The notes beneath the pieces are model-generated. The model did no database searches. It was given only the letters and a program-made list of their open reading frames with translations, and had not been told where the DNA came from. This document shows, piece after piece, positions 1 through 64,000 of a DNA stretch of 64,000 nt. Source of the DNA: a virus (taxonomy: Duplodnaviria; Caudoviricetes); IMG/VR virus record IMGVR_UViG_3300028886_000059, positions 1 through 64,000 of that record, one strand, 5' to 3'. How positions within the stretch are numbered: position 1 is the stretch's first letter; every line of letters begins with the position of its first letter. The translations under genes were made by a program, and so were the position numbers.

Positions 1-47
1 TTTATCTTTCTTTTCTGTTTTCTAATTTTCTTTTTTGTTCCGAAGAG

Positions 48-74
48 GGGCAGGGCTGTTGGAACAGCCCGCCC
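48..74 (-). other. GC-rich hairpin/cruciform downstream of DGR VR1 (target recognition element)
   Basis: gggc(a)gggctgt-tgga-acagcccgccc inverted repeat just after the stop codon; homologous hairpin follows VR2. Confidence 0.8.
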
Positions 75-87
75 TTAATGTAAAATG

Positions 88-3000
88 TTAAATGTCATAA
101 ATAAATGCGGCCACAGGGCGAACAACGACACTGTAAAACTTGCTGCCGTTGTTGACGTCACCAGTATTGAAATGCACGAACCAAGCATTGTTGCTGCCGT
201 TCTCAGCAACAGACCAGTAGATGCTGTTAGTAGGAATGTTAAAAGGTGTTGTAGTCACGCCCGCGTCATAAACCCTTTTCAGGATATTGGCGAATAACGG
301 GAGCAGAGCCTCGCTGTTCGGATTCTCGTTGGCGTTTTCCTTAACACATCTTCCACCTGCCTCATACGTCTGCTGGCCGCAACTCTGATAGAAGAAGTTG
401 TAGATTCGCGCCAGCAGTCCAGCAGTAGGCAACAGCCATTTGTTACGTTCGTACTGCGTGTTAAGCGTTCCTTCGACGGTTGGCCTATACACATGACAGG
501 CGAATGCGGCTGGGTAGTACATCTGCCTGTATCTTGCAGGTGACGAAACACCCTGTGCCGTCATTGCCGCAACAAGAGCCTGCATAGCATCCGCAAGTTC
601 CGTCGGAGTAGTCGGGTATGACTCGCCGATGTAGCCGTTGATGATGGCCTTTGCATGGTTGATGACGATGTTGTTCTTATTCTCGATGTCGAAGTCACCA
701 ACAGCAACACCGCTGCCGAACACCTTGAAGCCGTCATCAGTACCAGCATCCAAATAGTCGTTTCCGCTGCTGTTGATGTAGGCGTTTGTCATACCATTAC
801 CGCCGATGTTCGCCATCGCCGTATCAACTGCGTTTGAAAGACCTGCGGCTGTGGCAATCTCGTTATACACCGATGACGGGAATCCGTTTGTACCGCCAGC
901 ATCAGGATAGATACCCCAAACATGCGAACCAGTGTTATACGTTCCATCGGTGCTTTGGCATACCGCATTCTCTTTGGCATACACCCAATACTTACGCTGT
1001 GAAGCCGAAATTGTGTCAACCTTCACGATAGTACCGACCAGTTCCTTTGACGGGTCGAACTCATCATCAAACGCGCCGTCGGCATAGGCGAAGTCGCCAA
1101 TCTTCGGCAGTCGCTTATGGAATCCTACCTTCTTGTCATAGGTCATCACAGTGCCGTCAATCAGCGTTACCGTCATACGCAGGGTGAATGTACGGTATTC
1201 GTTGTTAGGATAAGTGTTGGTTACGTTCACCGTTCCCCTTACGGCATCCGTGATAGTCGCATAGGATGCTGCACCAGCCTCGACGAAAGCAAAGGTAATG
1301 GCCTCATGGCCGCTTACGACGGCGACGTTATTACCAACGTCATTAGTCGATGCTGCGCTCCAGTCGTTATGCGTTCCAAGCGTATAGAGGTACTTCTCGC
1401 CCCTAATCATCACGCCGTTCACGTCACGCTTCTGATAGTCGATATACAGCCTGTCATTCGGTATGGTATTCCCGCTCGGCACGGTCTGAATGTCGCCGAA
1501 CTTCCTGATAAGCTGGATGACCTCGGAGAATGAAAGCCATCTGTCATTGGCCGCACGCAGCATGACAACTTTTCCGTACATGTTGCACGTCGTAGCACCT
1601 GCCAGCCACATCAGCACGTCGGCCTTGGTGTCAGTCCAGTTGACGTGTCTGAGGTAAAGGAGTGTCAGCTTGGTCGGATTCGCGCCGCCAGCGGAACGCT
1701 CATCGAAGATGTCTCTGAGCATCTGTTGCACGTTCAGGCTTGGGCTGTTCGTGATGGTCAGAGAATCCAGCAGTGCGCCGCTCTCGATGGAAAGCGTAGT
1801 AAGGCTGGGCTGGCTTGTCAGCGACAAAGCCGTGATAGCGGATGGCAGTCTGAGGATGGTCAGTGAAGCCGTCTGAGGAACATTCACAGCACCGATGCTC
1901 GTCTGTCTGAGGTCTATCTCCTGACACAGCGTCAGCGCGTTAAGGTTCAGCGGTGCGCGGTCTGTAGCCGAAAGCGTCGTGCATCCCTTCAATGACAGCT
2001 TTCTGAGTCGCGTACCCGTTGCGATACGGAATGAAGCGGGTCTGAAAGCTGGCTCATAGCCATCCGTCGGCACGCTGACAGGCACGGCAGAAGGATTATT
2101 CTCCAGTGTCGCAGGTGTCGGGTAGTACGTCGTAGGCTCTGCGATAAGTTCCGTCAGGCGACGGCCATCAAGGTTGAATGCGATGTTCGGGTCGCATGAC
2201 ATATCGCCGATATTACCCACTGAGCGGTAGTAGTTCAAGCCGAACAGCGAAACGCCGTTATCGGAAATCACCACCGACGGCACGGTGTACTCCAGTACCT
2301 CGTTCGGTGCGACGCGGGTATATGTCGGCTTGGAGTCCGTTTGGAATCCGAAGCAGGGATAGAGATACTGGTGCGGCTTCACATGGAATGTGTACGTCGG
2401 CGTTGTCACACCGTCAGGCAGTGCCTTGGCGTTGAATGCCATAGAAGCACCTGCATCCGCAAGTCCAGTCAATCCGTTACGGGCATGTGACTGTGCAGGA
2501 AGGAACTCACCGAAAACGGCGTATGAAGCCATATAGACAAGTCGGCGGTTCATAAACTGCAACTCCGATTCCAGCTGGTCGCCCATTGACTGCGTAAGCG
2601 GGTCGATGGTGTCACGGCCTAAGAATCCCAGCATGGCGGGGAACTCGTAGCGGATTCGCGCTGCCTCGTTGAATGCAACCTGCGGGAAATAACGCTGGAT
2701 GTCGAAGATGTAGCGGTTCAGGGCTTTCCACACGCCGCTCATCGTGTCTGACTCTGCCGAGCCGATACCGCCAGTAAGCGCAGCCATCAGTGACAGGATG
2801 CTGTTCAAAGCCTGTGAAAGTTCATGCGTACCTTCCCACATTTCCTCGCAGAGATTGAACAACGTGTTCTGCCTACCTTCATAGCAGCAATCGGTATGGC
2901 CAGTGTCTTTGTCATCCCACGGGTGCATACGGTCAACGTAGTACGGCTTGGACTGGAAGCCGTTGTTGTCGGTTGCCAGCGTCGTGTCAACGTCATCCTG

Positions 3001-6000
3001 ATGCAGTTCAATAAGCCTCGTCACGGGGTCGATGACATAGTATGTGTTCTTTGAACAGTTGTCAGTACCTGCTATGAAATGGTTTTGGAAACAATAGTGG
3101 AATTTCAGCGATGACACCTTGAAATACGTGCCGATGTTCTGCCTTGCATCCTCTACAACGCATTCGATGAACTTCTGATTCACGGCTTCATGGTTGGCTT
3201 TCTGCGCGTCTGTCATTGAACCCCAGTTCATGCCTGTGTAATCGCGGATGTCAACAGTATCGTAGGCGTAGCCGTTCCAAAGGCCAGCATCCACCCATGC
3301 CCTGTCATAGAAATCCCAGCGTTTCAGCTTATAGTCGTTGGAGTCCGTGCCAGCATTGGAGCGACACCACCACTTCTCTTTCTTCTGAAAGTCGGTAAGA
3401 TTCTCCTGCTGAAGCTGTGCAAACGTACCACGGTACAGATTGATTCGCGGGCTGTGCAAGTACAGGAAATTCCAAGCGGCCTTGTATATGTTCGTCAGTC
3501 TTGACTTCGGGTATTCCAGTACCTCTCCGCCTGACTCTACCTCGTCCACTGCGCCGCCGTCGAAGCCGACGCACTTCTCGGCAGAAACCTGAACCGTCTG
3601 CCCTGTCACCTGACCCGTCTGCTCGTCAACGACATCGACAACGGAAGTCTTACGGTACATCCACGCCTCAGATGCAGGGTCATAGAAAACTTTCGCCTCC
3701 TGATTGCTATGCGCGACATCATCCCACGGTGCAACCATATCACCGAGAATGGTGTTGTTGTTAGCACCTTCTGCCATAGCGAAATAGTCGTGACCGTCGG
3801 GGCGGTAGTGTGCATCTCCCTCTGTCGTAATCTTGGAAGCCTTCTTGCTGTAGCCCCATGTCGGTTTATCCATCTTTCCAGGGCCGAATGCGCCTGGGCC
3901 ACGATAGACAGCGGAAGCAGGGTCTTCGTCATCCCTGCCAGCAGTGAAGAACATGACGGGCTCGGTATGCTTTGCGACCAATGCCGTAGGCGTGTCGCGC
4001 TGCAAAGAGTTCTGACCGCAGAAGCGTGTATGCAGTTCGTGATAAAGCCAGTTGATGCCTATCAGATGCGACTGCATGGAAGATGCGTAGTTGATTTTCA
4101 GCACAAGTTTCTGTGCAAGCGGCTGATTGGGAGAAATCATATAGCCACGTCCACGGTACTTCCCGTTTCCGTCAACCCATCCGTCGGGTACTGTCACATA
4201 GCCATCGGCATACGGATAATCCTTCGTTCCGTTTCCTACGGGGAAGTCAGAGCCGAGGTTGCCGCCATAGATGCTGACCACCATATTGCCCTCACCGTCA
4301 TCATGCGGCTGACCGACATGAATTGACGAGTGGAAGTCAGCAACGGCCACTTGGATGGTATCTTCAACGTCGCCTATCTTGAATTGCAGGTTACTGTAAT
4401 AATAGGTGTTGGCCGTCGTACCCTGTCTCTTGGGTTTCAGCGACTTCGTTTCCTTGCAGATAGTTCCCGAACATTCAGGCTGATATGTGCCATCGTAGCC
4501 GAAGCACTTCATCTCAATCCATCCCTTAGAGCCGCTGGTCTCCTTGATGTAAGGCTCTACGCCATGCCATACCATTGTCCGCAAGCCGTTTGCCTGACAA
4601 GCCTCCAGTGATACAAGGCCGTTTGTCTTTGTGATGGCATTGGCATTCTTCACGCGGATTTTCTCCTCGCTGGTCGGAAGCGTCGAGATGTAGTTCTGAA
4701 CAGCGGCCTTGGGGTCGATGGCCTGTGCCGTGTTATCCCAAATGCGGATTCCATAGATGTCTATATCCGCACCTGACTGGCCAATCTTGATGCCGCCGTT
4801 CGACATGGCAGCGGTACAGAACTCACGCGCACCTGACTCCGTGCTGAATCGCAGTTCACGGCAAATGACACCATTGATTAGCACACGCACAAGGTTCAAT
4901 GTCCCCCTTGCACGGCTTTGGTCGGCTGCAATAGCCAAACCGTCACCGTAGGTATTCGGAGCCACGTTAGGCACGATATTGATGCTGATATGTGTACGCC
5001 TGTCCTCACTCCAGCGGAAATCCGTTTCCGTCTCAACACCTTCTGAAAGGGCTGATGCCATAGTGCCTACCATCGGGCGCATACGAAGTCCGAGGAACGT
5101 GCCACGGCCTGCGTCAAGCACCTCGCAAAGCTGGATGATTGGGTCATCCTCGTTTACGACGTTACGGACACAGAAATCAATGTCAATGGTCATCGTGGAG
5201 TCGGGTGACGATATGAACTGCGCAAACGGGTTGTACTGGATATTCAGCAGACAGCCAGCAGGGATGCGTAGCACCTTGTTACCGTCATCATCGACAGTCC
5301 ATCCGTCCGTTCCGTCCATCTTGAATCCGCTGCTCCATGTACTTGCCACCACTGCGTTGTTGTTGCGGGCGTTAAGGATGCGCTTCGGGTTTGCCTCAGA
5401 GTTATTGCGGGTCTTGGGGTTCAGCAGGAAAACGGAGCCTGCCGTCGGCTGGAATCCTCCAGTATTATCCACCTTGACATACATATAGCCTGTGCCGTAG
5501 CTGTCGGCCAAGAAGTCAACGAGCGTTCCGTTGTCGTTTCGCACGGCATGTAAGAACGTGTCGAAGTCATCAGCGACGGCCTCTCCAGCGTTCTGCTCGA
5601 TTTCAAGCGTGGCGTTCAAGTCGTACTGCTGTCCTGCCTGTGCCGTGACCTCCTGATTGAAGTATTCCGTCTGTGTCGTTGTCAGGATGTTGTCGCTACG
5701 GTCTGTCATCAGCAATGAGAACGTCACGGGGTCGCCTTGGTTGGTATATACGCCATCAACAAGTTTAGGCGAATAGACGGCGTATTGACATACGCGGCCT
5801 GACACGAAGTTATCAATGGAAGTGGCAATACTCTGAATCAGCAGTCTCGGCTGCATCAAGGTTGACGGCTGGTTTGTGTTCACCATCATCAGCTGGTGCT
5901 CGATGACATCCGATGTGATAGTACCGCCGTTTCCGTCTGCCGCCGTGAGCCATGCCCTGACGGTATGAACACCAGTACGGAGGATGCCCTTCGTTCCTGC

Positions 6001-6840
6001 GCCGTCCTGACACTGCACGGTCATTGAGCCCTGCTGCGATGCCGTGTATTCAATGGTATCGTCATGGCCGCTGTAGCCGTCCACGCCCGACACTTGCAGA
6101 TGCAGGGTCTTTGCCACGTTACCCTCAATCATAAAGTTCAAGGGGAGCGATGTAAGCTGGCTGGCCTGTACTGGCTGCGCCCAATTCGTCTGCAATGTCA
6201 CGGACAAAGATACGGAAGCGATTTTCAGGATGACGTTACCGCTGGCCATAGTCGCATCGTCGCCGTTGGAGTCGGTATATCCGAACGTAGCCCTCAAGCG
6301 GATTTGGTTCTGACGGCCTGTAAGAAGGTACTGGCCGACGTTCACGGTTGTAGGATAGTCAACGGCTGACGGGTCGGAACTCGGTATAGGCTGTGATGCT
6401 ACCCTCGTCCAGTTCGCGCCGTCTGTGCTTCTTTCGATAATCAGCGTGCCGTTTCCGCTCATGCCCTCCTGTTCTGATGTCGCGGCGATGATGTGCAAGG
6501 CCGAGAATCTGAGGCTGGCATTGAACGGGTCGCCGTCCTTTACCGCATAGTTCCTTGATGTGTCACGGTCACAGTACAGACGTGCAACATAGGAGTCTGT
6601 CTGTGACGTAGAGATTGGTAGCTGCTGCTCGTCGAGCAACAGTTCCGCGTTTCCTACAGGGTCGCTGATGTAAGCGGCCTTGTCTGATGGCGACGCAAAA
6701 AGCTGGATGCTGTAGAAAGAGCCATCCTGCACCCATCGCACCGCGCCAGCCCTTTGGCCGAACACCTTCTTTATGAAAGCCTCGACCTCAGTGCCTTCGT
6801 GGTCATCCCACGCCTCTTGCAAATTGATAATGTCTGCCAT
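88..6840 (-). CDS. Giant virion/tail-associated protein with C-terminal C-type-lectin-like DGR variable domain
   Basis: 2250 aa; LRR-like stretch; ends YWSVAENGSNNAWFVHFNTGDVNNGSKFYSVVVRPVAAF, typical of CLec DGR targets. Confidence 0.85.
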   Translation of the reverse strand: MADIINLQEAWDDHEGTEVEAFIKKVFGQRAGAVRWVQDGSFYSIQLFASPSDKAAYISDPVGNAELLLDEQQLPISTSQTDSYVARLYCDRDTSRNYAVKDGDPFNASLRFSALHIIAATSEQEGMSGNGTLIIERSTDGANWTRVASQPIPSSDPSAVDYPTTVNVGQYLLTGRQNQIRLRATFGYTDSNGDDATMASGNVILKIASVSLSVTLQTNWAQPVQASQLTSLPLNFMIEGNVAKTLHLQVSGVDGYSGHDDTIEYTASQQGSMTVQCQDGAGTKGILRTGVHTVRAWLTAADGNGGTITSDVIEHQLMMVNTNQPSTLMQPRLLIQSIATSIDNFVSGRVCQYAVYSPKLVDGVYTNQGDPVTFSLLMTDRSDNILTTTQTEYFNQEVTAQAGQQYDLNATLEIEQNAGEAVADDFDTFLHAVRNDNGTLVDFLADSYGTGYMYVKVDNTGGFQPTAGSVFLLNPKTRNNSEANPKRILNARNNNAVVASTWSSGFKMDGTDGWTVDDDGNKVLRIPAGCLLNIQYNPFAQFISSPDSTMTIDIDFCVRNVVNEDDPIIQLCEVLDAGRGTFLGLRMRPMVGTMASALSEGVETETDFRWSEDRRTHISINIVPNVAPNTYGDGLAIAADQSRARGTLNLVRVLINGVICRELRFSTESGAREFCTAAMSNGGIKIGQSGADIDIYGIRIWDNTAQAIDPKAAVQNYISTLPTSEEKIRVKNANAITKTNGLVSLEACQANGLRTMVWHGVEPYIKETSGSKGWIEMKCFGYDGTYQPECSGTICKETKSLKPKRQGTTANTYYYSNLQFKIGDVEDTIQVAVADFHSSIHVGQPHDDGEGNMVVSIYGGNLGSDFPVGNGTKDYPYADGYVTVPDGWVDGNGKYRGRGYMISPNQPLAQKLVLKINYASSMQSHLIGINWLYHELHTRFCGQNSLQRDTPTALVAKHTEPVMFFTAGRDDEDPASAVYRGPGAFGPGKMDKPTWGYSKKASKITTEGDAHYRPDGHDYFAMAEGANNNTILGDMVAPWDDVAHSNQEAKVFYDPASEAWMYRKTSVVDVVDEQTGQVTGQTVQVSAEKCVGFDGGAVDEVESGGEVLEYPKSRLTNIYKAAWNFLYLHSPRINLYRGTFAQLQQENLTDFQKKEKWWCRSNAGTDSNDYKLKRWDFYDRAWVDAGLWNGYAYDTVDIRDYTGMNWGSMTDAQKANHEAVNQKFIECVVEDARQNIGTYFKVSSLKFHYCFQNHFIAGTDNCSKNTYYVIDPVTRLIELHQDDVDTTLATDNNGFQSKPYYVDRMHPWDDKDTGHTDCCYEGRQNTLFNLCEEMWEGTHELSQALNSILSLMAALTGGIGSAESDTMSGVWKALNRYIFDIQRYFPQVAFNEAARIRYEFPAMLGFLGRDTIDPLTQSMGDQLESELQFMNRRLVYMASYAVFGEFLPAQSHARNGLTGLADAGASMAFNAKALPDGVTTPTYTFHVKPHQYLYPCFGFQTDSKPTYTRVAPNEVLEYTVPSVVISDNGVSLFGLNYYRSVGNIGDMSCDPNIAFNLDGRRLTELIAEPTTYYPTPATLENNPSAVPVSVPTDGYEPAFRPASFRIATGTRLRKLSLKGCTTLSATDRAPLNLNALTLCQEIDLRQTSIGAVNVPQTASLTILRLPSAITALSLTSQPSLTTLSIESGALLDSLTITNSPSLNVQQMLRDIFDERSAGGANPTKLTLLYLRHVNWTDTKADVLMWLAGATTCNMYGKVVMLRAANDRWLSFSEVIQLIRKFGDIQTVPSGNTIPNDRLYIDYQKRDVNGVMIRGEKYLYTLGTHNDWSAASTNDVGNNVAVVSGHEAITFAFVEAGAASYATITDAVRGTVNVTNTYPNNEYRTFTLRMTVTLIDGTVMTYDKKVGFHKRLPKIGDFAYADGAFDDEFDPSKELVGTIVKVDTISASQRKYWVYAKENAVCQSTDGTYNTGSHVWGIYPDAGGTNGFPSSVYNEIATAAGLSNAVDTAMANIGGNGMTNAYINSSGNDYLDAGTDDGFKVFGSGVAVGDFDIENKNNIVINHAKAIINGYIGESYPTTPTELADAMQALVAAMTAQGVSSPARYRQMYYPAAFACHVYRPTVEGTLNTQYERNKWLLPTAGLLARIYNFFYQSCGQQTYEAGGRCVKENANENPNSEALLPLFANILKRVYDAGVTTTPFNIPTNSIYWSVAENGSNNAWFVHFNTGDVNNGSKFYSVVVRPVAAFIYDI
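103..220 (-). repeat. DGR variable repeat VR1
   Basis: 118-bp near-copy of 46181-46300; differences at codon positions 1-2 of NNC/NNT codons. Confidence 0.9.
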
Positions 6841-6845
6841 AATAG

Positions 6846-7052
6846 CTAATCTTTAAAAATAATAACATAAATAAGTTTTCCCTTAGATTCACTGAACACG
6901 ATGCTGATGACGTTGTGCGCCTCACAGAAAGCGTCCAAGGTGTCGTTTCCGTCATGTTCAATATCATCCAACTTGAAAACGAAGGTATGCTGACGCAAAC
7001 CTCCGCCCATAGACCGCTTGACGGCCTGACTAATTCTTTTCGGTACGTCCAT
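6846..7052 (-). CDS. hypothetical protein
   Basis: 68-aa ORF in operon with the DGR target. Confidence 0.65.
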   Translation of the reverse strand: MDVPKRISQAVKRSMGGGLRQHTFVFKLDDIEHDGNDTLDAFCEAHNVISIVFSESKGKLIYVIIFKD

Positions 7053-7075
7053 AGTAAAATCTGTATTTGGTTATA

Positions 7076-7198
7076 TTACTTGTGATTCTTCCATTTATCA
7101 CTTCCAATCCAAGGTTTTGACGAAATCCATACCCCACTGCCAAAGCACGAACGGACGGCTTTAGCAACCATCATAATCATCCTTCTGAACGTGCTCAT
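7076..7198 (-). CDS. small Trp-rich protein (MSTFRRMIMMVAKAVRSCFGSGVWISSKPWIGSDKWKNHK)
   Basis: 40-aa ORF read by hand; start overlaps the upstream stop. Confidence 0.55.
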   Translation of the reverse strand: MSTFRRMIMMVAKAVRSCFGSGVWISSKPWIGSDKWKNHK

Positions 7199-7671
7199 GA
7201 TTGTGCCTCCCAGTCTGCATAGACAGCTAAGTTATTCAAAATAGATACCTGATAGGTGTGGCCGTGTTTCCATTCGGGGTTTTCCACCCACCTTATGCCC
7301 TGCGGCAATGTCAGCGTGAACTCGCTGCCCGACACCGTGAACTCCAGCATGTACTCGTTGACCACGCCAGCCGTACCAGCCGTAAAAGCAAGCGAAAGGA
7401 ATGTCACGCTTCCCCAAACATTCAGCTTGTTTGGAGCGATTGTGGCATTCATGTTTGACTGCTGAACAACGGAAATCTTTGTTTCTTCACGTAAGTTTGT
7501 TATTGACTGGCTCATGCTGCCTACAGACTGATTCGTTTCCGTAAGCTGCCGTGAAAGCGCACTTAACTCATCGGCATTGTTATTCACAACCTGCTTGACT
7601 TCATTCGCATTTGCCGACGTATAAAGGTCTCCTCTGACCTTGTTAGCGTATTCGATTTTCTGTACCGCCAT
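7195..7671 (-). CDS. putative tail-associated protein
   Basis: 158 aa; N-terminal coiled coil and C-terminal beta domain (LTLPQGIRW..TYQVSI); late-type promoter upstream. Confidence 0.65.
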   Translation of the reverse strand: MAVQKIEYANKVRGDLYTSANANEVKQVVNNNADELSALSRQLTETNQSVGSMSQSITNLREETKISVVQQSNMNATIAPNKLNVWGSVTFLSLAFTAGTAGVVNEYMLEFTVSGSEFTLTLPQGIRWVENPEWKHGHTYQVSILNNLAVYADWEAQS

Positions 7672-7694
7672 AATATTGGAAATTAAAATTTCGT

Positions 7695-7766
7695 CAAAAG
7701 TAGCGTTAATACTTTGAACCGAGAAAAAACGCCTTACTTATTCCTTCACCCTTTAATTAAAGTGAA
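7695..7766 (-). promoter_or_regulatory. late-class promoter: -7 TACTTTTG plus TTCAC-N12-GTGAA site
   Basis: caaaagta at 7695, ttcacc at 7745 (50-nt offset, as in 4 other copies). Confidence 0.8.
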
Positions 7767-7790
7767 GAAATACTTTTTTATGCCTTTTAT

Positions 7791-7821
7791 TTTGTCAATT
7801 CACAGAAATTTTGTACCTTTG
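7791..7821 (+). promoter_or_regulatory. Bacteroidetes sigma-A promoter (TTTG...TACCTTTG) for the plus-strand gene
   Basis: tttg at 7791 and tacctttg at 7814. Confidence 0.7.
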
Positions 7822-7853
7822 CAGAAAGAGGTTAATATTAAAAGTACCGCACA

Positions 7854-8375
7854 ATGAAAAAGGTTTTATTTCTGCTGCTATCAGCATTTGTCTCTGTTGC
7901 CAGCACCGCACAGGACTACACATCATTCATGGGTATAAAGATGAATGCGCCGACACAGGTATTCGGGAAAGCCCTTATAGAAAAAGGGATGTCGATTCAG
8001 AAACAAAGTGTCTCAGACGGCGATTTCGTACATGTCTATGTCGGGGATTTCGACGGTAGCAAGAACTGCACCGTCATCATCAGCGAAAACGCCGAGAAAG
8101 CATCAGTGAACAATATCGGTGTCTCACTGTTTTCTGAATCGAATGATACCACTGGAGTAAAACGGAACTTTCTGAACGAATACAAGAAGCTGGAGGAGAA
8201 ATACGGCAAGCCGTTGTTGGCAGACGAAGATAAGACCATCACGCCAAGATTCACGTTTCAAAACTTTCTTGTATGGTTCAACGAATACAGGACGCTGTTA
8301 AGCATAGAAGACTTAGGCAACGGAAAAGCTGGATATTTCGTCACAACCACATACTATCCCAAGCCAGTGAAGTGA
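7854..8375 (+). CDS. secreted protein (moron-like)
   Basis: Signal peptide MKKVLFLLLSAFVSVASTAQ; own promoter; the only convincing plus-strand gene. Confidence 0.85.
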   Translation: MKKVLFLLLSAFVSVASTAQDYTSFMGIKMNAPTQVFGKALIEKGMSIQKQSVSDGDFVHVYVGDFDGSKNCTVIISENAEKASVNNIGVSLFSESNDTTGVKRNFLNEYKKLEEKYGKPLLADEDKTITPRFTFQNFLVWFNEYRTLLSIEDLGNGKAGYFVTTTYYPKPVK

Positions 8376-8392
8376 AAACAGGCATCTAAATG

Positions 8393-8485
8393 AAAAAGGC
8401 GCATACCGTTTCACAACGACACACGCCCAAAACCATTTAGAATACTCCCTTTCGGGAGCACCGAATAGCCAAGCGGCTATCCGAC
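8393..8485 (-). ncRNA. candidate sRNA: two hairpins, single-stranded UUCUAAAUGGUUUUG, terminator
   Basis: -7 box TACCTTTG at 8488-8495; hairpins cggauagcc/ggcuauucg and ugcuccc-GAAA-gggagua; terminator 8398-8427 plus U5. Confidence 0.6.
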
Positions 8486-8587
8486 TGCAAAGGTACGACA
8501 TTTTTCCAATATTCCGCACCTTTATGGGTAAAAAATGCTGTTTCTGCTTTATTCTTGCTGATTTACTGGCAGTAAATCCCTGATGTG

Positions 8588-8818
8588 CTAATCGTCTTTC
8601 AACATTTCATGCTCTAACTTGACACCTTCATAGGTACAGATAGTTTCGATGTCATACGTGATTCCGCGACATGCCTCCCTGCTTTCAGCCACCAGCAGAA
8701 TCTCGTCATCAAACTGCGACTGAACGAACACCTTTCTGTCGCCCCTAAACCTTTTCTTGACATACTCCTCAACCTTTCCGCATATCTCGGCTGGGATTGT
8801 GTACTTGTATGCTACCAT
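8588..8818 (-). CDS. hypothetical protein
   Basis: ORF; start MVAYK chosen by hand. Confidence 0.6.
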   Translation of the reverse strand: MVAYKYTIPAEICGKVEEYVKKRFRGDRKVFVQSQFDDEILLVAESREACRGITYDIETICTYEGVKLEHEMLKDD

Positions 8819-8822
8819 AGAA

Positions 8823-9011
8823 TCAATAGGTATTTCGTGTGCTGCTGATGACCACACAATTTGATGACTGAGGGATAACTTGCAGCGTCTTGATGTGCTG
8901 CCCTATTTCCGTCACGCGGAGATTACCTGCGCCTGTGTCTGTAACCTGTATGCAGATGCCATTGTCACCTGTAATCGTCACACTTTCGACCTTTTCACCG
9001 TTTACTATCAT
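8823..9011 (-). CDS. hypothetical protein
   Basis: 62-aa ORF, tight packing. Confidence 0.55.
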   Translation of the reverse strand: MIVNGEKVESVTITGDNGICIQVTDTGAGNLRVTEIGQHIKTLQVIPQSSNCVVISSTRNTY

Positions 9012-9026
9012 AGCCTGTTAAATCAG

Positions 9027-9854
9027 TTATACAAACCAAACGTTACTTTCTTGCATAGGGTTATAAGATAATTGCTTCAAGTCTTTTTTAGTGACGAATG
9101 CGTTCCACGCTTTCATTATCATTACTTGCTTGTAAAGACCTGTCATTTTTGCAGATTTTGAGCCGATTCTGTCACGGGTTAATTTGTCAAAAAGCAACTT
9201 TGTTGCGTTCATTGTCGGCCTTTCAATACCAAACATCTGCATAAAGAAATCTTTAACGGTTTCTTCGGGATGGTGCAGGTCTATTGTAAGATATTGATAA
9301 TAGGCCATAATGATTCCTTGTGACAACAGTCTTTGAAAACGATAACACTTTGAAGCAAAATGATACAACTCCTGCCATCTATCTTCATCTTCCAAATATA
9401 TCTCGTAGGTTTCGCTCGTACTTAATTGCAAATTAGAAGGATTAGGATTATCAACGATTATCTGATTGTCAAGCAAATAAAAATACCTTCTAATAGCAGT
9501 AAAAACGTGGTTTCCGTTTGGCACTTCTTGCATCCCAAATATATCAGCACCAGTTCTAACAGCCCCAGTATCTATATTCAACATGGCATCATCATCAAGG
9601 CCACGAATCACAGTAAATTCTACTGGATTTCCATATTTTATCAACGCTTTTAGTCTGTGCTGACCATCTACCAATCTGCCGTGCCTATCAAATTTAATAC
9701 CTTCGCCTGTGGTAGTCCATTTCCCGCGTTCCATAAGCCTCAGATACTTGTTTATCGTCCGCTCCTTTGGCTTTCTGTTATTCACCATACAAGATAAATA
9801 CTCTTGTGCTTTTTGAGGCGTAATGACCTCCTGCTTAAAAGTTAAGTTTGCCAT
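9027..9854 (-). CDS. ParB/Srx-like N-terminal domain protein
   Basis: ITPQKAQEYL...NNR...LVDGQHRLKAL motif; AT-rich gene. Confidence 0.75.
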   Translation of the reverse strand: MANLTFKQEVITPQKAQEYLSCMVNNRKPKERTINKYLRLMERGKWTTTGEGIKFDRHGRLVDGQHRLKALIKYGNPVEFTVIRGLDDDAMLNIDTGAVRTGADIFGMQEVPNGNHVFTAIRRYFYLLDNQIIVDNPNPSNLQLSTSETYEIYLEDEDRWQELYHFASKCYRFQRLLSQGIIMAYYQYLTIDLHHPEETVKDFFMQMFGIERPTMNATKLLFDKLTRDRIGSKSAKMTGLYKQVMIMKAWNAFVTKKDLKQLSYNPMQESNVWFV

Positions 9855-9884
9855 AATTATTTCATTTTAATAAAATTACCGTCT

Positions 9885-10172
9885 TTATAGCCTGTAACCG
9901 TTCCGTTTCCTGTATTTCACAATCTCACTACGGGCTTTATCTTCTGTCAGGCATAGCTTCTTTATCTCGCTATCCAGTTCATGCCGACATTTGAGGTATT
10001 TGTCGTATTCTTCATCTATTTGGTCATTATCCATGCCATGATGCTTTCTGAGATACATTTCAAATACCGTCATATCAAAAAGGCCGTTCTTTCTGTTCAG
10101 CTGTATAAGGCCATAGACGATATACAGAACGACCACAACCGAAAAACAAATATAGAACACATCCATACCCAT
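9885..10172 (-). CDS. membrane-anchored hypothetical protein
   Basis: N-terminal hydrophobic helix. Confidence 0.6.
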   Translation of the reverse strand: MGMDVFYICFSVVVVLYIVYGLIQLNRKNGLFDMTVFEMYLRKHHGMDNDQIDEEYDKYLKCRHELDSEIKKLCLTEDKARSEIVKYRKRNGYRL

Positions 10173-10205
10173 GCAATGTTTTTCTCGCGCTGTAGTGGCC
10201 TTTAT

Positions 10206-10553
10206 TTAGGCCACCACCTTGACGAGGTTGTAAGACTTGAAGCATCTGAACTCCTGCTTCTGAACGTCGAAGTAAGTAATGCAATCCTTACCACGCTTAT
10301 AGTTCGGGTCATTCTTGATAAGCGGGTTGATGATGGTGTCAATAAGCGTACCGAATGCCTGACGGGTCTCGCCTGTGCTTACCTTGACGTACCAAAACTC
10401 GACCATCTTTGTGCGCATCTTCAACTGCAACTTGATGACCATCCAAGCATTCTTGAGAACCTCACTCCATGAACGTGTGCCTGCTGTAGCCTTGTAGATG
10501 CTGTGTGCCATGTTCATCACCTGTCTCATCTGATTCTTTGCTGTTGTTGTCAT
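10206..10553 (-). CDS. DUF2693/WYL-like SH3 beta-barrel protein
   Basis: VEFWYVKVSTGETRQAFGTL...YFDVQKQEFRCFK pattern. Confidence 0.75.
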   Translation of the reverse strand: MTTTAKNQMRQVMNMAHSIYKATAGTRSWSEVLKNAWMVIKLQLKMRTKMVEFWYVKVSTGETRQAFGTLIDTIINPLIKNDPNYKRGKDCITYFDVQKQEFRCFKSYNLVKVVA

Positions 10554-10561
10554 AATCGTCG

Positions 10562-10602
10562 TGCCTGTGTTTAATCTGTCGGCGGCAGTTCTAAATGGTT
10601 TG
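10562..10602 (-). ncRNA. conserved leader RNA motif, copy 1
   Basis: aaaccauuuagaa-cug-ccgccga-cag-auuaaacac-aggca, ending about 8 nt before AUG. Confidence 0.7.
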
Positions 10603-10620
10603 TTGTTCTTATTTCTGATG

Positions 10621-10690
10621 CAAAGATAAGCAATTTAATTTAATCTACCAAATTTTTCAGCGAAAAAATAAAGTTATTTGCTTTATTTAA
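10621..10690 (-). promoter_or_regulatory. early-class promoter with operator
   Basis: -7 TATCTTTG, -33 TTTGG, upstream AAATAAAG-N7-CTTTATTT palindrome. Confidence 0.8.
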
Positions 10691-10773
10691 CAATTTAAGC
10701 CCTTTTTCAGCCCTTCATCACATTATTATTATATAAAACTGGCTTTTTTCTTGCTTTCATCAAAGATAAACGA

Positions 10774-10799
10774 AAAGCAAGATACAACTATCTTGCTTT
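10774..10799 (-). terminator. putative terminator hairpin
   Basis: aaagcaagata-caac-tatcttgcttt inverted repeat after the operon end. Confidence 0.5.
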
Positions 10800-10860
10800 A
10801 TCGTAGAATCCATCTTGAATCGTTTTCTTCATCTTGAAATTGTTTGTGTTATTCGGCCAC

Positions 10861-11073
10861 TTATTCGGCAGACTGATTCTCCGTTTCCGCTTTCGGTAGC
10901 CTGTTCGCCATAGCGTTATACTCAAAAATGATTTCACTTGGTATCGGCCAGTTCGCAGCCGTGAACCTTCCGATGGCTTCTTTCAGTTCATTGAACCTAC
11001 GCGCCTCCAGTACAAACTTTGGTGTAACGCCCAGCGGTGGCGTGTTGTCTCTTGTCAGCTTTTCCATAATCAT
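10861..11073 (-). CDS. hypothetical protein
   Basis: 70-aa ORF (PPLGVTPK motif). Confidence 0.65.
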   Translation of the reverse strand: MIMEKLTRDNTPPLGVTPKFVLEARRFNELKEAIGRFTAANWPIPSEIIFEYNAMANRLPKAETENQSAE

Positions 11074-11768
11074 TCTATCGTAAAGTTCTTATTGATAGCA
11101 TCCATCACAGCCCACACCTTATTAACGTCGAAAACGTCATTCGTCCTGACGCTGCTTTCCATATCTACCCAATACTGGCGAACAACAGGAGATTGCTCAA
11201 GAAATGCCAGTGCCTTAACGATGTTGTCAGCGGACAGGCCACCAGCATAGCCGACCTTCAGGGGAGTATCAAGTGCGTTTATGTCAGACACAATGCCCCT
11301 TCCACCTGACGCATCCAGTAGCACAGTCAAATTCGGATTTGGCAGACCGCTCCTCCACAGTTCAATGTTATCAACTGATTTCTGCTGAATGATGACCTCT
11401 TCCAGCGAATCAGGCGCATCAATACGCAACGTCGGCGGGTTATCCTTATATCCCGCAATGTTCAGCTGGCATCGCTTGAAGATGTCGAATCTGCCTTTGC
11501 ACAAGTCCACTACAGGATAGAAGTTGTTCCGCACAGCCGACTTTGCAATAGAGCCGCACAGGTGGCATGACAGGTTAAGACCTTCATGTGCAATCCTGTA
11601 AAGTGCATCGGGATTGAAATACCTCATTCCGTTCTCATACCAGTGTGCCGACAAAAGCACACCAAACTCGACCATCGGCCATTGATTCTGTATAACTTTC
11701 AGGTCATACGGATTCGTCCACCCGTCTATTCCAGTGAACGTGATTTGCTTCAATTTCTTTAGTTCCAT
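11070..11768 (-). CDS. TrpF/PRAI-like TIM-barrel protein
   Basis: ITFTGID, EFGVL, LLDASGGRG, GYAGGL and WVDMESSVRT motifs. Confidence 0.7.
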   Translation of the reverse strand: MELKKLKQITFTGIDGWTNPYDLKVIQNQWPMVEFGVLLSAHWYENGMRYFNPDALYRIAHEGLNLSCHLCGSIAKSAVRNNFYPVVDLCKGRFDIFKRCQLNIAGYKDNPPTLRIDAPDSLEEVIIQQKSVDNIELWRSGLPNPNLTVLLDASGGRGIVSDINALDTPLKVGYAGGLSADNIVKALAFLEQSPVVRQYWVDMESSVRTNDVFDVNKVWAVMDAINKNFTIE

Positions 11769-11769
11769 A

Positions 11770-11982
11770 TTATTTCTTCTTTTTGGGTTTAGTCTCTTTC
11801 GGCATCTTGAATCCATGCTTCTTGCACAACGCCCTGAATCGGGCTTCATCTGCCTTTATCACGTCATCAATGCCACCTATTTTTTCGCCAGTACCCCAGC
11901 GTTCATGTTCCGAAGGTGGATGCACCTCAAGTTCATCCTCACCCCAATCAGGGCGCATGTCACTGTTTATGTAGATGCTCAT
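11770..11982 (-). CDS. hypothetical protein
   Basis: ORF in tight operon. Confidence 0.55.
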   Translation of the reverse strand: MSIYINSDMRPDWGEDELEVHPPSEHERWGTGEKIGGIDDVIKADEARFRALCKKHGFKMPKETKPKKKK

Positions 11983-12302
11983 ACTTTTTTATTATCGGCA
12001 TATTGCCATACTATTAGTTTCACATATCGTTTTTTATCCTTGATGTCCGTAAAAAATTCCATTCTATAATTTATAGATTTGTGTGGATTGTACTTTTTGT
12101 TTGCCTTGATGCAATCGACACACCACCGTTTTTCCGACTTCAAACCATCTACAAAAAAATGCACTTCGGGCACAACCTTTGCTATACCAATTCTTTTCCT
12201 GCTGGTATCTTCGTATGCTTCTATTATGTCATACTCGCCCAGCTTGCAGTGTTCAAGGCTGAAAGGTATGTCATCAGGGATAGTATAGGGTTCTGTGCTC
12301 AT
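11979..12302 (-). CDS. hypothetical protein
   Basis: ORF in tight operon. Confidence 0.6.
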   Translation of the reverse strand: MSTEPYTIPDDIPFSLEHCKLGEYDIIEAYEDTSRKRIGIAKVVPEVHFFVDGLKSEKRWCVDCIKANKKYNPHKSINYRMEFFTDIKDKKRYVKLIVWQYADNKKV

Positions 12303-12304
12303 AG

Positions 12305-12490
12305 TTATTCCGTTTTGCAGTTACACCCCTCCAGCGTCAGACTACCATCTGATACAAAGAAATCATCACCCCTTTTGGCCGCTTCCACAATCTCGCGGCT
12401 GCTATCTTCATCAATAGGATATGCAAGCGCATGACCAAAGTACACGCGCCCGCACTGGTGGCATCTGATACCTAATATCGGCTTCTTCAT
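12305..12490 (-). CDS. small zinc-ribbon-like protein
   Basis: CHQC...CNC. Confidence 0.55.
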   Translation of the reverse strand: MKKPILGIRCHQCGRVYFGHALAYPIDEDSSREIVEAAKRGDDFFVSDGSLTLEGCNCKTE

Positions 12491-12497
12491 AGCAGTA

Positions 12498-12968
12498 TTA
12501 TTTGAATTTCCATGTTTTCATGTAGTCGAATGGCATAGGATAGCCGTCTATAATCTTCGGCGATAGGAGATAGCGACCCTTCATATAAGGTATGCGCATG
12601 AATTGCCCCAAGCTGTCACCTTCGTTATGGGCAAAGTATTCCTTTTCCGTTGACTCATACACGCTGAAATGCCTCTGAAATCCATACCCCTGTACGCTTT
12701 CACCCAAGATAGGCCAGTGCATATCTTTGACACACCAGTTTTCCACGATGTCGGCATGACAATAATGAGTACTATAGACAGCTACGAAAAATGTCTGCTG
12801 AAAATACCCTGTTTCGGTAAGGTCGGGGCTTGCCATCACCTTGAAATACTTCATGTGTTTCTTCAAGTCTGCAACCTTCTTTTCGTACTCTTCACATTCG
12901 GTCTTGTCAATGAACTCTTTTCCGTCATCGGCAATATAAACCTTCTTTGTTACAGTTTCTTCTTTCAT
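12498..12968 (-). CDS. hypothetical phage protein
   Basis: VYIADDGKEF...CEEYE N-terminus common in phages. Confidence 0.7.
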   Translation of the reverse strand: MKEETVTKKVYIADDGKEFIDKTECEEYEKKVADLKKHMKYFKVMASPDLTETGYFQQTFFVAVYSTHYCHADIVENWCVKDMHWPILGESVQGYGFQRHFSVYESTEKEYFAHNEGDSLGQFMRIPYMKGRYLLSPKIIDGYPMPFDYMKTWKFK

Positions 12969-12975
12969 AGCTGTA

Positions 12976-13284
12976 TTATTTTACCGTTGCTTTTCCTGCT
13001 GGCTTCAAGTCATCAGCATAACACCACTCATCGCTACGCTCCAGCCCTTCCACATGGCCGCTATGACACACATCATAGTCGAAGTTGCCGATGTACTTTC
13101 CATAGGCAATCTCGCCGCTTGGGTATCTGACAAGTATCATACTGCCGTATTTCGGCTCAGTCATTCCATCGTGCCACAGGTTGTTAAGAACCAAATCCAC
13201 ACCGTCGTTAAATGCTTGCTGGCATTCTGACGATTCATAGGTAGCACCTTTCTTTATAATCTTGATTGCTAATTCTTCTGTCAT
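12976..13284 (-). CDS. hypothetical (DUF551-like) protein
   Basis: WHD..EP...WCYADDL pattern. Confidence 0.6.
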   Translation of the reverse strand: MTEELAIKIIKKGATYESSECQQAFNDGVDLVLNNLWHDGMTEPKYGSMILVRYPSGEIAYGKYIGNFDYDVCHSGHVEGLERSDEWCYADDLKPAGKATVK

Positions 13285-13682
13285 ATCAATTTTATATTTT
13301 TATTCTTCTGCTCAAGTGGATGCGGTATATCCAGCCAGTATTTCACACCTTCTATGTTCCAACCACCTTTCCCATAACCTTCGGGATGATATTCTTTCCC
13401 TTCAATCTTTACGAAAGAGTTAGGGTCAACACGATGTGCAAAGCATATTTGGTAACATGGCTCACCCTGTAATTCACGCGGCCTTATGCCCATTCGCTTG
13501 CTTATGTCTGCCAGCACAACAACATCCCTGTCTATTTCAGGCAGTCTGTCACTTACGCGCACCCATGCTTTTTCTTCATGCCACGCCACACCAGCCATAA
13601 ATGCGTTCACGATGGCCTCCTCTTCCGTCTTTCTTGTTGCCTGAACGAGCAGGATAAACTTCTTCGCTGCACGTTTAATCAT
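13281..13682 (-). CDS. DUF551-like protein
   Basis: WVRVSDRLPE...VKYWLDIP. Confidence 0.7.
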   Translation of the reverse strand: MIKRAAKKFILLVQATRKTEEEAIVNAFMAGVAWHEEKAWVRVSDRLPEIDRDVVVLADISKRMGIRPRELQGEPCYQICFAHRVDPNSFVKIEGKEYHPEGYGKGGWNIEGVKYWLDIPHPLEQKNKNIKLI

Positions 13683-14226
13683 CGACCACTTCATACGGCT
13701 CAAATTTTTGCATCTTGAACTTCTTTACCTTCTCGAACTCTTCCGCACTGACCCTCATTCTGATGTTGGTGCAATCCTCGTTGTAGTCGGGTATGCGCAC
13801 AACGCCATATTCCCGTTTTTCCGTCGGTGGCCATAAGCCCCAAATATCATCGCGGGTAAATGATTCTGCATCGCCTTTCAACGGCTGCACAATGATTTCT
13901 TCTTCATCGAAAATCCTACGCAGCTTGATGTTCAGGAGTTCCGTAAGCCACAAACGCAGTTGATGATGGTCGATGGCGCATTGCTTATCATCACACGACT
14001 TTTCGATTTCAAAGCAGTGCTTGATGGCTTCTTTCATCCTGTCGGTTTCAGAATACACCTTGTCACCGTCAATCTCCAAGTCGTTTTCGTCGCAGTATGC
14101 TTGCAGGGCTTCGTCGCACCAGTCACCCTCACACGTTCCATTCCGTGACGTTTCGCCACGCATGTAAGGGCAGTATTCGCACAGACCATCACCCAGCTTT
14201 TCTTTTAGTTCTTTAGTCGTAGTCAT
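13675..14226 (-). CDS. hypothetical Cys-rich protein
   Basis: 183-aa ORF. Confidence 0.65.
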   Translation of the reverse strand: MTTTKELKEKLGDGLCEYCPYMRGETSRNGTCEGDWCDEALQAYCDENDLEIDGDKVYSETDRMKEAIKHCFEIEKSCDDKQCAIDHHQLRLWLTELLNIKLRRIFDEEEIIVQPLKGDAESFTRDDIWGLWPPTEKREYGVVRIPDYNEDCTNIRMRVSAEEFEKVKKFKMQKFEPYEVVDD

Positions 14227-14229
14227 ACC

Positions 14230-14430
14230 TTACATTTCCTTTTCGTTTGACAGTGCCTCCAGTTCGCCGATTTCGCCGTTTATGTTTCGGGCTATGAATT
14301 GCAGCCTACGCAGCTTTTCACGCTGATACTTAGACATGGGCTGACGGCTTTTCGATGACCGCTTGCGAATTTCACGTATCTCTTCTGCCAGCGATTCAGC
14401 AGTCTTTTTCAGCATTAACAGGGCTTCCAT
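14230..14430 (-). CDS. hypothetical coiled-coil protein
   Basis: Start MEALL directly after the upstream stop. Confidence 0.55.
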   Translation of the reverse strand: MEALLMLKKTAESLAEEIREIRKRSSKSRQPMSKYQREKLRRLQFIARNINGEIGELEALSNEKEM

Positions 14431-14431
14431 A

Positions 14432-14914
14432 CTACTTCCTATAGACATTGCCACTACCTGTTGATACCAATCCAGCGACATCACCACAATGAACGTCACC
14501 GCTGCCAGTGCTGACATTGACAGCATTTTCACACTGCACATCACCGCTTCCAGTCTTGAGGTTCTGTACGTCGCCATGAACAACCACGTCGGCCACTGAC
14601 GCATTAAGCAGCTGAACATTGCCAGTGATTTCAATGCTGACAACATTCTCCTCCTCATACTTGCCGCCTAAATCGTTCCAGTCAACTGCTTTGCCATCAA
14701 CATACCACTGGCCATCGCGTTTCTTGATGATGTTATTGCCACGCAGCACATGACGCTTGCCATTGCGGGTGATAGTCACGCTTCCACCTTTAACGATGGT
14801 TTCGCCGTTGTTGTTAATGACCATACCACCACTGATAGAGGTGATACCTTCTTTCGCCTGTTTAGTTGCATCCTTGATGAAATCTTTCAAGGGCATTCCA
14901 TTAATTTCAATCAT
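14432..14914 (-). CDS. beta-repeat (DUF4097-like) protein
   Basis: Repeated STGSGDVxC motifs. Confidence 0.7.
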   Translation of the reverse strand: MIEINGMPLKDFIKDATKQAKEGITSISGGMVINNNGETIVKGGSVTITRNGKRHVLRGNNIIKKRDGQWYVDGKAVDWNDLGGKYEEENVVSIEITGNVQLLNASVADVVVHGDVQNLKTGSGDVQCENAVNVSTGSGDVHCGDVAGLVSTGSGNVYRK

Positions 14915-14918
14915 AGTC

Positions 14919-15173
14919 CTATTTATTGTGATTTAACTCCTTTATTTTCTCAAAGCAGGCATCGTTCAGATTCGTGGCCTTATCCCAAAGTGCATCATTC
15001 CGAATCATCAGCGAATCAATCAGCGCATTTTGGCGGTCTATGACTTTCTGCTGGGCATCATGCACCGCAAAGCACTGTTTTATCGCGCCCATTTGGATAA
15101 AGAACACTACAAACAGCACCGCAAACACTATGCTGAATGCTGCCATGATTATCTTCTGTCTGTTTTCGCTCAT
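14919..15173 (-). CDS. membrane-anchored coiled-coil protein
   Basis: N-terminal TM helix. Confidence 0.6.
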   Translation of the reverse strand: MSENRQKIIMAAFSIVFAVLFVVFFIQMGAIKQCFAVHDAQQKVIDRQNALIDSLMIRNDALWDKATNLNDACFEKIKELNHNK

Positions 15174-15415
15174 ATCGGTTTATAATTAGTCGGTTTCCAT
15201 TCCACTTTGCCGTTTACCATCTTGGCCTTATACTCCAGCAGGTAGCCGTCATCCATTGCAGGGGTGATGCAGTCGTTTGCGAAAAGTTCCGCATCCGTCC
15301 ACTTGTTGACCTTCATCATGCTTTCAACCGTTTCTTTGGCCTTATCCAGTGAGTCAAAATTAGTCGTTACAGCACGTTTGCGGCCTTTTCTTGATAGTGT
15401 GATGATATACTTCAT
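15170..15415 (-). CDS. hypothetical protein
   Basis: ORF. Confidence 0.6.
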   Translation of the reverse strand: MKYIITLSRKGRKRAVTTNFDSLDKAKETVESMMKVNKWTDAELFANDCITPAMDDGYLLEYKAKMVNGKVEWKPTNYKPI

Positions 15416-15418
15416 ACC

Positions 15419-16102
15419 TTATAGTTTGATGATTAAAATCTTGACTTTATCGCAGACTTTAAGATTCTGTTTTTCCGCTGTCCTAATTCTATCTATTGCA
15501 AGTGCTGGGCGTTTATCCCAATCAATAACGGCAACTTCAAAGGCATCCTTCATCATCTGCTCATACAGCCATTGCGCACCAAATGCAAATTCGCTATAAG
15601 ATACCTTCATGGCATCCGCGCCTCTAAAATCTTTCCATCTTTCAGAGTGCTTGATTGCTTCTTCTAATATCCTATTATTAAGTTCTTTTGGCACAGATTC
15701 CCTTACTTCCATCAAATCTACATCATGGGCATTTTCTTTTTCTGATGTAATGGCAGAACTTAATCGGTCTCTTTCTTCCATGACCTTCATCCTCATAGCA
15801 ATATCATCGCTTATAGGATTTTCTAAAGATTCAATAAAAGAAATCAGGTCATTGCATACAGAAATAGGGGATGCGCACCCGCTATTCTTTAGCACTTCTA
15901 CAACGGTTTTAATTTTCTGCAAGTTATCCATTTTGACATCGCTTGCAGATTCTTTTTGAAGGGTTTCAGCGTATTCTATCATTTCTTCAAGTGCAGCACA
16001 CCTTCCTGCAAGAGTCATGCAGCCAGTAATGCTATCACCCTTTTTCATTTCTTCCCTAAACCCGTCTAATCGCCTTTTCATTTCGGCTATAATTCTATCC
16101 AT
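15419..16102 (-). CDS. hypothetical protein
   Basis: 227-aa AT-rich ORF. Confidence 0.65.
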   Translation of the reverse strand: MDRIIAEMKRRLDGFREEMKKGDSITGCMTLAGRCAALEEMIEYAETLQKESASDVKMDNLQKIKTVVEVLKNSGCASPISVCNDLISFIESLENPISDDIAMRMKVMEERDRLSSAITSEKENAHDVDLMEVRESVPKELNNRILEEAIKHSERWKDFRGADAMKVSYSEFAFGAQWLYEQMMKDAFEVAVIDWDKRPALAIDRIRTAEKQNLKVCDKVKILIIKL

Positions 16103-16599
16103 AATCAGCCCTCCTTTCTATATAAATATGTATCAATAGCTACATTCACACCTTCCTTAACATTCGGCGTGTTTATTCGCGTAATAACCTTTTTTACGTG
16201 TATATTCTGATAGTCGGGATTTGCCGTGCAATAGTCATTCAGCAGCGCATCCAACTGGTTCAAAAATTCATCTTTTGTCATAGCAAGTACCTTATTTTGT
16301 TATTTCCACACTGCCACTATCCCATTCAAGGTCATAGCCTACAGGATTGTCAACTGCCATCTGCCCGTTAAGACCGACGGCAAACTCAACGGCCTCCTGA
16401 ATCTCCTGTTCCGTAGCGTCATCACTAACATCAATGACACCTTCAATGCGTACTTCTACCTTCATAGTCAATCCTCCTCCTTACAATTCTTGATGACCTC
16501 ACGCCACTCTTCGGGCGTTCTACCTGAAATATACAAGCCTATAATGCAGGCGATAAGAAATAACTCAAACATGATTCTATATTCTAAATGGTTCTACAA

Positions 16600-16917
16600 T
16601 CAATTCATCAACACAGTCAAGTCGTATGCGCTCATCGGGTCTGCAACCGTACCACAGAAAGATGCTATAATCTGCATGTCGATGTCTTTGTCACATCCTG
16701 CGATGGTATAGCGGTACACCTTGCAATGACCATTCTTGCCAATCTCACCCTCATAGCCAGCATTTTCAAGATACAGGGTAACACCCTTGTCAGTGCCTAT
16801 AATGCTTTCTACGACGTTCTTAACGCCCTGCCAGCACTCATCGTAATACTTCTTGCTGGTTGCATTCTGAATGGCTTTGTAAGCCCTGCGAATGAAAGTT
16901 CTTTTAGCTGTTGCCAT
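16600..16917 (-). CDS. hypothetical protein (first gene of an early operon)
   Basis: Start MATAKR follows the leader motif. Confidence 0.7.
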   Translation of the reverse strand: MATAKRTFIRRAYKAIQNATSKKYYDECWQGVKNVVESIIGTDKGVTLYLENAGYEGEIGKNGHCKVYRYTIAGCDKDIDMQIIASFCGTVADPMSAYDLTVLMN

Positions 16918-16926
16918 GTTGTCTGT

Positions 16927-16968
16927 TGCCTGTTTGGTCAGTCGGCTCATCTGCTCTAAATGGTTTTG
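16927..16968 (-). ncRNA. conserved leader RNA motif, copy 2
   Basis: caaaaccauuuagag-cag-augagccga-cug-accaaac-aggca. Confidence 0.7.
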
Positions 16969-16979
16969 TTTTACATGTG

Positions 16980-17050
16980 CAAAGGTAAGCAAATAAATTG
17001 AAACCACCAAATATTTTGAAAAGAAAATAAAGCAAATAACTTTATTTAAC
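16980..17050 (-). promoter_or_regulatory. early-class promoter with operator
   Basis: Same -7/-33 spacing and operator as the other copies. Confidence 0.8.
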
Positions 17051-17229
17051 TTTTCAAAGACTGAAAACGGGCAAAAACGAAGCCACACCTTATATATAAT
17101 ATATGGCATGGCTGTTTTGTTATGGTTTTGTTCTTTCATTGTCTCGCCCTTGTTGGTTGCCATTTTCAGACGCTTGCAATACACTGGAACATAAAAAGTT
17201 ATCTTTGTTTCATCCTTGTTGTCTGAATG

Positions 17230-18111
17230 TTACTGGCCTGTTTGTTCGTCATCTGTGAACAGGGCATTAGTCTGTCTTTCAATCAGGGGCAGGATGCCGA
17301 CCTCCTTCAATTTGTTGTAGAGGAACAGACGGCCTTTCTGTCGCCATTCAGTGTGCATGACCGTATCAGGTCTGCCATCTGAACGTGTGATATTGATGGT
17401 CTTACTGATGATATAACCTTCGGAAATGTAGGGCGCATAGAGAATCCACTGGCCGTTTACCTTGCGTTGAATACGCATGGCCTCCAGCTGCTTGTTGAAT
17501 GTAACTGCTGACATTCCGTAGTCCTGCGCTATCTGAGTCGTAGTGACAGAGCCGACGCTTGACAGAATGATTTCAAGGTAATCGGTCTTTTGTTTCATTT
17601 CCACTATCTCCTCAGACATGGCCGCAATCTGAATGTTCTGCTGCTGAATAGTTTCAGTCTGCTGTTTGTTCTCAAGCATCAGACGCTCCTTTTCTTCCTC
17701 GGCCTGCAATACCATCAACGCCAAATCCTTGCGAGACAATTCTTTGTTGATGGCTTGATTTGCTACCTTATGGAATACGGTACGATACACATCAAACACC
17801 GCTCTGACCTTACGGGCAATGAAATATTCAAGGCATGATGTGGAAAGCATATACATATCTTTAGTTGTACCGCCAACGCTTCGCTCCACCTTTTTGCGGA
17901 GTGAGGTATAATCTTCACCTTCAATAAAATTCTTCCGCAATTCACGAACCGCAACATCCCTGCGCGTATAGACCAGCATCCAAACCTCATCGAGATTCAC
18001 AGGAAATTCCTGCCCACTACGAGACATTTCCAGTATCTTGCTGAAATACATCTTCAATTCATCACTACTGCTGTCCTTTGACAAAATCAGACTGTTTGTT
18101 ACATCTTCCAT
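17230..18111 (-). CDS. phage antirepressor (AntA/AntB-like N-terminus, KilAC C-terminus)
   Basis: FPVNLDEVW...FIEGEDY; TTTQIAQDYGMSA...GQWILY...WRQKGRLFLY. Confidence 0.85.
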   Translation of the reverse strand: MEDVTNSLILSKDSSSDELKMYFSKILEMSRSGQEFPVNLDEVWMLVYTRRDVAVRELRKNFIEGEDYTSLRKKVERSVGGTTKDMYMLSTSCLEYFIARKVRAVFDVYRTVFHKVANQAINKELSRKDLALMVLQAEEEKERLMLENKQQTETIQQQNIQIAAMSEEIVEMKQKTDYLEIILSSVGSVTTTQIAQDYGMSAVTFNKQLEAMRIQRKVNGQWILYAPYISEGYIISKTINITRSDGRPDTVMHTEWRQKGRLFLYNKLKEVGILPLIERQTNALFTDDEQTGQ

Positions 18112-18224
18112 ACTATCACCTTCTTTAATGAAAGTGGGGCAGAAACGAGACCGCACTTCCCGAATCCACCCCGAAAATATCCTAATTCCGTGCCGTGCGG
18201 CAGCACATCATTTCTTTTCAGATG

Positions 18225-18296
18225 CAAATATACCGCTTTATTTATAATGCACGAAATAAATTCTTTTGCTTGTTTTCACCAAACAAATTAAGTGAA
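18225..18296 (-). promoter_or_regulatory. late-class promoter
   Basis: caaatata at 18225, ttcacc-N10-agtgaa at 18275. Confidence 0.75.
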
Positions 18297-18309
18297 AGAC
18301 TTGCCAGTT

Positions 18310-18636
18310 TTACTCCGTCATAACGAATCCGAATATACTTGGATTGTCTGTCGGGTTGAAAACGTATGGGAATCCGATTTCCTCTCCAAGTGGGAATCCT
18401 CCAGCCTGTTCATCGCCATCAATAGGACGACGAAACAGGTAATCAAATCCCATGCGTTCCGCAATACTGTTACCGCCGATACTAAGCGCATGGGTAAGAA
18501 GCAAGGGGAGGTTTCGTTTCCCCTTGCTGTCTTCCACCTCCATAATATCGGTGTCGGCGACCTTGACGCGGACGATTTTTCGCCGCCCGTCACCATCTGC
18601 CTCCTGATGGGTTACATGGAGAGTTATCTTCTTCAT
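18310..18636 (-). CDS. hypothetical protein
   Basis: 108-aa ORF at the end of the tail operon. Confidence 0.6.
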   Translation of the reverse strand: MKKITLHVTHQEADGDGRRKIVRVKVADTDIMEVEDSKGKRNLPLLLTHALSIGGNSIAERMGFDYLFRRPIDGDEQAGGFPLGEEIGFPYVFNPTDNPSIFGFVMTE

Positions 18637-18641
18637 ACGGC

Positions 18642-18902
18642 CTATTTGATGGAATCAAGCATCGGCATGAGAGTACGCTTCACGATAGCCTTGAAGCCCT
18701 GCTCGATGTACTCCTTGACCTTCTGAGCGGTTTCCTTCGTCAGTTCCACCTCCTTCTTGTGGTAGATTTCATGTCCAAGGTCTGCAACTGCGATGTCCTG
18801 CTCTCCGTAGTACATCATGTTTCCTAACTCCTTTGAAATGTCAACGGACTGAATGTTACCTTCAATGTCCTTAATCTCAATCTTTGAAAAATCAATCTTC
18901 AT
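18642..18902 (-). CDS. tail-fibre-associated small protein
   Basis: MKIDFSKIEIKDIEG..ELGN..Y pattern typical after Bacteroidales tail genes. Confidence 0.65.
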   Translation of the reverse strand: MKIDFSKIEIKDIEGNIQSVDISKELGNMMYYGEQDIAVADLGHEIYHKKEVELTKETAQKVKEYIEQGFKAIVKRTLMPMLDSIK

Positions 18903-18909
18903 AATAAAA

Positions 18910-19245
18910 CTATTTTTTATAAGTTAAACAATAAATCCATGCAAAGTGCTTGCGGTTCTGCAAGTAGTTCATATCATATTGATTTGCGTATGCCTCGCGT
19001 TCAAATGACATGTTACGGTAGACATCATTGAAGTTCCTGTACTGGATAAGCCTGAACAGGTATTCTATGCCGTACCATAGATAGAAGAAAACCAATAGCA
19101 TTTCAATTTGCTGTCGGCTATGTATCAACTCATGATTCAAGTCCACATCCTTGAATGAAGAGCCCCGCCTTACGAATATCCAAGGCCAAAAGCACATTGA
19201 CTTGTGGCTCTTGAATGGAATGATGTCGTTAATTACTACTTTCAT
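18910..19245 (-). CDS. HExxH-containing phage protein
   Basis: LNHELIHSRQQIEML...FEREAY. Confidence 0.7.
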   Translation of the reverse strand: MKVVINDIIPFKSHKSMCFWPWIFVRRGSSFKDVDLNHELIHSRQQIEMLLVFFYLWYGIEYLFRLIQYRNFNDVYRNMSFEREAYANQYDMNYLQNRKHFAWIYCLTYKK

Positions 19246-19250
19246 AATCA

Positions 19251-22200
19251 TTATTGTGTATAACCGTAATACCATGTTCCGTTATAGAAGGTGTAGATAT
19301 GCCAAAACTCCACAGCAGTAAAACTGGATGGATTGTCACCGACCATCGTATGACTTGCGCTGACACTGACAGTTCCACCGTTTTTATTTCTCAGCCATAT
19401 CTCCCTTCCATCTTCAGGGCTTGATGGGAGTGTTACGCTTTGGTCTCCGCTTCGCGTGAACACTATCTTCTCGTCAGAATCGCCAACGCTATACGATGTG
19501 CTGCTTGTTTCCTTCACGTTGACAACACGCCTGCCGCTATTCTTGATGCCTACCGTCTTTGTCATCTTCTTATTGTCGATACCTTCAACGATAAGCGCGA
19601 ACACGGTATCATCATTGATTTTGTTTGCAGTTCTGAGCAGTTGCGTTACGCCTTGGATTTCAACTTCACAGTTTCCATAGATTCCCCTAAAAGAACTTGT
19701 TGCAGTAATCTGCTCGATTCGCAGGATTGCGCCTCTTTGCGTATAGCCATACAAATAATCTGCTCGACCACTTGTGAATGCGGTTCCGCTATCCATATAC
19801 AAGCCAAAGGCATTGTTCTTTGCATAGGTAAACGAACCGTCATCAGCAGGCACTGATAGAGTTCCGTTAAAACTTCCTGACGTAGCCCTGATAGCACCGC
19901 TGATGTCAACATTCGACGCGACCAAAGAGCCGTCTTTCAACACACCGAACTTGGAGCCTATCGTAAAGCGCAGGGTTGTACGACTTGACCCGTTGATGGT
20001 AGCCGTCATGTCTGTAGTGGCAAGGAACATACTTGAATCGGAGCCTATAGTACCGCTATGTATCTTCTGTGACTCTATAGTCCATCCGCTTGTGCCTCCG
20101 ATATATCCTGCCGTTGCCGTGACAGTTCCGTAAATCGTAACCGCACCGCCTGATGAAATCTTCAAAGTGTCATTTGTACCGTCACTGACAACAAAATTGC
20201 CTGATTTAAAGTCTATCTGCTCGGCATACATACTGATTTTTGCGCCAGTGAAATCAATCGTACCTTTTGAACTTCCGCTTCCACTACCTGATAACGTCAG
20301 TGTCTTACCTGAATTTATGGTAATGGATGAACTTGCAGATATAGTTAGTGATGCACCACTTATTGATAATGATGAACCCGAATTAAGGGTCATGGAAGAG
20401 CCCGATTTTACGATAACACTGGCACTACCTTCAATTTCTATCGTTCCACCGCTCAATGAAAGTTCGCCAGCCGATGATACCGTAAATGTATTGCTTGCGC
20501 TTATGCTAACGGTCTTTCCATCCAATATTAGCGCATCTGCATTGATTTTGGCCGTATCTGCTGTTAGAACAAGTCTCGTTTTGCTGTCATTACCAACACT
20601 AAAATTAAGACCACCTTTCCAATCATATTGCTGAGTAGTGCTATTATAAGTATAATAACCAAACCCGAAGTTGTTTGAAGCATATCCCTTTGATATAACA
20701 AGCCCTAATCTGCTTGATAATGGCTGGCCGTCATTGGTTTCGACATCTTCGATGAATGCGCTGATAAGGTCGTTACGAAGCACCACGCCGCTGTTTCCAA
20801 CTGCTGACTTAAAGCTGTTGGTTGCAGAGAATGATATGTTGTCACCGCTCATGCTGACGGTAGCACCAGTAAAATCAATGCTTCCGCTGCTGAAACTCAA
20901 AGTCTTATTGGATGCTACCTGTATATCGCCTCCGTTGATGGTGACTTTGCTTTGAGAAGTTCCAAGCGCAATCGTCTTACCAGCGAAAGTGATTTGGTCT
21001 GCACCAAGAGACACCGTAGCGGCAGTTAAATCAATCGTCTGACCTGTATATGTCAACTGACCTGCATTCAAGGTAAGATTTGCAGCCGTGAGGTCTATCG
21101 ACCTTCCGCTATAGGTTAATTGGTCTGCATTAAGAGATATGGTTGCAGCCGTCAAGTCGATGGTTCGCCCTGAATATGTAAGCTGGTCGGCATTGATGGA
21201 AAGGTTTGCCGAAGTCAGGTTCAGCGTCGAAGTCGCAGACAGGTTTATCGTACCGCCTGTTATTCCGATGGTCTTTCCAGTCAGCGTAAGAGTACCTGAT
21301 TCTATCTGCATATTGTCGGCATCCATCTGTACGGTTGTTCCCTTGAGGTTTACCGTGCCGCCGCTGATAGACAGCGTACTGCTTGCATTGAGGCTGATGG
21401 TCTTACCGTTGAAGTCGATGTTGTTCTGAGCATCCACCTTGAAATCGCTCTTGACCACGGTAGTATCGGCAGCAAGCACAAGTTTGGTGTTTCCGTTGTC
21501 GGTCTCGAACTTCAATCCCTGCTTGAACACGCCGCCTACATAAGTGCCGAAGGAGAACTCGCCAGCCGCCTCGTTCGTCTCTTTCCTGATGACCATTCCG
21601 ATTTGCTGCTGGAATACCTGTGTACTCGTATCGCCGCTTGCCAGTGTTGCCGACGTGCTGATATTGAACGAATACCGCTTTTCGCCACCTATCTTATGCC
21701 AGCTTGACCAACTGTTACTATCATTTGACAGCCTTGTGCGCATATAAGTGTCACCCGACTGCCTGATGTTGTGGATGTCGGATTCAGACGGGTTGCTTAT
21801 GGCAGAATACTGGGCAATCAGTTCTACCGCATTGCTTCCAGTCACCATTAAATAACGTGTATTATTAATGGTATAGGACTGGCCGCTTGAGTTCCATGTC
21901 TTCTGTTGTACCATTTTCCAAAGGTACGGCTTCGATGACGTGGGGGCAACAGGTATGTCAGACCATGATGAAATATCACTCGGTGCTGTATTTGCGTTGG
22001 CAGATGAATTATACTGGCTGATTCCGTAGCAAATAGTGGTCTCGTCGCCCCTTTCTCCAGTCACCAAGAACCAGTCGCCCCAATCGCTATCGTCATCGCC
22101 CTTTATGCGCATATATATGTCGCCCGACTGCCAGCTGTCATGTATCGCTGCACCGCTCGGCGTTGTAGCAATAGAAGCCGTGAACTGCGCACGGACACCC

Positions 22201-25200
22201 TTTCCAGTATCGGAACCAGTCTTTAGGCGAATGTATGTTGTAGATGCGATATTCTCCCCGTCAAATGTCTGAGTGCGCATCCACATATAGGGGTATGATG
22301 ACGTGGCGTTAATCGGCGATTCCGACCAACTGCTGTTCTTGCAGCCTGTAGGCGCATCCTTTCCGCTGATACCTACCATCGTATTTATCAGCAGCTTCGC
22401 CAGTCCGCTCTCCACGTCAAACATCGTGTCGCCGACCTTGAATCCGATATTGGAGGCATCAATCTTCACCGTGCCGCCTTGGAAGTCCAGCAATGCGGCC
22501 TTTGCCTGAATGGTGTTGGCTACGACATTGACAAGGCTTGCATTCATCTCCACATTGTCGGCTGTAAGGTTCAGCTTGCTGTAGTAGGTGTTTGAGCCCT
22601 CCTTCACCAGTGCCAACTGGATAAGTCCTGCCGTAGTCCACGTATTTGTGTTCGGGTCATAGACATCGACATACAAACCGCCAGTAGTGGAATCAAGTTT
22701 CAGCGAACTGCTCGTTCCCTGCTTCCTGTTCCTGACCTCTGCCTCTATCTGTGTGCCAAGGTTCTGAATCCTCGCCGTCGTGCCTGTTGCGGCATCAGCC
22801 CAGTCACTTATGCTTGGCGTTCCAGTCTTGCCCTTGCTTCTGATACAAATAAGCTGGTCGCCTGCCCATGTCGGGTCGCCGTTCTGCCATGACGCGCCCT
22901 GACTGTTCCACACGGCATTCATCCACAAGTCACCTTCATCATAGGGAACTGGTGGAAGTTCGTTAGCGTTCGTAGAGAACACCCGCTTCTTTTCGTTGGC
23001 GGTGTCCTGTGCATCATCTGCCCTCTCCTTCGCATCGTCGGAAAGTGCCGTCAGAAGTGCCGTTCTTGCGGCATAGAACACTGACCACAGATGCCTCCAG
23101 TATTCGCCGCCACTAAGCTGCGTGCCGTTGACCGTGCCGCCTGTCAGCGTCTCGGTGTTGTCCTTTCTTGCCTGATGCAGCCAAAGCGGAATCCTGTCTG
23201 CGGCATTGATGACCGAATATGTCGGGTCGCTTGTCTGCTGTGTCGTCGGGTCTGTGTACCACGTACCGTTACTGCCGTTAAGATAGGTGGCAATGTCACG
23301 GAAAGCGGTCTTGTAAGGATTCAGGTAGCTGCTTACGATGGTGGAGTTCAACGGCTGGTTGTTATTGTCATAGCACCTGTCGATAAGCCCGCCGTCAGCG
23401 TCACGCTCACGCCACATCTCAACGAACTCACGGCGCACGACCATCTTTTCCGTCGGGTCTAACACACCATCATCAGCGATGTAGTCGAGCCTTTCATGCG
23501 CCTCGTCAGTCTTTGCCTTTGCAGCGGCTTCGATGGCCTTCAACAATGCAGAACGCGCACTTGCATAAGCCTTCCATCGTGCTCGGTATTCGTTCTTGAC
23601 ACCATCCAAGGTGCTTTTCACGTTGCCGTCAATGCCAGTGATACCGACATAATCCACCAAGTTAGTATCTACGTTCAGCGTCGAAAGCCATGCAGGTACT
23701 TCGTTTCCGCTCTTGATACTTGCGATATTCGTATCAGTGAAAGCGTTAAGCATGATGGCCAGCAGATTGTACTTCGATTCATAGTCGGAATAGAAGGAAT
23801 GGTATGCGTTGGCATTCTCATCCATGTCATAATCCTCGGCCTGTTCTATCAGTTTCAGGTATTCGGCCACGGTGTCCTGCCACTGGATAAGCAGTTCGCT
23901 CTTTTCCGTTCCCGCGCTGATGATGCCGTCATCACCGAAATTCTCGACCTTCTGCTTTGCTTCGTTGGCGGTGGCCACTGCATCATCTGCCGCCTCCAGT
24001 GCCGCGATGGTATCTACATCAGTAATCTCCACCCAAAGGAACTTTTGAAGTGTGGAGTCATACATCCACTGCCATGCACGGCCACCTACCCGCGTCGTGT
24101 TGTTGCGGCGAAGGTAGTAAATATCCTCAATGTGCAACTCCTGCTGGTCTGTGTTGTCAGCCAGCACGTCGGCATCGTGCCAGTCCTTTGCTGGGGTGTT
24201 CCAGTGCGTGAGGTCGCTTGAATTTGGCAGCGGGTCATCATCGTCGCCGTACCAAATGACAAGCTGTTTGTCCGTTTGGCTTCTGATACTGAGAATCTCA
24301 CCGCGCAATGCCGCAAGCTGTTCATCCAAGTTGTCGCCAGCGATATTGAAGAAGTCGCCCGATATTTTGTTCCGTCTTGGCGAAAGGTAGATAAGGGCAT
24401 TGTCATAGCTGTCAAGGTTCGGTGCTGAATTGCCGATAGAACTGAATCCCTCGTAGATGGCGAAGAATCCGCCGTTCGTTCCGCTGCCGCCAAGAACGGT
24501 TGCGCCCTGCCTGTCAGTCTGTGAGGCATTGCCAAGCTGTACCACTACATCACCTTCCTTCGGCGACGTGTTGTAAGTACCGTAGTTAAGCGTGATATAC
24601 CCCAAGTCGGTATCGACTGTTGAAGTCTCACCAGTCTCTTCGTCAACCACCGTTTCCGTCTTGATGCCAGCGTCAATGACCTGCCTCCAAAAATACCTGT
24701 TCACGCTTCCGCTGAGACCTTCATTGAACGTCATCATAAGCGCGAAGTCACCGACCTCGAAAAGATTGTGTATGGTCTGACCGTTGCCATCCCTTCTGCG
24801 GTAGTACAGCTTCCAAACGCCAGCATCCAACTCTTCATAGCTGTCAACGATGAGATTTGCCTTTGTAACGACCATCATGCCGCCAGTATGTCGGATGTGG
24901 TTGACATCTATCTGATTGAGGTGCGTCGTTCCGAGCACGGTAAGCGAGCCTATGGTCATGCTTGCGTCGCCGTTGCCGTCGATGAAGATGCCATGCCCGT
25001 TGATGCCGAGAATCAGTTCTTTCAGGATGGTAAGCGAATCCTTTATGACGCTTCCGCTTCCCATCAGCATTGAAAGCAACGGTATTGACGAGCCGCTGAC
25101 ACCGCTATTGTTCACTGCGCTGTCATTCGTGGCTGCGCCCCCTGCGCTTGTGCTGGCAGTCTCTATCTTGTCAGACATGCGGCCTATCAGACCCTTGCTG

Positions 25201-26738
25201 CTTTGGTAGTCGCCGACGGTATATTGCACCTCGCCAGTGATAAGGTCTTTCCTTACGCTTTTCACCACGCCGCCGCTGGCAGCTACACCGCCAAGTGCGG
25301 GCGCGTTGCCGTAAGTGGTGTATGTGAAACTGCTCTTGTCACGAGAATATGCAGCAATGGCATCGGTAGCGGCACGAAGAAGTTCCACCTTTGCAGTGGC
25401 CTCATAAACGCTGTCAACGGCCACGTTTACAAGCGTGACCTTGTTGTTTTTCAGGCTCATCGTACCGCCGTATGGTATGATGGACTCGCTGCTGGTAGAA
25501 GGGAGCATCATGCTACCGTCAACCTTGTATATGATACGGAACTCGCCGTGTGACGGCTGATAGCCGCCAGCCACATCGTCGGCATCGACTTCCTTTGCAG
25601 GGTTAAGCGCGTCGAAGAATACAAGTTCAAACTCACGGCCTACAAGAGGCTGTGGCAGCGCATCATCGGCATAGTTGGGCTGGAACAGAAGCGAAAGCGG
25701 CTGTCCTGCAATGATAAGGTTCTTGTCAAAGACATACGGCACAAGTTCCGTACCGTTCCAGTATGCCAGCTTGAAGTACCACAGTGAGTACTGCTTATAG
25801 ATGTTCACCGTGCCGCCTGTCTCTTGGTCGATTTCCTGCCTGTCAACAATCTTCTTTCCGTTCTCGTCAGTCAGGTACTTCCTTCTTTCATGCACATCGT
25901 ACATCCAAAGTTCCATCTTCGGGTAGATGTCATCGAAAACAAGGTCTTTCATTATCTTCGGCGAACCGCCGCCAAGGATGCTGTCACCATCAAGCATAAG
26001 CCTCTGCGTGACCTGCACGTTTTGGCCTCTGATGGTCTTTTTAGACATGTTCTTAGTACCGCCAAGGATTCTGAACGTGTTATACTGAACACCGCCGTCA
26101 GTGGCAGAGACGAGGCTTCCGTTCGTTTCCGTCACGCCGTCATCGCTTGTCTCTATCTCCCCGTAGTTCGGTGTCGTGACCTGTGATTCCAGTGTTCCGA
26201 ACTTGATGGTCTTTGTGCTCCAAATGAAGAAGTACTCGACACCGAAAGCATCGGCAATGCTTTTGGCGGCAGACTTGATTGTCGCACCGTCGAAGTTGAT
26301 GGACTTGATGACATTGTTCGACAGGCCAGCGGTATCGGCGTGCCAAGTGCCAAGTTCCGAATGGTCGGTAAGACATGCGGCAAGAGCATTGGTGATGGTC
26401 TCGATGTTGCCAGTGTACGGGTAGGTGGCAAGGGTAATATCCTCGTATGTGACATTCCCGCTTCCGTCAACGCCTGTTACCGCCTCCGTATTGAAATAGA
26501 AGGGCAGGTATTCAAGCTGTGCCAGCTTATGCAGGAACTTGACATTATAGCTGTAGTTGCCAACGGCCTGCTGCGTCGGGTAGTATTTTGAGAACAGTAT
26601 ATAATCTGAATCCAGCGGGCATTGCGTGCCGATTTCAAGCGGAGTGTTTTCCGTATCGTTCCACTCCATCTGAACGTAACCGCCGTTTTCGAGGTTCTCT
26701 TCCTTTACTATCGTATTGTATGCGTCGGGGAATGCCAT
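19251..26738 (-). CDS. tail tip/hub plus fibre protein
   Basis: 2495 aa after the distal tail gene; beta-helix-like tandem repeats near 20950-21450. Confidence 0.8.
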   Translation of the reverse strand: MAFPDAYNTIVKEENLENGGYVQMEWNDTENTPLEIGTQCPLDSDYILFSKYYPTQQAVGNYSYNVKFLHKLAQLEYLPFYFNTEAVTGVDGSGNVTYEDITLATYPYTGNIETITNALAACLTDHSELGTWHADTAGLSNNVIKSINFDGATIKSAAKSIADAFGVEYFFIWSTKTIKFGTLESQVTTPNYGEIETSDDGVTETNGSLVSATDGGVQYNTFRILGGTKNMSKKTIRGQNVQVTQRLMLDGDSILGGGSPKIMKDLVFDDIYPKMELWMYDVHERRKYLTDENGKKIVDRQEIDQETGGTVNIYKQYSLWYFKLAYWNGTELVPYVFDKNLIIAGQPLSLLFQPNYADDALPQPLVGREFELVFFDALNPAKEVDADDVAGGYQPSHGEFRIIYKVDGSMMLPSTSSESIIPYGGTMSLKNNKVTLVNVAVDSVYEATAKVELLRAATDAIAAYSRDKSSFTYTTYGNAPALGGVAASGGVVKSVRKDLITGEVQYTVGDYQSSKGLIGRMSDKIETASTSAGGAATNDSAVNNSGVSGSSIPLLSMLMGSGSVIKDSLTILKELILGINGHGIFIDGNGDASMTIGSLTVLGTTHLNQIDVNHIRHTGGMMVVTKANLIVDSYEELDAGVWKLYYRRRDGNGQTIHNLFEVGDFALMMTFNEGLSGSVNRYFWRQVIDAGIKTETVVDEETGETSTVDTDLGYITLNYGTYNTSPKEGDVVVQLGNASQTDRQGATVLGGSGTNGGFFAIYEGFSSIGNSAPNLDSYDNALIYLSPRRNKISGDFFNIAGDNLDEQLAALRGEILSIRSQTDKQLVIWYGDDDDPLPNSSDLTHWNTPAKDWHDADVLADNTDQQELHIEDIYYLRRNNTTRVGGRAWQWMYDSTLQKFLWVEITDVDTIAALEAADDAVATANEAKQKVENFGDDGIISAGTEKSELLIQWQDTVAEYLKLIEQAEDYDMDENANAYHSFYSDYESKYNLLAIMLNAFTDTNIASIKSGNEVPAWLSTLNVDTNLVDYVGITGIDGNVKSTLDGVKNEYRARWKAYASARSALLKAIEAAAKAKTDEAHERLDYIADDGVLDPTEKMVVRREFVEMWRERDADGGLIDRCYDNNNQPLNSTIVSSYLNPYKTAFRDIATYLNGSNGTWYTDPTTQQTSDPTYSVINAADRIPLWLHQARKDNTETLTGGTVNGTQLSGGEYWRHLWSVFYAARTALLTALSDDAKERADDAQDTANEKKRVFSTNANELPPVPYDEGDLWMNAVWNSQGASWQNGDPTWAGDQLICIRSKGKTGTPSISDWADAATGTTARIQNLGTQIEAEVRNRKQGTSSSLKLDSTTGGLYVDVYDPNTNTWTTAGLIQLALVKEGSNTYYSKLNLTADNVEMNASLVNVVANTIQAKAALLDFQGGTVKIDASNIGFKVGDTMFDVESGLAKLLINTMVGISGKDAPTGCKNSSWSESPINATSSYPYMWMRTQTFDGENIASTTYIRLKTGSDTGKGVRAQFTASIATTPSGAAIHDSWQSGDIYMRIKGDDDSDWGDWFLVTGERGDETTICYGISQYNSSANANTAPSDISSWSDIPVAPTSSKPYLWKMVQQKTWNSSGQSYTINNTRYLMVTGSNAVELIAQYSAISNPSESDIHNIRQSGDTYMRTRLSNDSNSWSSWHKIGGEKRYSFNISTSATLASGDTSTQVFQQQIGMVIRKETNEAAGEFSFGTYVGGVFKQGLKFETDNGNTKLVLAADTTVVKSDFKVDAQNNIDFNGKTISLNASSTLSISGGTVNLKGTTVQMDADNMQIESGTLTLTGKTIGITGGTINLSATSTLNLTSANLSINADQLTYSGRTIDLTAATISLNADQLTYSGRSIDLTAANLTLNAGQLTYTGQTIDLTAATVSLGADQITFAGKTIALGTSQSKVTINGGDIQVASNKTLSFSSGSIDFTGATVSMSGDNISFSATNSFKSAVGNSGVVLRNDLISAFIEDVETNDGQPLSSRLGLVISKGYASNNFGFGYYTYNSTTQQYDWKGGLNFSVGNDSKTRLVLTADTAKINADALILDGKTVSISASNTFTVSSAGELSLSGGTIEIEGSASVIVKSGSSMTLNSGSSLSISGASLTISASSSITINSGKTLTLSGSGSGSSKGTIDFTGAKISMYAEQIDFKSGNFVVSDGTNDTLKISSGGAVTIYGTVTATAGYIGGTSGWTIESQKIHSGTIGSDSSMFLATTDMTATINGSSRTTLRFTIGSKFGVLKDGSLVASNVDISGAIRATSGSFNGTLSVPADDGSFTYAKNNAFGLYMDSGTAFTSGRADYLYGYTQRGAILRIEQITATSSFRGIYGNCEVEIQGVTQLLRTANKINDDTVFALIVEGIDNKKMTKTVGIKNSGRRVVNVKETSSTSYSVGDSDEKIVFTRSGDQSVTLPSSPEDGREIWLRNKNGGTVSVSASHTMVGDNPSSFTAVEFWHIYTFYNGTWYYGYTQ

Positions 26739-26740
26739 AT

Positions 26741-27172
26741 CTATGTTCTGTTGTTAGGGTTGGGTTCTTCAAGTGAAAGCGTGAACTTCGCCATCTCCAT
26801 ATTGTAGATGGAGAAAGGCTGGCAGTCCACATATCGGAAATGATAGATGACGTTCGGCTGGTACTTCGTCTTTAAGTGAATCCATCCAGCATCAAGGATT
26901 TCACTACAGAATTTCCCGTACTTCGTGAAGAATGCCTCCTTCGTCTTTGCGACGATGTGCATCGGAAGGGATAGCGTGCGCACATCCTTGAGGTTCACGT
27001 TGCCGACGATGGCCGTACCGTGCATTGCCATGTTCTTGTTCTGAACAGGCTCCTTGTGGGGTGCAGGTGTCATAATCTTGCTTATACCCTCATCTTCCAG
27101 CGATACGCCGTATTCGTCAAAGGCATCTATCGCCACGTTGTTCTTGATGAAATACAAATCTCCGTGTGCCAT
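26741..27172 (-). CDS. distal tail protein (Dit-like)
   Basis: Position after the tape measure; ends LEEPNPNNR. Confidence 0.7.
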   Translation of the reverse strand: MAHGDLYFIKNNVAIDAFDEYGVSLEDEGISKIMTPAPHKEPVQNKNMAMHGTAIVGNVNLKDVRTLSLPMHIVAKTKEAFFTKYGKFCSEILDAGWIHLKTKYQPNVIYHFRYVDCQPFSIYNMEMAKFTLSLEEPNPNNRT

Positions 27173-27173
27173 A

Positions 27174-30100
27174 TCAAATCAAACCTGTTAGTTTACTGTC
27201 TATCGACCCTAAATGATTATCCAAGTGGTTCAGAATATCCCTGTTGGTACGCTTGATGTCAAGCAGGTACTCATTGCGCGTGACGGCCAGCATCCTGATG
27301 GATTCCAACTCGTCATTCTTCGGTGTAGAGATGCCCGACATGTTTTGCAGTACCGTAAGAATCTGCTGCCGAACGTCGTTGCCCTGCAAGGTGGCCTGCT
27401 GCTGTGCTACGGCTATTCCGAGGTAGGTCTCGAACTGGTCATAAGTGGCCTTGTCTGACATGTTCATCGTGGCCTTTTGGTCGGTGTACGACGTAGTACC
27501 CATCAGTTCATGGATGAGTTTCGCCTCGTCAGCATAGCCCTCCTTTGCCGCCGTGATAGCCTGACGCAGATTGTTAAGAAGCTGGGCGCGTTCCTCTTCT
27601 GTGTAGTTGCCGCGCATGATGCTGGCATACTGTTCCTGCCATTCTTCCAGCCGTTTGTCGAACTCGTCGCCAAGCACGAACCTGTCGATGAATGCTTCGG
27701 TAAGTGCCTGTGAAATATTGTCGGCGAACGTCTGTGCGTCAGATGTCATATCCATCAGTGCCGAGCGGAACGTGCTGCGCAGGTCGGCAATGGGATAATT
27801 AAGCTGCTCCAGCACGTCGGTAAGCCCCGTGATGTCGAAGATGTGCTGTGTCTGCTCCTGCATCTCCTTGGCCTGCAAGCCCCATTCCGTCGCAAGCCGC
27901 TGCATGGCCTCCGCCATTTCCTCCTCGCTCTTTCCGCTGTTCATAATGGCTTCATATTTCTGCTGGATGCTGTTCAGCCATGTGTCGAACTGCGAATTAA
28001 GGATGAATTTCTCCACAAGTTTCTGTGCAAGCAGTGTCCTGATGTCGGTCACGAAGTCCTTTGTGCCAGCACGCATATCCATCAGTGCGGAAAGGAAATC
28101 GTCACGCATACTGGTGATGGTATCGTCAACCTCCTCCTCAACGACTTCGGGAACATATTCAATCTGTGCCAGTGTGTCGAGCAACGGCTGGACGGCCTCA
28201 CCACACAGCTTTTGCAGTTCGATAAGCTGCTGGCGTATGCGTTCCATAGCCGCCGTGTCGCCTGCCTCCAGTGCGTTGTACCATGCCTCGTTGATGGCAT
28301 CCAACTGACTGCCGAACTGCTTTTCTATCAGCTTGTCAATCATCTGCTCGGTCATCTTCCGTGCTATATCCTTACCGAACTTGTCAGCATCGGCCTCCAT
28401 ATCCATCAGGGCAGAAACGAAAAGCCCGCGCAGGTCGCTGAATCCCTCCTTGGCCTCTTCCACGACTTCCTCCTTCACTTCCCTGAATATACCGAAAGCG
28501 TTAAGAATCTGCTCGGCTATGGGCTGCACTTCGTTGAATACGTCTTTCAGCTGGTCAAGATACGGCGACATTGCGGCTACAGCCGTCTGCCATGTGGCGT
28601 TTGCCATGTTCATTGCAGCGTCGAAAGCAACCTGCATTTGGTCGAGCAAAGGCTGAATCAAGGTAGGTATCAGCATTCCCTCGATAATCTTTTGCGCCAT
28701 GATGCGCCCGACGTTCTTAGCCCAATCGTCAGCCGTCATTTCCATATCCATCAAGGCAGAAGCCCATTCGCTTGCCATGCCCTTGAAGGTGGTGTCGCCG
28801 ACTTCTTCCTCAATGTCCTCGACCTTTTCCTCTATCAGACCGAAAGCATTCATAATGGCTTCGACTATCGGGCGAATCTCGCCGAACTGGTCTTTCAGTT
28901 CATTAATCTTTGGCAGCACGGCGGCAATTACGGAGTCTATCGTGCCACCGCTTGCGATTGCACCGTCAAAGGCAGACTGCAAGGCATCAAGATACGGCTG
29001 TAGCATCTTTGCAGCAACCATTTCCTCGATAATCCTTTGTGCCATCACGCGGCCTACGCTCTTCGCCCAGTCATCTGCCGTGGCCTCCATATCCATCAGC
29101 ATGGAAATCCAAGAATCGGTAAGGCTGGAGAATGTCGTATCTACCTCTTCTTCTATCTCATCCAAGTCTTCCTTGAATATTCCAAAGGCATTCAATATCT
29201 GCTGGACGATGGGCTGTAGTTCATCAAACCCGTCTTTCAGCTTTTCGATTTCGGGTGACAGTGCGGCAATGGCACTCTCCCATGTCGCGCCCTCTTCCGA
29301 CATCACCTTGTCAAAGGCATCCTGCAACTGGTCGAGCAAGGGCTGAATCATCTTAGCGGAAATCATCTGCTCGATGATACGCTGTGCCATCATCCTGCCG
29401 ACACTTTCAGCCCAATCGTCGGCTGTCGCCTCCATATCCATAAGGGTTGAAATCCAGTTGTCGGCCATATCCTTGAAGGTGGTATCTTTGACGGCATTGT
29501 TAAGGTTCAGGCGTTCACGAAGCTGCTGTGCGGCCTCGATGGTAATACTACGGGCTTGCACAAGTTCATCAAGCAGTGCGTCAATTATTTCTTGGTTGCC
29601 GCTTGCAACGGCCTCCATATACCGTTTGTTCCAGTCTTCAAGGTATGTGTCGAAATCGTCGAACGTCATGCCGTTGATGGTGAAAGGCACGTCAAGAACC
29701 TGTTTCTCCATCAAGTCCTGTAGCATGATGTTGTCCAGCCTTGTGCGGAAGCTGACGGCATCATCCTCCATATCCATAAGGGTGTCAAGGAAATCTTTTC
29801 GCAGGTCGCTGAACACAGACACCCGCTCTTCCTCCTGCTTTCCGATACCAAGGGCATCACGCATCTTCTGCACCAGTTCAGAAGCCTTTCCGAACGATTC
29901 CTCCATTTCTTTCAGAACCTCGTCAATGCTTTGCTGGCGGGCTGCGTCGGTCAGCGTCTCATTAGTAAGGAATCCAAGCAGCTGTTTGCCGAAATTCTCC
30001 ATCAACTCGCCAAGACCCATGCTTTCGATGATGGTCTTTTCCACCATTTCGCTAAGAAGCGTCTCACGTATCTTCCTACCCCATGCGTCTGCATCTGCAT

Positions 30101-33100
30101 CCATGTCAAGCAGCGTGTCAAGCAGTGACGAACGGATATTGCTGAATGCGTTGAGCGACTCGTCAACCTCATAGCCTATGCCGTCCGCTATCTGCTGTGC
30201 CTTTCCTGCAAGTTCCTCGCGCTTCGCTACCTGCTCTTCAAGAAGCTGTGTCAGCCTTGCCTCGTCACCTGCCTCCAGTGCCTCCTTATATGCGGCCTTC
30301 CAGTTTTCAAGCCATTCGGTAAAGTCATCGCCAAGTACCATGCTTGACACCAAGTCCTCAAACATGACGCGCTGGATTTCCTTCTTCCACGATTCGCCGT
30401 CCTGCTGCATGTCGGTAAGGGTGGTAAGCCACATGTCACGCAGGTTACTGAAATACTCCTGCACCTTTTCCTCTTCATCTTCCGCGCCTGTTATCGCGTT
30501 GATGATGCCAAGCTGCTCAAAGTATGCCACCTGTTCGGCTGCATCGCCGTAAATCTTCTTGTATTCTTCAATCTTCTCGTTAATCATTTCGGCATATTCC
30601 TCATCGGTCATGTCGAAACTCATCCTGAGAATCCTTAGCTGACGGTACAGTTCATCAACGTCGATGCCGCCGTTCCAATACTGCTGCCAAACGTCATTCT
30701 TCGCCTTTTCGTATTCGGCTGCTGTAAGGCGGTTGGCACGCCCGTTTTGCAGGTCTGCCAAGCCCTGATACCATTCGGAAAGCCGCTTTTGGAAGTCATC
30801 GCCGAAGATAAGGTTGTTGATGACCATGCGATTCACCATCTTCTGCCAGTTCTCGGCCATTTCATCCATGACGGTCTCTGAGCCGTCCGCAAGGCTATAC
30901 AGGGAATCCAAGAAATCGTCAAAGACATTCTCCTTAGTCGTTGTGGTCAGCCTTTCGTTCAGTGCGTCGATGGCCTCCTCCGCAGCCTTTCCAGCCTCTA
31001 TGAAGTTGTCAAGGTACTTTTGGGCTTCGCTATGTATTGAGTTCCAAAACTGCGGTGCTTCGTGCTTTATCTTTTCAAGTTCCTGCCAGCTGAGATTGAA
31101 CAGATTGGAAACATTGTCATCCATCTGCCGCCAAATATCCTCGTTGTACTGTTTCAGGTACTCCCAGCTTGTATCTTCGTTGACGTTGTAGCCGTTGGAA
31201 TGGCTGAACCAGCCCGCACCGCTGCCAGCCCATCCCCTGTATATCTCTGCCGCTGCCTGCTGTGCGTCCTGCAATGTTTTCAAAGCCTGCCTGCTGTAGT
31301 CGATGGCCTGCTTACCGTAGGACTTCTCCATCAGTTCGCGTTCATACTTGATATTCTCTTCCCAATAGTCAAGGATGCCGCCCCACTTTTCGACTGCCTC
31401 CTCATAGGCCGACCAGTCCTCACCGCCGCCGAAAAGGTTTGCCACCATGCCTCCAAGACCGCTGAACACGCTGCCGACGATGTTTCCGACACCGCTGACA
31501 ACAGAACCGATGATTTGCGGTATCTGCTCAAGCACGGCCTCGATGACCGTTGCCACCTTGTCAAGTATTTGGTCTATGAATGCCGCTGGGTCATCACCAA
31601 GGGCATCAATGATGGAAAGGATGGCTCCGATGATACCGCCAATCTGCTTTCCTGCTTCGCCGAACAGCCCGCCGATGTTGGTAGCGGCCTCCTTGCTGCT
31701 GTCGCCGATAAGCCTGATAAGGTTGCCGACGGCAAGCACGAAGCCCGTAAGCGTACCCGATGTTATCTGACCGAGCACTGTATCGAAGTTCTGCAAGCCC
31801 TTTGCGGCTGCTTCCGTGTTCTGACGCAGCTGTGTGCCTGTCTCATCCTTGCGCTTCTGTTCGTTCTCAAGTGCCTGCTTGGTCTCGTCAGCCCATTTCT
31901 TAGCGGCTTCCAAATCCATGCCAGCAATATACTGCTGCTGAACGGTAGTTGCTTCTGCCACTGCCTTTTCAGCCTCCGACACTTTCCTGACGGCATCGGA
32001 ATGGGTTTCAGTGGCCAATTTGACATTCTTGACGCTATCCCTGTACTCGTTGGCAAGCCTGCCGATTTCATCCCATGTCTCTTTCTTGAACGGGTTGGAA
32101 ATCTTTACGCCGCCAGCTTCGGCAAGTTCATTACGAAGGTCGGCATAAGCCTTCTTAGCCTCTGCGCCCAAAGCCTTGAACTCGGTGGTCTGCATGTACT
32201 CCTCCACCTCCTTCATGGTTTCCTTCGCTATATCTTCCAAGATATTGCCGATGCCGCTGAACGTCTGCGTCCAGTCGATGCTTTGTGCAAGGCTCTGCGC
32301 ATCCAGCGCGGCCATCTTGGTGTTCTTTTCCTCTTCAAGGCTTTTCCTGCGCCATTCGCTTCTTTCGTTGGCTATCTTCTCGTCGTATTCATGTGCAATG
32401 GCATATTTCTGCTGTTCCACTGAACCGTACTCTTTCAGGTAGTCAAGCATGGCATGGGCTTCATCCTCGTAACGCTTCTGCACCAAACGCTTGTATTCGG
32501 CATTCTCTTTCAGGCGCAAAGCCTGTAGTTCGTCCATCTGCTCCTTGGCAAGCTGTAGGTTGATATATCCAGCCTTTCCTTCTTCCGTGTCGGAATAGGA
32601 CTGCCCGCTGTCTTGGTTCTTGGCCTCCCAAACGCTTTTGTTGAACTCATAGAGTTTCTTCTTCATTTCCTCTTCGCGCCTGTCGATGGCTTCAAGGTTC
32701 AACCTGTGCTGTTCATCCTGCTGGGCGCGTGTCCTTTCTTCCGCATTCTCTATGGTGGCAATCTTGGCGGCGTTCACAGCCTTGATGGTGGATTCGGTCT
32801 GTGCGGCTGCTTCCTGTTCTGCCTTTTGCTCCAGTTCGTACAGCTTCTGACGAAGGGCGGCATTGGCCTTGGCGTTCTTTTCTGCATCCTGACGAGCCTT
32901 TTCCTGTTCCTTGTTACGCTTATCGGCATTAGCATCGTAAGCCTTGATACCGCTGGCTTGAAGTGTTTTCTTCTCGGCATCAATCTCCTTCTGCATGTTA
33001 CCTTCGATAAGTTTTATCCTATCATTGCTTTCCTTGGTAAGCTGGTCGGAAATCTTCTTTGCAGCGGCCTTGCGCTTCGCCATGATTTGATTCACCTGCT

Positions 33101-35018
33101 CATCGGTGATGACAGGCAGACCGCCATAGGTGTATGCGCCGACGGACTTCAACTCGTCACGGGTGACATTGCCCTTTTCGCTGATGTCACCTATTCCGTA
33201 TTTGCCATTATCGTTCTTTTGCAGCTTATAGACCGCACCTCCGTTATCGACGGTTTTGTTGTACTGGCGTTCTATCTGTTCCTCATAAGCCTTTTGCAGC
33301 TGGCTTGCATAGGCCGCAGCCTTGGCACGCGACATCATGGCGGCTACTACGGCATCGGTATTCGTCACAAGAAGCCTTTCGGCATCGCTAACGCTGTCAA
33401 CGGCAAAGCCGAGGTTCTTGAACGCATCCTGATTATCCTTGATGAATCTTTCCTTCGCCTTGAGGTCATCGCCAAGTTCATCCCATTTCTTCTGCAACTC
33501 CCTATAGCTGATTAGCTGCTTAGACGCACTTTCCGCAACGGACTTAGCCCATTGCTCATGCTGTTCCTTGATGGCCTTGATATGCGCCTCCTTTTCTTCG
33601 CGGGCTTTCTTTTCTGCATCCGTCTCTGATGTCAGTGCCTTGACGATGGCATAGATGGCAGTGCCGAGGATGGCCAGCAAAGAAATGATTGCGCCTATCG
33701 GGTTGGCTCTCATGGCCGTGTTAAGACCTTCCTGTGCCACGGTGGCCGCTGTAGTCGCAGCAGTCTGAACGCCACGCGCCTTTGCAAGCGCAAACGTCTT
33801 GACCTCCTCGATGGCCAGCATCACATTGCTGGTTTTCTTGACAAGGTTGTATGTCGTTTCCAGTCCGACGAGCACGGCCAGCACCGACTGCACCTTTGCC
33901 TGAATCTGTGCCAGCTTCTCGTTCTCGGAATTGAAGAGCCCCATAACGCCAGTGACAAGACCTGCCGCACCTGCCACACCCTGCAATCCGACCTTCAACG
34001 TGGTAAGGTTCTTATTCGGGTCAGCGAAATACTGCATGGTGGCACTTGCAAGGGTCATTTGACGGCGAAGCTGTCCTGCCTGTTCCGCTAACTGCTGGAA
34101 CTCAGGAGTACCCTGACGGCCTGCCGCAATCATCTGCATCAGTTCATCACGCACATTCATTATCTGCGTGCGCATCCTGACATGGTGGCCGTTGATATTC
34201 GACAGTTCATCGACGTATTTCTTCTGTTCGTCTGTGAGTTCGTTGTATTCCTTCTTTGCGGCTTCCAGTTCCTTGACGGCCTTTCCCCACTTGGCCTCCA
34301 CCTCGTCGATGTCCTTCATGCTGACAGACTTGTCACCTGCCTCTATCTTCTTCCAAAGGTCATCAAGTATGGAGTTGTAGGCTTCAACGTCGCCGACGGC
34401 CTTTGCCATCCGACGTGCCATCTCGTCCGATTCCTTTGACAGTTCCTTTAGGCTGTTCCTGATTTCGTCGGTCTTGATACGCTTGGAGGCTTCATCCATC
34501 TGTTCACCCATCTGCTGAATGGCTGGGATGTTGTTCTGCCTGACGGCATCGGCCATCTTCCGCAGCTGGCTCTGCTGCTCCTCGTATGCGGCACGCTGAC
34601 GCTGGATTTCTGCCGTAAGTTCTGCATTTGCCCTTTGCAGTTCACGAATCTGCGCGATATTGTCATCATTGGTCTTGATGTTGCCAGCAATGGTGCTTCC
34701 GTCACCAAGGGCTTTCGCCATAGCGTCAAGTTTGCCTTTCAGACCTTCAAAGTATTTGTCAAGGTTATCGCACATCAAGACAACCTGCTCATCGAACTTC
34801 TTCAATTCGCCCGTAGGGTTGGAAAGGTCGATTTTCACGCTGACAGACTCAAGCATCCTTTCGTTGTCGCGCACCTTCTTGAAGAACTGGTCAACACTCA
34901 TGCCAGTCTGCTCGATGACCTGCCTTGTCTTCTTCATGCCATCCCTCACGTTCCGCAAGGTCTGTGAAAAGCTGCTGTCATCACCGACAATATCTATATG
35001 CAAATCGTATTCGCCCAT
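27174..35018 (-). CDS. tape measure protein
   Basis: 2614 aa, helical; ANPIGAII hydrophobic segment; ~100-aa internal repeats. Confidence 0.9.
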   Translation of the reverse strand: MGEYDLHIDIVGDDSSFSQTLRNVRDGMKKTRQVIEQTGMSVDQFFKKVRDNERMLESVSVKIDLSNPTGELKKFDEQVVLMCDNLDKYFEGLKGKLDAMAKALGDGSTIAGNIKTNDDNIAQIRELQRANAELTAEIQRQRAAYEEQQSQLRKMADAVRQNNIPAIQQMGEQMDEASKRIKTDEIRNSLKELSKESDEMARRMAKAVGDVEAYNSILDDLWKKIEAGDKSVSMKDIDEVEAKWGKAVKELEAAKKEYNELTDEQKKYVDELSNINGHHVRMRTQIMNVRDELMQMIAAGRQGTPEFQQLAEQAGQLRRQMTLASATMQYFADPNKNLTTLKVGLQGVAGAAGLVTGVMGLFNSENEKLAQIQAKVQSVLAVLVGLETTYNLVKKTSNVMLAIEEVKTFALAKARGVQTAATTAATVAQEGLNTAMRANPIGAIISLLAILGTAIYAIVKALTSETDAEKKAREEKEAHIKAIKEQHEQWAKSVAESASKQLISYRELQKKWDELGDDLKAKERFIKDNQDAFKNLGFAVDSVSDAERLLVTNTDAVVAAMMSRAKAAAYASQLQKAYEEQIERQYNKTVDNGGAVYKLQKNDNGKYGIGDISEKGNVTRDELKSVGAYTYGGLPVITDEQVNQIMAKRKAAAKKISDQLTKESNDRIKLIEGNMQKEIDAEKKTLQASGIKAYDANADKRNKEQEKARQDAEKNAKANAALRQKLYELEQKAEQEAAAQTESTIKAVNAAKIATIENAEERTRAQQDEQHRLNLEAIDRREEEMKKKLYEFNKSVWEAKNQDSGQSYSDTEEGKAGYINLQLAKEQMDELQALRLKENAEYKRLVQKRYEDEAHAMLDYLKEYGSVEQQKYAIAHEYDEKIANERSEWRRKSLEEEKNTKMAALDAQSLAQSIDWTQTFSGIGNILEDIAKETMKEVEEYMQTTEFKALGAEAKKAYADLRNELAEAGGVKISNPFKKETWDEIGRLANEYRDSVKNVKLATETHSDAVRKVSEAEKAVAEATTVQQQYIAGMDLEAAKKWADETKQALENEQKRKDETGTQLRQNTEAAAKGLQNFDTVLGQITSGTLTGFVLAVGNLIRLIGDSSKEAATNIGGLFGEAGKQIGGIIGAILSIIDALGDDPAAFIDQILDKVATVIEAVLEQIPQIIGSVVSGVGNIVGSVFSGLGGMVANLFGGGEDWSAYEEAVEKWGGILDYWEENIKYERELMEKSYGKQAIDYSRQALKTLQDAQQAAAEIYRGWAGSGAGWFSHSNGYNVNEDTSWEYLKQYNEDIWRQMDDNVSNLFNLSWQELEKIKHEAPQFWNSIHSEAQKYLDNFIEAGKAAEEAIDALNERLTTTTKENVFDDFLDSLYSLADGSETVMDEMAENWQKMVNRMVINNLIFGDDFQKRLSEWYQGLADLQNGRANRLTAAEYEKAKNDVWQQYWNGGIDVDELYRQLRILRMSFDMTDEEYAEMINEKIEEYKKIYGDAAEQVAYFEQLGIINAITGAEDEEEKVQEYFSNLRDMWLTTLTDMQQDGESWKKEIQRVMFEDLVSSMVLGDDFTEWLENWKAAYKEALEAGDEARLTQLLEEQVAKREELAGKAQQIADGIGYEVDESLNAFSNIRSSLLDTLLDMDADADAWGRKIRETLLSEMVEKTIIESMGLGELMENFGKQLLGFLTNETLTDAARQQSIDEVLKEMEESFGKASELVQKMRDALGIGKQEEERVSVFSDLRKDFLDTLMDMEDDAVSFRTRLDNIMLQDLMEKQVLDVPFTINGMTFDDFDTYLEDWNKRYMEAVASGNQEIIDALLDELVQARSITIEAAQQLRERLNLNNAVKDTTFKDMADNWISTLMDMEATADDWAESVGRMMAQRIIEQMISAKMIQPLLDQLQDAFDKVMSEEGATWESAIAALSPEIEKLKDGFDELQPIVQQILNAFGIFKEDLDEIEEEVDTTFSSLTDSWISMLMDMEATADDWAKSVGRVMAQRIIEEMVAAKMLQPYLDALQSAFDGAIASGGTIDSVIAAVLPKINELKDQFGEIRPIVEAIMNAFGLIEEKVEDIEEEVGDTTFKGMASEWASALMDMEMTADDWAKNVGRIMAQKIIEGMLIPTLIQPLLDQMQVAFDAAMNMANATWQTAVAAMSPYLDQLKDVFNEVQPIAEQILNAFGIFREVKEEVVEEAKEGFSDLRGLFVSALMDMEADADKFGKDIARKMTEQMIDKLIEKQFGSQLDAINEAWYNALEAGDTAAMERIRQQLIELQKLCGEAVQPLLDTLAQIEYVPEVVEEEVDDTITSMRDDFLSALMDMRAGTKDFVTDIRTLLAQKLVEKFILNSQFDTWLNSIQQKYEAIMNSGKSEEEMAEAMQRLATEWGLQAKEMQEQTQHIFDITGLTDVLEQLNYPIADLRSTFRSALMDMTSDAQTFADNISQALTEAFIDRFVLGDEFDKRLEEWQEQYASIMRGNYTEEERAQLLNNLRQAITAAKEGYADEAKLIHELMGTTSYTDQKATMNMSDKATYDQFETYLGIAVAQQQATLQGNDVRQQILTVLQNMSGISTPKNDELESIRMLAVTRNEYLLDIKRTNRDILNHLDNHLGSIDSKLTGLI

Positions 35019-35050
35019 AAAGCAAAAAAATCAAATAAACAACTTACCTG

Positions 35051-35122
35051 CAAAGATACTTTTATAAAGCCTGTAAATCCACTCAAATGAATCTTTTGCT
35101 TTCACCATATTTTTAAAGTGAA
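35051..35122 (-). promoter_or_regulatory. late-class promoter
   Basis: caaagata at 35051, ttcacc at 35101. Confidence 0.8.
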
Positions 35123-35163
35123 GAAAAAGCGCGAAAAGCACGGAAAAGAGGCATTTCTACCCT

Positions 35164-35910
35164 CTATTTCACTTGTATGCCCTTGCTTGCAAAGAACGAT
35201 GACACCTGACCGAACGAATCGGGATTGTTAGCGTCGAGCATGTTTCCACCTTCCGCAGTCGGCACATCCTTCATCTCATCATCCGTCATGTATATCGACG
35301 TTATCTTGTCTGCCAGCATCAGGCGCAAAAAAGTGTAGCCGCGCTCAAACAGGATTTCATTGTCGGTATATCCTATCTCCTTCAACTGGCCTATGAATGA
35401 GCCGAAGATGGAAACACCGCCTATTGTGATGTTGTTCTTGCCGTTCCTGTTCTTGATTTCCATTATCTTCGTCAGCCTTTCACGCTCCTTGTCAATGCCA
35501 AGGTGTTTCAGCAGGAGTTCCGTGTTGTCGGAAGAGATAAGGATGTTTATCAGCAAAGCGGCCAGTTCGTCAGTGCTAATCCTATCCAGCATGGCGATAC
35601 GCGCTACCTTCCAGTCGGCATCATACAAGTCCTTATAGGTGTTCGGCGTTGTGTATATGGCAAGAATCTCACAGCATGTTTCACGTTTTTCAGTGACAAG
35701 GCGAAGAGCCTCGACGTATGCGTTTTCTTTCAGCTTCCCCTTATCGACACCAAGCGAATCGAAATGCTTCTTCAACAGGTACTTCTTTGCAAGGGTGACA
35801 GGATAGAAACGTACTAAACTATCACCTACCTTGAACTCCTGCGGCTTTTCCGATATGATGTCAGCAAGTTCGTATTCGATTTTTATATTCTTCTTTTCAT
35901 CTTCTATCAT
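35164..35910 (-). CDS. tail assembly chaperone
   Basis: Between the major tail gene and the tape measure. Confidence 0.7.
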   Translation of the reverse strand: MIEDEKKNIKIEYELADIISEKPQEFKVGDSLVRFYPVTLAKKYLLKKHFDSLGVDKGKLKENAYVEALRLVTEKRETCCEILAIYTTPNTYKDLYDADWKVARIAMLDRISTDELAALLINILISSDNTELLLKHLGIDKERERLTKIMEIKNRNGKNNITIGGVSIFGSFIGQLKEIGYTDNEILFERGYTFLRLMLADKITSIYMTDDEMKDVPTAEGGNMLDANNPDSFGQVSSFFASKGIQVK

Positions 35911-35912
35911 AG

Positions 35913-35967
35913 TGGCGGGGCATGGAGTCGAACCACAACAGGCGAAACACCCTTGACCATCACCGCC
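35913..35967 (-). ncRNA. mini tRNA-like element (acceptor stem plus T-arm)
   Basis: GGCGGUG...UGUGG-UUCGACU-CCAUG-CCCCGCC-A; D and anticodon arms replaced by a short hairpin. Confidence 0.6.
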
Positions 35968-36000
35968 AAAAAAAATGCCGCCTTATTGACCCAAGGCGGC
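35968..36000 (-). terminator. intrinsic terminator after the major tail gene
   Basis: gccgcctt...aaggcggc stem plus U-tract. Confidence 0.75.
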
Positions 36001-36018
36001 AAGGGCTTGATGTCACCG

Positions 36019-36630
36019 TTAGCCCGATACGACTTCCGTAAGGGCGTAGTAGGTGGTTCCGTTCTGAGGAGCGGTGTCCCAAGAATGGATGTATGAGTTT
36101 CCGTTCTTGATGAACCAGCCTTCCTCCTTCGGGTTCTTGTTGCTGTAACCCTCAGATGAAGATGACACTGCCGTGTACTCCATGTTGTCGGCGGTATGCT
36201 TCTTGATGTCAACATCGTCCAAGTTTCCGTTGGAGTCGGTAGAACCCTTGGTCTTATAGTAGTAGTGAGCCACAAGACCGTCAGTAGTGTTCTGCTTCAA
36301 CGTAATCTTACGCGACACATTCTTCAGTTCCGCATACACAGCACCGATGTTCTTTGGAATGATGGCGATGTCACCAGCATCCTCGACGAAGCCAAGCGTA
36401 ACCTCGTTCTCGTCACCGATACGACGGTCATACTCGATGATGTACTTGTCGGGGTTCTGCTTGCGACCCTCGGCCTTTCCACCTTCGATGTTGGCCTCCT
36501 GTTCAGAACCTTCTTCCACACTGAGGGATGCGGAGTTCTCCACGATGTCAGCATGTCTTACGACGGTGTTGTTGTCAACCGTGTTAGTACCTGTGCATTC
36601 GCCCCAGCCTAAAATCTTCTTAACTGCCAT
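36019..36630 (-). CDS. major tail protein
   Basis: Synteny; LGWGEC...EGG pattern; C-terminal NPKEEGW..TYY module. Confidence 0.75.
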   Translation of the reverse strand: MAVKKILGWGECTGTNTVDNNTVVRHADIVENSASLSVEEGSEQEANIEGGKAEGRKQNPDKYIIEYDRRIGDENEVTLGFVEDAGDIAIIPKNIGAVYAELKNVSRKITLKQNTTDGLVAHYYYKTKGSTDSNGNLDDVDIKKHTADNMEYTAVSSSSEGYSNKNPKEEGWFIKNGNSYIHSWDTAPQNGTTYYALTEVVSG

Positions 36631-36632
36631 TT

Positions 36633-37028
36633 CTATTCGTTGTTAAAGTTGTACCTTATTCTATTGTTGATAACATGCTCGTCCTTTCCGTTCACAGGCA
36701 TTATCCTCTGCTTTTCAAGACGGATGATGAACCCGTCGCCATAAACGCATTTCAATGCCGTTTCACAGACTTTCGCAAGCAACTTTGTACGTGGTATATC
36801 TTCTACGGATTCGCCGTCGCTGTCGATGTTCGGAACATAGACGTTCACGTTCACGATACACTTCTGTATCTGCCCGTTGTCGCCGTCAAGAACGGATATG
36901 ATGCAGTCCTCGGACGCAGAGCCGCCCTTGCGGGGGATATAGCGTATTTCGCCCTTGATGTTCAATGCTATCGCAGACTCCTTTACGACTGCGAACACAT
37001 CCTGCCTTATTTCAACATCCGTTTTCAT
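36633..37028 (-). CDS. tail terminator/completion protein
   Basis: Synteny; VNVNVYVPNI. Confidence 0.7.
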   Translation of the reverse strand: MKTDVEIRQDVFAVVKESAIALNIKGEIRYIPRKGGSASEDCIISVLDGDNGQIQKCIVNVNVYVPNIDSDGESVEDIPRTKLLAKVCETALKCVYGDGFIIRLEKQRIMPVNGKDEHVINNRIRYNFNNE

Positions 37029-37495
37029 TTCCTTTCAAACACTTTTGCGATTCTTTCTGTTAGCATCCGTTCAATGTTACCCTCGATGTATAGCTGACCG
37101 CCAGCAAGCACGACTTTACTTTCTATGGCCTCCACATACGCCGCATAGTCTTCACCAGCGACAATGACAAGCGCAAATCGGAATGATGCGTATTCTGATG
37201 CAAGTCTTTCGCACAAGGCTCGACCCTTCTCAGAACCTTCCTTTCCGTCAAGTACCGTCCTAAAGTCAGACATCTTTACGATTTCGCCATCCCTGCACAC
37301 CGCGAACCCTACCGACGAACGGAGTGAGCCTGTCTGATTGTTCCAGTTGCTCAAATCCCCGTTTCTGATACCTTCAACAACATATTCGCCTATTTCAGCG
37401 AACACGTCAATGACGGCATTCTCCACTTCGGATTTAATGTTTTCAAGTTGCGCAAGCAGCTTGTCAAAAGAATCCTGCCTGACTACTACACCCAT
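37025..37495 (-). CDS. HK97 gp10-like neck protein
   Basis: NQTGSLRSSVG...YAAYVE. Confidence 0.75.
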   Translation of the reverse strand: MGVVVRQDSFDKLLAQLENIKSEVENAVIDVFAEIGEYVVEGIRNGDLSNWNNQTGSLRSSVGFAVCRDGEIVKMSDFRTVLDGKEGSEKGRALCERLASEYASFRFALVIVAGEDYAAYVEAIESKVVLAGGQLYIEGNIERMLTERIAKVFERK

Positions 37496-37821
37496 ATACG
37501 AGCGTTCAGCTGATAGCGGTGGAATCCCAGCACCCTAAATTCCCTGTCATTCTCGATGGCGTTGCCGTCACCGTCGATGAGCCTTACCTTATCGCCAACC
37601 TTGAGCGTCATGCAGTCATGGTTGAGATAGACGGTATAGGAATAGATGCGTGCCGTTCCGTCCTGAAAGGGTATCTGCCTTGCCGAGCCGTTCGGCTCAA
37701 ATCGGCATGGGATTTCAACGGTGCTTTCCGTATCAGGCTGCGGTACGCCGTTTTCATCCGTGCCGCCTCCAGTTCGGGTGACGACTTGCAACTTATGTGG
37801 TCTGAATGATACTCCGTACAT
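37486..37821 (-). CDS. head closure protein
   Basis: Synteny, size and beta-rich sequence. Confidence 0.65.
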   Translation of the reverse strand: MYGVSFRPHKLQVVTRTGGGTDENGVPQPDTESTVEIPCRFEPNGSARQIPFQDGTARIYSYTVYLNHDCMTLKVGDKVRLIDGDGNAIENDREFRVLGFHRYQLNARIWV

Positions 37822-37824
37822 GTC

Positions 37825-38166
37825 CTACCACTTTGAGGAAACATCCCTTATCATGCTGACACCGAGAAGAGATACCACTTCGGGGTTCGGGGTAAGCCCG
37901 TACTTCTTGCAGAGGTACATATACAGCTTCCCCAAATCCTCGTAGTTCCACGATAACGACATACCACCCTCGCTGACTGAACGCAGTTTCGGCGCAAGAA
38001 CCTGCTCCTCTATAATCCCGACGATGGCCTTGTTGACGGCCAAGCTGTTTGAAGCGGAATATTCCTGATTCGTGTCAAGGCCGAAATCTACCTGTACGTC
38101 AGCAAACTGCGCCTCCGTCAGACTGATGGAGGGCAGTTTCTGTGATATGTATTCCTTTATCGTCAT
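37825..38166 (-). CDS. head-tail adaptor
   Basis: SVSEGGMSLSW...LCKKYGL. Confidence 0.7.
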   Translation of the reverse strand: MTIKEYISQKLPSISLTEAQFADVQVDFGLDTNQEYSASNSLAVNKAIVGIIEEQVLAPKLRSVSEGGMSLSWNYEDLGKLYMYLCKKYGLTPNPEVVSLLGVSMIRDVSSKW

Positions 38167-38177
38167 AGCGTCAGAAG

Positions 38178-38666
38178 TTACTCTTCATCACCTTTCAGGG
38201 CATCCAGTTCATCCTGTGCCACCTTGAGGGCTTCCTCGGCCTTGGCCAGTGCTTCGGCGGCTTTTTCAGCCTTTGCATTTGCCTTGGCGATTTGCTTCTC
38301 GTCGGTCAGACCTTCCTTTGCGGCTTCGGCTTCGTCGGCCTTGGCCTTGGCGGTTTCGACCTTTTCAGTGGCTTTCAGAACCTTCTCCTCGGCCTTGGCG
38401 ATGGCTTTCTCCTTTGCTTCGGCTTCCTTTGCGGCGGCTTCTGCCTCCTTTGCCTTGGCCTCTGCTTCCGCTTTCGCGGCGGCTTCGGCTTCGTCGGCCT
38501 TGGGTGCTTCGGCTACCTTCTTGGGTTCCGCATAGGGTTCTGCCAAACCACGGCTGATAACGTCCTTTGCGCGTTCATCTTCAAAATCCACCACGTCGCC
38601 TACGTTGAAGAAGTGCGACATGTTGAACTTATCCTTGAAGCGGGTGATTACCTTAATCTTCTTCAT
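38178..38666 (-). CDS. capsid-adjacent protein with Ala/Glu/Lys-rich coiled-coil tail
   Basis: KVITRFKDK..VGDVV..ERAKDVISRGLA N-terminus plus low-complexity tail. Confidence 0.75.
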   Translation of the reverse strand: MKKIKVITRFKDKFNMSHFFNVGDVVDFEDERAKDVISRGLAEPYAEPKKVAEAPKADEAEAAAKAEAEAKAKEAEAAAKEAEAKEKAIAKAEEKVLKATEKVETAKAKADEAEAAKEGLTDEKQIAKANAKAEKAAEALAKAEEALKVAQDELDALKGDEE

Positions 38667-38685
38667 ATTCCAGTCCTCCTACGGT

Positions 38686-39768
38686 TTAACCCATCACGCT
38701 CTTGGGGTCGAGTGTGTAGATTTGGTCAACGTTGTGGACTACGGGAACGGCCATAGCCTGCGAAGAGGTGAACTCACGCAGCGGGTCGTTCTTGGAATAC
38801 TGGCTGCAAAGGATGTAGCCTTCGACGGTAGAGTAGGTGACACCAGCGACGGGATGAGACTGCTCGGCAGTGTTGGTATAGACCAAATCGCCGACGGTAT
38901 CATCACAGGTGAACACCATGCGACCCTCTGCCCAAGGCTTGTGGTTCTTCTTGATGCCATTCACCTCCGTCTTGATGGAACGGTTGATGCGGTGCAGCAC
39001 AACACCCCACTTACGCTGGAATACCTGCGACACTTGGTCGAAGTCGAGGTTGGGGATGTTGTTTCCGACGAAGTTCTGATTGAACGCAAACAGCTGCTTG
39101 AACTGTGTGTTCTTATACAGTGCGCGGAGCGCATAATCGTCGGTGAACACGTCGGTAATGGTGTTTTGGTCTTCCAGTGCCTTGTCGAACACCTGCTCGA
39201 TGTCATCAACGGCCAGTGCATCGGCATGGTCTGCCCATGCCTTAACCTTGGCAACGAACTGGTTAGCGTCAAGGTAGCCGACATTCACGCGAACACCTGT
39301 TCCAGCGTTGCGCGAACTCAGACCGACACCCGTAGAGAGCTCAGACAGGAACATGTCCTCGAGACGCTCGAAGATACCTTCGATACAACGACGCAGATTT
39401 ACGAAAATCTTTCCGATAATCTGCTGAATCGGCATCTGCTTGGCAATCATGTTCTCGATGTCCTTCATCTGCTTTTCAGTCAGATACAGCTTCATGCCCA
39501 GCTTGGGAATCTCACCGTGGGCGACCTCGATGGTGTCGAGGCTCTTCAACGGCAGTTCCGAATCCAGCGCAACAACGTCAGCGGCTACGCGGGTGTACTG
39601 TGCAAGCACAGAAGCCCACATGCCATCGGACGAATACTGCGGGGTGAGCATCGTCTTGTAGAGATACGGCAACGACTGTTGACGCTTCTCATTCAGCTTT
39701 TCCACGATGGAAAGAACCAGCAGCGGAAAATACTTCTCAGTGTATTGGAAATAAAGTGACTGTTGCAT
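38686..39768 (-). CDS. major capsid protein
   Basis: 360 aa; AADVVALDSELPLK..GEIPKLG; DPLREFTSSQAMAVPV. Confidence 0.85.
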   Translation of the reverse strand: MQQSLYFQYTEKYFPLLVLSIVEKLNEKRQQSLPYLYKTMLTPQYSSDGMWASVLAQYTRVAADVVALDSELPLKSLDTIEVAHGEIPKLGMKLYLTEKQMKDIENMIAKQMPIQQIIGKIFVNLRRCIEGIFERLEDMFLSELSTGVGLSSRNAGTGVRVNVGYLDANQFVAKVKAWADHADALAVDDIEQVFDKALEDQNTITDVFTDDYALRALYKNTQFKQLFAFNQNFVGNNIPNLDFDQVSQVFQRKWGVVLHRINRSIKTEVNGIKKNHKPWAEGRMVFTCDDTVGDLVYTNTAEQSHPVAGVTYSTVEGYILCSQYSKNDPLREFTSSQAMAVPVVHNVDQIYTLDPKSVMG

Positions 39769-39771
39769 GGC

Positions 39772-40500
39772 TTACTCCTCCTCTTCTGCTTCGTCTTTGA
39801 TGAATACTATGTGAGGGCAGGCGGTTTGGAAGGCTGACAGGATGCCAGTCATCGCAATCTCCAGTGCCTCACTGTTGACTTCGCCGTTGGTCATAATTGC
39901 AGCCAGCGGCATACTCTTCTTCACGGAACGGTACAACACACCTGCATAGGCGTAGTTGGCTGGCAGACTGTCATACTCGTAAACGGTGTTACCGTTTTCG
40001 TCGGTGGCAATCTCGTTTCCACTGCGGACATAGTAATCCGTTGAAACCTGCGGGGTTTGGTCGTTGGTCTTGGTGTAAACACCAGTAGCCTCCGTGTACC
40101 AGCCCTCGGTCTTTGGATTCTTCTGCTTGTAGTACGTCACACCTGCGGCGGGAGTCGTTACCGTATCACCAACCTGTGTGTAAGTACCATCCGATTCAGT
40201 GTACCAGCCGTTAGAATAGGGATTCTCGCCCGTCGGGTCAGCAATGGCCTCGTACAGACCAGCGGTAGTAACCTTGGTGTACGTGTAGCCACTCTTAGCC
40301 TTTACAGGCATGGGCTTGTACGTTCCTGCGCCGTCTGTGATGATTACATGGCCTGCATGAATCACATTCAGCGGGAAGTTAGCAGCAACATCCAGCGAGC
40401 GACCACCCTTGATACCCGAAAAATACTTTTGGATAACAATGGAATCGTTGCCGAATACTATCTGCTCACGATTTTGGTTTGCTAAATCAATCTTGGTCAT
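39772..40500 (-). CDS. head decoration protein with inserted repeats
   Basis: GIKGGRSLD..IHAGHVII...YAGVL; synteny. Confidence 0.75.
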   Translation of the reverse strand: MTKIDLANQNREQIVFGNDSIVIQKYFSGIKGGRSLDVAANFPLNVIHAGHVIITDGAGTYKPMPVKAKSGYTYTKVTTAGLYEAIADPTGENPYSNGWYTESDGTYTQVGDTVTTPAAGVTYYKQKNPKTEGWYTEATGVYTKTNDQTPQVSTDYYVRSGNEIATDENGNTVYEYDSLPANYAYAGVLYRSVKKSMPLAAIMTNGEVNSEALEIAMTGILSAFQTACPHIVFIKDEAEEEE

Positions 40501-40534
40501 TTCGTTGTTAATTGTTAAGTTGAACACTCACGGA

Positions 40535-41314
40535 CTAACGAACCAACTCAGCTGCGATAGCGTCCACATCCTCCTTCTTGGGCTCACCGATGTTTGCCAA
40601 AGGATTCTGCTTCTCGTTAGGCAGATGACTTGTCTTCCAGTTGTTCGCCATAGCGGTCAGATAGTTTGTTGTCTTGTCTGCATCCCAGTCGGCTGGAATA
40701 TTCAACCCCAAATCAATCATTGACTGCGGTACGCCCAATTCTTTTGCCTGTTTGATGATTCCGTCCATACGAACGCGGGCAGCTTCGGCAGCGTCGCGGT
40801 CAGAAAGCTGCTTCTTGAGGTCGGCGATGGTCTGCTCGGATGTCTTGTTGGCATCAAGAATGCCCTGCATCTTCTGCTCCCATTCCTTTTCGCGCTTGGC
40901 GTTTTCAGCCTTTAGGTCGGAAAGAGCCTTTTCCCATTCAGACTTGCCCTCCAGTTCCTTCTTGCGCTTTTCCTCTTCGGCAGCGGCGGCGGCAGCAGCC
41001 TCCTCCTCTTCTTTCTTCTTGCGTGCAGCTTCTTCTGCATCCTTACGTTCCTTCTCCTTCTTCTGATACTCCTCTTCGGCTTTCTTGCGGCCTTTCTCGG
41101 TTGCGGATGTGCGCACAGTGTCTAACTGGCTTTGCATCTTCTCCAAGTAGGATTTCTGTGCAGGAGAATTAACTACGGTTTCCACGTTCTCGGCTGTTAC
41201 CAAGCCCGATTGCTCAAGCATGATGGCATGTTGCTTGAGGACATCATCACCTAACCCAAGCGAAGAATACGCCTGTTTTAGCAGTGCAAAAATTCTGTTC
41301 TGTAATTCGTTCAT
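40535..41314 (-). CDS. capsid scaffolding protein
   Basis: Charged coiled coil upstream of decoration/capsid genes. Confidence 0.75.
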   Translation of the reverse strand: MNELQNRIFALLKQAYSSLGLGDDVLKQHAIMLEQSGLVTAENVETVVNSPAQKSYLEKMQSQLDTVRTSATEKGRKKAEEEYQKKEKERKDAEEAARKKKEEEEAAAAAAAEEEKRKKELEGKSEWEKALSDLKAENAKREKEWEQKMQGILDANKTSEQTIADLKKQLSDRDAAEAARVRMDGIIKQAKELGVPQSMIDLGLNIPADWDADKTTNYLTAMANNWKTSHLPNEKQNPLANIGEPKKEDVDAIAAELVR

Positions 41315-41341
41315 ATTGTCATCGAAATTTGATTCACAGGG

Positions 41342-41413
41342 CGAAGTTAGAGGTATTTTGTCAAATTTCAGGGCTTAGTTTATTTTTAGGTTTCACCAAA
41401 CTTTTTTAGTGAA
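41342..41413 (-). promoter_or_regulatory. late-class promoter
   Basis: cgaagtta (-7 variant) at 41342, ttcacc at 41392. Confidence 0.75.
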
Positions 41414-41670
41414 AAAATAAACCAAATAACATTCATTTTCGGGCTTTTTCAGGGCTTTTTATACTGGCAGATGATACACTTATCATGTCAAATGGTGAAA
41501 CGCCGTCACAGGCCACGAAAACGGCAAAAATCAGGGTGTCGGCCATGCACATCATTACGGCGGTTTCGTAATAGCTGGCTGGCATACCGATTCAGGTTGG
41601 TTTTCTCGGCTATTCCGCAACCGTGATTTTTCACACCATCTGATGCTCTCCAGCCGCCATGCACATGCAC

Positions 41671-41702
41671 AAAAAAGGGGCGCACCCTTGCAGATGCACC
41701 CC
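41671..41702 (-). terminator. intrinsic terminator of the amidoligase operon
   Basis: ggggugcauc..gggugcgcccc plus U6. Confidence 0.75.
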
Positions 41703-41728
41703 AACAAACAACTCCATTTAGAACGTGC

Positions 41729-42388
41729 TTAGACAACACGCCTTGCCATTCGGCTGTGACTCAATCTCCTTGCCCTGTACCAGTCATCGAAGCTGGCGAA
41801 CTCATCCCGTTCCGTATCGTCATCGTCCAGCGTTTGCAGAAATGCCGTCTGCATGGGGCTGACTGTTCGGTAGCCGTAACTGTCGATGTGGTTCAGGTTG
41901 GAGTACAGTCTGCCATTGAATCTGATGAACTGGCCAAACGTCCTGACGTTCCCGTTCTCGTCCATCATGGCGAACTTTGAATAGCCGATTATCTTGTCAA
42001 TTACCCTCGTCACATACGATGACTTGAATCCGTACTTCTGTATGGCTGGGTAGATGATATTCTGAAATGCGGTCTCGCTGTCTGTCATATCCCCTTCGGG
42101 TCTGATGCTCAGAATGCCGTTGTGGGCAAACCAAATGTTTCCGCGATTGAAGGGATGGCAGTTGGCCTTGCACTTGCTGCCGTGCGTTGCCAGTCTGAAA
42201 TGTATGATACACGCCTCCTCCTTCGGTACTTTGTGTATGTACTTCAAGAAGGTCTCAAAGTTCATGCCCTTATAGTGATGGCTCTTGCTGACGAATCCGC
42301 ATCCGTGCGGGTTTCTGCGATGGGCGTTTCTTAACTCGGTATCTGTTGGTAACTGCTGGCCTGCGGCCTTTATGATGATAACACACAT
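41729..42388 (-). CDS. class II glutamine amidotransferase
   Basis: N-terminal MC; HFRLATHG, NCHPF, AHNG, TDSE. Confidence 0.85.
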   Translation of the reverse strand: MCVIIIKAAGQQLPTDTELRNAHRRNPHGCGFVSKSHHYKGMNFETFLKYIHKVPKEEACIIHFRLATHGSKCKANCHPFNRGNIWFAHNGILSIRPEGDMTDSETAFQNIIYPAIQKYGFKSSYVTRVIDKIIGYSKFAMMDENGNVRTFGQFIRFNGRLYSNLNHIDSYGYRTVSPMQTAFLQTLDDDDTERDEFASFDDWYRARRLSHSRMARRVV

Positions 42389-42482
42389 AATATTCTTATT
42401 TTAATTTGTTGATGATATGATAATGTTTGATTTTTGGCCGTTTGCGGCCTGTGTGCAGGGCTTTCGCCCTGCTTGCCTGTAG

Positions 42483-43397
42483 TTATTGTGCCTGTCTTGC
42501 AAATTCGCGCTGGCGACGCTTGAAATATGCCTTTTCGTCGTTTGTCAAGAAAGGTATCTCGTCGATGCTGGCGATTGGGCGGGTGAGTCTGTTGTCGCGT
42601 GACCAAACCACCAGCTTTGCACAGAATGAAATCCAGTTAGAAATCTTCTCGTAATCCGTGCTGCCCTGATGCTGGCGAAACTCGATTGTACGGTGGCGTG
42701 ACCATGAACAAGCATTCACCTTGAAATATCTGTCATTGCCGAAAGCGTTGCAGACATCCTCCTGTGTGTGGCAGTTTGCCAAACGCTTGCCGATTATTGA
42801 CTCGCAATAGGTGTTATTGTTTGCCCTGCGGCTTCCTGCCATGAAGGTGTCGATAAGGGTCTCAAGCATCTGATAGTTTACGAATACGCTGACGTACTGC
42901 TCGCCTGTCAAGTCCTTTGCACCGATATGAACGTGCAAGCCTGTTGTCCTGTTGACCTTTGCACCAGCGGCATTCAATGTGGCGCAAGCCTTTTTCAGTG
43001 ATGCCAAACCGTTACGGCCTTTAAGCACTGGAGTAACACATTCGATGCAGCCGCTGTCGCTGTAGCCCTGTGCGTTTCTGATGCTGCCGTCTGTCACGAA
43101 CTTGAAAACGCTGTTGCTGTCGTGATGGTTGTAGCCCTGATATTCAAGGGGTAGGCCATTCTCCGCACCGATTCTCTGTATAAGACTGCGGTCAACGTTA
43201 TAGGTCTCCATCTCGACTCCGAAAGTAACGGTGAACTTCTTCGATGTTGCGGGGATGTATGCACCTGCATCATTGCCAAGAATGATTGTGATTTCGTCAC
43301 GGGTGATGCCCAGCTTCAGGAGTTCAATAACCTTTGCACTCTTTGCCATGCGACCGTTCTTAATCTCGCTTACCTGTTCTGAAAGTGACTTTGCCAT
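42483..43397 (-). CDS. putative amidoligase (COOH-NH2 ligase, Amidoligase_2-like)
   Basis: FGVEME, TDGSI, ECVTPVL, GLHVHIG, TIEFRQHQGS. Confidence 0.85.
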   Translation of the reverse strand: MAKSLSEQVSEIKNGRMAKSAKVIELLKLGITRDEITIILGNDAGAYIPATSKKFTVTFGVEMETYNVDRSLIQRIGAENGLPLEYQGYNHHDSNSVFKFVTDGSIRNAQGYSDSGCIECVTPVLKGRNGLASLKKACATLNAAGAKVNRTTGLHVHIGAKDLTGEQYVSVFVNYQMLETLIDTFMAGSRRANNNTYCESIIGKRLANCHTQEDVCNAFGNDRYFKVNACSWSRHRTIEFRQHQGSTDYEKISNWISFCAKLVVWSRDNRLTRPIASIDEIPFLTNDEKAYFKRRQREFARQAQ

Positions 43398-43406
43398 AAT
43401 TCTTTG

Positions 43407-43447
43407 TGCCTGTTTGGTCAGTCGGCTCTTCTGTTCTAAATGGGTTG
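43407..43447 (-). ncRNA. conserved leader RNA motif, copy 3
   Basis: caacccauuuagaa-cag-aagagccga-cug-accaaac-aggca. Confidence 0.7.
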
Positions 43448-43465
43448 TTATGTTGTTTGATGTTG

Positions 43466-43536
43466 CAAAGGTAAGCAAATAAATTTAAACTACCAAATTT
43501 TTCAGCGAAAAAATAAAGTTATTTGCTTTATTTAAC
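43466..43536 (-). promoter_or_regulatory. early-class promoter with operator
   Basis: Near-identical to 10621-10690. Confidence 0.8.
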
Positions 43537-43655
43537 ATTTGAAGCGGTTTTTGAAGCACATACACCTTATTATATATATAAATAGGCTGCAAATAAAGCG
43601 TTTTAAGACGTTCTTTTCATTGCAGCCTATAGAATACCAAAGAAAGCGATTTAAT

Positions 43656-44279
43656 TTATCTGCCGCCTGTTCTGATGCCATAGATAAGCCAAATTTCATC
43701 AATGGCCATCTCCAAGTCTGCAAGAAACTGGCGAAACTCAAAAGGCTTGATAGGTCTTTTTCTGCCTGTCAGAAAATCGACCCTGACGAACATGTTCACC
43801 AAATCGAACTCAGAAAGCGACCCTTCGGAATAGTTCAGGAGCGCACTGGCATACATCGAATAGTGCAGCGTGGCCTCCTTTCTGAACCGTGGAAGTCTGC
43901 CTCCGTCATACAGTGCCTTGCAGAACGTGTCATAGTCTGCAAGTTCAAAGGGATAGATGCCATACGACTGCAATGTTTTTACTATCTCGCGGAAATTCCC
44001 GTGCAGGTCGATGTACTGGTTGCACATGTCATCCTGCGACATCGGCTTTCTTTCAGGATTCGGAAACCCGTTCATCATCATGTTCAGGTTGAAATTCTCC
44101 ACATCCTTAAACGATTCTCCACCAATGGCCATCTGCCTGAAATCTTCCGCAGCCGACCATGAGCAGAAAGCCACCGTAAGCCCGCATCCGAGTATAAGCC
44201 GTGTCTTCCGAAACGCCGAGACTTCATCCGTCGGCATCCGTAGCTTCTGAATAGTTGGTAAACTGAAATGCTTCATCAC
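43656..44279 (-). CDS. hypothetical protein
   Basis: 207-aa ORF at the operon end. Confidence 0.6.
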   Translation of the reverse strand: MMKHFSLPTIQKLRMPTDEVSAFRKTRLILGCGLTVAFCSWSAAEDFRQMAIGGESFKDVENFNLNMMMNGFPNPERKPMSQDDMCNQYIDLHGNFREIVKTLQSYGIYPFELADYDTFCKALYDGGRLPRFRKEATLHYSMYASALLNYSEGSLSEFDLVNMFVRVDFLTGRKRPIKPFEFRQFLADLEMAIDEIWLIYGIRTGGR

Positions 44280-44482
44280 TTTCTGCTTTCACACTTATGA
44301 CAGGTCTTGTCATCCAACTTCTGATTCCAGTAGGTACAGAAACGGCCAGTAGGCTGCTTGATGTCAAACCTGCATTTGCCGTGCTTCTTCCGTCGGTCAA
44401 TGTCACGTTTTGAACCTATCGCGCTACTGGGCTTCTTTACCAAATTTCGGCAGATTTCTTTCAGACCTTCTTTTGTGTTCAT
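44276..44482 (-). CDS. small Cys-rich protein
   Basis: ORF overlapping its neighbours' start/stop codons. Confidence 0.55.
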   Translation of the reverse strand: MNTKEGLKEICRNLVKKPSSAIGSKRDIDRRKKHGKCRFDIKQPTGRFCTYWNQKLDDKTCHKCESRK

Positions 44483-44880
44483 ACCTTCAATTCCATTATG
44501 CCGCCAGCAATCTTGTAGTAAGCCTGTTGCAGTTCATGCAGGCAGCTGATGCAGCCGTAACGCTTCCACTCGTTGCTTGGTGTCTTGATAAAAACACTGT
44601 CAATGTCCTGCGACATGGTATAGAACACCTTGGCACGGGTTCCGTACATGATGCAGCCCTGCGTCTCGTCATGCCTGAATCCGAAACGCTCCAGCAGCCG
44701 TACTTCCGTCAGGCTGATGCCCTCCAGCTTGTCAGGCTCAAAGTAGCCCTTCTCATCAAGATAGACGCTGTTCTGCGACAGTTCCATCACACAGCCAATC
44801 CTGCTGCCGCTGACTGGCACGTTTACCTTCGTCCTGACAACATCCCCGATGTGCAGGTCTCTGATAGTCATTCCGTTCAT
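44479..44880 (-). CDS. YopX-like/phage protein paralogue
   Basis: DLHIGD...GISLTE..LERFGF...LHELQ. Confidence 0.65.
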   Translation of the reverse strand: MNGMTIRDLHIGDVVRTKVNVPVSGSRIGCVMELSQNSVYLDEKGYFEPDKLEGISLTEVRLLERFGFRHDETQGCIMYGTRAKVFYTMSQDIDSVFIKTPSNEWKRYGCISCLHELQQAYYKIAGGIMELKV

Positions 44881-45302
44881 TTCTTCACCTTCTTTTGTTT
44901 AGGTACTCTGACTTTCAACTCACCACGGCCATGCTTCCATGCCATCTGTTGAACAACATGCAGAAAAGCCCGCTTGGGATTCAGGTACTCGACAAACTGG
45001 CCGTTACCGTGGTTGATGGTAAGGTGTGCGCCGCCGTCATTCAGCAAATCGACACGCGCCGACACGCCATCGCCCTTGAAGCTGATGACAACGCCATCCA
45101 CCTTTGCACCCACCACCTTCAACGCTTCCGTATCAGTCAGCGCAACAGGCTCGGCCTCGCCCAAATGTACGATGGTCATTGTGTTCTCGTCAAAGGCATC
45201 TGTACGCCCGATAGTTCCGATTTGGTGCAGTTCGCCATTGAAGCGCACCACGTCGCCAGCGTGTAAGTCACGGCCAGCCATTTTCATTTTCTTCTGTTCC
45301 AT
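44877..45302 (-). CDS. YopX-like/phage protein paralogue
   Basis: DLHAGD...EPVALT...LHVVQ. Confidence 0.65.
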   Translation of the reverse strand: MEQKKMKMAGRDLHAGDVVRFNGELHQIGTIGRTDAFDENTMTIVHLGEAEPVALTDTEALKVVGAKVDGVVISFKGDGVSARVDLLNDGGAHLTINHGNGQFVEYLNPKRAFLHVVQQMAWKHGRGELKVRVPKQKKVKK

Positions 45303-45435
45303 TTTGATTCCCGTTTTTGTCGTTTCTTCTTTGATTCGTTTCTTCGCCGTTCTGTTTCACACGGCCTGACACCTTGGCAGGAGCATCCGTTTCCGTATGT
45401 TCTGCTTCGGGTATAGTATTTGCATGATGAACACT

Positions 45436-45771
45436 TCATAACCTTCTTTGCGGCTCGTTCTTTATGCAGTCACTAACATATCCGTCGATGTCGATTTCAA
45501 ACATCGTCATTCCGAGAGAGTTGCAGCCGACTTGCGCCGTCTGATAGCCAGTCTTTGCCTTATCGCCGTACTTATGGATTTCTTCTACAAACATCCTGTC
45601 AATACTTGCAGGGTTCGTGATATGCGGGTTCTGACGCTTAAACGTCTCTTTCCGCGATTCCACCGTAGCGGCCAACTGTTTGACAAGGCTAAGATTCTCG
45701 CGCAATTCCTTGATTCCGTTCTGTAGCGTCATCAGGTCATACATGAACGCCTCATTTACCTCCGCTTTCAT
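45436..45771 (-). CDS. hypothetical protein
   Basis: ORF. Confidence 0.6.
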   Translation of the reverse strand: MKAEVNEAFMYDLMTLQNGIKELRENLSLVKQLAATVESRKETFKRQNPHITNPASIDRMFVEEIHKYGDKAKTGYQTAQVGCNSLGMTMFEIDIDGYVSDCIKNEPQRRL

Positions 45772-46123
45772 ACTTATCCGAATTTTGTTTCAGCCATTTC
45801 ACACATCCGATGATGTTCTCAAAAAGCGTTCCACCGTCGAATGATTCAAGGTGTAAATCATAGTCGATGCAGAAATACGTCACCTCTTCACCGAATATGC
45901 AGCGGTCATAAACAATGCCATCTTCATCTTTCAGTGTCAGCGGCAAAAGGTTCATCAATGCCGCCAGCGACCAGCACGGCACGGCATTATTAGCCCATTC
46001 CGACGTGATTCTGTAGCCTCCGACAGTAGGGATTCGGTACAGGTCAGCCGTATCGGGATTGATACCCAAATCGGCCAGCTGTGCCTCCTGCTTCCGCGTC
46101 GTACAATACTGTTTCTCTTCCAT
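45752..46123 (-). CDS. hypothetical phage protein
   Basis: CTT..Q...L..LGINPDTAD...PCWSLAALMNLLP pattern. Confidence 0.7.
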   Translation of the reverse strand: MEEKQYCTTRKQEAQLADLGINPDTADLYRIPTVGGYRITSEWANNAVPCWSLAALMNLLPLTLKDEDGIVYDRCIFGEEVTYFCIDYDLHLESFDGGTLFENIIGCVKWLKQNSDKYESGGK

Positions 46124-46132
46124 ACGCATGAT

Positions 46133-46159
46133 GGCGGGGCTGTAAGAACAGCCCTCGCC
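46133..46159 (-). other. hairpin/cruciform downstream of DGR VR2
   Basis: ggcggggctgt-aaga-acagccc(t)cgcc. Confidence 0.8.
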
Positions 46160-46171
46160 GAATGTAGAATG

Positions 46172-46848
46172 TTAAATGTTAAATGCGGCCACAGGGCGAA
46201 CAACGACCTGCTGGGAGACTTGCCGCCGGTGTTGACGAGACCAGTAGTGAAAAGCACGTACCAAGCATAGTAGCTGCTGTACTCAGTAACAGACCAGTAG
46301 TATTCTTCCATATCGAATGGCTCGCCGCCAACAAATTTTAACGCTTCATTCAGCCCTTTGTCGGCATAGTGACACATCAGCACCAGCATAGGCAATGCAG
46401 GGATGCACTCACCACCTGCCAGCGGTATGTCCGTTCCGATTTCCTGAATGTGCTTCGTGCGCTCCACACACTCCCAATCCAGCAGGGCATCACATTCACG
46501 ACGGCGGTACGATGGATGTTCCGACGGGCATTTGTCGGTGTCCTGTACCAGTGCATACTTGCCAAGGTCTTTCAATGCCACACAGAAAGAATGGCCGTCA
46601 TGCACGATTCCGATGTACTTCACGCCCTTTGCATCTGACTTGTCATTGTCGCCAGTGTACGGCTTATAGCCGCCATCCTCATAGACAAGGTACAGACCGT
46701 TAGGCACTGTGTTTCCGCTGGCCACGGCCACGGGTGCAGGCTTACTTACTTCGCGCTTTTCACCAGCCATAATGAAATCCAAGGCTTTCTGCGCATCTTC
46801 TCCAAATTCACGGTATAGTTCCAACCGCATTTGCTGATTCTCTGTCAT
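46172..46848 (-). pseudogene. second DGR target (DUF1566/CLec-like), frameshifted within its VR
   Basis: LNEALKFVGGEPF..YYWSVTEYSSYYAWYVLF; 2 extra nt relative to VR1 put the terminal VVVRPVAAFNI* out of frame. Confidence 0.75.
46181..46300 (-). repeat. DGR variable repeat VR2
   Basis: 120-bp near-copy of 103-220. Confidence 0.9.
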
Positions 46849-47429
46849 GTTTTTTATTGTTTTTAAATATGTATTCTTTGGTCGTTTATCAGATTCCGAC
46901 GCTCTTTCTTTCATTGCAAGACACAATGCCAAGGCCACAGGATTAGGCTCAACGCTTTTCGCCTTATTGACATTTTCCAATACATAGATAGCACCAGCAT
47001 GAAAGGCATCTTCAATTTCGATGTCATAATGCTTTTGCATACCTTCATCAAGTTGTTTCCTCGCATCACTGCTGACTTTAACCTTTTCGCAGTATTCTTG
47101 CGCCTTTTCTGTAATCGGTAACTTAATCATTTCTTCATCTGATTTAATTGTTCGTAATACTGTTTGTTGGAGAATTGCGGGGTATTCCACGCTTCGCGCT
47201 TCCGTGCCAGCTGCTTCTCCTTGCGCTGCTGATAGACCCTGTTCATACTACTTATTCTTTTTGCGTTTCTTTTTCTTCTTAGGCGGGGTGTAGTTCGACC
47301 CTTTGCCCCACTTAGTGCCACCACACACAGACGGCACAATCTTACGCAGCTTTTCAGCCCTGTCCTTTATCTTCATGCAGGTCTCATAGACTTGCGGGTG
47401 TTCCACCTTGCAGCATTCGCATCCCATAG

Positions 47430-47711
47430 CTATACCAGTTGTTTGATTGTATCGTATGCAGCGCGTATTTCATCCGCATGTTCCTTTGCGAACCTGTCAA
47501 AAGCACCTTCACCACCGAAAACCTCATCCAGTCGTGGCATGATGTCACCGATAGGATTCAGCCAAGAGTCTTTTTTGCATTCTTCGGGTGAATAGATGGC
47601 TATCAAACCAGCATTGCCGCCGAAATGCAGACACATGGCGAAATAAGCCGCCAACTTGTTTTCCGCTTCGATTGAGTATTTACTACTCATTGCACCATAT
47701 TCAATTACCAT
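47430..47711 (-). CDS. hypothetical protein
   Basis: ORF. Confidence 0.65.
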   Translation of the reverse strand: MVIEYGAMSSKYSIEAENKLAAYFAMCLHFGGNAGLIAIYSPEECKKDSWLNPIGDIMPRLDEVFGGEGAFDRFAKEHADEIRAAYDTIKQLV

Positions 47712-47761
47712 AGCCTTATGTCTTTAAGAATAATATTTTCGTTAATGTTCATGTCCTGTAT

Positions 47762-48067
47762 TTAATAACCGTAATAATGTCCTAATTCAACCTCTCTCCG
47801 ACTCAGGCGATAGCGTTTGCCAACATTGAACTTGTAATAACTGCTTGCAGAGCATTCGACAGGTCGCAATTCACCCGTTTCTGCATCTTTCATTACGACA
47901 TAGTACACCGTTTCCACAACCTGTTTCTCGGTGAAGAAATTGTAGTGTGAGCCTACATCCTTAGACTTTTCCACTACTTCATAGACGCGCTGCTCCCTTT
48001 GGCCGTCACAATCCGAATTTGACATGCAGACCAGCGCAATAAATACAATGATAAATAAACGTTTCAT
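47762..48067 (-). CDS. putative lipoprotein/secreted protein
   Basis: MKRLFIIVFIALVC signal. Confidence 0.6.
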   Translation of the reverse strand: MKRLFIIVFIALVCMSNSDCDGQREQRVYEVVEKSKDVGSHYNFFTEKQVVETVYYVVMKDAETGELRPVECSASSYYKFNVGKRYRLSRREVELGHYYGY

Positions 48068-48073
48068 ATACTA

Positions 48074-48382
48074 TTACTTATTTAGTTCCTTCCATTGCAG
48101 TACGGCTTCATACACCGTCTTTGCAGGTTCTATCCCAGCATCATGCAGGGCATCGTTCACACCTTCCATGATTGCATCAACATCCAAGTAATCATCGTAT
48201 GGGTCAAAGAACTCGGCAACGGCATCCTCACAGCAAAGGTGCATCCGCTGGTCGTCAATTTCGCCGTCAGTGACATAGACGTTATGCTGATACTTCTCGC
48301 CCTTCTTGATGACAGCACCGCAAAACAGGCATCTGTGCTCCTTGCTGGCTACGGGCTGTTCCTGACGTAACACCTCAACCAT
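48074..48382 (-). CDS. zinc-binding phage protein
   Basis: ASKEHRCLFCGAVIKKGEKY...H..C. Confidence 0.7.
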   Translation of the reverse strand: MVEVLRQEQPVASKEHRCLFCGAVIKKGEKYQHNVYVTDGEIDDQRMHLCCEDAVAEFFDPYDDYLDVDAIMEGVNDALHDAGIEPAKTVYEAVLQWKELNK

Positions 48383-48388
48383 ACTTTT

Positions 48389-48751
48389 TTATTTAGTTCG
48401 CAAAACCTTTACCATCGTGACATAATGCTCATCTTTCCGATGAAGTATATATCCCATCCTCACATACCAGTCGCAAAGCCAGTCGAAGTTACTACAGCTT
48501 TTATCTACGTCAAGCTGCATGAAAGACCTGTTGTTTATAATGGCTATCTTTTCGCATTTCTCCATCAGCATCTTTCCGATATTCTTTCTTCTTTGGCTTT
48601 CATCCACGATAAGCCCCTTGACAAATGCCGTTGAAGGGCAGTCGTTTTCAAGTTGCAATTCCACTGACGCAATCCCGTTACGTTCTATCAGTGTTATAGT
48701 CCTGCCCCACCACCAATCAACCGATATTCTTGTCAAATTGTCATACATCAT
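48389..48751 (-). CDS. GNAT family acetyltransferase
   Basis: LIVDESQRRKNIGKMLM...WYVRMGY. Confidence 0.8.
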   Translation of the reverse strand: MMYDNLTRISVDWWWGRTITLIERNGIASVELQLENDCPSTAFVKGLIVDESQRRKNIGKMLMEKCEKIAIINNRSFMQLDVDKSCSNFDWLCDWYVRMGYILHRKDEHYVTMVKVLRTK

Positions 48752-49179
48752 AATTCTTCGTTTATGATTCTTTCCTCGATTTCCCTTGATAACGCTGGCA
48801 TGTCAGGATTCAATTCTTTACCCGTCAAGTCGCGGTAGATGTGCTGCAACTGATGAAGAAACTCGACCTTCCACGGTATTGCCCTGCAAGCGGGTGAGCC
48901 GAATCCAACCACGCCAACGGTCTTTTGCATGGGATGGTAAGAAATGACATCGTTCTCGTTCAGCTGGAGAATGCCGTTTTTGTCGAAGCCGCACAGTTCC
49001 AGCACCCTTTCAGAAAGTGGTACAGGCATCAACTCTTCGTGATTCACCTCTTCAATATTGTTGTCACGGTCAGCACACTTGCAATATGTCTGCACGGTGA
49101 TGATTTTCAGCACACCCAGCCCATGCAGGTGGCAGAACCAGTCATCAACCCTTATATCATGTAGATTCAGCAGTTCCAT
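48748..49179 (-). CDS. YopX-like/phage protein paralogue
   Basis: PVPLSERVLELCGF...LHQLQHIY. Confidence 0.65.
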   Translation of the reverse strand: MELLNLHDIRVDDWFCHLHGLGVLKIITVQTYCKCADRDNNIEEVNHEELMPVPLSERVLELCGFDKNGILQLNENDVISYHPMQKTVGVVGFGSPACRAIPWKVEFLHQLQHIYRDLTGKELNPDMPALSREIEERIINEEL

Positions 49180-49183
49180 AGCG

Positions 49184-50146
49184 TTACGAATTTGCGATTA
49201 TACCATTTGTGAATCGGTCATAGTACACATCGACATCCATGCCGAAATAGAACTTGATACCATGAATGTTACTCATAGTCTCCAGCAGGTCATCCAGTTC
49301 GCCCAAAGACTTCTTTCCGAAATTCCGCTGCTTCAACAGGTCAATCTTATGGCACTTCACCAAATCGCCGAAGGTCTCCAAGTCTGCGGCCTTTAGGCAG
49401 TTCAGCGACCTTACCGTAAGATTCATGTCAACAAGCCTTGTGTTCAGAAGCCCCAATATCTCCTTATCCTGTTCCGACAATTCGCCCATAGCCTTTTCTT
49501 CTGCGGTCTTGTGCTTATCCTGCTCGACCTTGATATTCAGTTTCTCACGCAATTCTGCCAGTTCTGCATCCTGTTTCTTCAACAGGCTGCGCATCATCTT
49601 GTTTTCGGCTTCTGTCTCGTTACACCTGTTCAGCACGTCACCATAGGGCTCAAGGCTTCCCAGCTTCCGCATACCCTTCTCGATAATTTGCCTTGTGCGC
49701 TCACGGGTAATGCCGTACTCGTCACCGATGGCTTCAAATTCCGAACCGTCCAAGTATTCTTTCAGAACACTTCGCTCACGCTCAGACATTATCTCGTTAT
49801 CTACGCAATCTATCATCGTATGAATCATGCGAATCAGTCTTGACGGCCTTTCCATGCCGTTGACCATAGCGACATCCAGCATCCATTGGTCGCTGGCCTG
49901 CCTCAGCTTGTGAACCATTTCGTAATTCTTCTGCTGCAATTCCTTGATGGCCTTTTCAGATTCGGCCAAGTCTTGCAGAGAGTCGAACAGTTTCGTAATG
50001 GTGTCTCTGTCAACCATCAGCCACTTGCCGACCTGCTTTGCACGGAGTACGCCCTTGCTGCACCAGTTCGTTATGGTCTGCGGGTCAACGCGGAGCATTT
50101 CCGCTGCCTCCTGCCTTGAAATCATTCTGCTTTCACTGCTTTTCAT
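49184..50146 (-). CDS. transcription regulator: excisionase-type HTH, sigma70 region-4-like HTH and RNAP alpha-CTD-like domain
   Basis: [20 protein letters not shown]; [15 protein letters not shown]; [32 protein letters not shown]. Confidence 0.85.
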
Positions 50147-50562
50147 ACCTTTATATTCATGTTTCGTTTTATCGTCTTTACTGCGGTCTCACGCTTTCCG
50201 TTCACCCACGTCTCTAACTTGGTGTCGTAGAAAACCCCAAATTCGAGGTTGTCATGTCGGCGCATATATATATCGCTGCCGCAACCGTCGAAGTCTGCCA
50301 TGAACACCACGGCGAACCCTTCACCGTGAATGCCCCACAACCCTTTATAGATGCCGTCGGGTACTGGCACACGCTCTACATGTGTGTGCCGATAGTTCAA
50401 CGCTTTCAGGATGGCGTTCAGCCCGTCATTCGTCTGCATGTCATCTTCATGCTTGTGCTCGATGATGACCTTTGCGATGACCGTAAAACGCCCGTTCCAA
50501 AGCATCTTCTCGACGATTACCTCGTCTTTGGTGCTGTAGCTGATGCCGAATACCTTTGCCAT
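50143..50562 (-). CDS. hypothetical protein
   Basis: ORF; start MAKVF. Confidence 0.6.
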
Positions 50563-50566
50563 AGTC

Positions 50567-51217
50567 TTATTCGTTGTCGCCCCACAATTTTCTTGCAAGG
50601 TCGAGATTCTTCTGTGCCTCGTTGACCGCTTTCTTCGCGTATGTCAGCGAATAGGCATGTTCACGCGGGTATTTGCCGCTCTTCAAGCCCTGATGATACT
50701 CGATGGCATCTTCCAGCTTCTTAGCGTAGTAGTCGATGCTTTCAGGCATTGACAGGTTGATGTCATCGGTATGCTGCGCCCATCCTTCGGCCTTGTCACG
50801 GTAGGCTTCGGCCTTATCCATTTCAGCGGCCATCTTTCCAGTATTGCGCCAAGCGTCCTCAATGGCCTTGCGGTGTCTGCGCTCACTGTGATGGCCGACC
50901 TTGATAGGCTCACCCAGCGAAAGAAAGTCTGCATCCTTATTCGACTTGTCAAAATACTCGTCTGCCCGCTTGTCAGCGTTTGCCGCTGCCTGTTCATAGC
51001 GTTCAGCCTTGCGCCTTGCCCGCTCCTGCATGTTGTAGCCGTCGGCACGGGTGATGGAGTAGTAATAGAACCCGTCACGCACAAAGATAAGGTTGTGAAC
51101 GATGCTTTCATTCTCCTTTCCGTACTTCGTCGTTACTGCGATAACCTCGCCCTTTTCGTGCTTTGCATCGCACTTTGCCAAAAATACGTTTGGTGCAAAC
51201 TTGTGATATGTATTCAT
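50567..51217 (-). CDS. DUF3560 domain protein
   Basis: LGEPIKVGHHSERRHRK. Confidence 0.85.
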   Translation of the reverse strand: MNTYHKFAPNVFLAKCDAKHEKGEVIAVTTKYGKENESIVHNLIFVRDGFYYYSITRADGYNMQERARRKAERYEQAAANADKRADEYFDKSNKDADFLSLGEPIKVGHHSERRHRKAIEDAWRNTGKMAAEMDKAEAYRDKAEGWAQHTDDINLSMPESIDYYAKKLEDAIEYHQGLKSGKYPREHAYSLTYAKKAVNEAQKNLDLARKLWGDNE

Positions 51218-51226
51218 ATTCTTTCT

Positions 51227-51267
51227 TGCCAGTGTTTAATCTGTCGGCGGCAGTTCTAAACGGTTTT
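51227..51267 (-). ncRNA. conserved leader RNA motif, copy 4 (operon-internal)
   Basis: aaaccguuuagaa-cug-ccgccga-cag-auuaaacac-uggca. Confidence 0.7.
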
Positions 51268-51450
51268 ATTGTTGTCTGATTCGTATGCGTATTCAAGTTC
51301 AGCAGCCATTTTGCCGCTTGTAACGTCATCGGCATTGTATGCCCAAGCAAGATGCTCTGCCAAGTCATTCAGGCGGGAGAAATCACGCATGGCATAGGCC
51401 ACGACCTTGAAATCCATCTTTGCCAGTTCTTTCAAAACTTTCTGTTTCAT
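51256..51450 (-). CDS. hypothetical protein
   Basis: First gene after an early promoter. Confidence 0.65.
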   Translation of the reverse strand: MKQKVLKELAKMDFKVVAYAMRDFSRLNDLAEHLAWAYNADDVTSGKMAAELEYAYESDNNKTV

Positions 51451-51458
51451 TTCTTCTG

Positions 51459-51501
51459 TGCCAGTTTGAACAGTTGGCTCGTCTGCTTCTAAATGGTTTT
51501 G
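51459..51501 (-). ncRNA. conserved leader RNA motif, copy 5
   Basis: caaaaccauuuagaag-cag-acgagccaa-cug-uucaaac-uggca. Confidence 0.7.
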
Positions 51502-51517
51502 TTTCTATTTGTTGGTG

Positions 51518-51588
51518 CAAAGTTAAGCATTTAATTTTATATTACCAAATTTTTTGCAAGAAAAATAAAGCAAATAACTTTATTTAAC
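51518..51588 (-). promoter_or_regulatory. early-class promoter with operator
   Basis: -7 TAACTTTG, -33 TTTGG, operator. Confidence 0.8.
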
Positions 51589-51615
51589 TCTTTAAACGCA
51601 TTTCTACCTATTTAA

Positions 51616-51669
51616 TAAAAAGGTGCAAGAATAGAAATCAATACTGGCATTATGATTCTACCTTGCACC
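51616..51669 (-). terminator. terminator after the portal operon
   Basis: ggtgcaag...cttgcacc long stem plus U-tract. Confidence 0.6.
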
Positions 51670-51697
51670 CCCACATTATGAACAACAAGAAACCATA

Positions 51698-52120
51698 TCA
51701 TTTAAAGTCTGAGGAAAGTTCGGTGTCATACACCAGCCTACCCGCATAGTCACCATCCTCTTCTTCTCCGCTAAGATGTGCTTTCAGCCATTCACAGCAG
51801 CAGCCAGCCCAGCCGATAAGGTAGCAGAACGATTCGGAAGATTCACTGCAAACAGGTTGGTCGATGTATTCAAAGACATCTATACCCAAATGGCCGCACT
51901 CATGTACGATGTTGATAATCCTGATGGCCTTCACGTCGCGGAAGCGGAACAGCACGACGTTATCCTGCCCGTTTTTCGTGACACGGCAGGCCGTCATAGC
52001 AGGGCAGTTCGCCTCCAGCGGTTCACAGTCAAGTTCAAAGAAGCCACGAATGGCATCCGTACCGACACAGGCCATGAGTCGGAACGGATAGAAGTGCTGT
52101 TCAAATTCGTAAATCTTCAT
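51698..52120 (-). CDS. zincin-like (HExxH) phage protein
   Basis: IVHECGH...SESFCYLIGW. Confidence 0.7.
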   Translation of the reverse strand: MKIYEFEQHFYPFRLMACVGTDAIRGFFELDCEPLEANCPAMTACRVTKNGQDNVVLFRFRDVKAIRIINIVHECGHLGIDVFEYIDQPVCSESSESFCYLIGWAGCCCEWLKAHLSGEEEDGDYAGRLVYDTELSSDFK

Positions 52121-53535
52121 TGTTCAGTCGGTTCATTAGGTTCTGCTGGCTTCGCAAGTTCTGCCTTCCTCTGTGCGTCTGCCACTATCTTCTCAATCTC
52201 CTGCTGCGGTGCATCGGTGATGGCCAGCATCGTAACGGCGGTTTCCAACGATACGAGGCCACGCTGGTACAATGCACCGATGGCAGTCCACTGCGTTTGC
52301 TTATCCTCTGCAAACGGCTCTGCATATTCGCCCTTAATCCTTAATGCGTCGATTTCCGTCGCCATTTCGGGATGCAGCAGCTTCAGCAGCGCAAGTTTCA
52401 GGTTCTTGTCACGGTCAAGCAGCACGTCGTATGTTTCTTTCAGGTTGTCGCGCTTCATGTAGCCAAGCGTCAACGCCCTGCGCAAAGCCTCGCCGCTGAG
52501 TGTTCCAAGCCCCTTCATCTTCTCAAACGAGAAATCAGGCGTGAAGGAGTCATTCAGGATGGAATCATGCAGGTTGTCATGCTCATCCCTGCGCGATGCG
52601 CTGTCTGACGGCGGGTTGACATAGCCGAAACGTGATTTTTCGCCAGTAAGCTGAATCATCCTTCCGACGGTCTCTCCATTCTTGAGGTATTGCAAAACGT
52701 CTGCTGTTGCCTCTGCCAGCGGGTCGGCAAAATAGTTGTTGTTGTCGGCATGTTTGGAATCGTTCATTTCCTCACGGGTGATTCTGCGCTCCGTGCCATC
52801 CCATGACTTATCCTGATTGAAGTAAATCACTGGAATCTTGCCGAGGATGTTGTCATACACAGTGACCTGCCATCCCACGGCAGAACGCTGGCACTGGAAA
52901 TAGTAGTCGGAAGTCCAAATGTCATAGTGCTGCACATGGTTTCCATTTTCCTTCAAGGTATATCCCAGCGCAAAGGCCACCATGTTCTCATACTGGTCAA
53001 TCAGCGGATGCAGCCTGTAGCCCTTTGAATACGCGGCCACGAAATTATGGTATTTCAGCACACCGTTCTCTTGGTACAGCTGATAGACAAGTGCCGATTC
53101 CAGTTCCGAGCCTGCCAGTCGCTTGCACTGCCTCCACTTGGCATGAAAGCGCGTGTCATCCAGCATGTCCTTATACAGCTGGAATGCCCTGTCAGTACCC
53201 TCCTTCTTCTGCCACTTCGGGGGTTTGGCCAGCAGGAAGAAGAGTTCCACCTCATTGATGTACCTCTGACGGGTTCGCGGCAGCTTCTCCGTCTGATAAG
53301 GCTCTTGCCCTTCCCTCCACTTGTTCGGGCGGTTCATTACATCGTGCGTCTGCCAGTTGTATTCACGAATGGCATTCGTCACAGCTAATTCGTGGTCTTG
53401 CATCAGGCTGATAGCATGAGCCACATCGTTCTCAAGAATGTAGGCGTACAGTTCGCGCAATACGCCTGCACTGTTAAGTGTGACACCCCTAAACTGCGTC
53501 AACACCTGTAACTGATAATCGTCCAATATTGGCAT
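52117..53535 (-). CDS. portal protein (SPP1-like)
   Basis: Follows terminase; KIPVIYF, SFTPDFSFE..LSGEAL. Confidence 0.9.
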   Translation of the reverse strand: MPILDDYQLQVLTQFRGVTLNSAGVLRELYAYILENDVAHAISLMQDHELAVTNAIREYNWQTHDVMNRPNKWREGQEPYQTEKLPRTRQRYINEVELFFLLAKPPKWQKKEGTDRAFQLYKDMLDDTRFHAKWRQCKRLAGSELESALVYQLYQENGVLKYHNFVAAYSKGYRLHPLIDQYENMVAFALGYTLKENGNHVQHYDIWTSDYYFQCQRSAVGWQVTVYDNILGKIPVIYFNQDKSWDGTERRITREEMNDSKHADNNNYFADPLAEATADVLQYLKNGETVGRMIQLTGEKSRFGYVNPPSDSASRRDEHDNLHDSILNDSFTPDFSFEKMKGLGTLSGEALRRALTLGYMKRDNLKETYDVLLDRDKNLKLALLKLLHPEMATEIDALRIKGEYAEPFAEDKQTQWTAIGALYQRGLVSLETAVTMLAITDAPQQEIEKIVADAQRKAELAKPAEPNEPTEQ

Positions 53536-53548
53536 AGTTCTTTCCGTT

Positions 53549-54904
53549 TTATTTGATTGCAATCTTACTATTCTTCTTTGTCACCTTTAGATTCTTCACT
53601 ATCTTACCCAGCAGCTTGCCGAGCGTGTAGTAGCGGGCAGCGTCGATGGCGTGATTCCACTTGTCAACGGGAACGTTGATATAGTTTCCATCCTTATCCT
53701 TATCCCAAACGTAGTTGCGCAATTCCTCTTGCAGGTCGATGGAATCTTCCGTAACGAAGATGTCATCATAACTCTGCATCTTGTCAATGCCAGCCACTAT
53801 TGAGCCATTCGGCTTCTGAACTGGATATATCATTATTCCACCAAGGGCGATTTCGTCGATGAGTCGCGGGTCTGCGCTATCGGCGAACACCATCAATCCA
53901 CTATACGGCTTCAAGAACTCGATGATGTCCTTTGACAGCATTCCAGTCCTGTAGCACAGCAGTTTTATATAAAGCCTGTTATCCCATATTCCGCACATCA
54001 CAATGGCCGTTGGGTCATGTGTGTAACCGAAGTCTATTCCGAGCGCAACATGCTTGCACTGCGTCGGGAACTCCTTCACGATACCCCATTTCTTGAACAC
54101 AGCACCTTCCGCAACATCAGCCCATTGGCCGATGACGATGTGCGCATACCTTTCAGGGTCATTGCGCTTCATGGTTTCCACGTTCTCAAGGAACTGCGGG
54201 GATAGGTTCTCTATGTTGTCAAGGTATGTCGTATGGATATGAAGCACGTCGGGATGCGTCGAAATCTGCACTGGCACACCGTCGAAGTATTCAATCCTGT
54301 GCGTGTCCTTTATGTATTTCTGATAGATGAAGTGTCCGCTGTCCGTCGGGTTCATCACGATGATGATGAGGTTCTGAATGCCCAAGGTACGGATGGAAAG
54401 CATGATTTTCTCGAAGTCATCAAACGAAGTCCACTCTTCCGCTTCATCACAGACAAACACCGTCAGGCCGTGGATTGATTTCAGCTTTGCCGTCTGATTG
54501 CCCGATGAGGTCTTGATGCCTCGGAACATGATATGTGAGCCAGTCTGCTTGTTGATGACATCCTTCTTTGTGGCACGGAAATACTTCTGCGTACCCTCCA
54601 TCTCTATCTTCTCCAAAAATTCGGGGATGACAGAAATATCGGCTGATACCATCGTATAGCGGGCGCAAAGAATCTGATGTGCAAGCAATTTCGCATCATC
54701 GCGGGGGCTCGGCACGGCTTCAAAGGTCAGGCGTTCCAAGAAGGTTTCGACATTGAAAGACTTACCGCTTCCACGGCCTCCAGTGACAAGCACAATCATC
54801 TTTCTGCCGTTGTTCAGATAGAGAGGATGGTAAACAGGCTGCACCTTGATACCCTTGCGCACCTGCCCTCGTAAAACCTTCCGTCTATCTGCTACCCTTG
54901 TCAT
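53549..54904 (-). CDS. terminase large subunit (PBSX-like)
   Basis: Walker A GGRGSGKS, CDEAEE, GIDFGYTHDPTA, NHAIDAARY. Confidence 0.95.
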   Translation of the reverse strand: MTRVADRRKVLRGQVRKGIKVQPVYHPLYLNNGRKMIVLVTGGRGSGKSFNVETFLERLTFEAVPSPRDDAKLLAHQILCARYTMVSADISVIPEFLEKIEMEGTQKYFRATKKDVINKQTGSHIMFRGIKTSSGNQTAKLKSIHGLTVFVCDEAEEWTSFDDFEKIMLSIRTLGIQNLIIIVMNPTDSGHFIYQKYIKDTHRIEYFDGVPVQISTHPDVLHIHTTYLDNIENLSPQFLENVETMKRNDPERYAHIVIGQWADVAEGAVFKKWGIVKEFPTQCKHVALGIDFGYTHDPTAIVMCGIWDNRLYIKLLCYRTGMLSKDIIEFLKPYSGLMVFADSADPRLIDEIALGGIMIYPVQKPNGSIVAGIDKMQSYDDIFVTEDSIDLQEELRNYVWDKDKDGNYINVPVDKWNHAIDAARYYTLGKLLGKIVKNLKVTKKNSKIAIK

Positions 54905-55632
54905 TCTTCGCTTTCAGTCGTTATGTCATTTTCTACATTCTTCCAGTCATCCGTCATTTCCGCATCTATCCAGTGAGATACAGGTATGCCCTGCTTGACG
55001 TTCTGCGGCAATTCTTCATCATCCTCGATTCCGCGCTGGATTTTCCTCCAGTTCGGGTCATGGTGAAACAGAAACGTCGATAGTGCCTGAATGTTCGGTG
55101 CAAGTTCCGATTCCGTCTCTTGAACTACGGCCTTATCCGTCAGTACAACGATGCCAGTACCACCACAATCGGGGCATTTAGGGTCGTTTCCGTTACAGAT
55201 ACAACGCGCCTGCACATACCTTGTTGTAACCGACTTAATCTTCCTTCCACCGATGGCCGCACGGTAGTATGCAGCCCTTGCAACACCGATGGCCTTTTCC
55301 CGCGCACGGGCTAAGACGTGTGCGATGTGAGCGGAGCGCACGGCGTTTTCTGATGCTGTCCACCTGTTGTAGTTTCCGTTTTTCATGTGGCTGAACACCT
55401 CGCGTGAAATGTCGAGTTGTGCCGCAATCTCGGTGTCGGTCATCCCCTGTCCTGCAAGCTGGTCAATCTTCTTGAAAAAGATACCTTCGGGGTCATCGTA
55501 GTCGTATTTGGCTTTGGAGTCGGGAACCTTGACGAGCGGCGCAGATGTCTTGCGTCGCTTTGTAGCGGCCTTTTTCACCGTTTTCTTTTTCGGCTTGGCT
55601 GCTGCTTCGGTCTTTTTCTTCCTTTCTGCCAT
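54901..55632 (-). CDS. terminase small subunit (HTH, with CxC..CxxC insertion)
   Basis: GMTDTEIAAQLDIS; ELAPNIQALSTFL; directly upstream of TerL. Confidence 0.75.
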   Translation of the reverse strand: MAERKKKTEAAAKPKKKTVKKAATKRRKTSAPLVKVPDSKAKYDYDDPEGIFFKKIDQLAGQGMTDTEIAAQLDISREVFSHMKNGNYNRWTASENAVRSAHIAHVLARAREKAIGVARAAYYRAAIGGRKIKSVTTRYVQARCICNGNDPKCPDCGGTGIVVLTDKAVVQETESELAPNIQALSTFLFHHDPNWRKIQRGIEDDEELPQNVKQGIPVSHWIDAEMTDDWKNVENDITTESEE

Positions 55633-55638
55633 GATGCT

Positions 55639-56481
55639 TTACTCCAGTATGTCAATTTTATCCATGAGTTCGCGCCCGTCCACGAATTTGCTATTGGGGT
55701 CGAATCCCAGCTGAATGAGTGCGCCCTGTGTCTCTTGGGGGTTGGGGAACGATACGATGAAATACGACAACATGCCGCCGTCGTTGTTGGTGTCGGACTT
55801 CTTGTTTATGCGGTCTTTGATTTTCTGCACTTCGTTGTGACGCGCAATCTGATTCTCGGCACTGTCGGCCATGAAATCTACGCTGCGGTCAAGTTTCGTG
55901 TTCTCCTCGCTTCCGTGGGTGTTCGCATCAACCTGTGCAAGATGCTCGCTATCCTGTGTCAGATTACCCTTTCGCCAGTCGTTAGCGGGGTCTGTCTCTT
56001 CGGGTATGTCGGTGATGTTCCGAAATTCCTCATCGTCAATGGGTGTTATACCCAGCATGTCGAGGTCGAAGTCGTTGAAGCCTGCGGCCTTGTGGTCTAT
56101 CTTTGCCAGCACGTCACGTAACAGGTCATCGTCGAAGTCGCCCTGTACGGCCTTGTTGTTCAAGAACATGTTCTGTTCCATCTCCTCCTTTTCTGACAGA
56201 TGAACCACCTCCACGCGGATTTCATAGTCGTTTTCATGCGTTTCAGAATTGTATTTGTTCACCTCGTCGATGATTGACACCTTCTGATGACCGCCAACAA
56301 GATTTCCGCTTTCCTCATTCCACACGATACCGCCCATAAGCCCCAGCCGCTTCAAGTTGGCCTTTAGCTGCTTTCGGGCTTCTTCCGAAATCTTGCGGGG
56401 ATTGTATGATGCAAAGTTTATCTGACTTCTCAGGATTACCCTGCATTCAGCTTGTGCGATTTTACTTTTCTTCACTGCCAT
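55639..56481 (-). CDS. ParB-like N-terminal domain protein
   Basis: ASYNPRKIS...GIVWN..GNLVGGHQK...FLNN. Confidence 0.85.
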   Translation of the reverse strand: MAVKKSKIAQAECRVILRSQINFASYNPRKISEEARKQLKANLKRLGLMGGIVWNEESGNLVGGHQKVSIIDEVNKYNSETHENDYEIRVEVVHLSEKEEMEQNMFLNNKAVQGDFDDDLLRDVLAKIDHKAAGFNDFDLDMLGITPIDDEEFRNITDIPEETDPANDWRKGNLTQDSEHLAQVDANTHGSEENTKLDRSVDFMADSAENQIARHNEVQKIKDRINKKSDTNNDGGMLSYFIVSFPNPQETQGALIQLGFDPNSKFVDGRELMDKIDILE

Positions 56482-56484
56482 AAC

Positions 56485-57261
56485 TTACTCCTCCTCCAGT
56501 TCTATGTCATCCGACTGCAAGTTTTCGGGCATTTCCGTCTTGGTGGTTATGCCGTGCTCGTAGTCGAAAATCAGTTTTTCGCAATATGGGAACTCCTGCA
56601 AGCACCTTTGATAGTCACGCGGGTAGTTCTTTCTAAGAAACAGCAGATGGTCGAGGTCTATAGCCAAACCCTGCGACACATTGCCCTTCACGTATTCCAG
56701 CGGCCTAATCAGAGACTTCGCCTTGATGTACTGCAACACCTCGCCGTTAGTCCACACGGCCAGCGGGTAAACCATGCCCTTCTTGGTCATGTATGTACCG
56801 TTCTGCTTCTTGAACATCAGCAGACGCATACGCTTCATGTAGCCATCCACGCCCTTCATGCCGCTAAAGGCATAGGGTACGCCAGTTTCCTGCCTTACCT
56901 GTTCCTCGATTTCGCCGATGGAGCGCATACGCAGGTGGTTCGGGTCTTTCTTCGGCAGCAGATAGCGGGGGTCGGGGTCGCAGAAGAATCCTCCTGCCTT
57001 GAATGCGTCATGCTGAAAATGCAGGATTTTCCGTACTTCGACATTCTTGTAATGCTTCTCAGCCCAATCAATGTAAGGCTGCACATGGTCGCAGTTGTTC
57101 ACAAGGTACATGTAATAGCAGATGACCTTCGGGAATGTCGTTGCCAGCATCTCCAGCAGGGCGATGCCGTCTTTGCCACCAGCCGAATAGAATAGTACGG
57201 CAGTGTCGGTCTTTTCGCGGATGCCCTTGATGATGGCCATTGTCTCTGAATACTTGCTCAT
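56485..57261 (-). CDS. PAPS-reductase-like PP-loop (HUP) protein
   Basis: LFYSAGGKDG PP-loop; GMKGVD..R; YPLAVWT..EVLQYI. Confidence 0.85.
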   Translation of the reverse strand: MSKYSETMAIIKGIREKTDTAVLFYSAGGKDGIALLEMLATTFPKVICYYMYLVNNCDHVQPYIDWAEKHYKNVEVRKILHFQHDAFKAGGFFCDPDPRYLLPKKDPNHLRMRSIGEIEEQVRQETGVPYAFSGMKGVDGYMKRMRLLMFKKQNGTYMTKKGMVYPLAVWTNGEVLQYIKAKSLIRPLEYVKGNVSQGLAIDLDHLLFLRKNYPRDYQRCLQEFPYCEKLIFDYEHGITTKTEMPENLQSDDIELEEE

Positions 57262-57282
57262 AGTTCCGTTTATGTAATTTTT

Positions 57283-57951
57283 TTAGTTTGAGCCGCCCAA
57301 AGCTGTACGCAAGGCAGCTGCTATCGTATTTCCGCTACCTCGGCGCAATACCCTTTCGCGGTCACTCATCATCCTATCCCAATCATCGTATGTCTTAACC
57401 CTGTCAAGGTTGATTTCCCTGCTTGGGCTATAGCTTCGCATCATTGCCGACAATCCTTTTGGAAGGGTCATGGCAACGACGGGGAGGCGTGTGCGGCCAT
57501 CCCAATCAGACGGTGCTAAATCGTCATCCCATTCTACTTTTCCGATGGCTTTAGCACCATATTTCGCATACATATTCTGTAATCCACCACCATAGCAATC
57601 CAGCTTTCGGCCACCCCTTGCAGAAGCGAATGCCATGATGTTGGGCATCCTTCCGCGTGTCCTGCTGAATACGGCCTCCACATTGCCGTCGCTTGTTATG
57701 GCGAGTCCTGTCTTGTGGTCTTTAGAAAGGTAATAAGCCGTGCCACTGTTACGGTTATTCCTGAACTGTTTCTTTGTATGGGTGTCAACCATCCAGCCGT
57801 GCCTGTTTTTCTTCTTGGCATAGTTGATGGCATTCTTGAAAGCCTTTGGCGTTGCACGTTCAAATTCTACATGAGAATGACGAATACCCTTTCTTGTCAG
57901 GGCATTCTCGACGCGCTTGTTTGCTTTTTCAATATCGCTTATGTACCTGAC
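57283..57951 (-). CDS. divergent GNAT-like protein with probable GUC start
   Basis: Frame open 53 codons upstream of the first ATG (57792), beginning at GTC directly after TGA; GGRKLDCY..L..MY..YG..WDDDLAPSDW motif. Confidence 0.7.
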   Translation of the reverse strand, partial: VRYISDIEKANKRVENALTRKGIRHSHVEFERATPKAFKNAINYAKKKNRHGWMVDTHTKKQFRNNRNSGTAYYLSKDHKTGLAITSDGNVEAVFSRTRGRMPNIMAFASARGGRKLDCYGGGLQNMYAKYGAKAIGKVEWDDDLAPSDWDGRTRLPVVAMTLPKGLSAMMRSYSPSREINLDRVKTYDDWDRMMSDRERVLRRGSGNTIAAALRTALGGSN

Positions 57952-57964
57952 TCAGCCGTTCCGT

Positions 57965-58162
57965 TTACATTGTCAAAATATCAGCCATCAATTCAGGGCT
58001 GCTATAATCCATGTCACTATCCAGCGAATCATCGCTGGGGCTGTCTGCCAGTTTTCTTGCCTCATCCTCTGTCAGGTAAGGCTTTCCATTCTCCTTGATT
58101 TTGCAGAGCTCCTCAAAAAGACGCTGGCGATATTCAGCAATCTGTTCTTTCGTATGCTTCAT
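57965..58162 (-). CDS. small acidic hypothetical protein
   Basis: Follows an early promoter. Confidence 0.65.
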   Translation of the reverse strand: MKHTKEQIAEYRQRLFEELCKIKENGKPYLTEDEARKLADSPSDDSLDSDMDYSSPELMADILTM

Positions 58163-58181
58163 TGTTGTTCAATTAATAGTG

Positions 58182-58253
58182 CAAAGATAAAGCAAATAAA
58201 TTGATTTACCAAATATTTTTCGTTATTTTTTGTTGCATATTACTTTATTTAAC
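58182..58253 (-). promoter_or_regulatory. early-class promoter (degenerate operator)
   Basis: -7/-33 boxes at the conserved spacing. Confidence 0.7.
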
Positions 58254-58270
58254 TCTTCCGCTAAATCAGA

Positions 58271-58308
58271 ATGGCCACCACCATCATTTTGCTGACGGCG
58301 ATGGCCAT
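58271..58308 (-). terminator. 16-bp hairpin after the Arg-rich gene
   Basis: auggccaucgccguca/ugauggugguggccau. Confidence 0.6.
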
Positions 58309-58329
58309 GAGGTCGGCTCAAGGCAACCT

Positions 58330-58584
58330 TTAGCCCTCAGAGCCTGCGGCAGCACGAAGGGCGGCGGAGCGCAAGGCTGCACCACGAACACCACGCGCCC
58401 GCATAGCGGCTACGTTCTGACGTGCTTGTCGGGCGAATGCCACACGAAGGTCTTGACGACGCTGTTCACGGTTTCCCCAACCTGCACGGCCAGCCGCATA
58501 ACGGCCACCATTTGCCAGTCGGCGACTACCTGCACCGTTCACGTTTGACGTGATACCAGTGATTCGATTGATTCTGTTTCTGAC
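58330..58584 (-). CDS. small Arg/Gly/Ala-rich basic protein with probable GUC start
   Basis: VRNRINRITGITSNVNGAGSRR...AAAGSEG; no in-frame ATG near the start; GCTGA-GTC-AG context. Confidence 0.7.
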   Translation of the reverse strand, partial: VRNRINRITGITSNVNGAGSRRLANGGRYAAGRAGWGNREQRRQDLRVAFARQARQNVAAMRARGVRGAALRSAALRAAAGSEG

Positions 58585-58617
58585 TCAGCATTCAAATTAA
58601 AGGGTTCGACATTATTG

Positions 58618-59028
58618 TTAGTTGTCTGAATGGGCATCCTGTTCCTCGTCGAAGATTTCACAGTTCTCTTTCTGCATGACTTCGCCGAGTTCATACTGCA
58701 TTTGCGTAACATAGTAGGTCTCGCCGTTATCCACGAAGGTAAGCGGCTCGCCAGTCTTTTCGTCATCCATCTGAACGACCTTAATCCCAACGACCTGCAC
58801 CAGCAGACGGGGGGCATTCTTCTGACGGCCATTGATAAGCTGCAAGGCATCGTAGCCCACAACCTCGACATCGCTTGTGCCGTCGCCGTTGTCCTTTTCC
58901 ACCAAATACTGCTTGGCGTTACGCGGGTAAACAAAGCGGTGCTCGACCTTTTGCTCACCCTTCAAGATTTTCTTGAAACTGTCGCGCTTGATTTGTAGCG
59001 TCAGTACATCTAATCCTTCTAAATTCAT
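58618..59028 (-). CDS. ASCH/PUA-like domain protein
   Basis: LTLQIK..F..IL.GEQKVEHR...LQLINGR..APRLLV. Confidence 0.8.
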   Translation of the reverse strand: MNLEGLDVLTLQIKRDSFKKILKGEQKVEHRFVYPRNAKQYLVEKDNGDGTSDVEVVGYDALQLINGRQKNAPRLLVQVVGIKVVQMDDEKTGEPLTFVDNGETYYVTQMQYELGEVMQKENCEIFDEEQDAHSDN

Positions 59029-59061
59029 TTCAATTCCGATTTAATTGTTACTATAATTTTG

Positions 59062-59134
59062 TTGCGGGAGCAGGGCTCGAACCTGCGACCTCCAGTAAGT
59101 CAAACTGTTAAGCTACCAACTGCTCCATCCCGCG
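59062..59134 (-). tRNA. tRNA with initiator-type body and GAC anticodon
   Basis: CGCGGGA UG GAGC AGUUGGUA GCUU A ACAGU UUGACUU ACUGG AGGUC GCAGG UUCGAGC CCUGC UCCCGCA A; C1:A72 mismatch, A11:U24; CCA not encoded. Confidence 0.85.
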
Positions 59135-59142
59135 ATTTTCGG

Positions 59143-59214
59143 CAAAGTTACACATATTACTATTGTCATGTGAATCTATACCTACATTATGTTTCACCAA
59201 TTTATATTAGTGAA
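59143..59214 (-). promoter_or_regulatory. late-class promoter driving the tRNA-ASCH operon
   Basis: caaagtta at 59143, ttcacc at 59193. Confidence 0.8.
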
Positions 59215-59298
59215 AGAATCGCGGTGTTTTGCAGCTATTTCACTTCCATCTATTCAATCATTTTGCTTTATATTTCACCCAGCGGGCGCATTTATATT

Positions 59299-59340
59299 CG
59301 CCTTTCTTTATCCTGTCGGCATCAGGTCTAAACGGTTTTG
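59299..59340 (-). ncRNA. conserved leader RNA motif, copy 6
   Basis: caaaaccguuuaga-ccug-augccga-cagg-auaaaga-aaggcg. Confidence 0.65.
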
Positions 59341-59346
59341 TCTTTG

Positions 59347-59415
59347 CAAAGGTACAAAATAATATTGAAACTACCAAACTTTTTTGCAGAAAAATAAAGC
59401 AAATAAATTTATTTT
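59347..59415 (-). promoter_or_regulatory. early-class promoter with operator
   Basis: -7 TACCTTTG, -33 TTTGG, aaataaagcaaataaattt. Confidence 0.75.
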
Positions 59416-60346
59416 ACCATTCCGCAAAGATGTTATGACTGGCATTCACGACTTGCACGGAGTACTGAACACGGCCATCCACCTTGTTTCTGATGCTGTC
59501 TTTCCAGTATATCCTCGACTTCGGGGCTTTCGCTGCCACAATCTCCTGCACGTCATTGACGAACTTCACTATGCCGTCAAGCGTGATTGGCTTCTTGTTG
59601 TGCTTCTTGCCGCTTTCCAGCCCTATCTTATAGACATCGCAGAATCCCAATGTGGCCTTTATCATCTCCAGCGAATCATCCAAGTCTATCACAGGCTCGA
59701 TGCTGGCAAAGGTATGAACGCCGTATTCTTTGACCTTCGCCATCGCTTCCACACGCTGCATGTTCGTTGACGCATTCGGCTCAAGGTCATCCCTGCCTGT
59801 CAGCGTGAAACCGACGCACAGGTTCTTACCGCCATTGACCAGCAGACGATGCCCACCGATTCCGTACACCCACTCCGAGCGTTTCGTCAGCATGGTAACT
59901 GGCACTGGAGGCAAATCGTTTCTTCTGCTTCCATCCTCGTTACACCCCAATGCGATATAGGCACACCGCATGAATGTATAGAAGGTATCGACTGGCTGCT
60001 GTAGGCACGGGTCGCTGCTGAACGTAAAGAAGATGCCACGGCCATCTGCCATGATTCTTCCCCTGTACTTATCCAGTTCCTTCTCAAATACCTGCACGGC
60101 CTTGTTACATCCTACGATGAATGCGAGTTTTCTTGAAGCGTCGCAGTCATTCTTGAACTTGACATCCTTTGCCGTCAGCTGAAACTCCTTTTTCAGTTGC
60201 GGGATTTTCTGACCCATTCCGTGACCTAACACGCCTTTCTTGCAGTAGCAATACTCACAGTCGTTTGAACACCCGACAAAGATATTTGCCGCCCAAGGAG
60301 CGTATTCGCGGGCTTTTCCCGCTGGCTGATACACAATTTTTCCCAT
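59414..60346 (-). CDS. radical SAM protein (SPL-like)
   Basis: GCSNDCEYCYC motif; FTFSSDP, MLTK, LEPNAS, ASIEPV. Confidence 0.85.
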   Translation of the reverse strand: MGKIVYQPAGKAREYAPWAANIFVGCSNDCEYCYCKKGVLGHGMGQKIPQLKKEFQLTAKDVKFKNDCDASRKLAFIVGCNKAVQVFEKELDKYRGRIMADGRGIFFTFSSDPCLQQPVDTFYTFMRCAYIALGCNEDGSRRNDLPPVPVTMLTKRSEWVYGIGGHRLLVNGGKNLCVGFTLTGRDDLEPNASTNMQRVEAMAKVKEYGVHTFASIEPVIDLDDSLEMIKATLGFCDVYKIGLESGKKHNKKPITLDGIVKFVNDVQEIVAAKAPKSRIYWKDSIRNKVDGRVQYSVQVVNASHNIFAEW

Positions 60347-60347
60347 A

Positions 60348-60587
60348 TTACCAAAACTTAGATAAATCCTTCTTGAATACTACATACTTCCCATCAGTCC
60401 GCGCCCTGCACTTGCCAATCTGCGCACGCACAGAATCGACATCGCAATGCTTCTGCTTCCTGACTACCCTTCCATGAAAGTAACATCCACGGCAGAACGA
60501 TTCAGCCTCCTGAACTTTCAGATGAACACCGTCGCAGGTGAACACGTCATTAATCGGTCTTTCCATATCACTTCGTTTTTTCGTCAT
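60348..60587 (-). CDS. small Cys-rich phage protein
   Basis: CRGCYF...CRARTDGKYVVFK. Confidence 0.65.
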   Translation of the reverse strand: MTKKRSDMERPINDVFTCDGVHLKVQEAESFCRGCYFHGRVVRKQKHCDVDSVRAQIGKCRARTDGKYVVFKKDLSKFW

Positions 60588-60789
60588 AGGGCTTGCCGCA
60601 GAACGGGCAGAACTTCACCTTGTCATCCAAACCGATATAGCGATGGTGCTTTGAATAGTTCCCGCTTTTAGTCATTGGCTTGAACCATCCAGTAACATAT
60701 ATCCGACCATCAGGCGATACGTTTTCCACGCCTCCCAAACCGTACTTCTTACAAAGTTCAGCCTTAATCTTCACTACACAGTCACACAT
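60568..60789 (-). CDS. zinc-ribbon protein
   Basis: MCDC...FCPFCGK. Confidence 0.65.
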   Translation of the reverse strand: MCDCVVKIKAELCKKYGLGGVENVSPDGRIYVTGWFKPMTKSGNYSKHHRYIGLDDKVKFCPFCGKPYDEKTK

Positions 60790-61114
60790 AGTCTATTATT
60801 TCTTAAATGGATTCTGAAACACTAACTTTGTCTTTTTTATAAAATCCCTTCCAGCAGTTCCCTTCGGTGCTGTTTCTTCATACCAAACGACTCTCCGCAA
60901 TAGAAGAGACTTTGAATTGATATGCAACCAGCACCGATGTTCCTTTGATGGGCTACAACATTCAAAGTCACAACAACATTCATCACGCCAAGGGTTATGT
61001 ATGGCGATGCCAAACACTTGCAAGAAAGACTGAATACGCGCAGAAAAAGCAATGTTTTTCCGAAAAGCAGTCTTCCAGTAATATTTTCTGTAATACCAAA
61101 ATTTTTTCATACAA

Positions 61115-61381
61115 CTATTTCTTACGTCTGTTGGCATAGATTTTCATGGCCGTCTTTTTGTTCCGTGCCATGATTCTCTCGCCGTGGATTATAAACTCAT
61201 GCTCCTGCATGTTCACACCATACATCTGATGATTCCGTGCCTTTTCCTCTTCGGTAAGTTCACGGCCTCCAGTGCCTCTATATCTTCTACGTGTGCCAGT
61301 ATCATAGATAGACCTATCGCCAGCACCCGCAACAGCTGCCATCATCAGCGTAGCGGCCATCAATTTGCTAATCTTACTCAT
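61115..61381 (-). CDS. hypothetical protein
   Basis: ORF. Confidence 0.6.
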   Translation of the reverse strand: MSKISKLMAATLMMAAVAGAGDRSIYDTGTRRRYRGTGGRELTEEEKARNHQMYGVNMQEHEFIIHGERIMARNKKTAMKIYANRRKK

Positions 61382-61511
61382 TTCGGTTCCTCCTCTGCCT
61401 TTTCAGGTCGCCATTCGTTGAAGAATCCGCATTCACGGGCGGCATTGTCATGGTTGCCAAATCCCGTCTTATGCAAATCCAGTTCCTTGAACTCGGCCAT
61501 CTTTCTTACAT

Positions 61512-62141
61512 TCATAACCATTCGATTTTATTGTTTGTGATATAGTAGTGTGACTTGCAGGGAAATTCAAAGTTCCCTACAGACGGGCGCATCGTTACCG
61601 TTCCATCATCGTTCTTTGTCAGACTCCAGCCGCCAGCCTTGAACGGCATGACTACCAACTCGCCACATCCACAGGCGCACAGGTGGGATGTCGTTTCAAA
61701 CTTTTCGCTGATATACAGTTTCCCGTATTCCAGCTGATGCGGCAAATGCTCGACAAAGACAGGCTCGATTCTTTCAAGTGGCTTTCCAAGCGTTTTCTCA
61801 TTGTGAAGTTCAATCCTGATGGCCTCCTGTAATGGCGGCAGAATCTTCGCGGCAAATCGCTTGCACGATGCCTCGACTTTTCGGCCTGTTGCTGTGTATG
61901 ATATTCCGCTATACATCTTGTCACCGAAATAGTCAACACCGATATTAAGGATGAACTCGCGAAAATCATCCCTGCCTGTGCTGCCCCAGCAGAAATTGAA
62001 ATTGCCCCAATCTGTGACAGCGAAGAAATAGCCGTCGCCAGTCAGAATTACACGGCCAAGAAAGCCGCCAAACTCATTGTGAAGAATATACATCCACACA
62101 ACAACACCGTTTCCGTGATTATTTGTTATTACATTTTTCAT
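61512..62141 (-). CDS. two-domain protein with C-terminal DUF6527-like domain
   Basis: HLCACGCGELV...VTMRPSVGNFEFPCKSHYYI. Confidence 0.75.
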   Translation of the reverse strand: MKNVITNNHGNGVVVWMYILHNEFGGFLGRVILTGDGYFFAVTDWGNFNFCWGSTGRDDFREFILNIGVDYFGDKMYSGISYTATGRKVEASCKRFAAKILPPLQEAIRIELHNEKTLGKPLERIEPVFVEHLPHQLEYGKLYISEKFETTSHLCACGCGELVVMPFKAGGWSLTKNDDGTVTMRPSVGNFEFPCKSHYYITNNKIEWL

Positions 62142-62142
62142 T

Positions 62143-62412
62143 TTAATCCAATTTGTGATATACATGAAACCACCTGTTATCCAGTGTGCGCACCGTACCG
62201 ATAAACTCCAGCTTGCCGCGCAACATCTGACGTTCCTCGTACATGATGACCTGAACATCCTCAAAGTCATCATTACCCAAGTCTATCTCCGCAAACAGGC
62301 AGATAGTCGGCAAAAGGTTTTCCACCGTCAGAATCCTGTACCCCTTCGGCATCGTCACCTTCTGCACGACGTTACTCTGCGCCTGTAGCGGATATTTCAT
62401 TATCGTTTTCAT
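62143..62412 (-). CDS. hypothetical phage protein
   Basis: KTIMKYPL...MPKGYRILTV..FIGTV..WFHVY. Confidence 0.7.
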   Translation of the reverse strand: MKTIMKYPLQAQSNVVQKVTMPKGYRILTVENLLPTICLFAEIDLGNDDFEDVQVIMYEERQMLRGKLEFIGTVRTLDNRWFHVYHKLD

Positions 62413-63053
62413 TCCGCTTTGTATTTCGGTGCTGGTATGCCCTTTGCACGGTTCAGCACATACTCATATACCTTGTTGCAGAAATCATCGCCAAGAAAGG
62501 CATTTGACTTTGCGGCTTCATCCAGCCCGCACTCAAAGAACTGCGTTTTTGTGATTGAAGAAACATGGTAACGCTTCTGAATGGCACTCATTCCGTTCAG
62601 GTTGCCGTTCTTTCGATACAGCATGACAACATCATTCAGATACCATTTGAAGTTTTCCTGCTTGCGTTCCTTGTTGGTCATCGTATGTGTGCCGCCTGTC
62701 TGCTGTTTCAGCGTGTCAACAGCAAACTCCAATGCTGCGATAAGGGTGTCAAGTTCACAATCACCGCCGAATGTCAGTTCAACGAGGCTTGCATCGTCAA
62801 TTTCCACATCCTTATAGCTGGCATCATCCACGGAGTAGCCCTTCACCCTGCATCTCATATCGGTGCTGGCTTCATCCTTAATCTTTAGATAAGTACGGCC
62901 ACCATGCCCGCTGTCGCCACCACAATAGCCAGTTGTTCCAACTTCTACCGTGATAATGTTTGCACTGACAATCTCCTGCGACAAAGTTTCAATCTTCGCT
63001 CCGTCGATTTCGATTTGACCCTTTACGGGTTCACTACTTCCATATTCAACCAT
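62409..63053 (-). CDS. hypothetical phage protein
   Basis: VGTTGYCGGDSGHGGRTY motif. Confidence 0.7.
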   Translation of the reverse strand: MVEYGSSEPVKGQIEIDGAKIETLSQEIVSANIITVEVGTTGYCGGDSGHGGRTYLKIKDEASTDMRCRVKGYSVDDASYKDVEIDDASLVELTFGGDCELDTLIAALEFAVDTLKQQTGGTHTMTNKERKQENFKWYLNDVVMLYRKNGNLNGMSAIQKRYHVSSITKTQFFECGLDEAAKSNAFLGDDFCNKVYEYVLNRAKGIPAPKYKAE

Positions 63054-63055
63054 AA

Positions 63056-63478
63056 TTATTCTGTTTTTGTTTTACTTTGATGACCTTCACAGCTATCTGT
63101 CTTTTCAATGCCGATGAATTGGCGCAATGTGCATTTCTTCCCAGCACGATGCAGACAACTTTCACACGACGGCTCAAACAGGATTTCCATTTCCCTGCCA
63201 CCATCCTGCATACCTTTCACAAAATAGTATTCGACATGTGCGCCGTTGCTTTTCAGCCAGTTCGCCAGCATATAGATACCGTCGCACTTTCGCAGTTCCT
63301 CAAGGTCAACCATCAAGTAATCGTCAAACTCCTTGCAGTTGGTCTTGTCAAACTTCCACGGATTCACAGGCTCATATCCCTGCTTGGCCAAATACTTTTC
63401 AGCACGTTCAAAAAGCATCTGCGAATACATGGGCGGCAAACCTGCAATCTTACCTGAAATATAGATTCTCTTCATCAC
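63056..63478 (-). CDS. DUF4406 (nucleoside deoxyribosyltransferase-like) protein
   Basis: RIYISGKIAG...PVNP...LRKCDGIYMLANWLKSNGAHVE. Confidence 0.8.
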   Translation of the reverse strand: MMKRIYISGKIAGLPPMYSQMLFERAEKYLAKQGYEPVNPWKFDKTNCKEFDDYLMVDLEELRKCDGIYMLANWLKSNGAHVEYYFVKGMQDGGREMEILFEPSCESCLHRAGKKCTLRQFIGIEKTDSCEGHQSKTKTE

Positions 63479-63819
63479 TTGACCCTCCTATAAATCATTC
63501 CGTCGCAGCTGCCCTTGGTGTAGTCAGTACCCACGCCATAGTAGGGATGCTTGCAGTCGTTTTTCTTTCTAAAGCAACAACCCTCACAGCAATGCTTACT
63601 ATTGCTTTCCGTCTGCTGGTAGGTCTTGCCGTCATGCGTAAACCTGATGTACTTCTTTCGCCACGGTGCTTTGCCGTTGATTTCGTCGGCTGCTTCATGC
63701 ACGGCCTTATTCAGCTTTGCCAGCACACCGTATTTCAATAATCTGTTGGCATAGCTGGTGACTTTGATTGTACCGTCATCATTCGTGATGACCTCGCACT
63801 TATAGATATTCCGTTTCAT
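63475..63819 (-). CDS. hypothetical protein
   Basis: 114-aa ORF. Confidence 0.6.
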   Translation of the reverse strand: MKRNIYKCEVITNDDGTIKVTSYANRLLKYGVLAKLNKAVHEAADEINGKAPWRKKYIRFTHDGKTYQQTESNSKHCCEGCCFRKKNDCKHPYYGVGTDYTKGSCDGMIYRRVK

Positions 63820-64000
63820 GCTTCAATCTTTGGTATCTGCATCCAGTGAGTAACCATTTCACAGCCATCAACGATAAACTTACCGTCAACGACATTCACC
63901 ACACGCGCCTCGTTCTTAGGCATAATCCTTGCCAGCACAACCTTTTCTTCAGGGCGAACCTTCGCAGCAAGATTCCACTCGCTTTCACCTGCACCCTTCC

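Follow-up and report, generated by a model that had tools for sequence, protein, structure and literature searches.

Two stretches of similar sequence, at 103-220 and 46181-46300, lie far apart in the window analysed here (64,000 nt, the opening 64 kb of a phage genome that is circular and measures about 116.2 kb), and they raise the question of whether a single DGR diversifies two separate genes from a template located elsewhere in the genome. The genome is that of a large rumen phage of Bacteroidota, uncultured and obtained from the cattle gut (rumen). A first-pass annotation had aligned the two copies, read their substitutions as the mark of adenine mutagenesis, supposed that neither copy was the template, and placed the template and reverse transcriptase (RT) to the left of position 1. 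The alignment was reproduced and found to extend further 3' (in the coding sense) than listed: the copies, designated VR1 and VR2, show 83% identity across 90 nt without gaps (BLAST E=6.9e-44 within the 116-kb record), and a second similar block (49-95 versus 46133-46179, 83%) contains a GC-rich hairpin. Each copy occupies the 3' end of a minus-strand ORF, and the two differ by 2 nt in length. Their differences in 131-220 all occur at codon position 1 or 2 of the minus-strand frame (15/15), as the annotation had noted.

The proteins encoded by the two target genes share only their last 48 residues, as a duplicated module would, and the copies might on that basis be viewed as paralogous C-terminal lectin modules, separated by ordinary mutation and recombination with no retroelement involved. 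This reading has almost no probability left and is refuted by several findings: a third, adenine-rich copy beside a DGR-type RT and Avd, differences that fall almost only at adenines of that copy (a pattern seen across four alleles of the present genome and across four further phages), and hairpins that follow the VRs and are missing after the template, TR.

A cassette at the record junction

The two ends of the record are identical over 127 nt and then split inside VR1, and the record is flagged as linear only because these overlapping ends hold different VR1 alleles. The DGR cassette straddles the junction, in the minus-strand order target gene 1 with VR1, hairpin, avd, TR and RT (Table 1), so that the RT and TR expected left of position 1 were found, with Avd, at the record end. 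Four copies of the repeat, and no more, occur in the 116-kb record: TR, VR1a, VR1b and VR2.

Table 1. Coordinates of the cassette and of its two targets, given for the window unless marked as positions in the complete record.
Feature	Position	Strand	Description
Target gene 1	88..6840	minus	2250-aa protein with VR1 at its C-terminus; adjoins the cassette across the record junction
VR1 allele a (VR1a)	105..227	minus	123 nt matching TR
VR1 hairpin, GC-rich	48..74	minus	30 nt downstream of VR1; DGR target-recognition type
Target gene 2	46172..47190 (limits without frameshift; actual ORF 45955..47190)	minus	Small protein of predicted C-type-lectin fold, Lcl_C/DUF1566
VR2	46183..46302	minus	120 nt: 118 nt matching TR plus 2 extra
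2-nt insertion site	46205..46212	minus	Frameshifts target gene 2 (from alignments)
VR2 hairpin, GC-rich	46133..46159	minus	23 nt downstream of VR2, in a 42-nt gap before the next gene (start 46129)
RT open frame	record 114151-115686	minus	DGR-type reverse transcriptase
TR	record 115440-115563	minus	124 nt, adenine-rich, directly upstream of the conserved RT domains
Avd	record 115652-116185	minus	177-aa ORF, predicted four-helix bundle
VR1 allele b (VR1b)	record 116295-116414		Second VR1 allele, at the opposite record end

The best PDB match of the RT by phmmer is the RT of the BPP-1 DGR (8ub7_A, E=2.7e-20), followed by retron and group II RTs with E>=1e-4. Its segment PIGNLTTQLFAN aligns with PIGSLTSQLFAN of bRT as an IGxxxSQ-type motif, and its catalytic box RFVDD aligns with RYMDD, of the YxDD type; Pfam RVT_1 scored 21.6 bits, below the 29.6-bit cut-off. 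Since direct family searches returned nothing for either Avd (Pfam, NCBIfam, PHROGs, and PDB by sequence and profile) or the small target (Pfam, NCBIfam and PHROGs, including the VR2 protein of the present genome), fold prediction was needed for both. The AF2 model of Avd is a four-helix bundle (pTM 0.67) for which Foldseek returned 2gsc, 8ub7_B, 4dwl_B and 2rld with probability 1.00 and target-normalised TM of 0.79-0.90, at E-values of only 0.01-0.3; 8ub7_B is the Avd chain of the DGR RNP, and 4dwl is the Avd of BPP-1. PF05635 is matched by five of 37 homologs of Avd and not by Avd itself.

Adenines make up 42 of the 124 bases of TR (34%), mostly in AAC or AAT codons. TR sits within a long open frame that continues into RT, and its translation gives a weak direct match to Lcl_C in Pfam. 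When compared with TR, VR1a has all of its 15 substitutions at TR adenines and no gaps, and VR1b has 21/21 together with one extra codon; given the 34% A in TR, we calculate the chance of 21/21 at about 1e-10. In the core of VR2, 21 of 22 substitutions are at TR adenines, the exception being one T>C beside the insertion, and there is a 2-nt gap; three further non-A mismatches in this alignment all lie 5' of the homology. The adenine signature thus proved sound at both sites, and both VRs match the one TR. Together these features very probably describe a single complete DGR that spans the genome junction and serves two targets, as the annotation had proposed.

An unvaried 22-nt 3' end, resembling an IMH, is identical in TR and all VRs (the sequence shared by both targets is GTTGTTCGCCCTGTGGCCGCAT). 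The hairpin after each VR has a marked DNA fold (VR1, -12.5 kcal/mol, z -4.4; VR2, -12.8 kcal/mol, z -5.6; for each, 0/200 shuffles as good), and no comparable hairpin was detected in the sequence downstream of TR (DNA fold, z +0.8). By analogy the hairpins may act in homing, a role for which the BPP-1 work of Guo et al. in 2011 is reportedly the source. From homology to Bordetella phage BPP-1 we infer that RT with Avd would copy the 124-nt TR RNA into cDNA, misincorporating opposite template adenines, and that the cDNA would replace the homologous VR by mutagenic retrohoming. As two genes carry a repeat of one TR, both binding tips would sample the same sequence space.

The protein of target gene 1 had been called a giant tail protein, a name that goes beyond what was found: residues 95-1267 match a PHROG of unknown function (phrog_24896), and a weak Lcl_C match lies at the tip (residues 2135-2243). 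No match to PDB was obtained by sequence, and clusters of the ESM Atlas (CotH-like, Laminin_G_3 and LRR_5; scores 0.84-0.92) serve as leads only.

The remote target and its frameshift

Target gene 2 lies about 46-47 kb from the cassette-adjacent VR1. It had been assigned to an early region, an assignment for which no support emerged: all genes share one strand, and this gene occupies an accessory island between those for the portal (52117-53562) and the major head protein (38686-39768), with an HTH protein, an acetyltransferase-like protein, an amidoligase and a glutamine amidotransferase as neighbours. In the AF2 model of the small target, residues 160-339 have pLDDT of about 97, and Foldseek retrieved 4eps (E=1.6e-4), 8q4e (the Lcl C-terminal domain, probability 0.96) and then many C-type lectins. 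The protein is accordingly modelled as a C-type-lectin fold in which the VR would supply the C-terminal strands, with the motif YWS..E...AW...F..G.

The annotation overlooked the 2-nt insertion in VR2, and the remote gene is not intact in the present genome. Owing to the 2 extra nt, the VR2 ORF leaves the frame ending ...VVRPVAAFNI-stop (46172-46174) and runs on over the next gene. The insertion costs the lectin fold its two final beta-strands and probably makes this a null allele. As the homing signals of VR2 are intact, later retrohoming could overwrite and repair the frameshifted copy.

Variation between samples was assessed in assembled contigs (Logan) rather than reads, and at VR2 the comparison covers runs X1 and X3. 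Hypervariable repeats disturb assembly (Benler et al. 2021, PMC8008677), and at its end this record itself takes an alternative VR1 branch; the frameshift could accordingly be an artefact, a chimeric path through the hypervariable region, with the gene intact in the real population. We regard this as improbable in view of the independent Logan assembly of X1, in which a 21.5-kb contig of depth 57 carries the same frameshift letters and is identical to the record over 2001 nt; since X1 may be the source sample, this agreement checks the assembler and not the sample.

That VR2 is a decayed former target, a frozen pseudogene, with the DGR now diversifying VR1 only, is likewise unlikely. An indel whose length is not divisible by three and a T>C change outside the adenines are both non-canonical for a DGR and would suit decay, as would the single frameshifted allele in the unbroken X1 contig, set against a VR1 that has a different allele at either end of the assembled record. 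However, contigs drop rare variants, so that one contig allele does not equate to a clonal site, and VR2 retains both the common 3' end and an undisrupted hairpin. Moreover, one contig from another cattle sample, of a different study (run X3), which crosses 45402-47252 with near-identical flanks, contains VR2 in frame, without the frameshift; 18 of its 27 listed substitutions and all six indel events fall inside 46205-46281, and the VR2 changes that were traced are all at TR-adenine sites, in an allele with one extra codon (reconstructed from tables). The gene is also intact in a sister phage and in 84/84 homologs. Pieces from two other runs that had been placed on VR2 (X4, record 12; X5, record 18) were really TR and VR1, as judged by their loose ends; no contig of these runs spans VR2, and they were not used as evidence.

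Related phages and possible roles of the small protein

A blastn search of 44000-50000 against deposited phages gave a single 163-nt match and nothing else. The sister phage (G001) carries a TR and a VR1 together with an intact VR2; its substitutions lie at TR adenines in 13/14 cases for VR1 and 20/20 for VR2, and its small target (L006:3001-4020) comprises 339 codons. The remote protein had been put at about 225 aa, a length that holds for most members of the family, which start at an internal Met, and not for the 339-codon frame of this intact sister. Among the 84 homologs, variation falls on these same adenine positions; 10 of the small-target homologs have a precomputed PF07603 assignment, and an alignment of 52 shows a conserved scaffold with hypervariable VR columns. 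In three further phages (G003, G005 and G006) an RT is accompanied by an A-rich TR with two matching VRs, one adjacent and the other in the gene of the small protein 19-30 kb away. The pairing of an adjacent with a distant target is seen in at least four related phages. One other candidate, G004, was set aside: the copy beside its truncated RT is not adenine-rich (22 A), and, with mismatches mostly at non-A positions, is not a usable TR. In G003, a 127-nt terminal overlap falls on the 5' border of the VR in the small target and hints at a branch in that place; it was dropped as evidence, since a circular contig can break anywhere.

For the roles of the two target proteins we can offer only suggestions. 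By our own apportionment, the small protein has an even chance of being a non-virion binder, cytoplasmic or released, a somewhat smaller one of being a virion-attached second adhesin, and a slight one of having some other role. The small stand-alone DUF1566 proteins consist of one conserved N-terminal helix and a lectin domain, and we tentatively raise the possibility, short of an even one, that those of about 225 aa constitute a mobile family of DGR-diversified non-virion proteins. Three observations point this way: the module that houses the family changes from phage to phage (in G006, it lies between DNA polymerase and primase-helicase), the small protein is always served in trans from a cassette 19-47 kb away, and its loss by frameshift does not remove the phage from the population. 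If this were so, the phage would deploy the small proteins as a repertoire of binders of its own making, within the infected cell or once released, with variable host defence or surface molecules, for example, as possible targets. The location in a replication module of a relative and the knockout by a DGR-type indel suggest a dispensable remote target, and both bear on the role of non-structural DGR targets in phages.

Comparison with known systems

A DGR with two targets, one of them non-adjacent, and with indels near AAC is of a kind already published (Wu 2018; Bacuni; Quimbyvirus), and the picture of how DGRs work is unchanged by the present findings, which add a complete and clear-cut case of a single DGR with one neighbouring and one distant target, in a large rumen phage that is uncultured. 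Distant targets escape those large metagenome surveys that search only beside the RT (Roux 2021), and circular phage genomes with DGRs can be misjudged as linear when the VR alleles at their ends differ.

The present cassette shares with the BPP-1 DGR (mtd-avd-TR-brt) its gene order of a target with C-terminal VR, avd, TR and RT, a homologous RT, the Avd fold, adenine-specific differences between TR and VR, and a GC-rich hairpin after the VR only. Unlike BPP-1, it has a second, non-adjacent target about 47 kb away; its targets are of the Lcl_C/DUF1566 lectin type rather than Mtd, the adjacent one having 2250 aa; its Avd of 177 aa is extended at the N-terminus and carries an insertion at roughly residues 113-135; its TR lies inside a long open frame into RT; and its hairpins stand 23-30 nt from the VR end.

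A survey of DGRs (Wu et al. 2018, PMC5758913) found many associated with phages to have an adjacent and a non-adjacent target within 50 kb, and reported that TR and VR differ in length in about 7% of DGRs, for the most part next to AAC and in some cases with a frameshift as the result. The target 47 kb off, the +3-nt alleles at an (AAC)4 run and the one +2-nt frameshift described here show no difference in kind, and the present lineage was apparently outside that survey.

In Bacteroides uniformis phages Bacuni F1-F4, a DGR has one target by Avd, TR and RT and one distant, both with DUF1566 motifs and a C-terminal VR and resembling the B. ovatus pilus-tip protein 4EPS (Hedzet et al. 2021, PMC8143477). 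Our phage is likewise of Bacteroidota, with adjacent and distant DUF1566 targets, and its small target also matches 4eps (Foldseek). The Bacuni phages are small cultured human-gut siphoviruses, whereas the present phage, of about 116 kb, is uncultured and from cattle, and its distant target is frameshifted.

In Quimbyvirus ('Quimbyviridae') a single DGR serves two C-type-lectin targets, the first near the structural genes and the second distal and probably non-structural (Benler et al. 2021, PMC8008677). That second target is encoded on the opposite strand, surrounded by genes for methyltransferases, a nuclease and a tRNA ligase, and the Quimbyvirus RT is split over three frames; here, in contrast, the RT is read in one continuous frame, all genes share a strand, and the distal neighbours are those of the accessory island described above. 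The nd4/nd12 gut myoviruses employ one TR for two unlike targets, tentaclin and tgt2, the latter a protein of 234-294 aa with a single lectin domain flanked by short helices and a C-terminal VR (Baykov et al. 2023, PMC10743442). Our small target is much like tgt2 in this respect but is remote and of the Lcl_C/DUF1566 type, whereas both nd4/nd12 targets lie within the cassette and have DUF6273 or tentaclin topology.

The diversity-generating cassette and its genomic setting

The record comprises 116,414 bases (completeness 98%, CheckV estimate), and its last 224 bases repeat the first 224; because the ends overlap, the genome is circular, of ~116,190 bases. The end repeats share exactly 127 identical bases, with later divergence confined to the variable repeat, where the assembler met a second allele (VR1b) of the repeat that opens the window (VR1a). 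IMG/VR classes the record as 'linear' because these end repeats are not identical, though the genome is circular.

A template repeat (TR) and reverse transcriptase (RT) had been predicted to the left of the window's first base; inspection of that sequence revealed both, together with avd (accessory variability determinant), all on the minus strand. The best solved relative of the RT is the enzyme of the diversity-generating retroelement (DGR) of Bordetella phage BPP-1 (8ub7_A, E=2.7e-20), with retron and group II RTs scoring far more weakly; its motif PIGNLTTQLFAN aligns with the bRT motif PIGSLTSQLFAN, and RFVDD with RYMDD. Sequence-family searches gave no match for the 177-aa Avd protein itself, and 5 of 37 homologs touched PF05635. 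Its model, built with 36 homologs, is a four-helix bundle resembling 2gsc, the Avd chain of the DGR ribonucleoprotein 8ub7, and BPP-1 Avd (4dwl), with target-normalised TM scores of 0.79-0.90, so that RT and Avd fold both have their match in BPP-1. The cassette is complete and canonical, in the order target with VR1, hairpin, avd, TR, RT.

At 177 aa, this Avd is longer than the matched solved Avd and S23-family bundles (~110-128 aa), with an extended N-terminus and, separating helices 3 and 4, an insertion (~residues 113-135) that was predicted poorly. The TR is an in-frame part of a long open frame that runs on into the RT (511 aa here; frames around the RT of related phages measure 543 aa in G003 and G005 and 401 aa in G006). 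Since the conserved RT N-terminus starts ahead of the first ATG downstream of the TR, translation may include the TR, extending the RT at its N-terminus.

Positions of the features discussed (window coordinates unless marked as record; L005 is a sequence segment)
Feature	Position	Strand	Remark
End repeats	1-224; record 116191-116414 (L005:2758-2981)
VR1a	105-227		allele at window start
VR1b	record 116295-116414		allele at record end
VR2	46183-46302		in target 2
Avd, 177-aa ORF	record 115652-116185 (L005:2219-2752)	-	fold match
TR	record 115440-115563	-	adenine-rich repeat copy; 42 A in 124 nt; translation Asn-rich
RT open frame	record 114151-115686 (L005:718-2253)	-	reverse-transcriptase motifs
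Target 1	88..6840	-	carries VR1
Large terminase	53549-54904	-	upstream of island in minus-strand order
Portal	52117-53562	-	next after large terminase
Island of small genes		-	~10 kb, between portal and major head protein; HTH/excisionase-like protein, acetyltransferase-like protein, target 2, amidoligase, glutamine amidotransferase
Major head protein	38686-39768	-	past island, then connector-like genes
Amidoligase and adjoining glutamine-amidotransferase-like gene	41729-43478	-	amidoligase phrog_2443, E=1e-55
Repeated element (D2, D3, D5, D11, D18)	10559-10706, 16911-17058, 43391-43551, 51224-51603, 58180-58218, 59296-59425		80-150 nt, ahead of gene blocks
Tandem repeats (D1, D4, D6)	27726-29813		~345 nt (115 aa), conserved core; in 2614-aa ORF 27174..35018

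Two variable repeats and the adenine rule

All long ORFs of the window lie on the minus strand, and each copy of the repeat reported at 103-220 and 46181-46300 forms the 3' end of one. The pair is genuine, showing 83% identity over 90 ungapped bases (family D9) and E=6.9e-44 by BLAST inside the record, and a second conserved block stands just past the first (49-95 versus 46133-46179; D20). The 15 differences between the copies in 131-220 are all at codon positions 1-2 of the minus-strand frame, as the first-pass annotation had it. That annotation does not mention that the copies differ in length, the right-hand one having 2 extra nt within 46205-46212. Because of them ORF 45955..47190 loses the frame ending ...VVRPVAAFNI-stop at 46172-46174, and extends out of frame for ~70 codons, past 46129, where the next gene starts.

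Substitutions were tallied by TR base after alignment of the TR to each variable repeat. The expectation that they would fall only at TR adenines was borne out for VR1a (15/15, plus one G/A difference at the 5' edge) and VR1b (21/21, plus one extra codon in the (AAC)4 run), and for all but one in the VR2 core, where 21 lie at adenines and a single T>C stands beside the 2-nt insertion; three further VR2 mismatches, 5' of the homology start, were left out of the core. With a TR of 34% A, we calculate the chance of 21/21 at A as ~1e-10. The 3'-terminal 22 bases, GTTGTTCGCCCTGTGGCCGCAT, are invariant across the TR and all variable repeats. A strong GC-rich hairpin lies 30 nt past VR1 (z -4.4) and 23 nt past VR2 (z -5.6), and the same fold test found none after the TR; in BPP-1, a hairpin after the VR and none after the TR reportedly marks the mutagenic homing target. 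As BLAST found no more repeat copies in the record, the DGR has two targets, in agreement with the proposal of one retroelement serving both VR1 and VR2.

Every element of such an arrangement is already published: non-adjacent phage DGR targets within 50 kb (Wu 2018, PMC5758913), one adjacent and one distant DUF1566 target in cultured Bacteroides uniformis phages (PMC8143477), one structural and one defence-island target in Quimbyvirus (PMC8008677), and one TR serving two unlike targets (PMC10743442). This large rumen phage carries a good, complete specimen of a known kind of element, the two-target DGR.

Natural alleles and a frameshifted VR2

Variation was visible at both sites, in runs represented by contigs, not reads. 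VR1 has its two alleles within one assembly. For VR2, a contig from a cattle gut run of another study (X3) spans 45402-47252; of the 27 substitutions listed, 18 fall in 46205-46281, as do all six indel events; its allele, rebuilt from tables, is in frame, with five codons against four AAC in the TR, and each change traced is at a TR-adenine position. The sister phage G001 (119 kb; 79% protein identity at the target 2 gene) likewise carries TR, VR1 and VR2; its target 2 is intact, with 20/20 VR2 substitutions at A. Among target 2 homologs the C-terminus is intact in 84/84, and an alignment of 52 shows conserved scaffold columns, with variability highest in those templated by AAC/AAT.

VR alleles often exceed their TR by 3 or 6 nt at the (AAC)n run, as in VR1b, X3 (contig at 46205-46230), G003 (+3, +6) and G005 (+3, +3), and several homologs have five variable codons there against four AAC in the TR of this phage: loop-length variation by apparent slippage. 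Wu et al. 2018 (PMC5758913) described such variation, with TR and VR differing in length in ~7% of DGRs, for the most part next to AAC and in some cases with a frameshift; the +3/+6 alleles fit this pattern, whereas the +2 here stands one codon from an AAC.

As modelled, the extra 2 nt would cost the target 2 lectin fold its last two beta-strands (strands 328-331 and 334-336), and on that account the allele is probably null. Run X1 yielded this allele, with its extra 2 nt, on a continuous 21.5-kb contig at depth 57; X1 may be the source sample, and hence not independent. That the frameshifted allele alone is shown by contigs of this probable source suggests that the phage can, at least for a short time, do without the target 2 protein. 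Because the frameshift leaves the 3' end of VR2 and its hairpin untouched, a new round of retrohoming would overwrite the entire VR2 and could restore the frame.

The target proteins in this and related phages

Target 1, described earlier as a giant tail protein, is certainly giant (2250 aa); a PHROG of unknown function matches the N-terminal 1270 residues, Lcl_C matches the tip weakly, and ~12 kb of genes, including Ant-like and ParB-like ones, separate it from the two other giant ORFs. Being adjacent to the cassette, as Mtd is in BPP-1, it may reasonably be labelled a putative tail protein. A 2614-aa giant protein elsewhere in the window is built of repeated domains.

Target 2 shares only its last 48 residues with target 1. 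Its model shows a C-type-lectin fold, of high confidence from residue 160 on (pLDDT ~97), after a helical, poorly predicted first 145 residues; structurally it comes closest to the Bacteroides ovatus pilus-tip protein 4eps, which PMC8143477 describes as a DGR target, and next to the Legionella Lcl C-terminal domain (8q4e). The ~225 aa first ascribed to it suits the majority of homologs, which start at an internal MTENQ, and not the intact G001 protein of 339 aa. By eye no hydrophobic N-terminal stretch was seen, consistent with the reported lack of a signal peptide. 'Accessory' is a fair description of its island; 'early region' finds no support in the position of the gene between portal and head genes.

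The block holding target 2 is headed by one copy of the repeated element, and another (43405-43551) precedes the amidoligase/amidotransferase pair at the downstream end of the island. Upstream of target 2, a 240-nt gap (47191-47429), conserved in G001 with an overlapping frame there, contains a possible 59-aa ORF (47248..47427) whose product would have Cys pairs and end in a Lys-rich tail.

In three related phages (G003, G005, G006), a DGR RT and A-rich TR serve an adjacent VR plus that of the small protein 19-30 kb off, with substitutions at A only in G003, at A bar one edge position in G005, and with a few non-A changes in G006. In G005 the head gene is followed, 4 kb downstream, by the small target. 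In G006 (87.6 kb, complete), 28 kb from RT and TR, the small DUF1566 DGR target (L024:5923-6597) occupies the replication module, preceded by exonuclease, ssDNA-annealing protein and DNA polymerase, and followed by primase-helicase and helicase. Since the small gene changes modules, an accessory role fits better than a fixed virion role; against this, the fold relatives of target 2 are all surface adhesins. We consider a location off the virion an even prospect, and attachment to the virion a serious possibility falling short of that.

At the start of the G004 record (segment L036, ~1104-1244 and 310-414, plus strand), a non-A-rich copy stands at the expected TR place, beside a truncated RT, and may represent either a TR that has decayed or one more VR. 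In the 57,417-bp record of G003 the terminal overlap of 127 nt, labelled a 'direct terminal repeat', coincides precisely with the 5' edge of the VR in the small target (L014 end, L027 start), so that the circular contig was there opened at the small target gene.

Follow-up and report, generated by a model that had tools for sequence, protein, structure and literature searches.

Why should a phage keep, immediately ahead of its terminase genes, a tRNA with a valine anticodon, next to genes that appear to open on the matching codon? The question is raised by a gut Bacteroidales phage with a genome of 116 kb, of which a stretch of 64,000 nucleotides (the window) was analysed. A first-pass annotation of this DNA had described the region as one pre-terminase module behind a single late-class promoter, comprising a tRNA(GAC), an ASCH domain, an Arg-rich protein of 84 residues, a GNAT-like protein, a PAPS-reductase-like PP-loop protein and a ParB-N protein. 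The components and their location directly upstream of terminase were correctly recognized, yet the stretch consists of two independent, separable cassettes. Cassette A, made of the tRNA, ASCH and basic-protein genes, is the novel part of the locus, while cassette B, in which a PAPS-reductase-like gene is paired with a ParB-like one, is independent of it, an accessory that the terminase module has had for longer. Judging from the sequence comparisons set out below, we consider it quite likely that cassette A is a private translation-initiation system accompanied by its client genes, cassette B being a separate entity. The features, in the order of transcription, are as follows.

59347..59378, minus strand: Bacteroidetes-type promoter (TTTG, 20 nt, TAccTTTG), upstream of the tRNA, ASCH and ORF84
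59061..59134, minus strand: initiator-type tRNA with valine anticodon GAC (cloverleaf covariation; best host match tRNA-fMet)
58618..59028, minus strand: ASCH-type protein, 136 aa (from Pfam matches of orthologues)
58580..58589, minus strand: start motif 1, GCTGA-GTC-AG, with GTC at 58582-58584
58330..58584, minus strand: ORF84, Arg-rich small basic protein of family A, proposed GUC start, alternative GTG at codon 15
58182..58213, minus strand: second promoter of the same Bacteroidetes-type class, upstream of ORF65 and ORF222
57965..58162, minus strand: ORF65, small acidic protein, 65 aa, ATG start
57947..57956, minus strand: start motif 2, GCTGA-GTC-AG, with GTC at 57949-57951
57283..57951, minus strand: ORF222, GNAT-fold protein, proposed GUC start, first ATG/GTG/TTG at codon 54
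56485..57261, minus strand: PAPS-reductase-like PP-loop protein (PF01507, motif SAGGKDG)
55639..56481, minus strand: ParB-N (ParB/Srx fold) protein (AF2 fold match)
54901..55632, minus strand: terminase small subunit (phrog_309, E 1e-16)
53549..54904, minus strand: terminase large subunit (PF04466, E 1e-25)

There are thus two promoters where one had been claimed, and their pattern is matched 10 times in the 64-kb window versus 1.5 expected. An Rfam scan of positions 57000-60000 returned the tRNA as its sole match, with no ribozyme or other known RNA at the start motif.

The tRNA is the natural starting point. Its sequence indicates that it has the body of the host (Bacteroidales) initiator tRNA, with an anticodon arm changed to valine. 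In the window it displays a C1xA72 mismatch, A11:U24, G2:C71, C3:G70 and A73. Position 1:72 is unpaired in all 28 distinct sequences of the family, with varying bases (CxA, CxC, UxC or AxA), and A11:U24, G2:C71, C3:G70 and A73 are invariant across the alignment, which retains the formylation determinants (G2:C71, C3:G70, A73) in full. Twelve compensatory pairs, with strong covariation in all four stems, define the cloverleaf. When the family model was run against two host genomes, tRNA-fMet was the best match (72-75 bits), ahead of elongator Met (60 bits) and elongator tRNA-Val(GAC) (56 bits). The molecule fits an elongator tRNA-Val by its anticodon only, with 1:72 unpaired and U at position 37; the elongator tRNA-Val(GAC) that the host possesses has G1:C72 and A37. 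Compared with the host initiator, the anticodon arm is the only strongly diverged part. Its loop reads UUGACUU in the window, with U37, and the methionine anticodon CAU is absent from the family, replaced by GAC or, in 8 loci, AAC. Unlike host initiator tRNAs, which carry GGG:CCC in the anticodon stem, the family alignment has no run of three consecutive G:C pairs at 29-31/39-41: A:U predominates at 29:41, C:G or G:C stands at 30:40 and U.G at 31:39. Three such G:C pairs are normally needed by bacterial initiators for selection at the P site and by IF3; their absence, like the pyrimidine at 37, counts against a role in initiation. The exact anticodon-arm pattern of the window tRNA has no match in IMG/VR, because its nearest relative has C32; the tRNA system itself is widespread, in more than 100 viral contigs and 19 prophages. 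One locus, L017, carries a tRNA copy with degenerate D and T loops.

That this tRNA is of the initiator type, by its sequence features, and bears an anticodon matching the GUC starts nearby is a link that the first-pass annotation left unstated, while correctly pointing out the two frames, of 84 and 222 codons, that open on GTC. Both do so right after TGA, within an identical 10-mer, GCTGAGTCAG, the 9-mer core of which, CTGAGTCAG, occurs at two sites only in the 116-kb genome, both of them the ORF starts. Family-wide the context reads GCYGA-GUY, with G and C at -5 and -4 strongly conserved. Pairing of the messenger with the whole anticodon loop and stem found partial support at best: A at -1 and G at -2 fit U37 and U38, while the base at +4 may be A, G or C, covariation with tRNA positions 39 and 40 is missing at -3 and -4, and pairing does not account for the G and C at -5 and -4, the window tRNA having A39 and C40 where the mRNA is still GCU. 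Two other accounts of the repeated motif were rejected: a target-site duplication or repeat-flanked insertion, suggested by a 10-mer repeated 633 bp apart, because the same motif stands at the gene starts of more than 60 other loci, and a frameshift or read-through from ORF65 into ORF222, because TGA codons at 57952-57954 and 57973-57975 close the frame of ORF222.

Is the GUC codon used as a start? Substitution patterns indicate coding selection on the part of ORF222 that precedes its first ATG, a part devoid of ATG, GTG and TTG and with 7 synonymous changes versus 1 nonsynonymous. In the small ORFs, over 23 disjoint pairs, the segment between GUY and the first canonical start has accumulated 27, 29 and 102 differences by codon position (85 synonymous versus 43 nonsynonymous), and in 8 loci the family-A ORF lacks any canonical start codon. 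The start codon, moreover, follows the anticodon. Counting distinct sequences, and complete loci for the class devoid of tRNA, we found 45 GTC, 13 GTT and a single ATG (in a frameshifted copy) with tRNA GAC; no GTC, 6 GTT and 2-3 ATG with tRNA AAC; and 9 ATG with no GTY where the tRNA is absent. The family-A orthologue always begins at GA-GTC with the GAC tRNA and at GA-GTT with the AAC tRNA, and the ORF222 homologue of the AAC-phage L021 opens at GA-GTT in the same register. In more than 100 phages and prophages related to this one, GA-GUY opens the homologous basic proteins where the tRNA is present and ATG where it is not, a comparison that comprises few independent phylogenetic contrasts (2-3 for ATG versus GUY, all concordant, not significant, with AAC representing two lineages). 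In an independent sample of 67 loci, picked by the tRNA pattern alone, a GA-GUY-led basic ORF lies 400-450 nt downstream of the tRNA in 66. A canonical ATG or GTG is present about 14 codons into ORF84 and many family-A genes, and a shorter product made from a normal internal start is possible; initiation at GUY is in this work a prediction from computational analysis.

The proteins led by these codons have features of their own. The common ends previously seen in ORF84 and ORF222 are real and general: the N-terminal V-R stems from GTC-AGR, and the C-terminal tail (..ALRTALGGSN in ORF222) is a conserved family-wide motif, consensus G-L-S-N/G-G, which also terminates ATG-started homologues of the GNAT-fold protein. 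To call the two otherwise unrelated was an incomplete description, as small basic proteins like the 84-aa one make up a large family. The small proteins had no match in Pfam, PHROGs, NCBIfam or the ESM Atlas. The GNAT-like fold of ORF222 is upheld by Foldseek, all top matches being GNATs (E about 1e-3, TM 0.4-0.57); the protein has no Pfam match, and the acetyl-CoA motif Q/R-x-x-G-x-G/A is not evident by eye. In Microbacterium phage Caron the same domain makes up the C-terminal portion of a minor capsid protein of the MuF type, an arrangement consistent with cargo packaged in the head. As for the ASCH protein, the window copy has no PF04266 match at E 0.1 and is put down as ASCH-type through its orthologues, 11 out of 18 of which match (best E 6.9e-6), that of phage BS-TP2 being annotated as ASCH. 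Its gene always adjoins a family-A basic-protein gene, with or without the tRNA. ORF65, absent from the first-pass annotation, was seen, outside this phage, in its near twin alone, and shows 7 synonymous and 0 nonsynonymous changes versus L003.

The position of cassette B decides what can be made of the model initially put forward, in which ASCH, PP-loop and ParB proteins act on the special tRNA, or recognize the C-terminal tag and so attach or package the proteins with the DNA. The PP-loop protein matches PF01507 at 29.8 bits (E 7e-7, gathering cut-off 22.5). The ParB-like protein has no Pfam or NCBIfam match and its profile reached Spo0J at E 0.04; it owes its name to the fold search, where the N-domain of the AF2 model matched Noc, ParB, KorB and Srx at probability 1.0. 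In every tRNA-bearing locus all these genes are contiguous and upstream of terminase, which, together with the conserved tail and the Caron fusion, is what the model has in its favour. The PP-loop/ParB pair, however, is conserved ahead of terminase across Bacteroidota siphophages at large, with at least 14 relatives, and Riemerella phage RAP44 as well, having it in loci that contain neither tRNA nor ASCH gene nor small tagged proteins. ASCH, too, is kept in the tRNA-less phages L022/L054 and L033, and on the TerL tree the tRNA cassette was gained or lost at least 8 times, the pair being retained in most of those lineages. Co-occurrence lends no support to the role proposed for the enzymes. Maturation of the tRNA by them loses its footing; of tag recognition there survives the tag itself, real and conserved, and a fit with cargo, while the pair occurs without any tagged protein and ASCH is the only one of the enzymes that co-occurs with tagged proteins. 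On balance we hold the model as a whole to be unlikely.

Still less probable, in our opinion, is that GCYGA-GUY is a DNA or RNA signal (a pac site, a binding site for ParB or TerS, or an RNA processing site), with ORFs starting at internal ATG or GTG and the tRNA merely supplementing valine decoding. The near-palindromic nature of the 9-mer core, its closeness to packaging genes, the in-frame ATG found some 14 codons downstream in many family-A genes and the conservation of -5 and -4 without a pairing partner in the tRNA would agree with this. It does not, however, account for coding selection upstream of canonical starts, for ORFs deprived of such starts, or for the switch of the start codon to GUU in precisely those phages with an AAC anticodon, and to ATG in those devoid of the tRNA. 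Since EF-Tu discriminates against tRNAs unpaired at 1:72, one in which this mismatch is obligatory serves elongation poorly, and an elongator tRNA-Val(GAC) is in any case present in the hosts. A tRNA that does not decode at all, acting as a primer, or as a decoy or stand-in when initiator tRNA is attacked by nucleases or toxins of the host, GUY starts being read otherwise, would suit a molecule in which the anticodon arm, the usual nuclease target, is the part that diverged, and would suit the L017 copy as well. We regard this as very improbable, for it leaves unexplained both the covariation of anticodon and start codon and the strict linkage of tRNA to GUY-led ORFs; the strong covariation in all four stems argues for a working cloverleaf.

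Natural orthogonal initiation is, we believe, the likely explanation: a phage initiator tRNA retargeted to valine would provide a small regulon with a private GUC/GUU start, its members being basic proteins tagged at their termini, probably started with formyl-valine and perhaps packaged in the head. From the anatomy, conservation, covariation and co-occurrence just described we infer how charging, formylation, use of the P site and the role of the clients might proceed. The tRNA, presumably derived from a Bacteroidales initiator with its anticodon arm remade for valine codons, through GAC in this phage and AAC in certain relatives, would be excised from the promoter-proximal transcript. Valine would be attached by the ValRS of the host, via A35 and C36 of the anticodon, plus A73. 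We propose that formylation takes place, and EF-Tu is avoided, thanks to the retained 1x72 mismatch and G2:C71/C3:G70. The tRNA would then bind in the P site of the 30S subunit at GUC or GUU codons set in GCYGA-GUY, behind an A/U-rich, C-free leader. The clients in this phage would be ORF84 and ORF222, beginning with (formyl)valine; they share a basic N-terminus and the C-terminal tail, and are probably nucleic-acid-binding or head-packaged, with ASCH as the constant neighbour of client genes.

To our knowledge, all described natural bacterial systems initiate with Met-tRNA-fMet on AUG-class codons, and we know of sense-codon initiation by a dedicated non-methionine initiator tRNA as a laboratory construct only; the literature searched held no natural precedent for a private GUC/GUU initiator tRNA. 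If the proposal is true, a virus can privatize the identity of its start codon, and we can understand why a whole phage gene family is missing or truncated in annotations, as with BS-TP2 gp53, annotated from an internal ATG. Synthetic biology would gain an evolved orthogonal initiator, working without the three-G:C stem and with U37/U38, and phage BS-TP2 on Bacteroides salyersiae would be a cultured test case. The ordinary packaging-side PP-loop/ParB cassette is now set apart from what is new.

How does this compare with known systems? The phage tRNA resembles bacterial tRNA-fMet in its acceptor stem, D arm, T arm, 1x72 mismatch and A11:U24, and differs from it in having GAC or AAC instead of CAU, no G29-G31:C39-C41 run and U at position 37; a phage-carried initiator, the tRNA-Met of Erwinia phage phiEa21-4, is 82% identical. 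Gut phages (crAss-like, Lak) encode suppressor tRNAs that recode stop codons in late genes. These likewise alter codon reading for a subset of phage genes, but they act in elongation on stop codons, whereas the tRNA described here would act in initiation on a sense codon. Cassette B recalls DndC/DndB, IbrA/IbrB and BrxP-type PP-loop proteins, with a PF01507 domain, for which a sulphur-inserting role is documented (PMC12914056), beside a ParB/Srx-fold protein on a mobile element. It differs from Dnd, Ssp and BREX-4 systems in that no cysteine desulphurase was seen nearby and no DndD/SspC/BrxC-type ATPase partner lies between the tRNA and the portal gene, and in that the pair is independent of the tRNA cassette. 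ORF222 shares its GNAT-fold domain with the C-terminal cargo domain of Caron gp4, but stands alone, without MuF fusion, with a basic N-terminus and a G-L-S-x-G tail. The closest parallel is man-made. A tRNA-fMet given the GAC anticodon, together with a GUC start, is reported for Escherichia coli (Chattapadhyay, Pelka and Schulman 1990), and GUU is the sole codon at which an engineered i-tRNA(AAC) initiates there, the amino acid being Val or fVal, which speaks for the feasibility of such a scheme (Hutvagner et al., 2021 preprint; Scopelliti et al., 2025 preprint; bioRxiv 10.1101/2021.05.25.445580; 10.64898/2025.12.21.695813). Initiator body, valine anticodon (the same two, GAC and AAC), cognate GUU or GUC and the Val or fVal expected are common to both; unlike these constructs, the phage system is natural, phage-encoded and widespread, has a remodelled anticodon stem and U37/U38, and serves defined client genes with a fixed start context.

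On computational evidence, the core of the region reads best, and quite probably, as a natural private start-codon system: a phage tRNA with the body of an initiator and the anticodon GAC (AAC in some relatives), beside frames that open on GUC or GUU (GUY). The phage record is a single contig of 116,414 bp, the window covering its first 64 kb, and the minus strand carries every gene of the region, in the transcription order radical-SAM-like gene, tRNA, ASCH, the 84-codon frame (ORF84), a 65-aa ORF (ORF65), the 222-codon frame (ORF222), PP-loop, ParB and terminase.

Features of the region, in window coordinates
59414-60346, minus: radical-SAM-like gene
59347-59378, minus: Bacteroidetes-type promoter
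59061-59134, minus: tRNA, anticodon GAC (ARAGORN and Rfam)
58618-59028, minus: ASCH-type gene (orthologue matches to PF04266)
58330-58584, minus: ORF84, Arg-rich
58182-58213, minus: second promoter, same class as 59347-59378
57965-58162, minus: ORF65, acidic
57283-57951, minus: ORF222, GNAT fold (structure model)
56485-57261, minus: PAPS-reductase-like (PP-loop) gene, passing the Pfam threshold
55639-56481, minus: ParB-like gene (fold level only)
after the ParB-like gene in transcription order, minus: terminase small subunit, large subunit and portal gene

Further promoter copies of the same class (TTTGGTAG..TAnCTTTG), on the minus strand at 10621-10652, 16980-17011, 43466-43497 and 51518-51549, look like a phage-wide family. 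The radical-SAM-like protein (310 aa, CxxxCxxC near its N-terminus), encoded just upstream of the tRNA promoter, weakly matches Radical_SAM, spore-photoproduct-lyase-like and 'radical SAM mobile pair protein B' entries; its gene is limited to this phage and a near twin, L003, and absent from other relatives. Outside the window this phage encodes a further tRNA-Gln(TTG) and tRNA-Glu(TTC) (whole genome, C1:91102-91173 and 91393-91465), and window positions 8001-20000, with a G+C of 41-44% against about 50% elsewhere and a strong negative GC skew, may be a mosaic block.

ORF84 and ORF222 both open on GTC right behind a TGA, in one identical 10-mer, GCTGAGTCAG; its 9-mer core, CTGAGTCAG, has no occurrence in the 116-kb genome beyond these two openings. 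Both start motifs and the tRNA are kept in a 94-97% identical relative (L002/L003). Since the 53 ORF222 codons preceding the first ATG contain no ATG, GTG or TTG and differ from that relative by 7 synonymous and 1 conservative change, and since homologues align from the first residues of the protein, the true start of this protein lies ahead of every canonical one. In ORF84 the GTG at codon 15 might serve as an ordinary start; the preceding residues, however, show protein-level conservation across family A, the small basic proteins to which it belongs. The strongly acidic ORF65, with its own promoter directly before ORF222, differs from L003 by 7 synonymous and 0 nonsynonymous changes, and the two genes look like an inserted unit, possibly a partner or immunity protein with its effector.

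The acceptor stem, D arm and T arm of the tRNA are those of an initiator. In 28 distinct relatives, taken from phages whose terminase is related, the cloverleaf is paired in 94.6% of cells with compensatory changes in 12 pairs; 1:72 is unpaired in all 28 despite differing bases (CxA, CxC, UxC, AxA), while A11:U24, G2:C71, C3:G70, G4:C69 and A73 never change. Among the host tRNAs of two lysogen genomes (Bacteroides sp. KFT8, Parabacteroides goldsteinii), the initiator tRNA-fMet comes closest to the family (72-75 bits); the elongator tRNA-Val(GAC), with G1:C72 and A37, reaches 56 bits. Only the anticodon arm sets the family apart from initiators: it is without the G:C triplet, closes with U.G at 31:39 and bears the loop U-U-G-A-C-U-U, with a very unusual U37.

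Some relatives vary this theme. One copy (L017:3057-3131), whose D and T loops are degenerate and lack GG and TTCGA, was detected by the covariance model and missed by ARAGORN, GUC-led ORFs still being present in the locus. In a sub-lineage with A1xA72, an ordinary tRNA directly follows the special one (L015:7433-7507, called Asn-GTT; L086:3433-3507; L095:2790-2864). Just upstream of terminase there are tRNA-like elements at L021/L025:9211-9281 (ARAGORN 'tRNA-???', 2-nt anticodon) and L085:5240-5308 (covariance model, 43 bits).

We can understand GUY as the start because the frames code upstream of canonical starts, because the start codon follows the tRNA, and because an independent sample agrees. 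In 23 disjoint pairs, the stretch from GUY to the first canonical start differs 27, 29 and 102 times on codon positions 1, 2 and 3, with 85 synonymous against 43 nonsynonymous codon changes, and a 51-aa family-A ORF lacks any ATG, GTG or TTG in eight loci. Counting distinct sequences, among which kin share labels, anticodon GAC goes with 45 GTC, 13 GTT (G34 can wobble with U) and a single ATG, whose copy is frameshifted, anticodon AAC with 0 GTC, 6 GTT and 2-3 ATG, and absence of the tRNA (loci with complete upstream DNA) with 9 ATG and 0 GUY. The family-A orthologue opens on GA|GTC wherever the anticodon is GAC and on GA|GTT in the AAC loci L006, L007 and L018; in the AAC phage L021 the ORF222 homologue begins at GA|GTT in the same register. 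ATG-started proteins have M-A-R-K where others have V-R-R-K. On the TerL tree, the independent contrasts of ATG with GUY number only 2-3, all concordant, and the AAC lineages two, and presence of the tRNA agrees with that of the small proteins in 6-7 contrasts, with 0 discordant (p about 0.03). In the independent sample, at least 103 IMG/VR contigs matched by a tRNA-only pattern, 66 of the 67 contigs reaching far enough have a basic ORF led by GA|GUY 400-450 nt downstream of the tRNA.

Related phages have, downstream of the tRNA, one to three such basic proteins of 44-118 aa (R+K 21%, D+E 4%), which look disordered and for which Pfam and PHROGs offer no family. Their N-termini read V-R-R-K (or V-A-R-R, V-G-R-R), on GA|GTC or GA|GTT, and their C-termini (Y)M-G-L-S-N-G or G-L-G-L/M-S-G-G. 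Among 64 distinct sites, G stands at -5 in 61, C at -4 in 55, T, C or A at -3, and G at -2 and A at -1 in all, in a classification that demanded A at -1 and that no family member in tRNA-bearing loci failed; the leader before is A/T-rich and nearly C-free. One small-protein gene (L013:5977-6171) opens GCTGA|GTC, stops after 10 codons and resumes in another frame, through either a frameshift or faulty assembly. In a Muribaculum MAG prophage with an AAC tRNA (L088, about 4083), the ParB-like gene opens on TGA|GTT some 28 codons before its YNPRK box, its first canonical start being codon 14; some phages may therefore use the private start for other genes as well.

The first-pass annotation had noticed the shared C-terminal tail, which is real and conserved: the last five positions of 77 distinct small proteins are G (63), L (44), S (49), N or G (60) and G (68), a count biased by first seeds chosen by this same motif. 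Independently of those seeds, ORF222 homologues found via the GNAT-fold core also end ..A-L-G-L-S/T-x-G; those started by ATG begin M-A-K-Q-R-K. In Microbacterium phage Caron the same core domain makes up about residues 344-477 of gp4, a MuF-type minor capsid protein of 525 aa encoded next to the portal gene; this fits, without proving, a head-packaged role.

That annotation stands in part, for the GTC openings, the tRNA, the tail and, at varying strength, the domain calls: PAPS reductase passes the Pfam threshold, ASCH is carried by orthologues (PF04266 matched by 11 of 18), GNAT by a model of ORF222 (pLDDT 84; every top Foldseek match a GNAT acetyltransferase), and ParB-N at fold level (AF2 on 19 orthologues; top matches Noc/ParB/KorB/sulfiredoxin). 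Its proposal that the enzymes mature the tRNA, or recognise the tail to attach or package the tagged proteins, is not supported, as co-occurrence splits the module. ASCH, a family-A protein, PP-loop, ParB and TerS accompany the tRNA in all 50 loci that bear it. PP-loop and ParB persist in at least 14 relatives without tRNA, ASCH or small proteins, and the more distant Riemerella phage RAP44 has PP-loop, ParB, TerS, TerL, portal and MuF in order and nothing else, so that the PP-loop/ParB pair needs neither tRNA nor tagged proteins. ASCH tracks the small proteins rather than the tRNA: L022/L054 and L033 keep ASCH and ATG-started small proteins, the tRNA being absent from them in a covariance-model search. 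On the TerL tree the tRNA-ASCH-small-protein cassette comes or goes as one unit on at least 8 occasions.

Prophages in Bacteroides, Parabacteroides, Prevotellaceae, Muribaculaceae and Paludibacteraceae, 19 of these loci carrying the tRNA, indicate Bacteroidales hosts. Among close relatives, Bacteroides phage BS-TP2 is the only one in culture; its gp53 is annotated from an internal ATG, yet the frame opens on GCTGA|GTC.

By analogy with E. coli work, the anticodon of the phage tRNA would determine the amino acid and the codon of initiation. The tRNA would have to pass P-site selection without the G:C triplet, unlike usual initiators, and the invariant A(-1) and G(-2) of the mRNA could pair with U37 and U38. 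Beyond these two positions no mRNA-tRNA covariation was found: position +4 is variable, and with A39/C40 in the window tRNA the mRNA still has GCU. Full-text literature searches found engineered counterparts and no natural case. In E. coli, tRNA-fMet given a valine anticodon becomes a ValRS substrate, and such a tRNA starts translation with Val or fVal at the codon it matches; with an engineered i-tRNA(AAC), GUU serves as the exclusive start, formylation and deformylation of the valine being inefficient (bioRxiv 10.1101/2021.05.25.445580, 10.64898/2025.12.21.695813).

Follow-up and report, generated by a model that had tools for sequence, protein, structure and literature searches.

The locus analysed here raises the question of why a phage encodes a tRNA with the scaffold of an initiator and the anticodon GAC, and of how two nearby reading frames that open at GTC are translated. 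The window is a 64,000-nucleotide stretch of DNA from the 116-kb genome of a Bacteroidota phage. The original prediction was that the phage supplies its own initiator tRNA for genes that start at GUC, and the comparative evidence supports it. We consider it likely, with good confidence, that the tRNA is a phage-encoded initiator whose anticodon was changed from CAU to GAC, starting two ORFs (ORF1 and ORF2) at GUC. The features of the locus are as follows.

59347..59378, minus strand: probable Bacteroidota-type promoter 5' of the tRNA (TTTG, 20 nt, TAccTTTG), by sequence reading
59062..59134, minus strand: tRNA on an initiator scaffold with anticodon GAC (ARAGORN, Rfam RF00005, compensatory changes in relatives); anticodon at 59099-59101, anticodon loop (positions 32-38) at 59097-59103
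58618..59028, minus strand: ASCH-like gene (ORF list, phrog_625) with an ordinary ATG, beginning 33 nt past the tRNA
58579..58589, minus strand: putative start site 1, GCTGA-GTC-AGA, with GTC at 58582-58584 (sequence)
58330..58584, minus strand: putative client ORF1, 84 aa, Arg/Gly/Ala-rich, beginning VRNRINR (translation)
58182-58189, minus strand: promoter-like motif TAtcTTTG of the 65-aa gene (sequence)
57965..58162, minus strand: gene of 65 aa with an ordinary ATG, just upstream of ORF2 and in a different frame (ORF list, sequence)
57946..57956, minus strand: putative start site 2, GCTGA-GTC-AGG, with GTC at 57949-57951 (sequence)
57283..57951, minus strand: putative client ORF2, 222 aa, GNAT-like (phrog_2563), with its first canonical start at 57792

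To characterize the tRNA, we combined ARAGORN, which called a tRNA-Val(GAC) at 59061-59134 on the minus strand, with the Rfam tRNA model RF00005, which scored 49.2 bits at 59062-59134. Reading of the sequence showed an acceptor stem with a C1.A72 mismatch followed by G2:C71, C3:G70 and G4:C69, an A11:U24 pair in the D stem, A73, and a 3' end at which CCA is not encoded. The anticodon stem consists of A27.G43, C28:G42, A29:U41, G30:C40 and U31:A39, and the anticodon loop reads U32 U33 G34 A35 C36 U37 U38 (UUGACUU). Position 37 of tRNAs is nearly always a purine, and the pyrimidine found here is highly unusual. These observations confirm that hallmarks of tRNA-fMet are combined with a GAC anticodon, as had been claimed.

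The tRNA was compared with 16 distinct relatives, among which seven stem pairs with compensatory changes back the cloverleaf. Positions 1 and 72 are unpaired in all 16, through four different mismatches (C.A, C.U, C.C and G.A), and further variants are U1.C72 in L223 and C.U in L221. A11:U24 and G2:C71 are likewise present in 16/16, and C3:G70 in 15/16, with U3.G70 in the remaining one. We found this scaffold in 47 distinct phage CAU initiators, and outside the anticodon arm the window tRNA is 89% identical to phage CAU initiator tRNAs.

The anticodon arm departs from the canonical initiator, since both the CAU anticodon and the three consecutive G:C pairs at 29-31:39-41 are absent. The original caveat about these absent pairs proved to be true, and G30 itself varies within the family, the middle pair being G30:C40 in 12/16 relatives and C30:G40 in 4/16. 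The phage CAU initiators themselves mostly have anticodon stems of the form au/GC/GC or au/GC/au. G30:C40 alone can license an initiator in E. coli, and the C30:G40 change does not sustain this bacterium (PMC5389676). The window tRNA also departs from an elongator tRNA-Val, which has a paired 1:72, Y11:R24 and a purine at position 37, at all three places (C1.A72, A11:U24 and U37). The ValRS identity elements A35, C36 and A73 are all present and are invariant across the GAC and AAC relatives; these three are sufficient for Val charging in E. coli.

Both client frames open at GTC straight after an in-frame TGA, within the same 10-mer GCTGAGTCAG (58584 and 57951), so that the shared context described originally is real. 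The 9-mer CTGAGTCAG occurs at only these two places on that strand in 64 kb, where about 0.24 occurrences are expected per strand. A scan for GAGTCA that covered the whole 116-kb genome returned 22 sites. Four of them head an in-frame ORF of at least 84 codons without an upstream canonical start, and by inspection the two at ORF1 and ORF2 alone resemble real genes. We rejected 41760 (minus strand) and 73808 (plus strand) as extra GUC-start genes, because these sites lie inside or antisense to other genes.

ORF2 contains no ATG, GTG or TTG for 53 codons. The phrog_2563 alignment with ORF2 begins at residue 33, and homologues that start at ATG extend across residues 1-53. In the AF2 model, residues 6-48 have a pLDDT of about 90 and form the helix/beta1/alpha1 portion of a GNAT-like fold; the top Foldseek matches of the model were all GNATs, although weak (probability 0.99, best E 5.5e-4, TM 0.37-0.59). 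These data agree with the original description of the 53 codons as protein-like, and support the view that ORF2 needs the residues preceding its first ATG. A start at that ATG (57792) would speak against the prediction, and both the ATG-start homologues and the model extend upstream of it.

For ORF1 a correction is needed: the frame has a GTG 14 codons in (58542), at which AAC-type relatives have ATG. Judged from the window alone, ORF1 may therefore have a canonical start at 58542. The 14 codons ahead of this internal GTG/ATG are conserved in homologues, which in AAC phages read V(K/R/Q)RRI(D/N)NNYGPRRN from GTT. Taken together, the conserved coding 5' ends, the stop or gap in front of them, the Shine-Dalgarno (SD) spacing (5-9 nt expected where the phage uses SD) and the interchange with ATG in orthologues point to the GTC codons as predicted starts.

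We compared the anticodon with the first codon in homologous loci, and found that GAC goes with GTC and AAC with GTT, as expected from the original prediction. At start site 1 the motif is conserved, the codon being GTC where the tRNA is GAC and GTT where it is AAC; at the position of start site 2, L002 reads CGA-GTC and the L003 group reads CGA-GTT. The same orthologous genes (ORF1, ORF2 and the VRRxKS family) make this switch. A lack of the conserved GTC context in homologues would have argued against the prediction; instead, the context is kept and the codon follows the anticodon. Of the outcomes named originally as contradicting the prediction, those open to computation were all checked, and none was observed. 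On the tRNA strand of GAC phages, we counted 18 non-redundant ORF-opening GA-GTC-A sites against two with GTT, and AAC phages have 13 GTT sites against three GTC, two of the three being internal to ORF2 (Fisher p = 2e-5, the sites not being independent). Only one or two changes between GAC and AAC underlie this covariation, though many sites changed together. Because anticodon and first codons change together in relatives, the phage seems to come with a start codon private to itself.

Individual genes are consistent with this result. A ParB-like gene of L179 has GCGA-GTT-AAA exactly where its L003 orthologue has AGAA-ATG-AAA. In G001, a 129-kb GAC phage, small genes in tandem each open at GTC just past the preceding stop, and three of these GTC codons have GGAGG 7-8 nt upstream, a spacing equal to that before ATG starts in these phages. 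One GTT site with the full motif was also found in this GAC phage (G001:39509), reflecting either G.U wobble reading or a chance match. Val codon usage does not track the anticodon (GTC makes up 17% of Val codons in G001). As a negative control, in a relative whose copy of the gene module lacks the tRNA, the ORF2 homologue starts at ATG.

Dozens of independent assemblies, some of them from cultured strains, show the same arrangement. Cultured Muribaculaceae strains carry the AAC form in their genome assemblies, among them Paramuribaculum intestinale DSM 100749 (contig NZ_PUED01000074) and Lepagella muris NM04_E33 (NZ_SRYB01000001), and thus the system is open to testing. The predicted products of the AAC-type element from GUU codons would begin VRRRIDNNYGPR... 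and VKKPRKTDYNAR....

The TTTG/TAccTTTG motif at 59347..59378 presumably corresponds to the Bacteroides -33/-7 consensus. The ASCH-like gene keeps its position beside the tRNA in all Val-type relatives examined. The best PDB matches of its AF2 model were ASCH domains, with weak scores (probability 0.98, E 0.05, TM 0.45), and the Pfam ASCH family was hit below cut-off and for the L002 homologue only. The Pfam search of ORF1, ORF2 and the ASCH-like protein of the window returned no matches. The L002 homologue of the 65-aa gene ends ...YYTM* at the equivalent position.

Based on these results, we propose that the tRNA would be the first gene transcribed from the operon in which its clients lie. 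Charging would most likely be performed by the host ValRS, because A35, C36 and A73 are present, and formylation by the host formyltransferase is suggested by the 1:72 mismatch, G2:C71, C3:G70 and A11:U24. The tRNA would then enter the ribosomal P site on GUC within GCYGA-GUC-AR, and ORF1 (58584) and ORF2 (57951) would begin with (formyl-)valine. Since the host initiator cannot read GUC, both would be translated only with the phage tRNA present, and we infer that this is its biological purpose. U37 and U38 probably pair with the conserved A(-1) and G(-2), lengthening the codon-anticodon helix, and this extended pairing might make up for the missing anticodon-stem G:C pairs.

Some observations count against an initiator. 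Besides the missing G:C pairs, the C30:G40 pair of four relatives and U37, two client genes are a small payoff for a dedicated tRNA, and ORF1 and several clients in relatives could begin at a canonical start 4-14 codons downstream. The initiator model also gives no account of the GCY part of the motif; a comparison of GCY with tRNA positions 39-41, the 5' anticodon-stem strand and the T stem revealed no consistent complementarity or covariation.

The missing licensing pairs and the variable G30 would be accommodated if the tRNA were a regulator or chaperone that pairs with GCYGA-GUY mRNAs through its loop and does not donate the first amino acid, the host initiator acting at a near-cognate or downstream codon. 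Such an RNA might open structure, mark mRNAs for a phage factor or act as a T-box-like sensor. Across its full length the loop, (U/C)UGACUU, complements the mRNA site GAGUCAG, and the adjoining ASCH-like protein of the Val-type relatives examined is possibly RNA-binding. We nevertheless consider this unlikely, since a mere pairing RNA has no need of the conserved 1:72 mismatch, A11:U24, G2:C71 and C3:G70, the SD spacing targets GTC itself, and the ParB-like gene has GTT replacing ATG at the same codon. The stop directly before GTC and the 53 codons of ORF2 without AUG, GUG or UUG also disagree with it. A still smaller probability falls to an ordinary elongator tRNA-Val, serving codon supplementation or escape from anticodon nucleases, with the ORFs starting at the downstream GTG/ATG or at rare AUA/AUU. 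ARAGORN labels the molecule tRNA-Val, ORF1 has its GTG 14 codons in, and there is a published precedent for phage tRNAs whose anticodon loops are altered so as to evade host nucleases (PMC10264068). Against an elongator, the 1:72 mismatch is always retained, A11:U24 is invariant, and Val codon usage is independent of the anticodon. The GCYGA motif, the synonymous-site covariation and the coding N-terminus of ORF2 would also be left unexplained, and U37 does not fit, nor does A34 in relatives; we know of no A34 Val anticodon among bacterial elongators.

We also considered decoding of a quadruplet, in which AGUC is read by GACU (34-37) with a +1 frameshift that joins a short upstream frame (ATG CTG at 58591). 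ATG-CTG-AGTC at site 1 would bring the ORF in frame, and U37 could pair with the A preceding the codon. However, the loop has seven nucleotides in all relatives and not the eight of a quadruplet decoder, site 2 and most sites of relatives lack a start in the upstream frame that this would require, and the frame relation to the upstream gene varies among relatives. Translation with AGTC as Val moreover breaks ORF1 at an internal AGT-C, and we rejected this reading as very improbable. Readthrough or recoding of the TGA from upstream was ruled out, because in the ORF1 frame a TAA lies three codons ahead of the TGA and no start codon intervenes, and the reading frame relative to the upstream gene is not the same in all relatives. 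Scarcely any probability remains for decaying pseudogenes or assembly errors with a motif repeated by chance: the genome is a metagenome assembly, but the arrangement recurs in dozens of independent assemblies including cultured strains, the ORFs are conserved as proteins and the ORF2 model is confident.

In further support of the phage-encoded initiator, we found initiator-like tRNAs with other anticodons. In two Flavobacteriaceae MAGs, a tape-measure-like ORF opening at GCTGA-AGC or GCCGA-AGC follows a GCU tRNA at a distance of 30-32 nt, and an ACU tRNA in L221 is followed by GGAGG-cGCTGA-AGT. L224 has a CCU initiator-like tRNA with A1.C72, for which the 5.4 kb examined offered no convincing client starting at AGG. 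It is possible, although we hold it only tentatively and would not favour it, that viruses encode private start codons of this kind as a general class, one that has not been described before. On this view an extended helix of most of the anticodon loop (U33-U38) with the mRNA, together with the conserved upstream GCY, would single out the start site and take the place of the canonical anticodon-stem G:C licensing, and the system could then serve any codon, such as GUC, GUU, AGC or AGU. A start codon would not have to be read as its usual amino acid; for example, tRNAs with NCU anticodons that lack a long variable arm cannot be serine tRNAs. The client proteins have common N- and C-terminal tails. 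They might form a set of proteins that the virion delivers and whose production depends on the tRNA.

To our knowledge, the natural start codons described in bacteria and viruses (AUG, GUG, UUG, rare AUU/CUG) are all read by one Met initiator tRNA. If our reading is true, a natural dedicated initiator for another amino acid's sense codon would be a new kind of genetic-code deviation, and a natural counterpart to the orthogonal initiation systems built by synthetic biologists. Gene callers would shorten or miss such genes; ORF2 is called from Met54, losing beta1/alpha1 of its fold. Entry into the P site without the G:C pairs might be explained by the conserved flanks, namely GA with U37/U38, and GCY.

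A search of the full-text literature for natural non-AUG initiator tRNAs returned engineered ones only, most subscription papers being beyond its reach. In engineered systems, an initiator tRNA whose anticodon has been altered begins translation at the non-AUG codon that matches it (PMC11744186, PMC2268962). Like these E. coli tRNA-fMet mutants (amber CUA, GAC and other non-AUG forms), the window tRNA combines a swapped anticodon on an initiator scaffold with a putative complementary non-AUG start, and in the mutants the anticodon dictates a non-Met amino acid and initiation is orthogonal to AUG starts; for the window tRNA this function is predicted. Valine initiation with an engineered GAC/GUC pair was reportedly achieved in 1990. 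In contrast to the mutants, the window tRNA is natural and phage-encoded, lacks the three G:C pairs that they keep, has U37 U38 in place of A37 A38, and faces start sites that bear a conserved GCYGA element. With bacterial and phage tRNA-fMet (CAU) it has the acceptor stem, D arm and T arm in common (1:72 mismatch, G2:C71, C3:G70, A11:U24, A73), whereas its loop is UUGACUU and not CUCAUAA, 31:39 in the family is U:A or U.G and not G:C, and a GAC tRNA cannot read AUG, GUG or UUG.

In crAss-like and other gut phages, stop codons of late genes are recoded by phage suppressor tRNAs. These too give a codon another meaning in some of the phage genes and couple their expression to a phage tRNA, but they act in elongation on stop codons, whereas the GAC tRNA would work on a sense codon during initiation. 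Extended codon-anticodon pairing at initiation is known between position 37 of the initiator and position -1 of the mRNA. Here too the flanks of the start codon are complementary to those of the anticodon, and both sides are invariant, so that they show no covariation; up to 6-7 loop bases could take part, through U33-A(+4), positions 34-36, U37-A(-1) and U38.G(-2), a longer helix than in the known case.

The window covers the first 64 kb of a phage contig 116,414 bp long, with 47% GC and three tRNAs (Val-GAC, Gln-UUG, Glu-UUC). Its first 100 bases (G000:C1:1-100) were found again at 116190-116290, about 220 bases before the end, pointing to a circular assembly of the genome or to a short terminal repeat. 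The features around the Val-GAC tRNA are listed below; clients are the genes proposed to start at GUC.

Features of the Val-GAC tRNA locus and its clients
59347-59378, upstream of the tRNA: promoter-like motif TTTG-N20-TAccTTTG (direct reading)
59061/2-59134, minus strand: Val-GAC tRNA (ARAGORN and Rfam)
59028-58618, minus strand: ASCH-like gene with a normal ATG, starting 33 nt past the tRNA
58584-58330, minus strand: ORF1, GTC-opening frame of 84 codons
57951-57283, minus strand: ORF2, GTC-opening frame of 222 codons
57283-57330 and 58330-58380, minus strand: client C-terminal tails
G001:C1:46700-49420 (L196-L199, L203), in a related phage: tandem array of client paralogues

The motif at 59347-59378 looks like a Bacteroidota promoter, judged by the consensus for that group. 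Further upstream, 59414-60346 (minus strand) encodes a 310-aa protein with weak radical-SAM and spore-photoproduct-lyase matches, under the Pfam cut-offs. The small terminase is immediately preceded, at 55639-57261 (minus strand), by two genes, a PAPS-reductase-like one of the PP-loop type and a ParB-like one (phrog_9353). The ASCH-like gene directly follows the tRNA in every Val-type phage examined, so it could conceivably act as a helper of the tRNA. Its product was modeled as a beta-barrel, with ASCH domains as the top PDB matches (Zymomonas ASCH, prob 0.98, but with E 0.05).

The original prediction described fMet hallmarks on a tRNA with a GAC anticodon, and direct reading agrees with it; ARAGORN and Rfam both call a tRNA there. 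The tRNA has C1.A72, G2:C71, C3:G70, G4:C69, A11:U24 and A73, with normal G18 G19, U33 and T54 T55 C56. The anticodon stem reads A27.G43, C28:G42, A29:U41, G30:C40 and U31:A39, and the loop U32 U33 G34 A35 C36 U37 U38. Searching IMG/VR, JGI/ENA metagenomes and GTDB genomes by pattern, we obtained about 40 contigs that carry a tRNA of this type. When 16 distinct sequences were aligned, the cloverleaf showed 94% standard pairs, seven pairs had compensatory changes, and A11:U24 and G2:C71 were invariant. Position 1:72 was unpaired in all 16 (C.A, C.U, C.C or G.A), and locus L223 adds U.C. A mismatch that persists while its bases vary is the mark of selection to keep 1:72 open. PMC11744186 describes this open end as a bacterial initiator hallmark, serving as formylase determinant and in EF-Tu rejection.

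Scanning more widely, we found 47 distinct phage tRNAs that combine this scaffold with a CAU anticodon; the nearest is 89% identical to the window tRNA outside the anticodon arm. Their anticodon stems are mostly au/GC/GC or au/GC/au, and stems with fewer G:C pairs are thus common among them. An E. coli initiator can function with G30:C40, the middle pair, alone, and C30:G40 did not sustain growth (PMC5389676). G30:C40 is present in the window tRNA. The relatives carry C30:G40 in 4/16 cases, which makes the original caveat about the incomplete G:C set a real objection.

Both ORF1 and ORF2 were proposed to open at GTC right after TGA in an identical context, and our reading agrees: the GTC immediately follows TGA within the same 10-mer, GCTGAGTCAG. 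The exact 9-mer occurs on that strand of the window only at these two sites. GAGTCA occurs 22 times in the whole genome, and four occurrences head an in-frame ORF of at least 84 codons without a canonical start upstream. The other two of these four were rejected as GUC starts, being located within or antisense to other genes. Only those of ORF1 and ORF2 look like genes, and the observation of GTC openings is therefore correct.

The codons ahead of the first ATG of ORF2 had been called protein-like, and three results bear this out. The PHROG 2563 alignment begins at residue 33; some of the 15 homologues are full-length, ATG-started and span the part ahead of Met54; and the AlphaFold model (pLDDT 82) is confident over residues 6-48, a helix plus beta1/alpha1. 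This region is coding, and a product begun at 57792 would be without the helix and beta1/alpha1. All PDB matches of the model are GNAT acetyltransferases, weakly (best E 5.5e-4, TM about 0.4-0.5). For ORF1, the GTC opening stands, but a canonical GTG is present 14 codons in. These 14 codons are kept in relatives (V-R/K/Q-x-R-I-N/D...), where the frame is open back to the motif in all cases; ORF1 may nevertheless start at the internal GTG/ATG. In more distant viral contigs (L012-L032, L039, L040), the GNAT-like domain is the C-terminal domain of >1000-aa proteins with normal SD-ATG starts. In that setting it looks like a cargo domain carried by large polyvalent proteins associated with the virion.

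The predicted covariation of anticodon and first codon at homologous loci was found. The anticodon of Val-type relatives is either GAC or AAC, and in AAC phages the ORF1 and ORF2 homologues open at TGA-GTT-A and CGA-GTT-A. We screened all loci for GA-GTN-A sites that lack an upstream canonical start and open an ORF of 60 codons or more. Such sites on the tRNA strand numbered 18 GTC, 2 GTT, 2 GTA and 1 GTG in GAC phages, and 13 GTT and 3 GTC (two of the three internal to ORF2) in AAC phages; opposite strands gave scattered hits only. Fisher's test gave p = 2e-5, with sites that are not independent. The neighbouring-gene tree needs one or two GAC/AAC switches. The tRNA switched rarely, yet with it switched numerous sites, belonging to at least three gene families, at an otherwise free synonymous position. 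An exception, in one direction, is G001:39509, where a GAC phage has GTT in the full motif; this site fits G34.U wobble or is a chance match. Valine codon usage does not track the anticodon, and bacterial elongators are not known to use an A34 Val anticodon.

Further signs of GUY starts came from other genes. In the ParB-like gene, locus L179 has GCGA-GTT-AAA at the exact position of AGAA-ATG-AAA in its orthologue L003, and its next canonical start lies 40 codons in, past the conserved INFANYNPR motif. In the 129-kb GAC phage G001, small paralogues form a tandem array at 49.4-46.7 kb, a short way upstream of its terminase region, and a further one lies at 42689. Each of these genes opens at GTC a few bases past the preceding stop, and in three of them GGAGG lies 7-8 nt ahead, at the spacing that these phages also use ahead of ATG. 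Gene order is the same in a related module (small gene, ORF2 homologue, PAPS-reductase-like gene, terminase, portal). There the ORF2 homologue starts at ATG, and no Val-type initiator-like tRNA was found within 10 kb.

At true sites the sequence is A/T-rich - GC(Y/A)GA - GUY - A(R)A. U38/U37 could pair with GA at -2/-1, and U33 with A(+4), which together with the anticodon would make up to 6-7 contiguous pairs. The mRNA and tRNA sides of this pairing are both invariant. GCY is kept even in AGC/AGU systems, and a search for its pairing partner found none. The second codon is almost always Arg or Lys, and clients share a basic N-terminus (V-R-R-x-K-S..D-I..Q) and C-terminal tails (...G-S-N-G / ALGGSN, e.g. 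ALGGSN*, AAAGSEG*, ...YMGLSNG*, ...KGSSNG*); conservation downstream may thus lie partly at the protein level. The shared termini could act as a signal for virion targeting or for a protease.

The genome scan also found this scaffold, with U37 U38 and the 1:72 mismatch, carrying further anticodons. A GCU form occurs in two Flavobacteriaceae MAGs, both with a tape-measure-like ORF 30-32 nt downstream whose first 12-30 codons include no canonical start; the ORF of L216 opens GCTGA-AGC, and that of L219 has GCCGA-AGC at its 5' end. In the high-GC contig L221, an ACU form is followed by GGAGG-cGCTGA-AGT. An initiator-like tRNA at L224:2939-3011 (A1.C72, A11:U24) has anticodon CCU in the loop CTCCTTT, and no AGG-start client was found in 5.4 kb of sequence. 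The phenomenon seems general, the Val form being one family of it. Initiator-scaffold tRNAs in viral contigs L082 and L167, with anticodons TAT (loop CTTATAA) and AAT (loop CCAATAC), may be initiators for AUA and AUU. Two odd tRNA-like genes were also seen: one of 71 nt at L004:5565-5635 (= G002:C1:69484-69554), with CAU in a 6-nt anticodon loop, and one of 89 nt at G001:C1:85529-85617, with a called 4-base anticodon (atag) or an insert in the anticodon arm.

Taken together, the most economical reading, which we consider probable, is that the host ValRS would charge the tRNA (A35, C36, A73), the host formylase would then accept it, and it would initiate at GUC in the P site. IF3 checks Watson-Crick pairing at the first two codon positions, regardless of the bases (PMC11744186). 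A regulator acting by pairing only is unlikely, and an ordinary elongator somewhat more so; a quadruplet decoder is very improbable, and decay or assembly error behind the ATG-less ORFs hardly credible. All four fit the data less well, mainly in view of the conserved acceptor features of an initiator, the stop codon immediately ahead of GTC, the SD spacing at GTC and the ATG/GTT swap in the ParB-like gene.

The AAC form, with GTT client sites, is present in assemblies of Lepagella muris NM04_E33, Paramuribaculum intestinale DSM 100749 and Muribaculaceae isolate-036, and the ASCH-like protein of the window has a close homologue labelled Prevotella sp. MAG. A full-text literature search of incomplete coverage for a natural non-AUG initiator tRNA returned engineered systems only. 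A natural initiator with a swapped anticodon would be categorically new compared with published natural systems, while its principle is known from engineering.
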